A stretch of DNA of 64,000 bases from Trichoplax adhaerens (taxonomy: Eukaryota > Animalia > Placozoa). This document shows positions 1 through 64,000 of this stretch, piece by piece; the first letter of the stretch is position 1, and each line of letters starts with the position of its first letter. The stretch spans positions 250,775 to 314,774 of the forward strand of contig NW_002060951.1 in the NCBI RefSeq assembly GCF_000150275.1. Direction: 5' to 3'. The translations under genes were made by a program, and so were the position numbers. Under the pieces are notes generated by a model that saw only the letters and a list, made by a program, of their open reading frames with translations, was not told the DNA's origin and did no database searches.

Positions 1-692
1 GCTCTCGTGAAGAACCTCAAAGTTGTTGTTTAAATGCGTTAAAAATTTGTCGAAAAGATTTAAATGATTTCAATGAGGCCTATGAAATTGTAGTTCAAAA
101 TTTCAATGTAATTCCGTTGATTGAATTATTTGCCATTGCACGCTTCTTCGATAACTGTGAGGTATATCGAGCTTATCGAGTTGCTCTTTTGGCTATGCGA
201 CGCGTTAACCTTGCACATAATCAAGAAACTCATTACATTGTAAGCGATGTTTATTGGGCTTGCTCCTTAGCTCATTCAATTGGCAAGCCTGAGTTGACGA
301 AGATGATACAGTTTGTTATCAAAGGTGTACATTGCGCGCCGGTATTGGCTGATATATTGCGTAGATGTGCAACTCCGGCTCCTAGCGTTTGTATTATAGG
401 AGGAAATGGCCAAAAATTAATATCATATAAAAACGAGCCTCTGAATTTACTGTTGGATGCTGCGATTAATTGCTATATAAACACTACGCATGAACGCCTG
501 GCTCATATTAGTCCTAGGCAATACTCTGATTTTATCAGCTTTCTATGTAAAGCAAGGGACACATTCTTATTAGCTGAAAATGGCGAATTACAGTTTCAGC
601 AACATTTAATTCGATTAAAATCACTATACAAAGGCAAGAAGAAATTAATGGCATTGGTTATGAGCCAATTTGGAGAATTCCTTAAGTTTTGA
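1..692 (+). CDS. ZSWIM4/5/6 family (SWIM zinc-finger protein), last coding exon, 5'-partial
   Basis: Open frame from position 3 to TGA at 692. The translation (EPQSCCLNALKIC...VNLAHNQETHYIVSDVYWACSLAHSIGK...VLADILRRC...YINTTHERLAHISPRQYSDFISFLCKARDTF...YKGKKKLMALV) matches the recalled conserved C-terminus of ZSWIM4/5/6. Confidence 0.9.
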   Translation, partial: SREEPQSCCLNALKICRKDLNDFNEAYEIVVQNFNVIPLIELFAIARFFDNCEVYRAYRVALLAMRRVNLAHNQETHYIVSDVYWACSLAHSIGKPELTKMIQFVIKGVHCAPVLADILRRCATPAPSVCIIGGNGQKLISYKNEPLNLLLDAAINCYINTTHERLAHISPRQYSDFISFLCKARDTFLLAENGELQFQQHLIRLKSLYKGKKKLMALVMSQFGEFLKF

Positions 693-2263
693 TGATTTGT
701 GTATGAAATATAATTATTGATGAAAAGTAATATATACAATATAAAGTATGTTATTTGTATAAATTGGCGTCTTAACATGCTGTTGATCCCTGTTTAACGT
801 TTGTATCATATATATCGATTACCGTAATAGAAAAATGGATATGACATGTCATTTGCCTCTATTTCATGTTTCCATAGAATGACTGTACTTTATTTATTAG
901 TTATAATTATTGTTGAAGCCGGTCTTTATTGAGCTTGTTCGTAAACTAATGTGTATACGTGTGTTATTTATTATATTAGCTACAGTACATATTTATATCA
1001 TATAACGAAAGATTTCTTAATTATTTTCACTTTGGCCCACTATGTCATATCTATTACACTATTGATATAATTCTTGTCTGTCTTTTCTAAAGCAATCTTT
1101 GTTGCTTGTACTATTTATTGCGGCTTTATAAGTTATAATAGACGCGCATTTTGTGTTTATTTGATACCAATTTGTCAGCTTATACGGTAAGGTGAATATC
1201 ATTAGAAACAATTAAATTGCAGCTATAATGTTCCGTTTGTTAATTTCATCTATACCAACATATACATACATGTAGCTGTTACGCTTCCTTCATTGATTCC
1301 GTTTGAGTCGTTGCTTAAGTTTATGATCACATCTAAAGTAAATAACTGTATTACAATTGATGATCTGTAGCTATTCCTACAGTATTGATCGTGTGCGCTT
1401 TGTATAATGTATGCCATATTTTTGAAGTCTGTTTTATATCTGTTTATCATAATGCGACTACTACTAAAGATTGTACTAAACTGTGAGGATAGTTTGAACG
1501 ACGAAAAGTATTTTATATGACTGGTTTAAAATTCAATGATTTACGTTGTAACTGTTATGACATCATATGCATAAAAGCGATCTCGTTTAATATCGTGAAC
1601 GAAATCTAACCTCAATATTAAATTATATAATTTGTAATGTATTTTACCCATGGTTCGATTCCTAAAATTGCAATAAAGATCCTAAGTTTGATAAGAATCA
1701 TTACGTGTCACTATATCGGATTGTTGCTTTTTAATAATGCATAGAATTTCGTTGTATTCATTGCTCGCTATATTACTTTCACTCCTCACACAATTCCGTA
1801 CTCTCTTTAATACTGCACAGGAATACGGAACTTGAATATTTTTGATAGTGTCTAGTACTAGTAATGTAGTTATGAAGCAGAATATATCATAATACAAGTA
1901 TCGATTTCAAATACAGTGTTACCATTACACCTGACTCAATAAATGTGATTGAATTGGTTATAAAAATTGTGGAATTCTTATTACCTAAATGTCATAGACC
2001 GTTTTAAATGGTAATACTATCTACAAGGTTGTCATGTATCGCTCAATTACATTCTTAAAAGCAGGAGTAACTTATGAGTAATTTTTGGCTCTATAAGCCG
2101 AATTATTGCGCGTTAATGTATCTAATAATTATGATAAGTTTACCTACAATTTTCACAAAAAATCCTTATTTTATTATCATAACGGCAATATTTATTAACA
2201 ACACATAATACATACAATATTGGGTTTGATTATATAATAGTTAACGAAATATTATTGCTTCGC

Positions 2264-5200
2264 TTAAGAAACTAAGCGATATGTTATATATCTTCCTGCA
2301 GTTTCACTTGGCCTGATAATTCTTACAAACTAAAAAAGAAAAAATATTCTAATAGTTAATCTCTGAATCAGGAATAAGGAGACCAGACAATTTTCGTACC
2401 TGCCCTCTCTTTAAACCATAATAACGAGCTACAGGATCACCTACTTGAATCCTAGGTAATTGATGCTCCTTTAATTTGCTGATTAAAATGTCGAATTAAA
2501 TTAATTTTGTGTTACATAGTGATTATAATAAAGTTTTGGTCCAAAATTACGAAGCTTACATACATGCATCCATGTTATGACATATCGATCAGTTAGAACT
2601 TACTATCTAGCTAGAAGCTCAGCCTTTTCTTCAGGACTCATGACTATATGTTTAGGAACTAAATGATGTTCGGTTATATTTATCATTAATTCGGATTCCA
2701 TGAATGATTCCAATGTGTATTTAGGAGCCATATCGATCAAAGACTAAGAAATTGCATTGGCGATAGAATTCGAAGATTTAACATTAGAAGTATATTAGCA
2801 AGATCAATTTTGCGAATGATCTGCAAACAAACCTGTTTCGCGGTTGGAGTCATTCCAGATTGTATGATGATTATAGCGCGATTGATATTCTCTCGCTGCA
2901 TTCGTTGGCAGTATCTACATAAGCAATGTTACTCGAAATTATAGCAGAATAATATTACAAACGTCATGTAACTAAGTTGTTGTCTGAGCAACAAAAGTTT
3001 ACTTTTTAATCGTGTTAATCCCCACTTTAGGCTCGTCCGGGAAGAAAACAAACAGTTGTTCTGCGTAGATATGTAAGTTATATTTAATTTACTAATGCTA
3101 ACAATGCTATGACTGTTTAAGCTTGCTAGAGATATAATCTTCATACACAAAAAGCAAACTATGGAATAAAGCAGTCGGCTTGCGTGCACCGTAGACGTAT
3201 TGAATAAGTTTTACCTGTAGGATCATCGATGTGATGCACCAACATGGATAATAATCCGCGTACCTGGCTACTTTCACTATATAAGTATAAAAATGCAATT
3301 CTAGTATATACTTCTTCTACAAAGATACAAAACACAACTTAAAAAATTATGTAATGCCAAGATAGTGGATGATTAAAGATAGATACAGTATCTGCTATTT
3401 CAAGCTGCTAAAGTAGATAGATAGGGAGTTAGTGTGTACAGAATTTATAAGACTCAATACGTAGTCAATCGTAGAGTCACATTTAACCGTAAATAATTAA
3501 TTACCGCATAGATAAGCTAAACGATCTACAGTATACACGTTTAGTATTTTGTCGATAAGGGGCCATGGGCATAAACTTATTAATTATTACAACGTTTTGT
3601 GATAACAACAAAATTAACGGTTGACCTTCTGACTGTGATATTTGCCCAAAAATTCCTCAATTGACCTATATCAATTGCTTTTATACAGTGTATATCACTG
3701 ATATACGGTAATACGTAAGTTTGCAGTTATATCTTCTCGTATCAGAGGAAATACTACGCCATTGCTGTTTTAATCTGCTGGGATACTTGAATAATTTGAA
3801 GCCCGTAGCACAGTACAATATATGAAAAAAACTGAAATGCATTCGCGTTAGATATTAGTAAAGATGATATACACAGAACTTTGATCTTCCAGCAAAAGAG
3901 TCCACAACATACTACATACGAGTATACTAGTCGATTACAATGATGATTCTGAAAGAATTATTTGGGAGGGTATTAAAAGGTTTGTATCATCGCGGTAACT
4001 GCTGTACAGATGCTCTTTTGAAAGTAACGGAATATATAAAAGTGCCTTATACATAATATATTCAATCAAATTTAAGAAAATTTAGTGCTATCTTTGAAAA
4101 CGTGATTGAATTACATTCAGAAGTATCTATAAGATATTTTTGTATTACCTCATTTCGCTGTAAAACTGTTCATGAAATTGATCGAACGTTTGATCCAATT
4201 CTTCCTGCGATACCATATACCCTCTGTCATGGCACATCTATAAAAGTAGGCGATAGATACAGTAAGTTATCTTGGTTACGATTGTATCCAGAAAAGATCT
4301 ATTGCAAGCCCATTCGGAGAAGTTTTAATTACAAGGACTATAACCTTTTGGCAATACTACTGCATAAGACTCAAGCAATACAGTCGATGATGAACTGATC
4401 ACTGATCGGGTAGTGATGTAGTATCGCAAGTGGACAATATATAACTATATATAGTTTTAATTACAAGGACTATAACCTTTTGGCAATACTACTGCATAAG
4501 ACTCAAGTAACACAGTCGATGATGAACTGATCACTAATCGGGTAGTGATGTAGTACTGCAAGTGGACAATATATAACGTAGGCATTCTTTTAGCATCCAT
4601 TTTCAATATGCTCAGCAAGAACAGTATGGTCAATCGGAAATATGCACATTAACCGACCTACTGTAGAGGCGTAAGTTTCGAAAAAGAAAATCTTTAACTG
4701 CAATGCGAACGATACGCGTTATCATGTCCACTGTACAGTCCTGTATATAAGTGAGAAGAGCATAGTCGAACATTGAACCAAAATAGTAATGTAAATTTTG
4801 AAAAAGGAAATTTCAACCATAGTGATAGTATATATACACTTGGCGTACAGTTACTGCTCTTGTCGGATATATGAGAGGGACTTTATGCCATTCATTGATT
4901 AGACGATACAGGTCTAGCTCTCGATTTTGTCAATACTGTATATCAGAATAAGATTGAGGGCAAGAGCTAGGCAACTGAGTATTCCATTGGTGGTGATTGA
5001 GTTATCATCATCTTGGCAATTTTTCTTCAACATTTACTCTCTATTGACCGGACCGGTATAGCTTAAGGTGTAATATACTTTTCATAACTACAGCATTATA
5101 ATAACAATGATCGATCCTAGAATTGCTGACAATGATAGACCTCGCTCAAATGAAGATGCAGTCCAGTTACTGTACATGATCAGTGGTGTACTGTAGATTC

Positions 5201-5416
5201 TGACTTTCGTCTAGAAGACAAGTTGCGATCGAAACTTTTGAATGTTGGATATACTTTGAGGTATAATCTAACTTCAGGACATGGAATTCATCAAGCCAAA
5301 TTAACTGCATGATGTATGTCAGTAGTCTTAAGCGAATAACGATAACAAATAATGCATACTTGCATGACAGTTTTTCTGATCCGCCATAACTTGTAGGCTT
5401 CTTCTTCGTCTTCCAT
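2264..5416 (-). CDS. POLR2E: RNA polymerases I/II/III shared subunit RPB5 (8 exons)
   Basis: Exons ~5416-5360 ([19 protein letters not shown]), 4237-4149 ([18 protein letters not shown]), ~3276-3215, 3060-3003 ([14 protein letters not shown]), 2914-2833, ~2743-2604 ([24 protein letters not shown]), 2478-2400 ([16 protein letters not shown]), 2329-2264 ([18 protein letters not shown]). GT-AG introns. Confidence 0.97.
4321..4577. repeat. Tandem duplication, ~132-bp unit x2, in POLR2E intron 1
   Basis: agttttaattacaaggactataacc...gtggacaatatataac occurs at 4321 and again at 4453 with only a few substitutions. Confidence 0.95.
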
Positions 5417-5519
5417 AACTGCTGCCCGTTGTCTTGGAGTAGTTGTTTGGTACCCATGTAAAAAGGTTAGTCTACTCAGTATAGTCGTTCCAATGTTTTG
5501 CGCATACTCACGCTTTACG

Positions 5520-6050
5520 CCATACAGTACAGCACCACGATGTTGAACAATAGTGTACTGTACAATACAATAGAGGGTCTCTAGTGTACTGTACACTGTA
5601 CAGTACAGTACTGTACACTGTACAGTATACAGTACTGTACTGTATACTGTACTGTATGAACAATGTACTGTACAAAATACAGACAGTACTACTGTATACT
5701 GTACCACTGAGGCCGAGAAGGGCCAACCGCTTTCTTATACTATTCCACGAGCACGTTTTATCGCCAGCATTTTTCGCGAGTACATGAAATTGACTTGATC
5801 TCGCGTTCTGATACCTCGAACATAGCGTGTATCGGTACAAGTAAGAATAAGTCTCTATTTCTCGTACATCAATTTTCTCGTCAGGCAAGTTAGGACGAAA
5901 TGCTTAGTACTACAGTATACTGTACTGTACTGTACTGTAGTAGGGACGCCCACAGTACAGTACAGTACTAAACTGTACTGTACAGTGTACAGTACTGTAC
6001 ACTGTACAGATAAACTAATTTCACCCCGAAAAATGTACTGTACTGTAGCT
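5520..6050. promoter_or_regulatory. GTACT/GTACA array cluster upstream of POLR2E (putative promoter)
   Basis: Dense TACTGTAC/GTACAGTA arrays at 5520-5704 and 5905-6050, starting ~100 bp upstream of the POLR2E ATG. Confidence 0.65.
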
Positions 6051-6077
6051 AAAAGACCGGCATTTGACGGTACAATA

Positions 6078-6321
6078 ATCGTCTCTATACTAAAGTACTG
6101 TCATAATGAGGTGTTTGGCATAATATTTTGGACGAGATGAGGGCAAAGTGATCAGTCCAGGTCCAGGTCTTCTCCTACACTTTGTAGCCAGTGTACAGTA
6201 TAGTACACTACAAGTATAAGAGAAGACCTGGACCTGCCTGGACTGATCACTTTTGTCCTCATCTCGTCCAAAATATTGTGCCAAACACCTTGTTATGACA
6301 GTACTTTAGTATGGAGACGAT
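6078..6321 (+). repeat. Long near-perfect inverted repeat (hairpin), arms ~96/101 nt
   Basis: 6078-6173 is the reverse complement of 6221-6321 with 5 substitutions and 2 small indels. The 47-nt spacer is itself partly self-complementary. Confidence 0.95.
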
Positions 6322-8894
6322 CGATTTTACATGGACTGATTTTTTCCATATTAAGTTAAGCGATATGACATTGAATCTTATTATCTGTTACTAACTTCTG
6401 CTTGGAAATAGTTATATAAGATCGTAGATGTTATTCAATTAGTACCAGGGATTTCGAAATCAGACAAGCAAGCTCCATACTAAGGAAGCATTTTTCGATA
6501 TTGATGGCCCTCATTGGGTAAGAAAAGTCCGTCTGTCTGGTGTACAGTACAGTGTACACTAAGTTCACACTGTAAAGTTTACACTATGTACTGTACTAGA
6601 CTTGATTACCATTGGGCAAGTTTTAACATGAAACCGGGAAAATTCAATTTTAAATTCACACCGTTGAGCGAACTAGACGGTAGTTGTTGATTGTAATCAA
6701 CATCGACTGCACATTAGCATTCATTCTAAAGTTGTTTTCTCCTTGTACAACTTATCATTAACTCTTTGCTTGTTAGCAACCATATTACTATAATATCCAC
6801 AACGAAATTCCAGTATATATTTATTGTAGTATAGTTACTATTGATTGATCAGTTCATGACTTATTCCAATCGATAAATGTGAAATTGGCTTGGCTCAACC
6901 ATTTATCCAGCTAAGGTAATACCGCCTGAATGTTTCTAGAAATTGTTATTCGATTGCATATGATACCCTCTATAAACTACAAGCTCAATTTGCGCTAACA
7001 TATAGTTTACCATCGTTAAAGTCAATACTTTATTGCTATCAAAAAATAGCAATCTATCCCGTCTACAGTGGATAATAAAAGTAATAAATAGAAATATTAC
7101 AGTTATAGAAGTTGATCTTGTGCTAGTCATTTATTAATGCATTTATCGTTATTGAGTGAATCACCATTAATTCAGCTCATTACTAGCTTTGTTTTATCTA
7201 TTACCCTATGACTATGAGGATGCCATCATCGTACTCCTTACTATTTAAACTCATTCATCAACAAACATCCAATGCCTCTCGATTGAATGCGTACTGTACT
7301 GTATACGTATGTGTAAAATGTTATCAACTATGATTACAAATGAGCGTTATGCTTGCTGTCGTTCTTGCCATGACATTAAGTAATACAGCCAATCATAATT
7401 GTATGTCATCATCTTACACAAAATGAATCTTGGACTTACCTATTTTGATAAGATTAAATTAAAATTCGTTTAAATGACATCAACTCGATAGGCCTACATT
7501 TTCCAGAATAGTCCTGAAGATTACTTTGAAAGACTTTAAATTTAACTATGGTGGAAACAATATCTTACAGCAATTGAAAATATTAAACATTGCCTAAACG
7601 CCAGAATATCTGGATCTTTTTCGCGATAAGGATAACAAAATATTTAGGTACGTACTACCCAGAGTCTAATATGGTTATGACGTATACATACATACTTACG
7701 GTATATGCACATACTTCTCTCTCCAGTAACGTAACTAAAATTTGCAATTCTTTCATCCTTTACCGAACAGTAGAGTACACTAGTATTATACTATACTTTA
7801 TATAGTAGAGTACTCAATCTTGATTCCATTACAGTATTTGTAAAATAAAGGATGAAAGCTTCCGAAACGTTGCATCCGATCCACATATAGTTTAGTATGA
7901 CAAATCATTGATGTGCTATATTATTTTCTAACGTACCGCTAGACAAACGGTAGGCGTTCATCTATTGATGTTATGTTAAATATGATCGTTTATTTACCAA
8001 TTCAAATCTCTAGACGGCGCAAGCTATACTAACTAACGCATGGAGAGGTACTGTAGATTCTCTTTCACGTACAGTAGAGCAATAAGTCGTTCAATGGTAA
8101 TAAATGTTCAGAAGTAGCAACAGACTAAAAATCCAAATATACTGCACTATACAGTATCTACTCCTGAGACGCACATAATTATTGTATTCTACGTTTTAAG
8201 AGTAAGTTCGCACGATAGCATATCGACTTGTTATTTATTTACTATAATAACGCATGTTTGATCGCTTTTAAGTACTGTACTGTACAGTAATGTTGTAAAG
8301 AGATTCCGTCGGATCCTTCTATTCTAATATACTGTACTGTACTCAGTGTACTGTAATATGCCTTGCACAACCTTATATAAACTCCTGCTTGCATATTTTG
8401 TAACTACTTAAACGAATGAACATAATAAAAAAATGTGCTGTAATGACGCAACAAATACCAAAGAAAATACCAGTACTGTAATGTACAGTATCCTAAACGA
8501 CTTTACATTAAATAATATCAACAAAAAATACGCCAAAGCGATATCGTGATATCTAAATTTGATACGCATGCTATACGTACGATAGTGCCATATTTAAGAA
8601 TGTCTACGAGTATAACAAAATATTATGAGAAAAATTTATTTATGGCACTAGCAATATGCCAGATGAATGTAATTCACTTAAATATCTAGAACTTAAGCGA
8701 CAATTCGTTCTTGGGATAGCCCACGAGATGGAATATGCTCTTATATTGCTTACTTTGTTATAAGTAATGTACTGTTCTTAATAGAAGTAGCTTGTTTTAT
8801 TTTATTTTATCATTAGGATTGTGTATTAATAAACGCAATAAAAGAAGGTTCTGCGACGCATAAATGATATATTTCAATCTATGTATGTTTTTAG

Positions 8895-11148
8895 ATGTCT
8901 GGAGTAAAAAGAAGTCAACCTGATGGCGGTCATAATTGTGGTAAAAGTTACAACAGCTTTGGCCAGGTAAATCAGTCTAATCTGATTTTTATGCTTGTGA
9001 ATGATCTCTATACTGTAATTATTGCCATTCTTTTATGGTATAGCGTTTGTTACTCGTCATCAAATTAAATGTAGGATTATTTGTTCATATGCAATATCAT
9101 TGGACGTGATTCGGTGTATTATGTACTTATTTTGTTTAGCTTTTGTAATACGAGAATGCTGTAGCATGATGTTCAACATAAGTTATGCTACAGATATCTA
9201 TGATATGTTAAAGTTAATTTTACTTCTTACGTATTATTTTAATTGGTAATAGTATACATTCACCACGGAGGAACAAGAAGCTGTTCAGACGGCATTAAAG
9301 CAAAAATTAGGCCCAGAATATATTAGTCAAAGGGTCGGCATGGGCGGTAAAAAGGTTAAGCAATAGTTATGCTATTATTTGTATAATATAATTCAACTGC
9401 AAAACTCTAAACCTACTGTACTATTGTAATGTACTCGTATGTACAGAAAATTTCCCTTATAATTATAATATGATTGCTTAGCACTAGTATATAGCATATT
9501 GAAATGGCTAGATTATTCGATTTAAACTTACAGATTATGAATAAATGCCACAGGTATCGTAGGTATTGCAATATATTGATTGCATGAGTATATACCATGA
9601 TACATAGAGTTATATAGCGTAACACCAGATCACAGTAATTCAATTATTTTCGTACAGTATCTTGTATGCGTATACTACGTAAATAAACAAGATAAATTGA
9701 TGGAGAATAAACTCTGTTACAGATAGCCTATATTGAGGGATGGAAAGTATTGTCCATAGCAAATGAAATTTTCGGTTTTAATGGATGGTCTCACTCTGTT
9801 ACCAGTCAAACGATTGGTATACTAACTTTGTGATAGATGATAGTTTTACGGATCTACCTTGCTGGCCATTAAAAACTTAGCATATGCTTGTATCTATGAT
9901 AGATTTCGTCGATCAGATTGGAGCTAAGTTTTATGTCGGTATTTGTGCATTTGTCCGAGTTCAACTAAAGGTAAGTAAATTGTGGAAATCTTTAGGGTAT
10001 TTATTGATAGCTATAGTTCATTGAGAAATTTTATTTAAAAGGATGGAAGTTTCCACGAAGACGTAGGATACGGTGTTGCAGAGGGAATGAAGTCAAAAGC
10101 TTTATCGCTTGAAAAAGCTCGTAAGGAGGCCGTAACAGATGGCCTTAAGAGGGCTTTAAAGTACGTTGTTTGTCACGTAAACTACTTTGAGATAAATGTT
10201 TATAAATCTGATATTTGTGTTATTGGAAATTTTTTGATCTTGTTACAGCTTTAAAGTACTGTACTGAGCCATCGCTGCACTTAGGTTTTAAAATATCGGC
10301 GTATCCCGATGATATTAATCTTTACGTTTTTACATTAAATTTTAAACTTTAGGAGTTATGGACAAGCCCTTGGTAACTGTATCAATGATATTTCATACTT
10401 AAATTATATTTGCAAGCTACGTGACGAAAAGGTTAGTGTAACAGTAGCTTTGATTTGAGTCTGAGATAGTAAATACTACTTAAAAGCAAGTCTGTGCGTG
10501 TTTAATGGCCGATCTTTTAGGCTCAATATTTACAAAAAATGCCTTGTTTTACGTGCATGGTTGCATCAGTTTAAAGAGTTGTATTCTTCCTCTCTATGTC
10601 ATTTCAGTCTCCGCAATCCTTTGATATCAGAGAGATGCGTCGACCATTTAGTACTAACCTAATGAAAAATGGAAAGCGCCCTATAGATCCTAGTAATACG
10701 GTTGGTATGGTTGAATATAATATCAAAAAGCGTAAAGAATCAGATAAGGGACTTTTATCTGGAGCAGGTTATTATTTAATTGAGGTAATGTTGCTGTATT
10801 AAAAGAAAAGTTAACAAAAATTGTGTTATCGTTCTTACGTAGAAAATAAAACATTTACTAAGAGCAGCGTTTCGGCTAAGATGGCTTCATGTTCTTCTGT
10901 TAAAAAATTTGAATTAATTCCCGAAGGTAAACTAGATTGGATTTTGTTTGATACATTCTAAATTAGTTTTTGTTGAAATGCCAGAACAGTAACCTCATTT
11001 AATGCAGTATCTGAGTTAAATTAGACGGACAACTTTCTCTTATTCCTAATTGGACACTTGTATGCATTCAGATGATTTAGATTTGCTCCTTTCTGAGGCA
11101 TTACAAGACGAAAATTCGAGTGAAAATTTAGCTTCTCCGAAACAATAG
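8895..11148 (+). CDS. RAD52: DNA repair protein RAD52 (9 coding exons)
   Basis: Exons ~8895-8966, 9253-9354 ([20 protein letters not shown]), 9723-9816 ([25 protein letters not shown]), 9903-9970 (VRVQLK), 10042-10160 ([26 protein letters not shown]), ~10353-10431 (YGQALGNCI), 10608-10768, 10843-10926, 11072-11148. This is the Rad52 N-terminal domain signature. Confidence 0.95.
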
Positions 11149-13511
11149 TAGCAGCATAAAGTGCTACCTTAATTTGTTCTGAAAATATTATCAAAACATC
11201 GTCTTTATTGAGATATACTATTAGTATAAATTACGGTCGTTAGCAACGATACGACTTCTACAAACGGATTTCGCAGTTGCTATTCAAATAATTTTTATTT
11301 TACATACTTTTATCATTACAAGCAAGAATTTAGATTTGAGAACTATTGTATATTGGTGTAATGATAACTGCATAGCTAAACAAGTGTACATTAGTAAAAG
11401 GTCTAGATCATAGTCACCTATGAAATCTACTTAATGACTTTGTAAATTATACAATTCTATTTTTGGCGTCAAATTTGCTACTGAGCACTTTTGCCACTGG
11501 CTAGCTAAAGTAGCTTGGTTATAGTAAAGCTACCGGTATTCAATTCTTCTCTTCTCAGCTTGACACATTTAGTATGAATTCGCCTTTGGACATAATCTAT
11601 TATTGATGATGCAAGAAATTAGTAGTTTATAAACTTTGTAACATATCATGGTTGAATTTCTGGTTGTTTACATCATAGCGCATACGTTAGTAACGATATA
11701 AACGGAAAATGTATTTGGAAAAATGAATCATAAATACAATTTAATACGGCAATATTGTTTAGCTTTTATTGGTTTGTAAATCTTGAACTGAAAATTTGAT
11801 AAGACGTATATAAGTATTTTATTAGGAAATGCAATGTAACAATTTTACTAATTTTGTAGACTAAACTCGCAATGAAAACATTGTCATTTGTTAAGTATAA
11901 TTTCTATAATGCAATAAAAAATGTATCTAAAGTGATACCCCGTAATGTAAATACTGAGAAAGTGCGCAGTTTCTTGCGAAGGATCACTAACGAAATAAGT
12001 ACATCCCCCAAAAAGTTACCTAGTGTTTTTACTATACTAACTTTCGTACTTTTACAATGAAGAGCCCTTTACAGATATTCAGTTTTCTACTTTAGTAAAT
12101 AATTATATGTTCACCTGTGTACCTGTAATATTATTGTTTGCATTTTAGTTCTAGTTATGATTAATCTTGTAAGTGTATTGAATATATTACTGCACTGCTG
12201 TAACGTAAGTAACTATAAATAATTGTAAAGAGAGGCTAACATTGTCCCTCGCCTACGTGAATAAAAGAACTAGCTTTTTAGTCTGCAATATATCGTAAGT
12301 CTGGATATCCAATGCGTGGTTTAGTACAGTATGACTGCACGATATACCAGAATCGGAACATGATCATGGTGAAGAAAATCTGTATATGTATTATTGTATA
12401 CTTGTGAACACCCTTATATGTCGTGCAGTATACATCGTCAGTATTCTGTGAACATTACTAATTATAACTAGTATAAAATGAATTAGGAAATATCGATTAG
12501 TAAACTTTGTAGATTGAGATATCAGCCTTTTCAATCTAGCTAACTACGCCTATATACGTTGTAATGTATGTTTTCTCCACTTTAGTGCATAGATTCTATT
12601 TGAAGACTATAATCTTGTCTACTGATCAAGAGAAGTCTCTAATCTAGTTGTCAGTAGCATGATTAGAATAAATCCGTGCAATAATACTACAAGGAGTGGT
12701 TAAAATAACAGATTTTCTTTCTTTTTTTTCGATCCAAGCAATGTATCGTACAATAATTATGTATATCTGAAATAACAAAGATACTTCGCATTATTAATAT
12801 GAGGGGGTTCTGTGCGTTACTTTAATTAGGTGAGTATATCCTTAGTATGATACGAGAAAGATTCTAAACGAAGAAGAATTCCTTTATTCAGACGTCGAGG
12901 AGATTATCAGCGTGCTCTAGGCAGGAATAGGAAAAGGTAGAGAATCGTGAGATACACAATGAGATAAGAATTGAGGAATGCATGTATTAAAGACGTGCAC
13001 TACCACTATTTTATAAAGTGCTGTATGGTGTATTTATTTTGTTTTGAGATTGCCAAAATCCTTCTCGAGGTGCTTTGAATACTGAAAAGACCTATCAATT
13101 TCATACCAGTGTGTATAACCATTACCTACGGGTACATATAATAATATTTATTTAATATGACTATTACTAAATATACAGTAGTCTGTTTAATTTATGAACA
13201 AGATTCTGAAAACAAAATGAACACACTGTACAATAGTAATAGGCACTTACGATATCATGGACTCTCCTAGACATAGTGTAGGTATGACTCGACATGAAGT
13301 ACATAATATTACACTTAGCATTAATTCCATACTCATCTCTAGTTATGTTCTGGTTTAGCCTCTATTGCACGCATACTGTACAGTGTATAAATGATCTTGT
13401 TCTCGTTGAATTCTAATCGTAGAATAAGTATGCTTTTGCGAATTTAGTCCAGTGCTGTATAGTAGACTGTATTAATAAATGTAAATTTTAAATAAATCAA
13501 GAAACTCCCAA

Positions 13512-13750
13512 CAACTTCATGGTTTGGTGTACAAAAGTGGCAGTCTCCGGATATCAATTCTGAAGGAATTGTATATACTAAAAGTCAACTATCGCCGTTT
13601 CAAATACTGATGGAACACCATTTTAAAAAATGACAAAAACTGGCGTTGGATCAGTAATTTAAAACGGGAATAGTCCACTTTTAGCAAACAGAATTCCTTA
13701 AGAATTTATATCAGGAGACTATCACTAATATGCACTAAAGCGTGAAGCTG
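13512..13750. mobile_element. Palindromic MITE-like element (imperfect ~110-bp inverted arms)
   Basis: 13512-13620 aligns to the reverse complement of ~13641-13750 at roughly 75-80% identity. The right end is ...GAAGCTG followed by TA, like a Tc1/mariner-type CAG..CTG terminus with a TA site. There is no ORF. Confidence 0.55.
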
Positions 13751-14089
13751 TACTCTTTTACAAGGAGCTGCTGTAGAGCCAGTGGCTAAAATGGAAAGAA
13801 ATTATTCACGACTTGTCAACTTTGTTGACAGTACTATAGATTATAACTCAAATAATTTCATAGTGTAGTTTATTAAGAATAGGCAAAACTTTTCACTAAT
13901 AATTTTGTTTCACGATTCTGTACATCGGCAACGAGAAACAACTACAAGATATCAAGTCATTTGTTGGCATTTTCATAATATTATATTCCATTGATATCGC
14001 TCGCTATATCGATTAGACTAGCGAATTGCCGTAGAATAGTTGGTTACTGTACAGTATACCGATATGGATTGCATGTCATTCATTGTACA

Positions 14090-14366
14090 TAGCAAGCATA
14101 AGCAAGTTTCAAATAGAAAGTGTCTAGTCTAATGGTATAGCAAGCATAAGCAAGTTTCAAATAGAAAGTGTCTAGTCTAATGGTATAGCAAGTACAAGCG
14201 AGTTTCAAATAGAAAGTGTCTAGTCTAATGGTATAGCAAGCATAAGCAAGTTTCAAATAGAAAGTGTCTAGTCTAATGGTATAGCAAGCATAAGCAAGTT
14301 TCAAATAGAAAGTGTCTAGTCTAATGGTATAGCAAGCATAAGCAAGTTTCAAAGAGAAAGTGTCTA
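14090..14366. repeat. Minisatellite, 48-bp unit x ~5.7
   Basis: Unit tagcaagcataagcaagtttcaaatagaaagtgtctagtctaatggta repeated near-identically. It explains the repetitive ORF 14080..14352. Confidence 0.97.
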
Positions 14367-14637
14367 ATCAATGTATTATACCGAAGAATATGAATGGAAC
14401 ACAATACTATGAAAATATCCCTAAAGAAGCTAATTATCTTTTAGTTCTTTCTCGTTACCAAAATGTCATAAAAAAATGTTCATAACTGGAAAAATTTGAT
14501 CTACCTATTCTTCAATAATGCAATAAAACTAATTCACAATCGATCCTATTATCCCTCAGAATTTCAACGACAAAGTTGACCCATTACGACTAATTTTCTT
14601 TAAAATTTTGGCCATTCTAGGCGTATCAAGGGTATTC

Positions 14638-14872
14638 ATGTACAGTACACTGCACAGTATTGTGCTGTACAGTATAATAGTGTACTGTACAGTACAGTAC
14701 GATAGTGTACAGTACATACTGTACTGTACTGTACCGGTTATCAACATTACTGTACCAGTACTGTACAGTACTGTAGGACTGTAAAGCAGGAGCACAAAGT
14801 ACTGTACACTGTACAGTATGGGTTTTTCACTGTACAGTACTGCAAAGAAGCTACACCGAGTACAGTACCGTA
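14638..14872. promoter_or_regulatory. GTACT/GTACA array cluster upstream of TTC39
   Basis: Dense array ending ~100 bp before the ATG at 14975. Confidence 0.65.
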
Positions 14873-14974
14873 TATAGCCACACCTATGTCGCTCTGCCCT
14901 TCTTGTTAGTAAAGTCAACCATTGGCCGCTAGCGCTTTCTAAAGTGAGAGAGTAAAAATTGATCGATTTTCTTC

Positions 14975-17900
14975 ATGGCTTCTCCATCTTCTTCATCATC
15001 TTCATTGTAAGTTGACCATTGCTGCATGCCCATTTTAGTCTATAGTCTATTTTATGCAAGGTTAATTACTACTTGGATTTGGTAGTCTTTAATGGACACT
15101 GGACATATCACACGATTGTACCGTACACGCTATAGAGTTGGAGGGTTAATTCATTGTTGTAAGATGCAGTCTGCCACTGTCGCAATTTTTGTTCAATGAT
15201 GATATATTTCATGGCCGTATTTCATCCTATTCTAGGTTAGATACGATCTACAAAGATCGTTATGAATGATACTAAAAGAGTGATTGTGTGAACTCTACTC
15301 ATTGCATACTGTTGACGTTAAATGAAAGGTGGAAATCATTCCATTTTACTGCTAGTATCCTAGTCTACCCGAGTCAATGTCATTTGCCACTGCCTTTCAC
15401 TTGAAGAAAATAAATAAAAAAATGAAATCGCTTTTACACTTTCTTCAGAGTTAATCTACATGCCTGCTAGAATAGAATACTTGGGCCTTATATTATGCAG
15501 ATAATAGACTATACAACAGTAGAAACGAAATGACAGTTCAGTGTCGTTTTGATGTCCTGTCTATTAACCAATGATAAAAATAAAATTTAGCCTATTATTC
15601 CTGATAACTAGTCAAGAATTTTAACCATCATAACATCATAATGGACGATAATCATTATAATAATACTTTATCGTGGTTAAATTAATAAATATCGTAATCT
15701 GATAGTTTACATCAACATTCCTTCAAAATTTTCTTGCAATGAGTTTAATTCTACCAATTATAATTATCAATTTGAATCATGTTAGGCATAGAATTGTTGA
15801 AAAGGCTTGTTTATCATGACTGGTTGCCGGCATTTGACCAGACAGATAATAGTATGATATTATCTATCTGCCCTGTGCAGTATGAGACACCCTTTCCCCT
15901 TCACGGTCAAATTAGACAAGGACAGAACTGTATAAGCAGGATCGTCCATTAATTAATTATTAATTCTTTGACTTTCGCCAGTAAAACTCAATCTGTCTAA
16001 TCTGGAATGGGCGTTGAATATTGGACGTGTATCTACTGTAATATCCAAGTAGGAAGGTTTTCTCTACTATTAGCGTAGTACTTACTGTATTAGGTTAGAC
16101 TTGACTAACTTTCAAAGATATTATTTTTAGTTGAATCGCAATCTCGATTAATGGAAATCGAAGGACAATGCCCTAACTCTTTTCTTTTCAAAGGCTTATG
16201 ATTGCATATTTTACTAGCTGTTGTAGTGTTTATTTATACGTTATTCGAGCATAGAATAAAAGGATGTGCTGTTGTGATCGAGAGATATCATACTGTAGAA
16301 TAAAAAATTCAATGATAATTATAGATTGATAGTTTGACTCATGTAGATAGAATAGATATTCAATATCGTAGTACTGTACAATATAATGAAAAACTTTAGC
16401 CTTGACGCTCTACAACATGGATGATAGTTTTTTAGTTTTAAAAGTTTATCGTACTACTTTCTTGCTACCTCATCTACCTTATCTAACTTATCATTCATCA
16501 CGATGCGACTACAGTATTTTTATCAAATGCACTTTCTCTCTGTTCATCGTGTATAGAGAACACTTGGGAGATCATAAGAGTTTATGGAAATGAATCTGTT
16601 ACATTGAGCTATAGATGATTAGAAAGGTCTACTAGTATATAGTATACTGCCTCATGATCATTTCATCATTTGAATTAGCGTAAAATGTCTTCATCATCAG
16701 CAATTAATGACTCATTTGATAATCATTATTAATGACGGGCGCGGATACTGTATATGGATACCCTTTAATGGGCTAACTTTCATCTTAGGAAAACGATGGA
16801 GTTCTTAATTTTATTCCAAGTGTTGTCCACCAACTGTTAATAACGATGCACTATGCAGCATACTTGTATCCTACTATTACAGTAATGATAATTATTATTA
16901 CAGGGGTAATTTTGCCAACAGTGTTATCGTGATCAAGCCGACTTTTACACTAAATTTTCTTTATAATTGTTTAAAAGTTGGAAAAAAATTTGGATCAAGC
17001 GTATTAGTCTAATGCACTTGATCCAAAAATTGAATGTCCTAAATGTATCAGACTGAACGTGAGCATCCTTTCCTTGTTTGTACATTTACTCTAATAGTAT
17101 AGCACTATCATTTCGACAATAACTTAATCAATTCGAGGTAGGAATTACAGATTGGTAATTCCCACTGAAGTAACTGCGTACGGGACGATTCTATTTCTCC
17201 ACCCACACTTTCGCTTTCGGAAAGCCAAAGACAGCGCAATCTTAATACTGTTGTGTGAAACTGGATATATTTGCAGATGGATACTACAGTAGGCGTACAA
17301 TGTATAGTATGCGAATATCTACAAAAAAATGCATTGCCCGTAGTGAATGAACTTTAGGTGTAGTAGACTGATATTATACTGGGTTGATGATCTCGATTCG
17401 AGAATTTAAAAATAATAAATAAATAGCCTATTGAATATTACTTCCGAACTTTCTTAACGGTTTTTGACGAATAGATGCATTTATTTAAACTCTTTTTCAA
17501 TAGTCTTATATACCATAATGTGAAGTATTAATGAGATTAGTCGCGTTCGTCTGTAGGGATAGGGAAATGCTAATCAATATTCTTAATCAGTAGAATGTGT
17601 CCTAATAATCAACCTCTACGAGTCTTGGTGTACTTGTGGCTAGCTAAAATACGAAAATAATAAATGACACGGTTAACCTTCCACTTCTACTGCTTCCTAA
17701 TCATAGTTATGATAAATAGGATCAAGTTCTTACACTAGATGTCATCCTGTACTTTTTCTATAAAAAATTTGGAGGGTATACGTTTTACATAACATAAGTG
17801 CGGTATTCTTATGCAATGTAATGAAGCCCGTCTAGAATTAGTCAATGATTTGATATCTTGTGTTTTACTAGTTGACTATTAGATCATGTCTGAAATAACA

Positions 17901-20900
17901 CATACTTCACAAATATAAAACAGTCTTTATATCAATAGATAGCAGATAATAAATATTGAGAGGACTAACAATATTTGTGTAATCATATAAATTATTCTTT
18001 TATAACGTATTATTGTGATTGATCTATTGCTGTACTACTGTATATCGTTCTATATTGTTAAATTTTACAGTTATTCATTGCGATAACTTTTTTGCGGTAT
18101 ATTTTAATTGATTCCCAATATACGTAAATTGTAAATGTACGAATTAATGTATAGAAAGGTAGTTCATGTACTGTACGTTAATTATAAATAATAGTTCTAC
18201 TAGTACAGTGACTTTTAGGGGTGTTTACGCTTTGTTGCATTGTTGTGAAATTAGAACAGCAATAGTAAGCTGCCGCTGTACTACTGTTATTGACGAGTAT
18301 ACCAAATAGCGCTCAATTTATTGCGATATAACACTTATTTTTAATAAATCTATTTTTTCTTCTTCATTTAGAAATGATAATGAAGATGATCTTGATATAA
18401 CGTTAGAACAAGCTACCCAGGAAACTGCAAGAGCGTTGGATCTATGCTTTAATAACAAATTTAAAGAAGCAGAAATTATGCTGAAGCCAAGGTTAAACTT
18501 GATGATGTGATCGTTTATTCAATAGTCAGTTAATGGATTAAAGTTTTAATTGATGCTAATAATTACTACAGTACTGCATTATGAAATTAGTTATTATTAC
18601 AACATTCAATTCATACATAGTTAATTAATTTGGGAGTTATATATTGTTCTAAAGTCATAGTCGATATCGTTCGCCATATCTGATTGGTATAACGCACTTA
18701 AATTGAATTTTTGTTGTCGAATGGGCAGCACATTAATGAGTCTACTTGTATTCGGCGTAACAATTGCACGTAATGCGCGGTTCCAACTTAGTAACTCGGT
18801 GTAGAGCTATCATCCAGGATTCTAATTACTAAAATTAAGATCAGCCTTACTGTATGTAGCAAATTTTTGCTATCGTGGTGTACGCACATTCATGGATTGC
18901 GGGTAGTAATCATATTCTGTGTATATAGGTATAGCGGTCTGTGGCATAGGTATTTAGCAGAATACATGAGTATTTATAACGTGTGACGTATTACCTTTCT
19001 TAACAAATTCCAATCTAGAATTAACTAGAGATGGAATTATGTGTGAACGGTGTATTTATCTAACACTTATAATTGCTTGATTTTGTACTTTTAGTATAGT
19101 TATTATCTTATCTAGAAAGTAGCTTTGTATTATTTAGATTACTATAATATTAAAAGTAACTATGAAAGAGATATTGGATAGATTAAAATAATGCCTTGCG
19201 TTCTCCATGTTTACTTCAATTTTATTTTCGGCGCTGGATTTATTAAACTACTAATTTATTAATTAATAGGTCCGAGACCAGTATGTATCATGCTTTAAGT
19301 TATGGGACTATAATGAATATACAAGCAATGATGACTTTTCAACAGGTAAGAAATGGTAGTAAAGTCTCTGTTGTTTCAGTTTGCCTATACATCTTATAAT
19401 ATCATTTCAAGTGTACATATGACTAATTTTAGAAGATATTTTTTGTGCGTATAGTTATGTGTATCAATAGTTAACCTTACAGTAAGAAGCAATTCTCACA
19501 CCTCTGTATTATATCTTTGTAAGCGGACTCTTTCAAGTACTACTTGAGCGCTGATATAATAACTGCTATAATCTCTGAAGTTTGACTGGACTAATTTTAT
19601 GGACACTATATATTATAGCTGGAAATTTGGCTTAATTTAATCTATAATGGGTTGTTAGTACGACGGAAGGGGTTGAATTATGGAATACCTAATATCCGCT
19701 AGTCATATCGTTATACCGTATTACTCGAACATTTTTAAGTGCATTTTAATGTAGGTGAACATACCCGGAAACACTACCACAAATGTCTTAGTTTGGTTAT
19801 TATTCAAATTAGTATATCATTTTTTTTATCGAGATATACTATAGTATTTCGTAAAGCTATTCAATTTATCAACATAGTGCTACGAGTCTAAAGTCATTTA
19901 CGATTTGTTAAAGGTTATTGTGGTCCATTTGGTATTATTGTAGTACTGTTACGACCGTTAAATGTATTTTAATTCGTAAAGATATTTTCAAAGATATTGT
20001 CAAAGATATTTTACACCGTTTCAAAAAAAATTAATTGGCTAATTAAAGAAGAGCAATATGCCATGATAAAATATAGAGCAAATGCGAAATCGTACATGTT
20101 TTAACTTGCTGATGCTTCTTAACAAATTATATTATTGTTATTAAGTCTATTACACAATGCAAAATATGTATAAAAATAGAACATTTGTAGCTACAATAGT
20201 ATAATTTCATATTGTATCAAATGTCAACTAGCATATATCGTAGGTAATTAGAAAACTTTACGTCGAGAGATTTGAATTCTTAAAGATTAATTAATTGATT
20301 TTTTAATTATTTCGTTGATAAAACCTATATTCGACGAGCTAGCTTATCATAAAAAGATTGTACGATATCATCAGAAGGTTAGATAGATTGTTAAAAGTAG
20401 TCATACTTGCGTTACAATTAAGTATTAATTAGGTCTTAATGATCAATTTAAGTTTTCATATTCCTTTTATTTCAAGTATTTTCGTTAACTACTCAGGCTT
20501 CGATGATGCTGTAAATTATTCGTAAAGTGATTAGTTTTTTCTCCAAACAAATAAATTTCTGTTATATTACATTCGCTTGCTCTATTTCTGTTTTTTTACG
20601 AAACATTTTTGACGTTGATTTGATTGCAGTTTACAAAATTATGTAATGAAACATATGCTTTCTTTGTTAAATATTACTGAGTGTAATAACAGCGGTTACT
20701 ATTATAAATATTAAATTTTAATCCAATATTTTTTGATTATTATATATATAATTCAATGGGAAACTCTTACTGGTGATGAATGACGATATTTAGTAATAAT
20801 TATGATGAAATGATGTAATATCGCTATTCCTTAATTGACTAATTCAGGAGGATATAATCTTGGCCAATAAAGTTCTTAAGAGTGCCGTTCGACTTTGCAA

Positions 20901-23900
20901 TAGGTAACATATTTTAAATTTCATTATACATTTTTCACCTGCAGTAAGGTTTTGTACTCTGTAAGTTGTAGTTGCATGAAGCATATTGGTAACGTAAATA
21001 TAAACTATCAGAGATTGAGTTGAATATAAAATAGGATGTTGCATAATTTGGCTAGTAGATAATGTCTCCGAGCTAGAGTATATCCCTTTAGCAGATAATT
21101 ATTTTTGTAGATTTCGTCATAAGGAATCCTTTGTAGGATCTGTTGTTAATATCGCCAGAAAGAAAACATATGAAAATTATTCCGATGGTAACTTTCGTAC
21201 TAATTAGATTGACATTTTCATAATTTACTGTAGCTCTCTGAGGTACTATTTCGCAAAGAAATAGCATCTTGATCAAATATGTCATCAATTTTTGCAAATT
21301 TTTTGATTTGATTACAGTTGAAATTCATGCCGAATTATGTTACGCGGAATGCCTATTACAACGTGCCATACTCACATTTATCCAGGTTTGTCACATCTTG
21401 ATGCGTATGAAAAACTTTCGTCGAAATTTGTAGTAATAAATCAAATATCTTTGTCTAAAATATAACTTTGATAGTTTCGTTAACTACCAAAGTTAAATTT
21501 GTTATTTTCTTGTCTACTTCATTACCCTTGAATAGGATGAAACCTTAATGAGTTTTATCAAAGGAGGAATTAAAATAAGGAATTGTTATTCATCTTATAA
21601 GTAAGTCTTCAAAGGAATCTATTTTATCGCTTTAATGATTATCTCAAATTAGTTTTGATTGAAATACAATTTTTTCTGCCGTTACGTTTCACAAAATATC
21701 AGATTTGTGTGTAATAACATGTTAAACTCTGTTTCTATAGGGAGTGTATGCATATTTTGAAAGTCCGTAAAAATGGCACCGACCATAATTTAGATAGCAA
21801 TTATAAGAGCGGTGTCCATCTAGGAATAGGCGCCTTCAATTTGGTAAATAGATGAAGTATAGGCTTGCTAATGTATAGCTGTGGTATTACTTAGATGTTA
21901 GGCTTTTGCTGTCTTCAGAAGTCCAAACTGTTAAATTTGTTCTAGATTATATGTACTCTTGCTACATACTCGATGCTCTTCGGTATACAGTATTAGTATC
22001 TCATGAGTTTATTCACTTTTGATCTTGTCCTTTTGTCATGGTAGATGATTTCTATGCTTCCGAATCGGATAAAGAGTTTATTAGAACTGATTGGATTCTC
22101 AGGGGATAAGGCGATCTAACTCTAGCAAAATCATTAGCACGCTTTCTACAATAATGCTTAACTAATGGCCGATAAAATGCTGGCTAACGAAGCTGCTATA
22201 CTATATATTTAGGATTTAGGATTGCGAGAATTAAATTTAGGTTCCAACTGCCATAGCTTGCGCTCACCTCTTTGCTCGATGATAACTGTAACATATCATA
22301 CATTAATAACTTTTGTACTCGGTTAGTGAATCTATTTGCTGCGATATATATTATTTAATTAGCTAACAGATTTAACTGTTTATAATAGCCTAAATGTATT
22401 ACAATAATAATTTACAGCATTGGTAAGTAATGTTTATTTTGCAGCATCATAGCATAAGTCGATAATAATACCGGTCGTATTAACTTGCTTTAGGCACCGG
22501 TGAAGGAGATCTTAACTTTGCTCAAACGGTATTGCAGCCATGTTTAGCAAAATATCCTGAGGTTAGATTCTACTTTTTAGGTTGACAAGACTGTGCTAAC
22601 GACTAAATTTACGTGATGAAACTTCTTACTTCAAGTTTATTGGAACTTACTATAACTGAGTTATAACTGATCTGCTCTTATCGAATTAAATTGTTAAACC
22701 CATAGGCTGCTCTATTTTTGTATTTTGCTGGTCGACTCCATCTTGTCAAAGGAGATATTGATAAGGTACAACGTTAGCCAGTTATGTTATTGTTTTTCGA
22801 GTCTTACTGGACACTATTCTACTAACTATTTATTTTAAAGAAAGTATAAATTTGGAAATCTAATTATTATTGTATCAGGCCATCGCATATTTTCATGATT
22901 CAATCAATTCTCAAGATCAATGGAAGCAACTACATCATGTTTGCTATTGGGAACTATTTTGGTGCAGCTGGTCAGATATTTTAATTTAAGATTTATGCTT
23001 TCATGGCTAACATTTTTCAACGGCTAGTAAATAACACTTTATATCTCTTTTCTTTATTCACACGTAGTTTCAGGTTTGAATGGCGAGAAGCAGCGAATTA
23101 CGCAGAAATTTTATACAATGAAAGTAGATGGTCAAAGGTTAGGCCCTGAAATTGATATTCGAGAAATGAATTACATTTCTAATATAATTATGAATTCACG
23201 TTCAAATCTTAAGAAACTAATATTGACATGTCTCTCCTAGGCGATGTATATGTATCAAAAGGCGGCTTGTCTCTCTATGATTCCAGAGGTGCCAGACGAA
23301 GAAACTCGAGAGTTGTTTTTGTACGTAGCAAATTGATAGATTCTGTGAAAAAGTAATTCTTTTGCATTAAATTCTTTACAAAATTTTTGTTTACAGGAAG
23401 GTACCATCATTGAAGCAGCGAATTGCTGGAAAGTCAGTTCCGGTGGAGAAATTTGTCATCCGTAAATCACGAAAGTATGTAAACGATCCTAATGGAAAGT
23501 TGCCCTTTCCCGCCGTTGTAAGTAGAAATAACGTTACGTCGAGATATATTATGAATTTGATAGCATACTGAATACTTAAAGTTAAAAGTATGCCTTAATT
23601 CTTATTGTCGATCTGTAATATCAAGGAATTACTATATGCCTGGAATACGTTCCTAATGATTCGAAGCAATAAAGAAATAATTAAACAATTTTTGGACCTT
23701 ACCGAGAATGTCTTAGAAGAGATTGAGAAAACAAGTGGTATGACCATTTATCCACCTAACTGGAAACGTTATCTGCGACATGACTAACATTTTAGCATTA
23801 ATTAACCTAGGGAGTAATAGATTATATGTGGATGAATGGTGCCTAGGAAAGTTAGTACAAGGAGTTTGCTTTCGTTATTTAGAACAAGAAGGTGAAGCGG

Positions 23901-24384
23901 TTAAATGTTTTGTAGCAATTAAAGAAAGGTATGAAATGCGATAAACGTGTATGTTAATTAACTTATGCAAAAAGTGAATGAGCTAGCAGATTAATTGTTA
24001 TATATACTGTATTGTAATATTGTGACAGGGAAGACGATATAGTTTTAGATCACTACGTTGCTGCATATTCATATGTTGAATGGGCTATGATATACTTCAG
24101 TAATGGTCAGTACAATCAAGCTAAAAAGAAATTGGAAGAAACAAAGTAAGTTACTGTATATTGTACATTGTACTTTATAACCGTTGTCGCCTTGTGCGTA
24201 TTTTTGTATTTTTAAGTTAGAAAGAGCAAAAGAGTGTGCAAGGTTTTTAATGAGTTACTAAAATTTGCTCTATTGCTACAGAAAAAATTACAAGAATTAT
24301 TCCCTTGAAAGCCGTTTACATTTCCGTATACATTCTGCTTTAGAACAAATTAAAGCAGTTAAAAACTCTCAAAAAAAGACGTAA
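14975..24384 (+). CDS. TTC39: Tetratricopeptide repeat protein 39 (TTC39A/B-like, Iml2 family)
   Basis: First exon 14975-15006 is phase-compatible with 18372-18491 (ALDLCFNNKFKEAEIMLKPR). Then 19270-19345 (SMYHALSYGTIMNIQAMMTF), EIHAELCYAECLLQRAILTFIQ, DETLMSFIKGGIKIR, GVHLGIGAFNL, LLELIGFSGD, QWKQLHHVCYWEL, ESRWSKA, RIAGKSVPVEKF, and a last exon ending YSLESRLHFRIHSAL..T* at 24384. Confidence 0.93.
16989..17027. repeat. Short palindrome, 19-bp arms with 1-nt spacer, in TTC39 intron 1
   Basis: tttggatcaagcgtattag-t-ctaatgcacttgatccaaa (17/19 matched). Confidence 0.85.
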
Positions 24385-26864
24385 TGTCGTCTTATGTTAT
24401 CTATTATAATCTCTTAAAGGAAAGAAGAATAATAGCGATATACTGCAACATTATCAACTTTCACTTGCTCTTGTAGTACTTGCAGAATTATACTTGATGT
24501 GTCAGCTGATTACTTTGTTATTGTGCCATTCTAACCACTTCAGTAACAAATCACACTGCAAGTTAAATAAAATAAGTACATATATATATATTTTTATCGT
24601 ACGTTCGTTAACTTGACATAAATCTTAAATCTTAGTGTTACATTGTGCACTACCTGCGTCGCCAACAGATGTTCGCTAGGAAAAATTTCTCAAATTAATG
24701 ATTTGCTAAGAAATCTCTATGTAACTAATATCGTAGCAATTAGTGAATATCCTTTTATCGTTAACAAAATTATCATTTCTTTGGCCTACCGAGACGCTTT
24801 GTAATTAAGATATCACCCTCGAAATTAATTATTGAGTTGTTAGCATAATAAGCAGAGAAGAGTAATGCCTTAATTTGATTATTAGCCCTGATTGATCAAG
24901 GTATCGGTGCGCTACTAATTTTTGGCAAGGAAAATTGCTATTGCAGCAGTCAGTCAATGTTTTTCTGTTATGACAATATCTAAATTACGTTTTTTCTATT
25001 TTTAAGTCTGAAGCAGTATAATATTGAATTAATTGCATACTCTGTTATAATACCTAAATGAAAGATATGTAAGGGTATCATTACTGAATCATAATTAAAG
25101 TTCTATTAATTTTCATTTATGAGCTTTTCTGCCAGTATCAAGTCAATTCTCGCGTATATTGTCATTGCTATACTACTAAAATGCTTTAAAGCTACTTCAT
25201 AAATTCGCTTATTTATACTTTTATTTTGCTTCCTTATGATTTGATTGTTTTCATTTTATTAAGTAACTCACGAGTATAATATGTTAGATTAAGCTGTGAT
25301 TGTTGGCCTGAGAATAATTATATGAGAGTGAAGAATTATTAGATTATAGATAGGTTTGTAATGCACTTATGCGTGAAGTTTTGATTATGATGCATTGCTA
25401 GCTATTACCGACTAGACTATGAATACTTGTTGGTATAATATTGTTCATAATTTATACGTACATAAGGATGTATCATATGATCATATATTACACGTATATA
25501 TATATGTATTTATCAGATGGATGCTTTTATTTCCATGTGCAATAGATTATCCTTTAATTTCTATTATCGATTTGTTGTGTTATATCACTCGTGTATTATT
25601 AGGGTATTTATCGATTTCTAGCCCATCGATGACGTAAAGTATTAAGAAATCAAGATTGATTTCAAAGTATCGTTCTTCGTTATGCCGTTATTAACATCTT
25701 GACTGTAGGATAACAATTGCTGTGGGATGCTGCTATTTCTGTATATATTAACTGTGATTTTAGCAGTTTATTATTTTCTGTTTCGATATGGGATGTTCTT
25801 AGTTGGAAGAACTAATTTATTACGTGTTTGCGGTAACTGATTCCTTGACTGAGGTATTTGTGCTGTAAAAATGGACTGCTTTATTAGAATGTATCAGATA
25901 CGAGATCCATTTAACTGTAGGCGGTGCTCATTAATATGTATCACCTTATTTTAATGGCAAGAAATAATAAAAAAATTATCATTACCATCATGCTACGAAA
26001 TATGGTCATAATACTGTTTTATCGATTCACCTTGATTATAGAATGATTTACGAAAAGACATGATTTTGTCATTTTTAATTTCATTAGTACAGTACTGTAG
26101 TACGACTCGTAACTAATTTTATCCCGTAATCAATAAGTTGTTAGTGTCATTGGAAGGGCATGGATGTGCAATTGTGCATGCATGCATGCAAGACAAGTGA
26201 TCCTTTGTAGCAAAGACGGGAAAATGATCCGAGGCTTGTGAAGTTTCGATTGGAGAGTTAATTTGGGTCATAATCTGTTACGAGTGTATCCCGATTGCCA
26301 TGGACTTGCATTCAACCTTCATGGTTGCATTTCAATCATTCTTAGTCCATACCAACGTGATTAACTTCGATGGCAAGATGGCGTCGAAAATTTAAAGTTG
26401 CAATTTGTTACAACTCCTGCTCAAAATTGATATGTACAGGCAGGAGGATGTCTGCAGAACATGAATATGATGATAAAATAAACGTATAATACCATGCAAT
26501 AGTAAAAAAACTTGTTTTAATAGTGTATATATACAGTGATAACTGTAAGGTAAACACTAAACACTTCAGCTGCTATAATGGTCTACCAACTTGACTTAAA
26601 TGATTTCTTTATACTACACAGTACTGCAATGAGAAAATACTAAAATAATATCCAAGGTGGAATTTTAACTCCATACAGTATTCAAGTTATTCAATATCTC
26701 AATTGCAGATCCAAGAGGAGAGACTTTTGCAGTATAAACTAAAATTTATTTACAGTAAGTCATCATGGATTAGTGAACCAACTCAAGTTCTTCTTCCTCT
26801 AGTAATCCTCTACAGGTTTTGTCGAATCATGCACTGTCATGGCTACAATGCAGTTCTGGCCTAG

Positions 26865-27050
26865 CGGCCGCGGAACGGTACGGTACACTATCGGCCGCGG
26901 ACCGGTACGGTTCGTAACAGTGTACAGTACAGTACAGTACCCTGCTCCAGGACTACAGTGTACTCTACAGTCTGTACTGTAGAAAGCATTGGATACACTA
27001 CAGTACTGTACTGTACAGTGTACAGTGTACAGTACACTGACTACGACTGT
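26865..27050. promoter_or_regulatory. GC-rich palindromic motifs plus GTAC array upstream of UBE3C
   Basis: cggccgcgg twice and ggtac repeats, followed by a dense GTACA/GTACT array. It lies ~450 bp upstream of the ATG at 27503, which directly follows an acceptor, so a 5' UTR exon is likely at ~27060-27112. Confidence 0.6.
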
Positions 27051-27502
27051 AGCAGTTTTACTCATTCGTCATCACAATCGAAATTGATTGATTGATTCTT
27101 TGAAATGCCATAGGTAGAATTTGCCCAAGCGAACTTGGAGCTGTGTGGAATCCATTTCCTTTTGCAATCTCCATCCTTCTAAACGATTCAATATCAACAG
27201 CACTGGATAGTGGCAAGTCTATTTTTGTATAAATAGGATAGTGTAGATTTTATTACTTGGATCAAGAGGAGAATTTTGTTTTCCGGTGACTAGCTTTTGG
27301 ACATCGTGGATAGAAAATTGTAGACTAGCGGTTAAAGTAAGACAAAATTTTCAATCAATGACTCTTACCACGATATTACTATTGGTGATTTCAATCGATG
27401 GAAGACACAACGGAACAGAGTGTTCTTCTATCGTGTTATAGGCTTGAATGTAGACTGGTGATAGAATAATCAATTAACGCTCACTTTTATTTATCCATAG
27501 GT

Positions 27503-30500
27503 ATGTCGGCGCGATTCGGCTTTCATGGAGATCATCGACCCCAACGAATGGTTACACTTGGAGGTGTTAATAAGACTGTACGTAGAACATAAAGTGAAGT
27601 AAAACTATTATTCAACTTTGCAATATCTTTTCTATGCAGACGTTGACTTTGAGTTCATCCTAATCTCTGCATTTCTTTCGTGGAGTTTTTACTGAAGAGG
27701 GACGAAAATCGGTCTATTTGAATACCTTGTATAGTTTATGATCGATGTGTTCTTACAAAGCAATCAGTGCTTTGTAGAAAATAGCGATCGTAAGCTAAAC
27801 TAAATACAGTACAAAGATATGTAATTATCATGAGACCGATGCCAATACTGTCCTGCTATCATGGAGCTGCTATTCGCACTACTGTAATGGCTGCTACATC
27901 AAGCTCTATTCTATCACATACACTTCATTTTAAAACTGATTCTGACACCAAACTAATCAACCAATCTGTTGGACTTATTAAAATACTGATAAATATGGCT
28001 CATCCAATACAAAAGGCTGCAGCAGAATCGAGACAAAATCGGCCTACATTCAATACGATGCTGATTGCAATCAGACAAATCTCAATGTCTAATTACTGTA
28101 AATGCTATCTAAATTACCTAACTGTTATTCGTACTACTGATTGCTCGATCACATTTTATTCTGTCTCGTGGAGTTCATCTTAAACTAATTCTTACGCTGA
28201 ACTAGCCGACCAATCTACCATATTCATGCATGCAATATTGACAAATGTGGCCAATCCGAAAATGGAAAAGGATAGTACAGTAGCATGTGGAAATATACAG
28301 TAATCTTGATTTTACTTATAGCATGTCATAATTATTCTTATTTTTGATTTTGACAGTTACTGTATTAATTGCAATGATTACTTATGCATCCTAGTACAGT
28401 ATAGTACTACTTCTACCTGAGTATTCTACCTCTTATCTTGATTGGTACTGTATTTTTAGTTGAAGTACCAGCTATAGCTTGTAATATGAATTGATAGGAT
28501 ATGTTGATTGATTGTTAGCCAATAGATCGTCCATGTCGTTAAGCTAGACCTTGCGCAAGCTAATCTACAGTTTAAAAGTCACCACCAATGTACCGCAACG
28601 TTTATGTCTGCAATCGTTCATCGTAGCTATAAATCAAGTAATTAATGATACGCGTACGCGTATATAGTCTTGTAGCTCAGACTTTTCAGTCACCAAAAGA
28701 ATTTCTACTTTTAATGTGATATTCAACATCATTAAAGGTGTCAGTTATTGTTCCTGCATAACTATTTAAAACCTGCTAATCGTTCTGAATTGGATTCAAT
28801 TTAAAGAGTTAGGCTTGGTGTCTTTGCTATCAGATATTAATTATACTTTATCCTAATAACAGGTAGAAAGGAATTCGTTTCTTAACCGAACCCAGCAAGA
28901 AAGACGGAAGCGACTGGTATAATATTAATCTATTTGGTCTCTTCTTAATTATTTAATATAAACTACAGCAATCCCACTATGATATTAATAATTAACAGAT
29001 TACATATTAAAAATTGTTGGAGATGTTTTAATAATTGTTTAGAACCAGTATGCTTTATTCTAAATTACCAGGAACAACGTATGCGTAATGACCAGGCCAA
29101 AAAAATTCAGGCAACCTTTCGCGGTTATGTTGAAAAATTGCGACAGGTTTATAGATTTATTGCCAACTTATCTCGATACAAAATGTTGCCGACTATATTG
29201 TAGCTAAGCTTATTTGGAAATATTTTACCACTTTTGATCAAGTCTTGCATTCTAAATTTTCACAGCGTACTAAGTATAGGAAAATTTTCGATCAATATTT
29301 TGCGACTGAAAAATCGATTGACATGCTAAGTTCTAAAGATTTATTTACTTGTACACGATGGCTCTTATTTTATTACGATGCTAAGCAAGATGGTAATAGA
29401 TTGGTAAGATAACATAGTTAAAAATGATAGCAGTTTAAAATATTGTACTATGCAATGCAGAATGTACGTTTTGTAACTGACGCTACTAAGGTATTAAGGT
29501 GTCTTTTTATCCTTTGCAGCTTTCATTATGCAAATGCTACGTAAAACATAGATTGGAAATTTCCTCTATCCATCACATAAGAAAATTGATTTCTTTTTGC
29601 TGCATGTAATGATAATATCATTGATTTCAAACCTTTTATCATTGCATAGCACTTCTTTCGATACGTTGCTCGACGTTAATTCTAAAAACAAATTTTTTGT
29701 TCTTGGATTAGTTATATCAGCGACAATATTAATTCCAATGAAGGGATCACAATACCGTTACGAATGATAGAAATTTATACAAAAGCAAATACTTATGATA
29801 AATTTCAAGATATTACTCCAGTAGACTGCGTAAATATAGTCAACTCGTATGTAACTCAAAGAGGTGATTATTATAATGGGTTTAAGTATGTTTTTATATA
29901 AATAAATTCGTTCGTGCTTTAATGAATACTTACGAAATAATATTATAGGATTTTTCAAAGCTATGAGAGATTTATTTATACATCGAGTACCTGCAAGCAT
30001 TGACGAAAGCCCCAATCCGCCTACTCCAATGGCACAATCCCTCCTCAAATTATTACTTAATGTCATCATTGGAACGTCCGATACATCAGCAGTTTTGTTA
30101 CAGTTTTCTAAAATATTTCTATCTGGAACATTCTCACCTCAGATTACGCACTTCTTAGTACCTGCAATATGTGAAGTAGATAGTAGTTTCCCTTTATACC
30201 CTCTAATTGTATCGTTGGTAAAGAATGACCATCTAAAACAATCGAATCGACGGTTCACTTTAACCCCGCAGATTAATATCAGCGGTATAGAATTAGTAAT
30301 GGAGCCTACGCCTACACTAGTGTATAATCTATTACAAATTGGAAAATCTAGAAAGGGTAATTATGAATAGTAATTAATGAATCAAAAGATTTGTAAAGGT
30401 TGTTCAACTATTGATACGGCTCATACTGTAATGTTATAATGATTTATGATTTTAGTCAAAACAATGCCATTGGATGTTAAGTTGCGATACTTGCAGGCAA

Positions 30501-33500
30501 TCTATCTTAGTTTCCCTTGTTTACGCAAAGAATTAGGTTAGTATCCGTTTAATACTAAGATAAGTAAGCAATGCTATTCTTTATTGTAGTTTATTCTATT
30601 GTAGATATACTTTGTGTACATATATCCATATTGATGATTTATTAACTTAAAGTACTAATTGATTTAACATGTAAAGTTACTACTGAAGACGCTGAAAGTG
30701 ATGATGATGATGAAATATTTGATGTAAGAAATTCGCTGCTCAGCCTTTACGATCCGTTCAGTTGTTAACTCTTTTTTAATTTTAAATCTGCTCTTTTAGA
30801 ATTCGTCTGAAAATTTACAATTCATGAGACAGCTCTGCTTAGCCAAACTGGATGATAACTTACATGTAGAGCTACTTGTAGATATGGAAGCTATTAATAA
30901 TAAGTAAGACAGCGACAATGGAATTACTAAATAATTTTTACTTAATGTGTGATATATTAATTTAACACTCGAACTTAAAATTCTCTATGAAACAAAAATG
31001 ATTTTTAATAGGGATTTTAGAGTCAGAAGTCAGTTTGTACTATATGTATGTCTAATTTGCCATGCGGTCATTGCAAAATTGAAAGTTCCTTACTATAAAT
31101 TAAGGTAAAACTATCGATATTTTTGCTGTTTCCTTGCTCAGCCTATGACATGTAATTAATGTTGCAAATCTTTTTGCTAAATTGATGTAGCTTGTTGTCA
31201 AAACTATCTTTGCATAAGGAATTTTTACATTCTTTATGGAGAATAATATGTTCATTAACTGCGACAGCTTCCTTAAGGCATGTTTACTATTTAGTATTGA
31301 ATCTATTCTGGAATTACCTTTGCTGCAATTGTGTGATATTTCTTTCATTTGTCCGTAACTTGAATTATGATAACTACTATCTACTTTAATGAATTTAAAA
31401 CAATTGACTTTTTGGTAGCTCGCAATCGAAATCAGTCTTGCAATTATTAAGTGGTTCATCCCAATTGGTTCACGAAGCTGAAATAATGAATGTACTAATA
31501 CCCTTATTACACACCTTTTGCTGTTGCCTGTACTTGTCATTTTGTTCTTTACATGATACAAGCTTTCAACAAGGTAAAAATTTTTCTGGGTGTAGTTAAT
31601 TAGAGCTACCGATTGGTATATCCTGTTAAATGCTTATAAGTGAATAATTGACCCATTAAAATCTTCAGTTGTTGTTTCGTATGTTACGTAATTTTATAAA
31701 AATCTTACCTTAAGATCTTATTGGAATATTTTTAGATAGCGTCGATTTACCATTTGATTTAAATCAGATACGGGATCTATCGGCTAGGTTAAGAGATGCA
31801 GCTGTTGGTATAATTGGAGTCTGTCATTCTCGGCGAAGTAACCATCATTCTTCTTCAATGATTGCATTTAACAAAAGGCCTACGATAGAAGATAACAAAG
31901 CAAAACTAACACAACAATGGAGTTTTTACGAATGGCTAACTGTTTGCAGAAGTGTTACAAAACTGGTTAAACACCTATATGATCGAGATTCACGCCTATC
32001 ATTTTGCCAGCCGAACCATTGGTTGTCGCCATTAGCTAATATTCAGATTGACAACGTAAGATTATCTACTGAAATTTTTCACTTTGTACAGTTCACAACT
32101 TAAAAGGGTTAACCATTTATTTTTGGAAAACATAGCTGGACTTAGAGTACTTTTTTAAAGATGAAGGTATAGCCTATGTTTCATGCGTTATTATTAACTT
32201 AGTACCTGATTGAAACTGCAATAAACACGTATGTATAAACTCACTTTTCTAATTAGAAATGAGAGGGCGTCCAACTCAAGAAGTAGCGCTGGTACAAGAG
32301 CTGCCATTTGTCGTTTCCTTCCAAGATAGGATAAAGGTCAGCACATTATCTGTTTTATAATGGCGAATCATGTAATCTTTTAATATCATGCAATCATTGC
32401 TCCAAATCATTAAGTTCGATATATTCTAACCTCTCTGTTATAGATCTTACACTACCTTGATCGCTTAGATGCAGATGCTAACTCGACTGGTTTAGAACAA
32501 TTTATGATGGGCTCTCTAAGTGCTGTAGTAAAGCGTGGTAGAATGTATGAAGATGCATTTAATGCGCTAACGAAGGAGAAAGGTTAGTAATCATCTACTA
32601 TTATAGCGTAGCCACTTTTGCATTTCAGTGTTACTTATGTAATTTTAATTTTATTACTCATATGCGTATGTTGATAGCGCCAAATTTGAAGAAAAAGATT
32701 CGTGTTACAATTTTAAATGAACAAGGATTAGAAGAAGCGGGCATAGATGGTGGCGGGTTGTTTAGGTATTATTTTTGTTACGTTTTATCTGCTGTCAACT
32801 TTGTATTTATATTTATGTACTACGATTTAATCGCTTTTTGCTGCAGGGAATTTCTGACCGAGGTCTTAAAGGAAGGATTTAATCCAAACTATGGTCTTTT
32901 TAAGCTCACGCAAGATGGTTGTTTATATCCAAATTCAAATGTAAAGCTTCTTTTATCCGTTAATTAATTATAAATTAATTTTACAAACGCGAATTTAAGC
33001 GTACACCGGTATTGGTAGTGTTGTAGCAACGATATATCATGATTATAATTATTGATACTCTTTACAGGTACCGGTTATAATTTCAAACTTTCGCGATCAT
33101 TACTACTTCTTAGGTAGAATTCTTGGTAAAGTAAGTTAAACTTTGCAAATATCAATTTTGTAGGATTTAATGTAATGAGATTACATTCTTAACTTTTATG
33201 TTCGCTTATGAAGGCAATATTTGAAAAGCATCTTGTTGAGTTACCGTTAGCTGGATTCTTCTTAAGTAAAATCCTAAGTGATAATAGTGAAGTCGGTATC
33301 CATCATTTGGCTTCGCTAGATCCTGTGATGTACAAGTGTGTATAGCTTCTGGAACATTGTTGATGATATATTTTGTGTATTTAGTTTATTTTTGAAACTA
33401 AGAAATTTGTTTAATATGTTTTTATTAATTACATCACTATCACATACAGAAATTTGTTGTCATTAAAGAGCTATCAAGGGGATATAGCAGACCTGGAACT

Positions 33501-34720
33501 CAACTTTACAGTCGTTAATGAAAATCTTGGCGAAGCGGAGGTATGATAAATAATAATATAATAATGATTTCAAGAAACAATTTATTAAGTAAATTTTATA
33601 TCTTTTGCTTATTACGTTGCTATACAAGAATGGCAGTATGAGAAATGATTACATTACTTTTAAATTATTAATATAGGTCGTTGATTTAAAACCTGGTGGC
33701 CAAAATATTGCCGTTACACCAGAAAATCTAATTGAGTACATTCATAAACTAGCAGATTATAAATTGAATAAGGAGGTAAATACTTGTAAGGTATCATACA
33801 TACATAATACCATATATTCGTTGTATTTAGTCTTTTCTAAACGCTTTATATTGTGTGATTTTTAAGGTGTTGGTGTTGCATAAGAACAGTTTAAATTTAT
33901 TTTATTTAAATGCGATAGATACGTCGACAGTACTTAGCTTTTAGAGAAGGACTTGCTGATGTAATCAATATTGAATGGTTAAGACTCTTCAATCAGCACG
34001 AACTTCAGGCATGATTTTATTCTCTCTTTAAAGCGCGATGTGTAATTAATAAATCTAATGCGATATTATAATACATACAGGTCCTAATATCTGGCGCCGA
34101 AGTGCCGATAGATCTACAAGATTTAAGAGCTAATACAAACTATTCAGGTACCTAGCTAATTGTCTTCTTCGAAATAACTGATGCTTTGCTATTACTTCAC
34201 AATTATACGCTTATATGTAACTTCCTACTATGACTTGATGACTTGAATTGTTAATTATGAAATTATATACTGCAGGTGGCTATAGCGATAATGACGAATA
34301 TATTAATATGTTCTGGGATGTAGCCGAGGATTTTACAGACAAACAACGCAGAAAGTTATTAAAGTTTGTTACTAGCTGTTCAAGGCCTCCACTGCTAGGC
34401 TTTAAGGTACTCTTTATTAATTTAAGCGGCATCGAAAAGAGTCCTCAGTCGTACCATAAATTAAAAAATCATTTTCGTTCTGTTTCCGTTATTCTGATCA
34501 ATCAACGTGTTAATTACTTCTATTTGAAACATGTTTTATTTAGGAGTTGTTTCCGGCATTCTGCATTCACGGATCAGGCGAGAGCAATGATGAAACGCGA
34601 CTACCTTCGGCTAGCACCTGTATGAACTTGTTGAAATTACCAAGATTTCGCAGTCGGGATATTTTAAAAGAAAAGCTGACTTATGCTATAGAATCTAATT
34701 CTGGATTCGAATTAAGTTAA
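27503..34720 (+). CDS. UBE3C: HECT E3 ubiquitin ligase UBE3C
   Basis: N-terminus [21 protein letters not shown] / [12 protein letters not shown] / IQ motif KIQATFRGY. Middle region [30 protein letters not shown] domain [41 protein letters not shown], catalytic [14 protein letters not shown], ending GFELS* at 34720. Confidence 0.95.
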
Positions 34721-36006
34721 CTTTACTTATATCGGATAAATGAATGAAATAGCAGTTTATATTGCATCACAATAAAATTATACTATCTAGGATGTTAACA
34801 TGATCAATTTCTTGGTTGTAACTTATTGCCTTATTTTTAGCATCATAGTTTGAATTCAGATTCAGACGCGATTTAAAGTAATCTTTGATAATCATTTAAG
34901 TATGACATTTACATTGGAAATGTTGATTTATTGTAAAAAACAAATCGGTACCCAATTTTGTAAGACATTTTAAGCTCCTAACGTAATAAATCGCCATGAA
35001 GCAAATTTTACTCTATCACGATGTCGCTTGACTTCATTTCTAGTACAGACGATTGTGTTGTATGCATTTTAATTTATGTAAAACTATTATCTAAAATTAA
35101 TCCAGCAATATACCAGATACTAGATTGAGGTAAACTTCGAGTTAATCACTCGTAGTCATCACTCGGTGATGATACCTTTTGTTATACATTATCCAAAGGC
35201 ATTATTTTTACAATTTTAACATTTTCGGAGTCAAGTCTATTCTATTAAAATAGATAGTAACATAAATTACTTCCCTATCATTTTAATGGGCGTAATCATG
35301 CTACTTAATTCTACTGTATTTTGAGCGATATTTTCTATCGTAATGTCAAATGTAAAGTATACATTAAACACCGGCATGAGGTAAAATATTTACTCGTTAA
35401 TAAATGACAATCAGTATTCAATACTTCTGTTATTTAATTAGTAGTATCGATAAGTACCGTAGCTGTTTAAATTTAGATCATGCTTAGCATACGTATGGCC
35501 GAAGTTGTTTGTAAACAGTTTAACTAGAGATTTAGATAAAAATACTACTATGAAGTCCCAGCATTAATTAACAACTAATAGCAGCATCGATAAACTGCAA
35601 GCTGTGAACACAAAGAGTGAGCTCAAGATTATTAGTAGTTTTACACGAAATTTCTCATAGTTGCCAATGATTCTTACTAGTACCAGGTTAACCCGCCTTT
35701 TTATAGTAGAAAAATACTCCTACTTCCCCGGTAGCTTAGCTTGCTTGTAATCTTAATTATATGCATGCAAAGCAAAAACACATAGTATAGCAAGTCGCAA
35801 GAATGACAAATTGTAACAATCACTTTCTGTCTATAATTTTCGTTTATTGTTATTACAATTAAACAATTAACTATAAATATATAGATATAGATATATACAT
35901 ATGAATGTATCTCCAGATATTAGGGAAATGGTTTAAACCGCCTATAACGTAATTACATGTATATCTAATTCAGGTAATAACGCTTATTAGTACAGTAGAA
36001 GGTAGA

Positions 36007-38270
36007 TTAGGTAAATAAATTGCCCATTGGCTGAGGATTCTGTAGATAAGACATTACCACAGATGAAACAGATAACCTAGTGAGAAGAAAGCACATGGGT
36101 CTTCAGTAATGATATAAATGCAATAGAATCTGGAATATCTATGAGCATAGTAAGCTATTCAAGTTAGCAATCACATCGTAGATGTACAGATACGACCAGA
36201 ATCCTGCGCAACGTTTTTGATGTATTACCACATAGCAGTGTAAAATTAATTTGGTACACTAACGAAATATAATTATGCAGTATGTAGGGGGTAGGCCAGG
36301 CTAAGAAAGTACGCTTCGTATTAAGGGTTAGATGTCATATTGATATTGACTACTTGTACCTAGAGTGATTAAACGCTATTCTAGATCGTGTTTAGCATAT
36401 CAATATTGAAGGTAGAGTGGTAAAGATTAGATTATCATTGATCTATTTACAGGTAGTGTATAAGTGTTTGCATCTAACTCAAACAATATCATATACAATA
36501 TGATGCAGTGCAGATTATATTATGATTATACACACAGATGGGGGCCATTTCGCAAGCAAAAATTGCTTCATATTAACGGTATAACATTTTTTCGACTATT
36601 TTCACTTCACTGACACAAACAATAAAGCGATTTCTAGTATTAAAGAGGTTCGTAACGATAATATCGTTATTAATAAATAGCTTATACTTACAGGAAGCTA
36701 CTAAACAATTGTTTAGCATCATCTGACGCTCGAGCATTGGCAAAGCTTATGAAAGCACAGTAGATGGAAGCCCAGGCAGCCCATTTCATCTAATTGGTTT
36801 ATTAAAAGAAGAAAAAATGATACAATTACGGATAATACGAGTATTTTAAATCCAGTTCTACATTACACAGTAAATATCTGCGCAAGTTATCAATCAAATG
36901 AATTGAAATGGGTAGAACTACACCGCTATAAAAAGAAGGTATCTAGTATAGCATTGGGTAGAAAATTTGTGTATATTTCGTATCTTTGTCATCACATTAC
37001 AAGTTTATCACTGCTGTCTTATTGGATAGATCATTCTTTAACTTGGGAATCTGTAGTTTAGCCCCCAAAATAGATCACGTTTGTGTTACAGGTTAGATCG
37101 TAAGATTGTGCAAGATTTGATTGGTCACAGGAGAGATGGATGCTAAATGCGGATATTGTAATTTTTGATAAAAGAGCTGATTTCGGTCATACAGTGCGAA
37201 GTTGAAATAAGAAATAGGGAGTCTTGCTAAATGATTTTGAAGGCACTTTTATTACTCAAATGATAAGTTACTTTCAATCTGTATGTCTTGTACTATAATT
37301 TCTATTTGTGTTATGAATTATTGTTGAACATGGGTACAATTGATTATCTACCACTTGAATAGTACGGTAGACTATAATTATAAGTTATAATCAGTTCGTA
37401 TCTCCACTATTTGCATTATACTGTACAGTAAGTCGACCGCAAAGCCTATCTGAAACATTTGATAAAAGACAAACTACCCTAGTCTACAAGGTAAAGGAGC
37501 ATCTTGGAAGAATCTTTCCTTTTATTCTAATTCTATTACATCAAATTTATTACTACCTTGTATTGAACACGGATTGTCTACCTTCTAGTATTGACTGCTT
37601 GATATAATTACGTTTTTAATATTGCCAGAATTGTCAATTTTGTACGTTCTATCCGTATACAATAAGATATGAAAAGTTCTTGATTCAATACATGCAGTAG
37701 AACGGCACTACAGCCATCTCTGCAAGTATATTGTGTGTAAAGAGCGAATCAATAATTGACTGTACACCAAATTGAGAAAAGTTGTATGTTTCCTGTACTT
37801 TCTGAGCTAATTCTACCAATACAAGTATTGTACGAGTATACTGTCGAGCTAGCTGATAAAAGTATAGGCAACATTCGTTCTATGGTACATCAAAGAGAGA
37901 GATTCTACTTTAAAATTCAATCATGAAGTGCAATCTATAAATACAAGGATTCATTCTATTTCACAATACACTTGGTTAGTTTTTATTTTGCATGGTAAAA
38001 TACAGTAGTTATCGAGTAGAGTTGTCAATTGTAGTGGTAATTCTGATGGTAATGTGGTTGTCATGGCATGTGGGGTAGACTGGTGTGGTAAAATCTCATC
38101 CATTTCTATCATACCTTTAACATAAGGCCACACATACTAAAAATCATGCCCAATAAGTTCATATAATCAGGTAATGGATCTTCGAAAGGACTCATCGGAA
38201 CAGCCTTATAACGGTAGACTTTTGCTCCATCCGAAGTTGAAAGATTAGGGTTAGGATTTGCTGCGGCCAT
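36007..38270 (-). CDS. WDR83OS: PAT complex subunit Asterix (PAT10), 107 aa, 3 exons
   Basis: Exons 38270-38115 (..[27 protein letters not shown]), 36789-36692 ([32 protein letters not shown]), 36076-36007 ([22 protein letters not shown]). Total 324 nt, in frame. Confidence 0.96.
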
Positions 38271-38329
38271 GATGGAAGTTCTTCAGCCAGGAGCTTCTTG
38301 TCTTTTACCACTACGCGTGCCTTAGACTT

Positions 38330-38750
38330 GGTAGTACTAGTACAGTATGCCGAAATCCAGTACAATACTTGCAGTGTTCAGGTCTGGTTCAGGCCTGGTC
38401 CGGACCAGACCAGAACCAGACCATAAAGATTTGTAGTAGCGTACTGTACAGTATTGTACGTACAGTGTACGGTACAAGGTTTTCTTTTAGTACTGTAGTT
38501 CACCGTACTGTACACTGTACGACATCCATGTACGGACTACAATGTACAGTACAGCGTACTGTACATTGTATTGTACTGTACACTGTACGTTTCCAGTCTT
38601 GAAGTGTACAGACAGTACAGTACAGTACAGTAAAATGACCAGCAAAATTGTCGGCGCTGAAAATTTGTTATTGAAGATGAATGGTGGATGATCTTGCTCG
38701 CACCCTTTCCTTTTCTTTACTTTTAGCTCCATAGATGTACAGTACAGTCT
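38330..38750. promoter_or_regulatory. GTAC array cluster with a 42-bp GC-rich palindrome upstream of WDR83OS
   Basis: Array starts ~60 bp upstream of the ATG. It contains ggtctggttcaggcctggtcc|ggaccagaccagaaccagacc at 38381-38422. Confidence 0.65.
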
Positions 38751-39515
38751 AGTAAAGAAGAAAAATTGCTAATACACTACTGCAAGTAACTGCAACTGCT
38801 TGCAGTACTATCAATGGAGACTCCTGGTTATGGAATACTCTCATAGACATGAACACTTGTACAGTACACTGCATAGAAGATTCAATATATTAACTTAACT
38901 CAAAGTATAGTATACCTGTACTGTTTTTCCTTGCTGAAAGCGACAAAAACAGACAACCCCTGTTGATTACCAAGTACTGTCCTATTTACAGGTATGCTAG
39001 CAAAGAGATGGACGATCACTAAAATTTCACTAGCCGCCTACAGAGATAGAATATTTTCGAGGGAAAATGAACGATATGCCACTATATTTTCGATAATAGT
39101 TAACCGCCAGGGACTTGCAAGAGTAGAATTTCTCTTACAAGTCTGTGGTTGTAAACTGCACGGTGGACGTTTCCAGTCATTCCATTTCAATGAAACATAA
39201 CATAGTCCCTGAAAATACTGTACAGTAGTTTGCCTCTCTATTAATATAATTATTATTATTTTTATTGGCATTCAATAGCCATTGATAGCTATCGCCCTTC
39301 TCTTTCTTGGACAGTTTCGGTAGTCCCTTTGCCGTACTACGACTGCGTTACTTTGCAGTATGGTAATCAGGTAATGTAATGTCCAATGGTCTGTACCAGG
39401 TACGGCACCAATGTCATATTCTATTTTTATTCATTTGTTGACACCGGCAGATGAGTCGTGGACGTCAAGTGTGCTGTGAGTGAGTGTACAGTGTACAGTC
39501 AGTCATCATAGAGAG

Positions 39516-40174
39516 AGATATTCTTCTTCAATAGGGGATTTTGTAGTATCCTTAATGACTTTAATTTACTGGTAAAAGGTATAACTATCTCCATTTTTTC
39601 AATTCAAGTCTTTGAGGATACTGTCGATTTCTCTTGTTCTACTTTATATTGGCTTTAAAATTCACTAGTCCATTTTCAAATGCAAGTCATTTGACTCTCT
39701 ACTGTACTGTACAGTGTACAGTATATGGTAGCATAAGGGTTCGTTGTACTGTATAGTCTACTATTCCGTATCATGGCCATAACGTCATAACCTGCAGTCC
39801 TGTCAATACTGTACAGTGCACAGTGTACAGTACTGCGACGGTCCTCGTACTGTAAAAGATATTCTTCAATAGGGGATTTTGCAGTATCCTTAATTAATGA
39901 CTTTAATTTACTCGTAAAAGGTATAACTATCTCCATTTTTTCTATTCAAGTCATTGAGGATACTGTCGATTTCTCTTGTTCTACTTTATGTTGGCTTTAA
40001 CATTCACTAGTCCATTTTCAAATGCAAGTCATTTGACTCTCTACTGTATATGGTAGCATAAGGGTTCGTTGTATAGTCTACTATTCCGTATTATGGCCAT
40101 AACGTCATAACCTGCAGTCCTGTCAATACCGTACAATGCACAGTGTACAGTACTGCGACGGTCTTCGTACTGTA
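39516..40174. repeat. Tandem duplication of a ~320-340-bp unit
   Basis: Copy 1 is 39516-39854 and copy 2 is 39857-40174 (agatattcttc..aataggggatttt...gtactgcgacggtc(c/t)tcgtactgta). The copies are highly similar, with indels in the GTAC tracts. Confidence 0.95.
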
Positions 40175-42815
40175 CTCGACGATATCACACCTTCTGTACG
40201 CGACTTCTGATAGGAAAACCTAAATGAGGCTCGTCGAACTAGTGTACTGTATAGTAATAAGTTCAAAGTTGCTGGCTATGATATATTTAGTCGTCATTTG
40301 GAACTTTCCTCGCTGACAGATCTTCCATTACAGAAACATTTTCAACACCATAAACCAAAGAAATCGAAAGACTCGTCCACTTTCACTGGCGAAAAACACC
40401 TGTGAAATGATGTACGTTAGCGCATATTTGTATCAGAATAGTGATAAATAACGCTCTTTTATGCCAATACAGCCTGAAAGATCAGCAATGTTTACAGTCC
40501 ATGTCAGACGGATCATGACTACCCTTATTGAAATTGTTTTATCCATCTATTTCAGTCTCAGATTCCTCTTCTTTTTTCCTCATCTAGACAACTACGCTTT
40601 CCTTCATAATAGTCATGTTTAGAGTAGTTAAGTGCATTAATGGACTCTACTCAGTGCTAGAATTAATCGATATACATTCAAAGGTTACAGTCTATCAAGG
40701 CCAGTTGGTAATATAATAAGTAAGTATTCACCTATCAACTACCCCTTTCTTATACCGTACAAAACAAAATGTTCAAATCCCAATATTTTTCTTACAATCC
40801 AAATGTAAGCCTTCAAAATTTCAAATTCTTGACATGCTTTTAAAAGACATGCAAGAATTGTAGAGGAGTGTCGCAACTTGTATTTTAACGGTCTATAGAG
40901 AGTAGACGAAAATTGACTTCAGTCAAGTAAAGTGGAAGAATTGCCAAAATTTGTAGAAGGTATTACAGTACTGTTAGAACTTGACATCATCGTAGACTTG
41001 CGGTACAGTACGTAATAGTAAAACACGATCATCATACTTGGTCTTGAAAATACTCCCAACTATCTACTGTATCTACCTGATTTTAACGACTGAAATTCGA
41101 CTTACCGTATTGGCCTTCGAAGAGCTCTTTACTATCATTTATCATTAGTCATTATTGTCGTAGCGACAAGAAAAAGTCGGAATAGATATACTGTATACGC
41201 GTAGAGCTATTAAAACCATTAATTTATGGAACTAGACACTGTCGACAGCCATGTTGAGTTAAGAAGTCAATCCTCCCTCATACACGCAAAATCTCCATAT
41301 ACATATGCGATTACGCGTACATACGAATATATCGTAAGAAAGTTATACACTGTGCAATGCACATTAGCAGTATCTGAAATGTTTTAATGAAGAAATGACT
41401 AGTTGACTTGAATCACTTCTTGGAATTCACTAAAATTGACTGAAACACTAACGTAGGTTATAATTTGTACGTGATAATTGTGGTAGTGGCAACTTGCAAG
41501 GATGTTCTGTATTTATTGTTGGAGTCTGTACTAACGTAATCCAATGCATCAGTAATGCTACTTTCAAAACTAAATCCAAGAATCATTCTAGTGCTGATAT
41601 AAACTGTTTTTTGATAGCACATTGAAAGTATTCACTAAGTTATTTGGCGATACTGTGATGACCTTTTTTCAATACATCCTATCCAGAATGTTTGTATGCT
41701 GTTGGCACTTTATCGTGTCTTCTATACTTTCGCTTTGAATGGCTCATGGAAAATTAATTAATTATGTGCGGGTATAGCAAAAGCGATTTCTTTTTTTTCT
41801 ATCACCTTGCTTGATAAAACAGCATTGAATTGCAAAGTTGAATTTCTCTACACTGAGTTTGTTAGTAAAAGATACAGTAGTATTCATTTTTGACTGATGG
41901 AATAGATTCCCTATCTACGACTATGCTTGATATTCTATTATGTTGACAATAAATCGATCCTAATGCTGCTATGATAAATTCATATGCGCTTTTATGAATC
42001 CTAGTGGTCTTGATCTCACTTTGTTGTCACTTTCAAGTCTGCAAATAGTTTTTAGCGGCATTGAAAGACTGCAACGCTCGAGATAATTTCGCTACAGTGT
42101 TTAAAATCTTCATGATAAATGCGTACGTATACCTGGCTTTAGCTTGCATTACGTAACAAATTCGGAGAACAAAAACAGCGAGCCAACTCTGTCCTGAAAT
42201 GATGTGGAGATTGCCACTTCATTTACCTGCTCAAGTCGTTACTTGGTAGCTGCATCAAGTAGGCAATAGTGCCCTTGTTATACTTTACGGCTTATGAGCT
42301 GTATTATTTCAAAAACCCTCAATTAATTTCGATATGCTATCCTGCCCATCCTGCACCTTACATACGTACGCTCTTGCATCTCGAGTTGAAATTTTTCTGA
42401 TCCAATATGTATTTGAGCTACGATTCACATAATTGTCCATTTTATTAGTATTACGGTTATGTGAATTGCTGTAGGTTTTGTCAATTTCTATAATTTTTAA
42501 ATTTAATTTTTTATTATCGACGACATTGATTTTAATTATACAGTAATTATCGGTAGCGGAAACTAGCCCTCTATCATTAGGTAATACTGCAAATCTTTAA
42601 TAAATGACAAAATACCATATTCTATAATGTACGTATAGTAGGTATAGAATACGTAATCATCTAATCTATCTTCACAATAAATTCGAATCATCATGATCAA
42701 TACTGAACGATTGAAAACAACCACTGTACCTGCAGCGCTATTTCATTAATTAATTTTAATCTAAAGTATATTTTCTTTTTCGCATGGATTTAAAGCATTT
42801 CAATTAAGTTTCAAA

Positions 42816-45800
42816 ATGACGTATAACTACGATACTGTGGATTTGGATAAGATCCTAAACGATTTAGAAAATGAAGATGATCATCCTCAAGGTAAGCAGC
42901 AATCTATATTGTACTGTTGCTTTACCTAAAGCTATCAAATAATTCTTTATCATGCCGTGCTGTTTTGCTGCTTTCAACTAGAATGATCAAATAATTCGTG
43001 TTGGTCTTATTCTTTACGTATCATTACTTCATATATATCATGAATTTATAGCACCTCATATTTACTGACCGTGGTGTTTATTCCGTCGTATCAGATAAGC
43101 TACCTTACCTTATTATAGGATTTTAAGCTTTTTAATATCTACAATAAGATAGTTTTGATTCATATTACTATTTATCACCTATCGAAATTGTAAATGCAAT
43201 AGATTTTGATTGTTGACATTGACAATTGTCATTTATATACGCGTATATTAATTATGCACGTAGATTACTGTAGATGCATCGAATGCGAATGACTTTTGCA
43301 GCACAGCTTAATGTAGATAATGTCAATATCACATTATATATATACAGTAAGTGCATTATATTTATCGATGTGCAGACCACTCTCTCTCTCTTGAGTCGAA
43401 TATCCTTGTGTCTTCTGTTATTTTAATGTGTTACAAAGCGGCAGCGGATACACTACTGTATTATTGTACTATATGCGTATATAGAGTATCACGGAATGAT
43501 ACTGCTTCAACAGCGTTAACGAGCATTGCCGTACAGTAGTATAAATTTAACACTCATTCAATCTTATTATAACGTCTATAAATGAAGTAAATTATTGTCT
43601 CTTACAACATCTAAATTTGAACGTTAGGACTATCGATGCAGCCGCCATTGTATCATCAAAATAGCACTGTCAATCGTCCCAGTGCTATGACCCCTGACAA
43701 TTACCGCAAATCAAATAATCTCAATAAGAAGCCTATTCCAGAACCAACGACCCATCGACCATTGAATAGAAGTAATGCAGTTAAGCACCCCATACCTTCT
43801 ATTAACAGTAGCTCTCACAATCGTAGCATCATGGAAGAAACCACATCCAGCAGTGTCTATCCATCATTGGCTGCATTTGAGTCATCGAATACTGGAGTAA
43901 TTGAACAAGGCTATCCAAGCAGTGATAGCGCTAACGCTTTGATTAATAGTGATTATAATAAAAATAATAATTTGCAACATAGCAGCAGCTCAGTTAACCG
44001 TAACCTATATGGCTTTCTAGCTGGACACAATTCCATTAATAGCGAAGCCAATGGGTACAGCAGCGATCCCGCTGGCGGAAATGTAATCACAACCACAAAC
44101 AACGTTAGTACTAGCGACGCTGACTATTATCAGAATTTTATTAACCAAAATAGCACCGGTAATGGCCATCCAAACCGTAGTTATAACGATAGCTCAGAGA
44201 AAAGGAGTACTAAAGTCCCCGTGCAACCTTCATCTGATAATGAAAGTGATAATGAGTGGGAAACTATGCTGGATAAATATGCATCACCTATACATGTAAA
44301 TGACAAGACTGGTAATCAAGCGAATTCTGCTACTCCTACATCTACCTCAATTGCTAGCAATACTAATCATGGTAATGCGCAAATGCCTAGTTCTGGCCAA
44401 ATCAATAATTCTACCAATGAACTCAGTACTGCTTTAGATATTGATAATATTTTGCCGAAGTTCGATATTGCAAGCCTTAAATCTGATTTCAATTCAATAC
44501 CATCTTCTGGTAGTTCATTACATCCTACTTCAAGTAATGATATTGCCCCAGAAACAAATAGTACTAAATTAAAAACACCGAGTAACCATTATACAGGAAA
44601 TTTATCGCATCAACCTAAAGTTGATGCGGATTCTAACGAAGCTCCTACAAGTTTTGAGAACTCTCAGTCTACTCAACATGTTTCAATGGTTCCTACTTCT
44701 CATGACAACAGGATTGTATCGCCTGAAGGTGACATTACTCAAGGATTGGTATCTTTTTCGAACAATGATAACATTAATATTAATCATGATTTAGAAAATA
44801 ATGTTGTATGGGATAAATCTGAAAACAATGATGCAGCTCCCTTACATAAAGAGAGAAACGATGAGATATCTACTATAGGAATTGTAAATACCGAGATAAA
44901 CGCTATCAGCAATGTGAATAACCATGAAAATTTCAGTTTAACTGATACAACATCAGTTGATACGTCAAGCATGTTTCAAGATAAACAAAATCTTAGCAAT
45001 TTTTCAACGAATAAAACCAATAATCAAGAATCATCAACATCTACCTCATCTGATAAAAATAGAAATAACAATGAAGTAAGTAGCAGTTACAACAATATTT
45101 CAACCCAGCTGGAAAGTGTGTCCGGATCTTTCAAGAATTCTCACCAAAGTACATCGGATAAACTCTCAACCGACATTTTATCGCCAGTATCAATCATTGA
45201 TAACACAAACAATCATGTTAATGATACTAGTAGTGAATTTACTGTAAAAAATGATGTTACAGCTAAGAATAACGCTTTCAGCAACTTGCCAGACTTAAAC
45301 GGTCGTATCAGTGGAGGAATGAAGTTACCAGAAAAATTCGGTAGCGATCAACCTGTTAAGAATTTCGTAGAATCTGCCAGCAAAAGTGGTGATAATACTA
45401 TTTCTACTGTTCATGAGTCAATCGAAAAGACTAATTATAATGTGTCAGGTGTGATAGATAACGAAAAAGATAGAATTAGTTCAGAGTCTAGCATCGCTCG
45501 CTCTCTCTTGACTGATTTTCAAGATAAGAACTCAAATGACGATAAGGCAGCTAAGATTGATAATGAATTAAACTATGATAACGATACCTTACCACTTGCT
45601 TTGACTAATGGTAATGATTCTGCTACCGAAAAGATATCTACAGAAAGTTTTGAGCTCGATAATTTAATTTTAGATCCTTTGTACGAAGTTAAAAAACGTG
45701 ATACAACGGAGAATTTGGACTCGAATGATCTATCATCTTTGTTAGACATTAACTTCTCTACTGTCACCGTTACTCCGAATTCTGCTAATAGCATAACAAG

Positions 45801-48800
45801 TATCTCTTGTGCTGAAAACGTATCTCCCACCATTAAGACTGGTGATATTGATATTTCAAATAAAGAGACTATAGCGGATTCTATTTTAGAGCGACAAGTT
45901 TTAACCGATCAGGAAAAAGTGAGCGACCACGAGGAGAAATCATTAGAATCTAAATCATGCAACGAATCACTACTTATTGACAGTCATGGTAGTAATCAAG
46001 TTGATGCTAGCCATAACCAAGAAAATTCAAACGTATCTGATTTACATTTGGATAAGGATGATCTTTCTTCTGATATCAAATCTGTAGGCATTAAAATAAA
46101 CCCAGAGTATATTACAACAAATATACCCTACAGCAAGGACGTAATAGAAAATGAAGGGGCTAATAATTTAGATATCACTAGTAGTGAAGAAACTGCAAAT
46201 GAAAAGTCATCAATTATTAATACAGGAAATACACCTGAAGGGAATATTCTGTCTGATAGCAATATGGACTATCTTTCAAGTGATAATATTCCCGTAATCG
46301 ACGATCTCTTATCTGGTGTAATGAACGAATTAAATGGTAATGAAGATTATCATCAAGAAATCAACGATAATATTACTAACAGTGGAGGTAGGTTTGTTAG
46401 CAGAATTGATTTATCAGATACAGTGGCTTAGAAATTGACTTAAAAATCACTAAATGAAAACAATTCATGCTGTTGCAGGTGATGTAGCTGAAACTGATAT
46501 AGAAAATCCATCTTCAAATGCAACTACAGTTTCTGTAAATAATTCGATGGAAGTTAACTCTCATCCCAATAATGTTACAGATAACGGCAACTCCTTACAA
46601 GAATCTGAAGATAACTTTTTACGTTTGACTGACGATGTAGATTTAATTAGCGGCAGCAATGCGCTATCACAATGCATGGATCTTGTTCTTAATATGGATA
46701 ATCTGGAGCAGTTTCCCGAGGAACCAGTTTCGGAAGCAGCAGTAAAAGGTGATGTATTGCCGTCTACAAATACTATGAATGATGTCATGCCACATGATGA
46801 GTACAATGGAATTAAAAATACGCTTGAAACCTTGACAAATGGTAGAGACAACAGCCAAGTTAATGATAGATTATTAACGACGGCTACGGTAGACGCTTTG
46901 ATTCCAAGTAATGCGGAGCGTGCACCTGGCCATCTTACTGATAACAACAATGTACCAAGCTCAAGCGGTACATTTAGCGAAGAAAATTTTATGCAGACTT
47001 CAATCAATCCACAGATTAACGAAATGAGTTTAGTCGACGTTAGTAATGGATTACATTCTGATATTGCAAGTGATCAAGTCTCCAATCAGAACATACCGAC
47101 AGAAAATATAGTTGATGATATTAACAATAATGTTGCCGAAGCTGCAGCTTCTAGCAATCATAATGTTGGCCAGTCTGATGGAGGCACATCCAATTTAGCC
47201 AGTAGCGGGAGGTCAAATAAAGTTGGTAGAAGAAGCGTCAGGTTTGCTCCTACAGCAGAATATATTGGCATAGAAAATGTAACAGATGATGGTTTGCCAA
47301 CATCTCAACCTCAGGTTCTTCGTCGTAATATTCCAATTGACCAGAGCTACCGAGTTGGTTTGGCTAGTCAGAGTCCTCCAGATAATGAAATACCTTCAAC
47401 TGGATCTACACCAACAAATAGAGATGACCTTCCTAGTTATAGCCTTGGAAATCAGGCCGACAATCTAGCTGGCAGTCCTAATAATTTTGTAAGTAATGAT
47501 GCTACAGGCAACATGCCTCAACCTGACGTAAGTACATCCTCTGCTGATTACGTACCCATTACTCCTGCATTTCCTGGACTCGGATTTGAACGACCAACTT
47601 GGGTGTCGGATACGGAGGCCGTTCAGTGTATGCAATGTGGGGTTAAATTCACAGTTTTAAAAAGGCGTCACCATTGCCGCGCATGTGGGCAGGTAAATGG
47701 ACTTTGCATATCGCAATACGTGTGTAGTCTTAAATTATATCCCTCATATAAAAACTTGATATTTTAGGTCTTATGTGCTGCTTGTTGTAGCATGAAATTT
47801 GTGTTGACCTTTCTGAGTAATAAACCCTCTAGAGTTTGCCATATATGTTACCAGTACTTAAATCAACAACAGCAGCATCCCATTCGAGAACCAGCGCCAT
47901 CTTATGAAGAAGCAATGCGAGCTCCTCAGCCTCTAGATTATCAAACCGAAATAGCTGCGGGTTCTGCCATAGCTTCTACCACTGGCATGATCACACCACC
48001 GACGAATTTTCAACCTATATCTGTACAATCTTTAAGTCAACCAAGTACGAATGTTGTTTCTTCTTCTCCAAATACTAATGAAGTGCCTCAGGTTGCTTCC
48101 GGTAGTGAAACTAGCGTAGCTGAGGCCGCCAGTAGTCCAGATAACAGCAGGAGAGAAGGTAAAGACTGTAATGAATTGGTCATCGCCTTTATAGATTATC
48201 TTGAATTTAACGTTATTAATTTTTATTTCTCTAAGGTCAAGCATTATCTAATAATGGAGAGTCTAATGAAAGTGACAATAGGGGTGATACCGACGAAGGA
48301 AGGCAATTAAGTGGTATATTTTATGTTTATGTTGTTAAATTTCTGAAAAGTTAATTGTTACAATGACTGTTGTTAATTATTTATCTACCATGATGTAGAG
48401 ATTGAAGTTTGTACACGAAAACTACTCTCATTTACCATTAGTGAACGTGTTCGCGTAAAGGTCAAACTAGCAAACTGTAAGTAGCATGTATGAATTTCTC
48501 TTTAACTGTGTACCACATCACTGACCTTCCTTCATTCCTACAAATCAAATCTGTTACTTCCATTTAGATGCTGAAAGATTTTGTTGGTGCTTCTGTACGA
48601 GTGGATTATCGAACTATGGCCAGCAGGAATTGGTTATTGCTCAGTTAAATTTTGTTTGTAGTAGCATTTTCAAAATTAACTTAACCTTTTCCAATACTAA
48701 TTCTTGTTCGGTTAGGTAATTGTTTTGGAACGATTAAGTACTGACGATGTTGTTCCTCGTGGCATGTTAAAATTTTTTAAAGTGATATATAGACAGGCCA

Positions 48801-50883
48801 AGCAAGGTATGCATCTAAATTGGGATTGTATTCGAAAAATTAAGCTGAATACTATTTGCACAAATTAATATTGTAGGCGTACATGTCCGAAATATGGACT
48901 ACACAACCTTTACTTCCCCTCATCTTGGTCATAGTGATATAAGCGCATGTCTTTTCATTGAACATGCCGGCCAGGTAGCCACAGTGATTTAGATTTAACA
49001 ATTTTTTCAACTCTGCAAACTGCCTACTCAATTGAAGATGTTTTTATTTAGCCACTCATCAATTTAGTTATTCCCAAATCACCCTACCTATTTGGACTAC
49101 TTATTCATCGTAATGAACTGGTATGGGCTAGGGCTTTCCCTCTCCGACTTTTAGTAGGTCTCGGGAACTATTACAAAGGTAAAGCTTTGCTTAGTACAGT
49201 ACCCAAAAGATTAGACCGTTGTTATAGATAGGGATCGAATAACGCACTAATAACGATTTAAATGTTAAAATGATTTCGAAGTTTATAATATAATGTAAAC
49301 TTGTACGTGGTAGAATATCCTTATCCGATCTGGAGTTATCGAGATCGTCAAGCCCTCTTCTCTGAAATTGGTCATACCATAATGCGATTACTAATCGTAA
49401 GAATGATATTGGCTTATTAAAACTCTTTGAAATATATCATGGGTTCGTAAATATTAAATAGTCAGGTGCATATTCATGTTCTATTAGGATTTCGACTCTG
49501 GACAGTACACATTGGAGCGCATACCAGGACTTATTGTGCATTTAGAAAAGCGTAAAGTTACAATTACAATGGCCATGGACCAACATGATAAGGTCTCTAC
49601 TTTGCAAAGTAAATACTAGCACAGAGACAATGTTTCTAAAAATTCTATATCATGTATAATTATAGATATTGAAAGTCTTGAGTAAAAGCGATGAAAGGGT
49701 CTTAGCCTTTGGAGCAAACTTCAGTCCATTGGCTGACTCTGTACTGGTATGTACGCAAACGGATGGAGCCTATAAAGCTCAGATTATGTCAAGACCTGGA
49801 TATGACAGAAATAGTAAGATTCATTGTAACTAATTGCAATTAACTACCGTATCACTCCATTTTTGATAGCTTGAATCTTAATTTAACCTTTTCTTTTAAT
49901 AATAGCGATTGGAGCCAATTTTATCGTACTGAACTGTTCCTTAAAATCTGATAGCTCTTCGAGGATCAAAACTACAATCGTAGAAGGTTGATGCCTAGTA
50001 TTAATTTTGTAACTCTATTCTAGTGTAATAGTATTTTAATAACAAATTTAGTAATTTGCAATATATTCAACAAATAACATTAACAAAAAATCTTTACTGT
50101 TGCAGATGGTATAATGATGCAATTAAATACGGATGCTAACCGTTGCATAAGAGATGCTATTAGCAATATGACAGATTGTACAGTGGAGGGACATATAGCA
50201 ACAAATGATGAAGCACCTTTAACAACAGAAGATGATTTGGTTGTTATCAAGTGGACACCGAGTGATTGTACCGCAAATTTAGGGTAAGCGATAGGTGTAT
50301 TTTCGATTTTATGCGTCGTTTTTCTGAATGATCGTTTATGTAAATTTTGTAGCGTAATAAGTCATGTTGATGGCATGTCGCTGGCTGGGATTAAAAGTCT
50401 CGATATTTATGAACCAGTTCTAAATAAAAAGAAATCGAAAACCAAAGCTGCTCTACGCTGGACTAAATTGTTTTATCTGGATAGTGGGAGTGGAGGTCAT
50501 GCTGAAATTGCTACAACATTTGCTGAGATGTTGGCGCAAGCTATACATTCAGCTCTAGAACCATCAGAGGAATTATTTGTTGCAAAGAGCATCAGAGAAT
50601 TCGCTGTAAGAGTGACGCTTGATGGTGAAACGGTAATGACAAGTCGATATACTTGAATATCGTGGTTATAAGTTATAATTTAAAAATGGCAATTAAATAC
50701 TAACGCTATGCCACCTGGTTTATTTTTAACTTTTGATAGCATACGGAATACAAGGCTGGGTACCGAGGACAGCCACTGCCAGAAGAACTTATTGAACAAT
50801 TTGATGAATGTTTAATTCCGCTGTTACATCAAACCGGCTCTTCTATAACTAGCTGCATTGAGTTACTTTTTCGTGTATATTAA
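42816..50883 (+). CDS. FYVE zinc-finger protein of the SARA/endofin (ZFYVE9/ZFYVE16) family
   Basis: Exon 1 42816-42891 (MTYNYDTVDLDKILNDLE, the SARA-type N-terminal motif). Exon 2 is 2.76 kb and S/N/D-rich (43628-46387). FYVE domain WVSD..CMQC..RRHHCRACGQVLC..SRVCHIC. C-terminal DUF3480-like region (WCFCTSGLSNYGQQEL, PYLFGLLI, WARAFPLRLL, IGHTIMRLL, VLAFGANFSPLADSVLVC, LRWTKLF). Stop at 50883. Confidence 0.92.
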
Positions 50884-52532
50884 TGATGTGTAAGAAATTT
50901 TGTATATGCATATGACCTTACTTGGTGGATTCATTATAAGCTATTACGATTTGTTAACCTCGTTATGATTTTAATGATATGGATATACCCATAATAGCAT
51001 ATATGATTAATATTGCTGATTATCACATCACTACAGTGTTTCTTCAAGTTGTTGCCTAGCACAACATTGACTTCGGCCGTCATGATAACCAAGTGCAATA
51101 TTTACCGTGTCTAAGAAATATCCTAGCGAAATATTTAGAAGAGATCTTCAGCAGGAATGTTATAATTTATTTGATATGTTTGATCCATGCACGGTTGTGC
51201 TTAAGATATTATATACGGCATACATATAAAATCACTAACTGATACTAAGCAACATTATTATATTATATGGAAATTAACCGTTGATTAATTATAATCTGAA
51301 ATTATATCACTACTTTTATAATGTGTATACAGCATCGTAGATTACTTCAATATTATTCGGTAACTACTGATTGATTGTAGCTATTAAGAAATTATTTCGA
51401 TTATGCATATTATCACAAATGAATTTTTGGGATTATGGATGTCTGTATTATATAACACTATTTAAAATTTGGGTTAAATTTTTCAACTTATTGTTAATGT
51501 GTAGCAAATTATATCTTAAAATGCTGTTCTATTTATATTTTAATTAAGCTACGCTCACTTTTCGTTAGAATAAGTTGATATTGCATCTCGCCATGGATGG
51601 AGTGATCGAAAATAATTATTTACCATTAATAATACGAAAATGATCAGGATCAATAAACATTATTATACCATAGGTTTTTGAGGAATAGCTTGTGGATTGA
51701 ACTGATAGATTGAAAATATTACTAATGTATGATACGTACTAAGCTATGATGTACGGCAGATCTTAATTACAGAATACACCGTCGGTATTGGAGTAGAAGA
51801 AATGAATACGAATTCTTGGTCATACTGTAGATTTATTAATAGTTTCATAGACATTACCTTGTATTATGTGTAGCACCAGAATTCCGCTTATTTGATATTA
51901 TACAATTATTATTGAATTTGTAATGCTGATATCGATGGCTGATTGATTTTCTAGATACCTTACCTTTGGAAAATTTGGCTGATGACTTGAATACTCGATA
52001 GCTTATCTATTTACTAATATACTGTACGTGAGTGTACTGTATGTATGTCATACATATGAGTAAGTAGGTAGACAAGGAGAGCTAGGCGTAAGAGGAAATT
52101 ATTTGTGATTACAAAACGGATATTTGGGGATTCGTTGTTCGATTCTAATACGTTAAGTTTGGTATATTTCGCGTATTACCCGAGTATAAGTGTTGCTATC
52201 GAATGGTCTGACTGATGTACAGTACGTTATACTGTACTGTAGTAGGCACGAATGCTATAGGTAAAAGACATCAGTAAAGAACGAACTTCAAAGCAAAGCC
52301 AGTTTATTAGTTATCGATATAACTTGCATCAAGTTGATAACAATGTTCATGGAAATTAGAGCGAAAATATATTACAGAAACGGTTATTCAGGTCAGAACC
52401 ATACTTAAAATAAAAGTTTTCCATAAAAGATCCTTTAAAAGTGAGTAGGCCATGGATATGCAATTCTAGGATCATGTATTACGTAATGTTGCTGGATGGT
52501 AAGACCAATAGTAATAGGCTATAACAATTTTT

Positions 52533-53211
52533 TTAATTTTTCAATCCTGCAAGTTTCTTCAATCTCTCGTTTTCTTTAACTCTACCCATAAAACTGTCAT
52601 GATAGAATAATATTGCATATCAGAGAATTGTATTGAACACGAGTTTTATCTATCTTTTAATTATCTCTTTACATCCATAGTACGTATATAATAGCAACAG
52701 TAATCAGTCTTTCAAGATACTAGTTGACTGATGGCAACAATATCAATTTCAATCAACATTAACGACTGAACAGATTGCACTAATGCGTGAGTCGGTCACC
52801 ATCATATCGATCTTGTATCGGATAAGTTAAGCAAAAGTCTTGTCGGTTGAAAAGCTAATTTTCATTTTATGTCATCCGACATATTGTATTGAAAAGTACT
52901 TACTCTTCATATTCGCATTCATGCCAAGCATGTCGTTCATGTTGACATCTCCAAGGTAGGTAATAGTTTTCTTTCCTGCATTTCATCAGAGGGATATAAA
53001 CATGAGCGCAAAAGTCACGACGGTGCAATGGAACTTTTGCATCTTCCATTTCCTGGGCCGTAACTTGCATTTCTATCAATAAGAAATAATTTATCATAGA
53101 GTTCAGTATTGGTTGATAAACTGCCCGACTTCAACTATCATGACAGGCGTGGAATAATGCTTAAAATATCATCGTACTTTTATTAGGATAGCAGGGTTTA
53201 TTGTCAGCCAT
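52533..53211 (-). CDS. NDUFB7: Complex I subunit B18 (twin CX9C), 87 aa, 3 exons
   Basis: Exons 53211-53178, 53072-52904 (EMQVTAQEMEDAKVPLHRRDFCAHVYIPLMKCRKENYYLPWRCQHERHAWHECEYE), 52593-52533 (FMGRVKENERLKKLAGLKN*). Total 264 nt, in frame. Confidence 0.94.
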
Positions 53212-53284
53212 TTTTTCTCTCTCTCTCTCCAGTAGTGTCGTAGTCTGAAAAAGGGTACAACAGACTGTTACCGACGCGAGTGTT

Positions 53285-53580
53285 GGCTACAGTGTACAGT
53301 ACAGTACAGTGAATCACGTTTTGCTGTACTGTACAGTACTGTAGTTCTTCCAGACCGGACGGACTGAAGTACTGTACCGTTCAGCGGTACAGGGGTATAG
53401 ACAATCCACCAATCACGATCATCACTTCATAATTACAGTACAGCGTACTGTAATCTACAGTATCAGATACTGTGGTTAACTTACAATGTACTGTACTGTG
53501 CAAAGTGTATAGTACAGTATAGTACAGTAATCCTTATAGTGTACAGTACAGTACAGTACAGTAATCCTTATAGTGTACAG
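53285..53580. promoter_or_regulatory. GTAC array cluster upstream of NDUFB7 (possibly shared with MSH1)
   Basis: Dense array from ~75 bp upstream of the NDUFB7 ATG, including a 25-bp direct repeat gtacagtaatccttatagtgtacag (53522 and 53556). Confidence 0.65.
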
Positions 53581-55270
53581 CACGCGTAAATCGCTATTTC
53601 TGTGCTTTGGCTGATTGTCAGTTACTATTCCTACTTCAACGATTAAGATCAGTCCATCTTCTCACTTTATGTTAAGAAGGGACCTTCATTTGTAATTTTT
53701 TTTGTCGTATCATGGACTACTAAAATCACTGTAGTAATTTCTATGAGTCCATGGTTATGCTGTAATCTGTGAAGTTGAAGGTAGGATTTTAAAGCAGCTC
53801 ATGCCATCATGACTTGCCTTCTATCGCTGTGGTTAGCGTTTTAACCACAGCGCAGCTACAGCTACAAGTTGCCTACAACATACTGTAGACTGCACCAACA
53901 GCAGAACAAAAAATTCGACTAGGATTTGCAATGAGATCGTTGATCTACAAGACTACAATTAATACTGAAAAAAATTGAAAGACCATACTGATTGAAATTT
54001 ATTTCTCTATGCTTCCTGACAGTGCACACTGTAGTATGCAGACAAGAGTATACGACCATCACTGTTGAGTTTGTTTGAAATCCTTGCAGATTTACTGGCA
54101 TCTGATAGCACCATGATATCATTGCGATGCAATCCAATTACTGTACTGTAAATTACTGCCATTATATATTTATTATATGTGCATGCTGAATCATCACGAC
54201 TGATTCATCTATTTGCAGTCATTCGCAGTGCTGCAGCAGTGGACTAATCGAGGTGTATATCTTATGGAGAAAGTGTATTTACTTTTGCAAAAGTATCTGA
54301 TGACAGCCATGAGTAATATTGAGCATGCGAACGCCCGTTAAACTTGCAGCACAGTACTGTACTGTACAACTTCAAAGCAAAAAGTTGAAGACCTCAATCA
54401 TAACCAGGTGCTAAAAACAACCAATAAAACAAAAATATACTACCCTCCAAGGCAGATCTACAAAAATAGCTGATATTCTATTTTCCCTAGTTCAGGCTTA
54501 GTAATCACAGAAGGACAGATCGCGGACTATGCTGAAGGAGCTGAACAAAGCTGGAAACTCAACTGCATTGAGCTCAGCAGCTAATGAGCAAAATGCCAGC
54601 AAGTTGCCTCAGGTTACGGTAGCAGATCCGTTATTACTTATAGTTCGATGATATCAACTTACATTTTCATATTCCAATTAATGGTATGGATTCTCTGATC
54701 TATTATTATTAACATAGACAAGTCTCAAATTCTACTCTTTTTCCTACTGGCCCTGAGAAGCTGACTTTGGTGCAAATTCTACCTGCAAATGGTCGTTCTT
54801 CACTGATCAGGTGCAATGTAAAAGTAATACATTCGAGTGGAACTAATTTGGACACAAATTCTATGCAATGTAATAAGAGCATGTATTAATTATATAGTAC
54901 CTGCTAGTCTGCTACTACCCTGGAGGTTTTCTTGTCAATAATGATTAGCTATTATCTACGAATTACAGTATACAGTACAGTACGTAAGACGAGCTGAGCT
55001 ATACAGTATGTGTCATGCAACTGATTCGCACCTTTTCTCGAGAGTTTGCATAAGTTGCATAACTATCTGTACATTTTCTGGGCATTCTATTGCAATTTAA
55101 TCACGCTTTTAGAAGAAACTTTGTATAATTGTCTTTACATCTTTAGGCTTTCCATCGTTGAACTGCTTGCTGCTAGTCTATCCTAAAACTTTTCATTACT
55201 TGTAGTACAGTAGATACACAGTATACGCCTCAAGTAGGAAATATTCAATTCTTTGGGTGAAGCAACTAAA

Positions 55271-58200
55271 ATGCTCCTACGCTGTCTAGCAAGAAAAGCG
55301 ACATGGCCTTCCACTAGTAAAAACTGGCCGCAATTCATTTTATCCTCACAACGTCGTTTTAATTGCTCTCGCTATACTGATAAAATTTTAACTGCCTCAA
55401 CAGCAGTCAAATTTAAGCCTACGGTGTCGACAATGAAAAGACCACAATTATTAAAGCAATACAGAGATATTAAACAAAGCTACCAAGATTTTGTCTTAAT
55501 ATTTCAAATTGGTGAAGCCTATGAAGTGTATGATAAAGATGCTGATATTGTTGCCAGCAAGTCTACACTTCCATTACTTGACACTGCTAATAACATGGAA
55601 TCAACGTCCGCGTTACTTCGAGTGCGCTTTCCAAAGCACCAAGTTGATGATGTTGTCAAGACACTTTGCAGGGAGAAGGTCAAAATCGCCATTTGTAATG
55701 AGCAAACTACAAGGTATGTGTCAACTTGCATAATCGAACATATTTGCAGCGAAATGATTATAGCGTGATAATATAACTATTTAAACTGAATAGTGACCAA
55801 AAAAATGACCTGTGAATGAATAATGTCGGTAACTGTTAACAAACATCTTTGTTAAAATTACGTATATGTTTGTAGGAGTACAACCTCGGCCAATCTGAGA
55901 GAGCGCAAGGTAACCAAAATTTTCACACCTGGCACTTACACTTTCGCAGAATACAACTCCAGCATCGATACTAGCAATTACTTGCTCTCCATTGTTGATG
56001 GCCCTGAAGAAACTTTAGGATTAAGCTGGATCGATGTTGCAGCTCAAGACTTTCAGGTATTTATTAATATGTTAAATATGGATAGTTAAATTTATATTCA
56101 AGCTAATATTAATATAAGGAAAAACCGAGAAAAAGCTGTTAATTAATTAGTTATCCATCATCGATTCAGTTTACATCATCAACCTTAACCAACTTGTCCG
56201 CAGACCTTGGACGCATTAACCCATCTGAAGTTTGTCATCATCGCTACTATTGTTTATACAGTGATTAAAAGATGAGCACATTATCATTTCTTTTGCCATG
56301 TATTTACTGGTAGGTTTTAATATCGAAACAAATGCAAGAATTAATTAATCAATGCGAACAAGGATATCTTCATCGTTCTTTGGCTGTAAAAATCAAATTA
56401 ATTGCCAAGTTATTTCAAAATATTTGCATTACCTCTGTCGATGTCGCTGATGAAGCTTCTACAAGACATATTAAACGAAGTAATCTTTAGCCTATTTCGT
56501 AATTTAATAGATTGGTGCAAGAACTAATGTAACTGTCTTTTTAGAATATGCACAAATTCTTTGCGCCATGCGTAAGGTCAAACCATCTCAGCTAGAATTT
56601 GAAGCTTGTCGGGTTTTAATGCAATATCTGGATTACATCGATGAGCATCTTTTACTTGAAACTTTAAAACCACTTAAATTTAAACAAGATGAACATATGT
56701 TAATTGATCCCACGACTAGAAAATCGTTGGAGCTAACAACGTAATCTTAAATACTTCAAGTGTTTTATTACGATTTTGATAGACATTCTGATCGATACGG
56801 TTCAATGTGATCATTTTACACCTTAACCGACAAATTTTCTACTCTACTTTTTAGAACAATGTTTGGTGCCGTTCCCACAGTCTCCAAAGGTACGTTAGTT
56901 AATGTTTTGGATAGAACAGTGACCAGCGCTGGACGAAAAATCTTAACTGCGCGTGTTACTGCACCTTCTACGAATGTAAATGAGATTCAGCGCCGCTTGG
57001 ATTTTGTATCGATATTTGCTACTAATCCAGGCTGCGCAACTGATATTCATAAATGTATGCAAGGGTGCCACAACATGGATGTTCTTCTACGCACGGTAAT
57101 AATTAATTACTATTATCAGTGCTCCTTTTCTGTATATTTTGAACTAAGTAAATATTAAAGGTTGAAAAAGAGCTTGACATGACCAGATCAATATCGAAAT
57201 TTTAAATTCCAGATTTCGATGAACTTAGGCAGTATCGATACTTTACGTGAGTTAATGAAGATACTAATTATTTCGGGTAAGTTAATTAAATCTGCAAGTA
57301 AACATGTTTTACTGAATAACATTGAAGTGTAACAGAAAATATAACGTTAGCTTACCTTCAATCCATCGTTGCTAAGATGATATCAAGGATATACTCAGAA
57401 ATAGAATATCTGCAAGTGATGTTTTAGCCGTAGCCGAAGGTAAAAATGCCAAAAGATCGAAATAAAATTAATATTTAATAGAATGATATACGATTTCCGT
57501 ATAAACGTACTTACTACAAGAAAATCTATCAGCACAAACTCATCGTATCCGTCGTAAATTTAAAACTGACTTTGTAATTTACTAGATCTAGGAAACTTTA
57601 TCGATTTAAAAGAAAAGCTTATTCGTTCGGTAATGAACGCTACAGACAATGGATTATTTGCCAAAGGTAAAGATAATACTTTAAGGAAATTTCCTCAGTA
57701 AACAAGGTTATTTTTGTTAATTAAAACGTATCATACTTACCTTCATTAAGGATACTGTGCTGAGGCCGATGAAATTGAATTACTTAAAGCGAACAATGAT
57801 CATCAGGCCAACAATTTGAGAATGCAACTTAGCAATCAGTTTGGCCTTCCCCGCTTGGATCTGTTGACTAGCAGAGACTTCCATCGATCATTCTGTATTA
57901 GTTCGCCAGCTGCTAACAAAATTAGTAATCATCATGGATATTTCGTGTAAGACTTATCGTTTTCATTCCTACTTATTGGTTATATTACGTCATAAATTAT
58001 ATAATGAATTTTAACATTTTATAAAATTTATTGCTATACCTTACTTACATCTTTAATTTAATACCCTGTTCTTTTATTTAGTATCGACGCTGGTACGTCC
58101 GGTAGTAGTAAAAAAATTGAATTTAGGTACATTAAACTGCTTCAAGATATTTTCTTATGCGCGTATCGATAAGATTGAATTTGTATAGATAACGTAAATA

Positions 58201-60624
58201 TCAGGATTACTATGTAATTATGCTATTATGCTAGCATCCCTGAGTTAGAAGAACTAAATACTGAGTGGTTACAACTTCATCGACGTCAGATTGAATTGCA
58301 ACAAAAACTTTTCACTGATCTTCGAGCAAAGGTACCTTTATTTGATTCACCAGTAAAGCGACCAAAGATGACAGCTAAAATATTGCTGTACTGTGTTTTA
58401 TTACCTTGCAGATCATACCACTAGTAGATGAATTAACCGTTACTGGTCAAACACTCGCAGAATTAGATGTTGCTTGTGCATTGGGTATTGGAGCACATGA
58501 AAGGGTATATCATGAACTTTTTACTTTTAACAGATTTCTAGTATTACAGTGTATACTTAGTATTCATGCATGAAAATACACATGCTGGTATTTCTATATG
58601 TAATTCTTGCAGGGGTATTGCAGGCCACTGATTACTGAAGATACTACTTTCGATATTAAGAACGGAAGACATCCTATTATTGATGCATATTACAGCGGTA
58701 ACTTATTTAGCTTTTAAATCATTTGAAGAAATGAAATCTATGACAGTTAAATTGCTACAATATATGTACAGTATTTCAATTATTTTGCAAAAAGAATATC
58801 TTTTAATTTCTCTTCTCAATAGCTGTACGTAGTACAGCATTACTATCCTATATTTCTGGATAACTTGAAGACATAAATCTCATTACAACTGCATAATTAA
58901 TAATAATGCTGCTTATAAATAATCGCATGTATACTATTATTTTTCTGCTATTTACGCGTATAAACTAGAAATGTGCGTAAGTAACAACTGCAATTTGAAC
59001 GAGAAAAATGTTTGGATTATAACTGGGCCAAATATGGCAGGTAAAACTATCACTTACAACGATATTCTATTCTGATACTGATAACAGGAAAAATTAAATG
59101 CAGCTTGTGATAGTATAAATGTACTAATTTACTATCAATCAATTATACTGTATAATCATTGATTCTAGGAAAAAGTACTTTTCTTAGGCAGAATGCCTTA
59201 ATCGCTATTATGGCACAGGTTTATTAGCTTTCTAGTTGCTTATACTCGTATAATCTTGTTTAATTCTCCGAGGATCATTGTTCAACATGAACAACTGAAT
59301 GAGCCTTTTACTTTTACAGATGGGTAGTTTTGTACCAGCTCAATCAGCTAAAATTGGTACTATATTGCTTGGTATATAGAAAATGAATTAAACTTGATAG
59401 CATTATTAATACAACTATATCTTTAGGAATTGTTGATCGAATTTTTGCTCGCGTTGGTGCCTGCGATAACATTGCGCAACATAGATCAACTTTTATGGTC
59501 GAGATGACGGAATCGGCCTATATACTTTCACATGCTACGCCAAATTCATTTGTAGTACTCGATGAAATTGGTTAAATGCCTTTTTTGATTTATACACAGC
59601 ATTATTTCGTCCTCAATTTATACTAAAACTCATGCATATAAAATGTTTTGATAGGGAGAGGTACTTCAACCCTAGATGGAATATCTGTTGCTCAAGCTAT
59701 TTTGGAATACTTTCATGAAGTAATACGTTGTCGAACACTATGTGCAACTCACTATCATCAGCTAGGCAAATTAGCCACAACTTTGAAATCAGCTTCATCA
59801 TATCAAGTTTCAGCTAAGAAAAATTCAGATGGTGCTATTATGTATTTGTATAAAATATTTGTAAGCGAAAGTAGAGTAAGATTTATTTATAACAGCGCTA
59901 AAAATTTGAGGGTTATGACGCTAATTCCTAATTTCGGTCACGGTAAAGTAAGAAATGTCATTCTTGCGTTCTATGCAGCCCGGTTATTGTAAACAGTCTC
60001 TCGGAATTGAAGTTGCTATGCAAGCTGGTATGCCTACAGCCATTGTTGACAAAGCTTCGGTATACAGTTTACTACAAGCTAAACTTTACTAAAATTGCGA
60101 TTGTTTGCTATATTTAGAGATTCCCTTGATTTAGTCTATTTCATTTATCATATACTTATTTTGATTTCCAGATAATATTAAAGAAATTACTCGAAACTGA
60201 AGACGAGTCTTTCAGACAATTTAGTATGGGTGGTTTTCCTCTTTACTGAAGTTAGAGATATAATGCACTTATAAACTTAATTCCTTAAATATCGTTATTT
60301 CATCTTAGATGATCTTGGCCCTAACTCCTTAATGGCAAGTGGTACGAAGGATTCTGAAAGTCAGTTTGCTACTTTAAATGAAGACAGCATTAAAATAATC
60401 AGGAAAATTTGTAAAGGTAATCACAGAGCAATTTATTATTTCGAGTTCACACTGCTAAATGATCTATTTTATATAATGTAATCTCAGGTATACACCCATC
60501 ATCAATAAACCCCAAGGAAGCAATCATACAGCTATATTCAATTCTAGATAATTTGACACCAAAAGAGGCCGATGGATTTATGCACACCCTGATTCGCTTA
60601 TCAAGATTGGCTCCCAGCAATTAA
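55271..60624 (+). CDS. MSH1: MutS homolog 1, mitochondrial-type (~23 exons, ~950 aa)
   Basis: Basic, acid-free N-terminus ([30 protein letters not shown]). MutS domain [51 protein letters not shown]. ATPase [81 protein letters not shown] is typical of MSH1 and alphaproteobacterial MutS. Confidence 0.88.
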
Positions 60625-61624
60625 TTATTTATTAAGTTCATTATTTATAAATAATGGAGATATTGCTCTATATTTGTTATCGAGACATTGATAACTTGTG
60701 GAACTTTATAGGTAATACAGTCAAATAATTCGATAAGAAACCAAAGGTAATGTTTGTTCTCCACTGTTAATAACGAAGGAAGAATTTGCTATGGACGATA
60801 CTTTCGTTATTGCAATTTATCAATTAATTGATATTTGATTGATAAATAGTGAAAGATGACTTTATGCGAACATATTATACATAGAATTTATATTCAGTGT
60901 TGATATAATTCTAACAAGCCCTACCAAAATCTGTATTTACACATATTTATATAGCTGAGTTTGCATCTTAATAATAACTACGTAGAAGATAAGTACGCTA
61001 TATCTATACATCGAAATAAAGACACGTTTCACTAGAGTCTCTAAAATTGTTTAGTTTCGTTGTCAAAAAAGCTGCTACGGTGAATCTAATATTGGATCTT
61101 CTTAAAAGAGCATAAGAATCTTGCTAATGTATGACTATGCAATAACAATGATTAAAGTTCGATCCTGAACATAGCGAAGCATAATTTGTCCAAAAAATTG
61201 GTCTTCCTTATCAGGATAATGCTAAAGCAACGTTAGTAATCACATTAGTAAGGATTTATCGCTTACAATATTTTGTTGACGGTAACGACAATCTCCGTAA
61301 TGAGTATTTGAAATAGTAAGCAAATACGGTGTTCAGAACAATAGCAAGGAACTATAAGACACTTATCTACTCATTCACAATTAATCGATCTTCAATGATT
61401 ATATACGCTGGCCTTTTTTAGCTTAAAATCTGTGTCTACACTTTACTGAAATAGTTTCACATTCGATTTATAGCAAAAGCAAAGAATAGAGTATGTGGGC
61501 ACTAACTACTGCCTATGTTTATAAATTGGGAATTTATTAACAGTCAACTCGATACTGTGCATATTCATATTTCGTGAGTCGGTGTTATGTCACGATAAGT
61601 CGTTTATCAGCCAAATTTAAGAAA

Positions 61625-63642
61625 CTATCGTACCCCGCCACGCGTGGAAGTTACAATGTCAGCTTCTCGAGCCATTTTGCGCTCTTTTGCTTTTCGCTCT
61701 GATTGACGGCGATACTGTTCTAGTTCCTTTAAGAGTATTCAAAAATTTTGATAAAGAACGATAGCATAGTAACTGTTATGAATAACTCGTAACATATTTT
61801 TACTGTACATCGTAATGAGAAAATCGTTATTATGTCATTATATTTAACTATATTTTCGCTCAAATGTAAATACGTGTATGTTCAGTAGAGTCAGGTTAGC
61901 AGAAACTATAGCTTAAAAATAAGCTTTGATCCGCTATATTATACTATTAGTAACAACTAAAATTGTAATTTTAACTCTCTCTCTCTCTTCTGCATTACGA
62001 AATCTATTTCAAACAGGTAAATAAATATGGGATGTGTAACGATACCACATGGATTTGATATTGATTTATCAATAATCACACTAATAAGCTATTTACCTTC
62101 TAGCTAATACGTCAGTTAGCATCAATGTAATTGATATAATGTATTCGCAATGCTATTTAATGTAATGTAATAAAATTTCCACAGTTAATGTCCATTAGTA
62201 AATCTAATACACTATTTGATGCTATTTATTACCTTATCCTTTTGAATTCTCATATTATCGATAGGGGATTCTGTATATTGGGAATCAGCAGCAGGATTTT
62301 TATTTGTATTAGAATTAGTACTTGCTTCTTGAGGAAAATATTGGCAGAATGCACTTTTCCATAGATCCATAGGCCGTCTTAAAAATTTTTAATTATGTTC
62401 TATTAATTTGTCTACTTTGCAATGGTTAGGTATACTTTTCGATTAAATTATGATTATAGATTGCTTTGAATAATTATAGCCCTAATTTATATACTAACCG
62501 AGCGCTAATTTTTCCTAATTGCTCATCAGAGAGTGGTGGCGCTCCTAGAATCGATATTAAATAGTTAATCAAGAGTAGACTTCGCTATTAATGTTAACCG
62601 TCTATTTACAATACCAATTTGAGAGAATAAATCGGTTCCTGCAGGCACGATAATTGGTTTATTATGATCTGTTGCATTAGTTTTGCTATAATATTTAACA
62701 ATAGGTAATAGGAAGAGTTATGGAGATGAGTATGATAAGTTAGGATGAGAAGCATAGTTGAAACTACCTTGGTGGAAAATGGAATGCCAAATTACCAATT
62801 AACTGACGAGCACGTGCTACTAATGATTCATTTTTTGTACTGAAAAACTGGCCAAATATAAAAGCAGAGTCTATTCATAATTATATAGAAAGAAAATATT
62901 TCACACATACGTTTTTGAATGATATAATCTTACTTGCAATGTGGCTCCATAGGTATGAGCTATGAATCGTAATGTCTTGGATATTATCTTTCTCTTTTCT
63001 GGATCAAAATCCTAATATAAAAATTTCATTTTAAAAATTTAAAACTAATTACGATTTAGTTAATAATACTACTCAGTTAGAGCACGAGTCTTTAATATTT
63101 AAGCAATCAACAGTATCGGTGATAACTCAGCTATGATAATTAATTCAATGTACCTGATATATATCATATTTGCTGCCAACAATAACGAGCGGAACTAAAA
63201 GTGGCTCCATGAGTGATTTATCCTAAAGAAATATCACCAATACAACATTATCATTTTTCTTATTATCTGTATTGGCAGAGTACTTTTAAATTGATGCAGT
63301 TTTATAAATCGGATAATGGAAATAGATGTTTGGGATAAAAAATCCAATAATTTTAGAGAGCAATATCGACATTGGAAGTGACAATTACATCCAGACGCAT
63401 AAGATTACGAAAGATAATCTAGCGAAAATTAAAGTTTCCACTATTATTTTCTATCAGACAACACCGTCAAAAATACTAAGTTCGGGTGTATTTTATGATT
63501 AAATATTAAATATTATATAGATATACGAGAATTATATTTGGTATACCAATACCCATCCTAAATTCATAAAATGATGACAAAACCTACCGGATGATCTTCA
63601 TTAATTCTCCTATTTAATTGCTGCTTTAAAAATTCGTGAATG
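61625..63642 (-). CDS. DYNC2LI1: Cytoplasmic dynein-2 light intermediate chain 1, 3' portion (5' exons probably beyond window)
   Basis: Exons encode ..INEDHP|DKSLMEPLLVPLVIVGSKYDIYQ|DFDPEKRKIISKTLRFIAHTYGATLQ|FFSTKNESL..LAF|DHNKPIIVPAGTD..QIG|APP|PMDLWK..YTESPIDNMRIQKDK|ELEQYRR..*. Confidence 0.93.
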
Positions 63643-64000
63643 CTACATAAAACAAGATGTTAGTAAATTAGTGAAATTTCAATTCAAAAATATGCTTCAT
63701 TATGTGTATATTGTTGTAGTGGTCATACAAGTGCCCTTAAGTTGATGCTTCTGCATCACACAGACATGAAAAAACGACAATACGTGCACCGCATTCTAGA
63801 CCAGATTGACGTAAATGCTAACTAAGCATCGAAACTTTTATACGGCACTGAAAGCGCCTACGCTATCTACTAGTTATACAAGAGAAATACAAAATTTCTT
63901 GTCTCTATTGTCGTAGTTGACATAATCTAAGCTTATACAAGCTGATAGCTGAAGTTATGTTGTTGACGTAAAATTGGAATTGAATTTTTACAACTAAAAG

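What the first reader, a model, noticed from the sequence alone, without database searches (positions are those of the whole stretch)
5520..53580. 'GTAC islands': a 5-nt-period palindromic array marks gene starts across the window
Seen: dense runs of GTACT/GTACA units (TACTGTAC, GTACAGTA, palindromes CAGTACTG and CTGTACAG) at 5520-6050, 14638-14872, 26915-27050, 38330-38750 and 53285-53580. Each lies within ~300 bp upstream of the first exon of POLR2E, TTC39, UBE3C (inferred UTR exon), WDR83OS or NDUFB7, on either strand. Weaker clusters occur at 8270-8490 (RAD52), 39480-40250 (ZFYVE side) and 54960-55220 (MSH1), while coding exons are nearly devoid of them. Inference: this is a lineage-specific, orientation-independent promoter signature that acts like a CpG-island analogue. 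It could be a binding platform for a dimeric factor, a nucleosome-excluding/cruciform/Z-prone tract (TGTACA alternates purine and pyrimidine), or the product of a mutational process targeted to open chromatin. I do not recall it being described as a system.
Basis: partly seen in the sequence, partly recalled or inferred. Interest (0 to 1): 0.85.

Follow-up and report, generated by a model that had tools for sequence, protein, structure and literature searches.

The report
Known ACAGT promoter repeats of Trichoplax
The 'GTAC islands' are real and lie just upstream of many gene starts, but they are the ACAGT pentamer repeat of Trichoplax, published in 2010 as abundant and gene-upstream; how it works is still unknown.

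Summary
GTAC follows GTAC at exactly 5 bp 74 times in the window, against 4.4 expected. Islands make up 2.3% of 213 kb but hold 28% of all GTAC. The genome (105.6 Mb, Trichoplax adhaerens-like) has 6758 exact four-GTAC runs and none in a reversed control.

This is already published. Wang et al. 2010 (PMC2871265) named (ACAGT)n the major Trichoplax microsatellite, with 54% of copies within 1 kb upstream of genes. A 2026 neural-network study of Micro-C data (PMC12817080) recovered a repeating ACAGT motif. This scan flagged the same arrays in at least eight other windows of this genome, and one earlier follow-up reached the same verdict.

New here:
- The unit is best written ACWGT. Polarity switches at about 0.3-0.4 of junctions, against 0.03 in ACAGT microsatellites of other organisms.
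- The centre base is A/T 28:1 over G/C.
- Islands evolve about 11 times faster by indels than neighbouring intergenic DNA between T. adhaerens and Trichoplax sp. H2.
- Islands still sit at the orthologous NDUFB7 and ELAV promoters of placozoans with about 76% protein identity.
- Islands share no flanking sequence, so they are not a transposon family.
- An 80-kb stretch holding two DMRT genes has none.

The mechanism is untested. The most likely one (about 0.4) is a multivalent platform for an unknown factor.

The parts
5527..5704 (.). Island 1, left ACWGT block, upstream of POLR2E (minus strand, ATG 5416-5414)
   Evidence: 17 GTAC, 7 at spacing 5. The Rpb5_N exon is at 4127-4264 minus. A splice joint links 4237 to 5360. 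RNA-run contigs end at 5433 and 5439, about 90 bp from the block edge.
5705..5905 (.). Non-repeat core between the two blocks of island 1; contains CpGs and one TCGCGA (5774)
   Evidence: Sequence read; rendering; TCGCGA hit.
5906..6098 (.). Island 1, right ACWGT block, on the RAD52 side
   Evidence: Unspliced RNA-run contigs appear from 6216 onward.
6542..6596 (.). Small cluster about 40-200 bp upstream of the 5' ends of the main RAD52 contigs (6637-6803)
   Evidence: 5 GTAC, 2 at spacing 5. Contig pieces start at 6637, 6754 and 6803.
6637..8964 (+). RAD52 5' part: non-coding exons 6637/6803-6913 and 7490-7642, then exon 8890-8964 with the ATG at about 8895
   Evidence: GT..AG joints occur in all four runs. 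A Rad52_Rad22 domain lies at 10039-10251.
8272..8351 (.). Weak cluster inside the RAD52 5' UTR intron (7643-8889), not at the mapped RAD52 start
14640..14868 (.). Island upstream of a candidate first exon (ATG 14975, GT donor 15007) of the plus-strand TTC39-like gene
   Evidence: 23 GTAC, 12 at spacing 5. Sequence. Iml2-TPR_39 exons run from window 19250 on the plus strand. The first exon is inferred, not shown by RNA.
26878..27035 (.). Island upstream of the plus-strand HECT E3 gene; two GC-rich 18-mers lie at about 26867-26911
   Evidence: HECT domain at 34242-34622 plus. The 18-mer occurs only here in the genome. The gene start was not determined.
38330..38628 (.). Island upstream of WDR83OS/ASTER (minus strand, ATG 38270-38268); includes a GC-rich palindromic stretch at 38376-38425
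   Evidence: ASTER exons at window 38097-38225 and 36691-36792 minus. Sequence. 22 GTAC in 38441-38628.
39483..40247 (.). Scattered weak clusters upstream of the FYVE/SARA-like gene
   Evidence: FYVE and SARA_C hits. The gene start was not determined.
53255..53578 (.). Island upstream of NDUFB7 (minus strand, ATG 53211-53209)
   Evidence: 21 GTAC, 9 at spacing 5. Sequence. NDUF_B7 exon at 52903-53130. An orthologous island is seen in L001.
54966..55228 (.). Weak cluster upstream of the MutS-family (MSH1-like) gene, ATG 55271
   Evidence: Sequence. MutS_I, III and V hits.

Best explanation
Identity (about 0.95): these are the promoter-proximal (ACAGT)n arrays of Trichoplax adhaerens described in 2010.

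Anatomy (shown here): each island is a patchwork of short blocks (median 60 bp, range 19-188 bp). The blocks are built from the odd-palindromic pentamer ACWGT, so GTAC is the junction of two units. A 7-bp variant step (GTAC-ACT/AGT-GTAC) also occurs. Islands start about 40-170 bp upstream of the start codon of a subset of genes and are often shared by head-to-head pairs.

Dynamics (shown here): the arrays are made and constantly reshaped by unit-sized slippage. Even so, they persist at the same promoters across placozoan lineages.

Mechanism (inferred, about 0.4): what is kept is a high local density of ACWGT/GTAC words. These would act as a multivalent, orientation-free platform for an unidentified, probably dimeric, sequence-specific factor. 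That factor would keep the promoters of broadly expressed genes open and insulated, much as GAGA-element arrays do with GAGA factor in Drosophila.
For: Identity: the unit, period and genome match and the literature describes them.

Promoter position:
- POLR2E: block edge 111 bp from the ATG; RNA contigs end 17-23 nt upstream of the ATG.
- WDR83OS 60-171 bp; NDUFB7 44 bp; ELAV 96 bp.
- H2 annotated locus: RanBP1 175 bp, ELAV 102 bp, CAAP1 32 bp, M48 576 bp.
- Permutation test.

Word-level constraint:
- The centre letter is W in 6758 runs and S in 239 in the same context.
- Yet clean centre changes to G are seen between H1 and H2.
- Polarity switches at 0.28-0.38 of junctions, against 0.03 in 120 metagenome contigs with ACAGT microsatellites.

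Turnover with retention:
- Indel events are 29.8/kb in islands and 2.6/kb in other intergenic DNA between H1 and H2. The only two unalignable segments lie wholly inside islands.
- Islands are present at the orthologous NDUFB7 and ELAV promoters of lineages with about 76% protein identity, with no alignable array sequence.

Independent functional hint: a neural network trained on T. adhaerens Micro-C recovered a repeating ACAGT motif and confirmed by in-silico mutagenesis that its found motifs affect the predicted maps (PMC12817080).
Against: No binding factor is known, and none was looked for beyond a blank and uninformative SBP-domain search. No accessibility, nucleosome or true 5'-end data could be laid on the arrays, because only assembled contigs were served. 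Retention at orthologous promoters is also what a promoter-targeted mutational process would give. The cross-species sample is two genes. My gene-start sample is small, and one start (TTC39) was found by looking next to the island. Some weak clusters lie in an intron or between convergent 3' ends.
Confidence: 0.4

Rival explanations
1. Neutral by-product. A mutational process tied to promoter activity (slippage and fold-back template switching at the self-complementary GTAC in open or single-stranded DNA) keeps generating ACWGT arrays. The arrays themselves do nothing.
For: Islands are the fastest-evolving DNA in the H1/H2 comparison. Indels are mostly 5, 7, 15 or 21 bp, and two segments are unalignable. 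No array sequence is conserved between lineages. Blocks are short and out of phase with each other.
Against: The centre letter is W 28:1 over S, although transitions to S do arise. ACAGT microsatellites in other organisms stay single-polarity, so the chemistry of the repeat alone does not give the pattern. Dense arrays are absent from the long ORFs sampled and from an 80-kb stretch with no island. The neural-network result suggests an effect on contact maps.
Confidence: 0.25
2. Intrinsic DNA structure. The arrays act without a dedicated factor, by disfavouring or positioning nucleosomes or by extruding hairpins or cruciforms under transcriptional supercoiling.
For: Single strands of six blocks fold far better than dinucleotide shuffles, with z from -2.7 to -5.9. 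In one nucleosome-positioning construct, replacing CTCTAGAG by CTGTACAG or CAGTACTG lowered nucleosome stability and positioning (PMC2880596, Table 1).
Against: The GTAC autocorrelation peaks at 5, 10, 15 and 7, 12, 17 fade to background by about 25-30 bp. There is therefore no long-range helical phasing. Alternating purine-pyrimidine runs are only 4-6 bp, and GC is 0.41, so Z-DNA is unlikely. The nucleosome data come from one construct in another context.
Confidence: 0.2
3. Transcribed element. The arrays are rows of weak initiator-like sites (ACAGT resembles the fly Inr TCAGT) or function in 5' UTR or promoter-upstream RNA.
For: Tens of contigs per RNA-type run share array words and then run on into unlike sequence. 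The one run on record as RNA (X13) does this too. Wang et al. found ACAGT to be the commonest pentamer repeat in ESTs. The units contain no ATG.
Against: POLR2E contigs from two studies end at 5433 and 5439, about 90 bp short of the array. An out-of-frame upstream ATG at 5457 lies between them. Mixed-polarity arrays in a 5' UTR would form strong hairpins. Contigs cannot show starts, and DNA carry-over is not excluded.
Confidence: 0.1
4. Transposon-derived. The islands are copies or remnants of a dispersed element, for example the Mutator family whose terminal repeats Kim et al. 2025 found in promoters at loop anchors.
For: Kim et al. report Mutator insertions at about one third of promoters. 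GC-rich motifs (CCGGAC, GGTCTGG, CGGTAC) sit next to several arrays. A minor ACGGT-type array class exists, with 210 copies genome-wide.
Against: After masking array words, 16 islands with 500-bp flanks share no sequence except where their flanks physically overlap. PMC12817080 treats ACAGT as a motif separate from the transposon-borne ACGG motif. H1/H2 differences are unit-sized slippage, not insertions.
Confidence: 0.05

Closest known systems
(ACAGT)n microsatellite of Trichoplax adhaerens (Wang, Zhang, Meyer, Bao 2010, Biol Direct 5:18, PMC2871265)
   Same: Same organism, same unit and same upstream-of-gene location. That paper reports 78% of pentanucleotide repeats as ACAGT, with 54% within 1 kb and 85% within 5 kb upstream of genes, and proposes a transcription-factor site.
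   Different: The paper treats it as a plain microsatellite. It reports no mixed polarity, no W-only centre, no 7-bp step, no cross-species retention and no H1/H2 hypervariability.
Repeating ACAGT motif found by the Chimaera network on T. adhaerens Micro-C (PMC12817080, 2026)
   Same: Same motif, recovered from chromatin-contact data. That study's model predicts insulation at gene starts in this species.
   Different: It is an in-silico attribution with no locus-level anatomy. The text does not say which contact pattern the ACAGT motif goes with.
GAGA-element arrays bound by GAGA factor or CLAMP at Drosophila promoters (from general knowledge, not tested here)
   Same: Short tandem words, orientation-free, promoter-proximal, rapidly turning over, and acting through motif density.
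   Different: The sequence is different. No binding protein is known in placozoans, and no accessibility data were examined here.
Mutator-TIR loop-anchor motif of placozoan promoter hubs (Kim et al. 2025, PMC12221973)
   Same: Also enriched at promoters of broadly expressed placozoan genes and conserved across four placozoan species.
   Different: It is described as transposon-borne, and PMC12817080 gives it as an ACGG-type repeat. The ACWGT islands here share no flanks.
Vertebrate CpG islands
   Same: A compositional mark of many housekeeping promoters that does not depend on orientation.
   Different: The ACWGT islands have GC 0.41 and CpG observed/expected 0.67, below the genome average. 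They are repeats, not a compositional domain.
Heat-shock elements (arrays of inverted 5-bp nGAAn units bound by trimeric HSF; general knowledge)
   Same: A 5-bp modular unit used in both orientations within one array.
   Different: Heat-shock elements need strict alternation and are 3-6 units long. Here the orientation is irregular (switch about 0.3-0.4) and islands span 150-700 bp.

Membership tests
Trichoplax (ACAGT)n promoter-associated repeat (Wang et al. 2010) | Tandem ACAGT/ACTGT units at 5-bp period | tested here: met
   74 spacings of exactly 5 against 4.4 expected. TRF finds period-5 arrays. The spacer letter is A or T in 186 of 195 units.
Trichoplax (ACAGT)n promoter-associated repeat (Wang et al. 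2010) | Genome is Trichoplax adhaerens | tested here: met
   The assembly has 105,631,681 bases in 1414 contigs. It is 98.1-99.4% identical over 22 kb to Trichoplax sp. H2 GCA_003344405.1. That the assembly size matches Triad1 is from my own knowledge.
Trichoplax (ACAGT)n promoter-associated repeat (Wang et al. 2010) | Lies within about 1 kb upstream of a gene | tested here: met
   POLR2E, WDR83OS, NDUFB7, ELAV, RanBP1, CAAP1 and M48. Permutation test.
Ordinary single-polarity microsatellite | Uninterrupted head-to-tail copies of one unit on one strand | tested here: not met
   The switch fraction is 0.28 (T. adhaerens) and 0.30 (H2), against 0.03 in 120 metagenome contigs. Only 38% of four-GTAC runs genome-wide are pure. 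Runs are mostly 1-2 units long.
Dispersed transposon or MITE family | Copies share non-repeat flanking sequence or terminal repeats | tested here: not met
   All-against-all blastn of 16 masked islands with 500-bp flanks gives hits only between physically overlapping flanks.
CpG island | High GC and CpG observed/expected above the genome average | tested here: not met
   GC 0.409 and CpG o/e 0.67, against 0.326 and 0.95 for the 213 kb.
Factor-bound promoter repeat platform (GAGA-element type) | A sequence-specific protein binds the repeat and the region is nucleosome-depleted | not testable with these tools
   No ATAC, MNase, ChIP or proteomic data could be examined. Only assembled contigs were served by read laying.
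Mutator-TIR loop-anchor motif (Kim et al. 2025) | Matches the published motif and lies in a Mutator terminal repeat | tested here: inconclusive
   The motif is given only in figures. PMC12817080 calls it an ACGG repeat distinct from ACAGT. CGGTAC/CCGGAC-type words do sit beside several arrays.
SBP-box (GTAC-core) binding sites | Genome encodes an SBP domain | tested here: inconclusive
   PF03110 found nothing in the genome, but it also rang in no control genome, so the blank is uninformative.

The most novel reading that the evidence does not exclude
ACWGT arrays are the binding platform of an undiscovered placozoan-specific architectural or pioneer-like factor. This factor would define and insulate the promoters of broadly expressed genes in an animal without CpG islands. 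Selection would act on word density while slippage continually rewrites the sequence.
Probability: 0.35. Interest if true: 0.7.

Novelty: already known. Interest (0 to 1): 0.3.

Why it matters
Placozoans are a key lineage for how animal gene regulation began, and their promoters lack the usual compositional marks. A repeat at thousands of promoters, hypervariable in sequence but fixed in place, would be a simple and tractable promoter-architecture system if it has a function. The phenomenon has been in print since 2010, so the value lies in the mechanism, which is still untested. The grammar and turnover data here give concrete designs for that test: ACWGT against ACSGT oligos, and natural H1/H2 length variants.

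Tried and rejected
- Homology search with the 936-aa FYVE-gene ORF found nothing, so it could not lead to orthologous loci.
- Look-ups of the window's own proteins are withheld.
- Genome sampling stopped at 200 kb, of which about 50 kb read N. I could therefore not repeat a genome-wide test against gene starts and rely on Wang et al. for that.
- Read laying served only assembled contigs, so true 5' ends, strand and depth are not known. The apparent array-to-array joints (for example 5616>8330) are repeat artefacts, not splicing.
- The loose end at 8527 matches nothing in the window.
- The SBP-domain search was blank but uninformative.
- The GC-rich 18-mer beside the 26.9-kb island is unique to that spot, not a genome-wide motif.
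- I saw no consistent arrangement of unit polarity relative to gene direction by eye.
- L003, an unknown eukaryote with NDUFB7 next to ASTER, has no arrays.
- Spliced gene models were searched exon by exon only.
- No structure or complex prediction was warranted.

Full report
WHAT IS THERE

The window is G000:C1406:250775-314774 of a 105.6-Mb assembly in 1414 contigs. A 22-kb stretch next to it is 98.1-99.4% identical to Trichoplax sp. H2, so the genome is Trichoplax adhaerens.

- GTAC occurs 410 times against 199 expected from base composition.
- Consecutive GTACs lie exactly 5 bp apart 74 times, against 4.4 +/- 2.1 in third-order Markov simulations.
- Tandem Repeats Finder reports periods 5, 7, 10, 12 and 17 at every listed place.
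- I joined the window to the next 150 kb of readable sequence. In that stretch, 16 islands cover 2.3% of the DNA and hold 28% of all GTAC. That is 67/kb, against 3.2/kb in long ORFs and 4.2/kb elsewhere.
- Genome-wide there are 6758 exact four-GTAC runs and none of the reversed control pattern.

IT IS ALREADY DESCRIBED

Wang et al. 2010 (PMC2871265) reported that pentanucleotides are the commonest microsatellites in Trichoplax. They found that 78% of these are ACAGT, with 54% within 1 kb and 85% within 5 kb upstream of a gene. Genes near the repeat were enriched for ribosomal-protein and kinase functions, and the authors proposed a transcription-factor site.

In 2026 a neural network trained on T. 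adhaerens Micro-C maps recovered 'repeating motifs ACGG and ACAGT'. The authors confirmed by in-silico mutagenesis that the motifs they found change the predicted maps (PMC12817080). That paper identifies its ACGG motif, borne by a transposable element, with what Kim et al. 2025 (PMC12221973) described: an enriched motif at loop anchors of placozoan promoter hubs, carried in Mutator terminal repeats.

This scan has flagged the same arrays in at least eight other windows of this genome. One earlier follow-up (s1-730695) reached the same conclusion.

WHERE THE ISLANDS SIT

Contigs of four RNA-type runs from three studies were laid on 3801-9800.
- They show a minus-strand splice from 4237 to 5360. 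The exon at 4149-4237 matches Rpb5_N, and the start codon is at 5416 (MEDEEE).
- The POLR2E contigs of two runs end at 5433 and 5439. The transcript therefore probably begins about 90 bp short of the array edge at 5527. An out-of-frame ATG at 5457 lies in between.
- On the other side, RAD52 has two non-coding 5' exons (6637/6803-6913 and 7490-7642) and its ATG at about 8895.
The mapped RAD52 5' ends lie beside island 1 and the small cluster 6542-6596.

Other starts:
- WDR83OS: ATG at 38270 on the minus strand, 60 bp from the first array words and 171 bp from the dense block.
- NDUFB7: ATG at 53211 on the minus strand, 44 bp from the island.
- MSH1-like: ATG at 55271, 43 bp from a weak cluster.
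- TTC39-like: candidate ATG exon at 14975, 107 bp from its island. This one is inferred.
- The start of the HECT gene was not determined.

Four of six main blocks lie within 200 bp upstream of one of these starts. The permutation mean is 0.11, and none of 200,000 permutations did as well. The TTC39 start was found by looking near the island, so this is not fully independent.

The annotated H2 locus L144 gives an independent check. Strong clusters lie 175 bp upstream of RanBP1, 102 bp upstream of ELAV, 32 bp upstream of CAAP1 and 576 bp upstream of a peptidase M48 gene. Only weak clusters fall in an intron or between convergent gene ends.

Not every gene has an island. An 80-kb stretch holding two DMRT genes, FAF1, an EF-hand gene and a phosphorylase gene has none. 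This fits the published bias towards broadly expressed genes.

GRAMMAR

The unit is best written ACWGT. It is a pentamer that is palindromic apart from its centre, and GTAC is the junction of two units.
- In units flanked by intact GTAC the centre is T 96, A 90, C 4, G 5. Genome-wide the same context gives W 6758 and S 239.
- Adjacent units switch between ACAGT and ACTGT at 0.28 of junctions here and 0.30 in H2.
- Genome-wide only 2599 of 6758 runs are pure, which implies about 0.38 per junction. The two polarities are equally common.
Mixed polarity is thus a placozoan feature and not a property of the repeat.
- A second step of 7 bp (GTAC-ACT/AGT-GTAC) is common.
- Blocks are short, with a median of 60 bp. 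The GTAC autocorrelation falls to background by 25-30 bp, so there is no long-range helical phasing.
- Because of the mixed polarity, single strands fold much better than shuffles, with z from -2.7 to -5.9.
- I saw no arrangement of polarity relative to gene direction.

EVOLUTION

Between T. adhaerens and H2, substitutions run at 36/kb in islands against 6.8/kb in other intergenic DNA. Indel events run at 29.8/kb against 2.6/kb. The indels of 4 bp or more inside islands are mostly 5, 7, 15 or 21 bp. The only two unalignable segments (127 and 464 bp in H2) lie wholly inside islands. Part of the substitution excess is misalignment.

Despite this, two metagenome or read-assembly lineages with about 76% protein identity and the same exon structure carry ACWGT clusters in the same place. 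These clusters lie upstream of NDUFB7 (L001/L002) and ELAV (L146), with no alignable array sequence. That these lineages are placozoans is my inference.

Islands share no flanking sequence with each other, so a transposon family is unlikely.

HOW IT MOST LIKELY WORKS

Shown: promoter-proximal position, word-level regularity with a W-only centre, rapid unit-sized turnover, retention of place across lineages, and no shared flanks.

Inferred: what is maintained is a density of ACWGT/GTAC words. I rate a multivalent platform for an unknown, probably dimeric, factor that keeps these promoters open or insulated at about 0.4. Its closest working analogue is the GAGA-element arrays of Drosophila, an analogy from general knowledge that was not tested here.

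Rivals:
- A promoter-targeted mutational by-product: 0.25.
- An intrinsic structural effect on nucleosomes or cruciform formation: 0.2. One nucleosome construct lost stability when CTGTACAG or CAGTACTG replaced CTCTAGAG (PMC2880596).
- A transcribed or initiator-like role: 0.1.
- Transposon origin: 0.05.

None can be settled without accessibility, 5'-end or binding data, which the tools did not provide.

LIMITS

Only contigs, not reads, were available for RNA. Genome sampling was capped at 200 kb. 

VERDICT

The promoter-signature reading is essentially the 2010 proposal and is partly supported. The claim of novelty is not. The new details add to the description but do not change the class: already known, with the mechanism open.

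Noticed in passing
window 38376-38425; 53345-53362; 6155-6169; L135:4419-4780: GC-rich words of the CCGGAC / GGTCTGG / GGTCCAG type sit beside or inside several islands. CCGGAC occurs 6 times in island neighbourhoods against 0.21 expected. Seven of the 13 CCGGAC/GTCCGG hits in 213 kb lie within 9 bp of an island. The stretch at 38376-38425 is a near-palindrome. This may be related to the loop-anchor motif of Kim et al. 2025, which I could not read from the text.
   Followed up: partly
window 26867-26911: Two direct copies of a GC-rich 18-mer (GCCGCGGA[A/C]CGGTACGGT) lie at the edge of the island upstream of the HECT gene. The pattern occurs nowhere else in the genome.
   Followed up: yes
G000, genome-wide: A minor S-centred array class, (ACGGT)n/(ACCGT)n, exists. 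There are 210 three-GTAC runs against 2 in the reversed control, mostly of one polarity.
   Followed up: partly
window 6637-8964: RAD52 has two non-coding 5' exons, and its ATG lies in the third exon about 2.1-2.3 kb downstream of the mapped 5' ends. Low-depth unspliced contigs extend back to 6216.
   Followed up: partly
window 5455-5457 (minus strand): An out-of-frame ATG lies 41 nt upstream of the POLR2E start codon, between the array and the ends of the RNA contigs. It would overlap the main ORF if transcribed.
   Followed up: no
window 14089-14373 and 4321-4577: A 48-bp tandem repeat (6 copies, 96% matches) lies just upstream of the 14.6-kb island. A 132-bp tandem duplication lies in the POLR2E intron.
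   Followed up: no
L126:1289 to L134:1595 (about 80 kb): This long island-free stretch holds two DM-domain (DMRT) genes (L130:3423-3854, L133:866-1423), a DMA motif exon, FAF1, an EF-hand gene and a PNP_UDP_1 gene. A weak, unphased GTAC cluster lies about 400 bp upstream of one DM exon.
   Followed up: partly
L144:5999-8964: In Trichoplax sp. H2 an MT-A70-family methyltransferase gene is the head-to-head neighbour of the ELAV-like gene and shares its island-bearing intergenic region. No link to the GTAC words was tested.
   Followed up: no
L065:1250-1480: A metagenome contig of unknown origin (GC 0.45) carries mixed-polarity ACWGT arrays arranged in a higher-order repeat a few tens of bp long. 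It is one of the few non-single-polarity cases among the 120 hits.
   Followed up: partly
L003:9573-10261: In an unidentified eukaryote contig, NDUFB7 and an ASTER/WDR83OS gene are head-to-head neighbours and there are no ACWGT arrays. In the window the two genes are 15 kb apart.
   Followed up: no
window 43621-46428: The 936-aa open frame of the FYVE/SARA-like gene found no homologue at E <= 1e-10 in the word-indexed protein search and has no Pfam domain.
   Followed up: no
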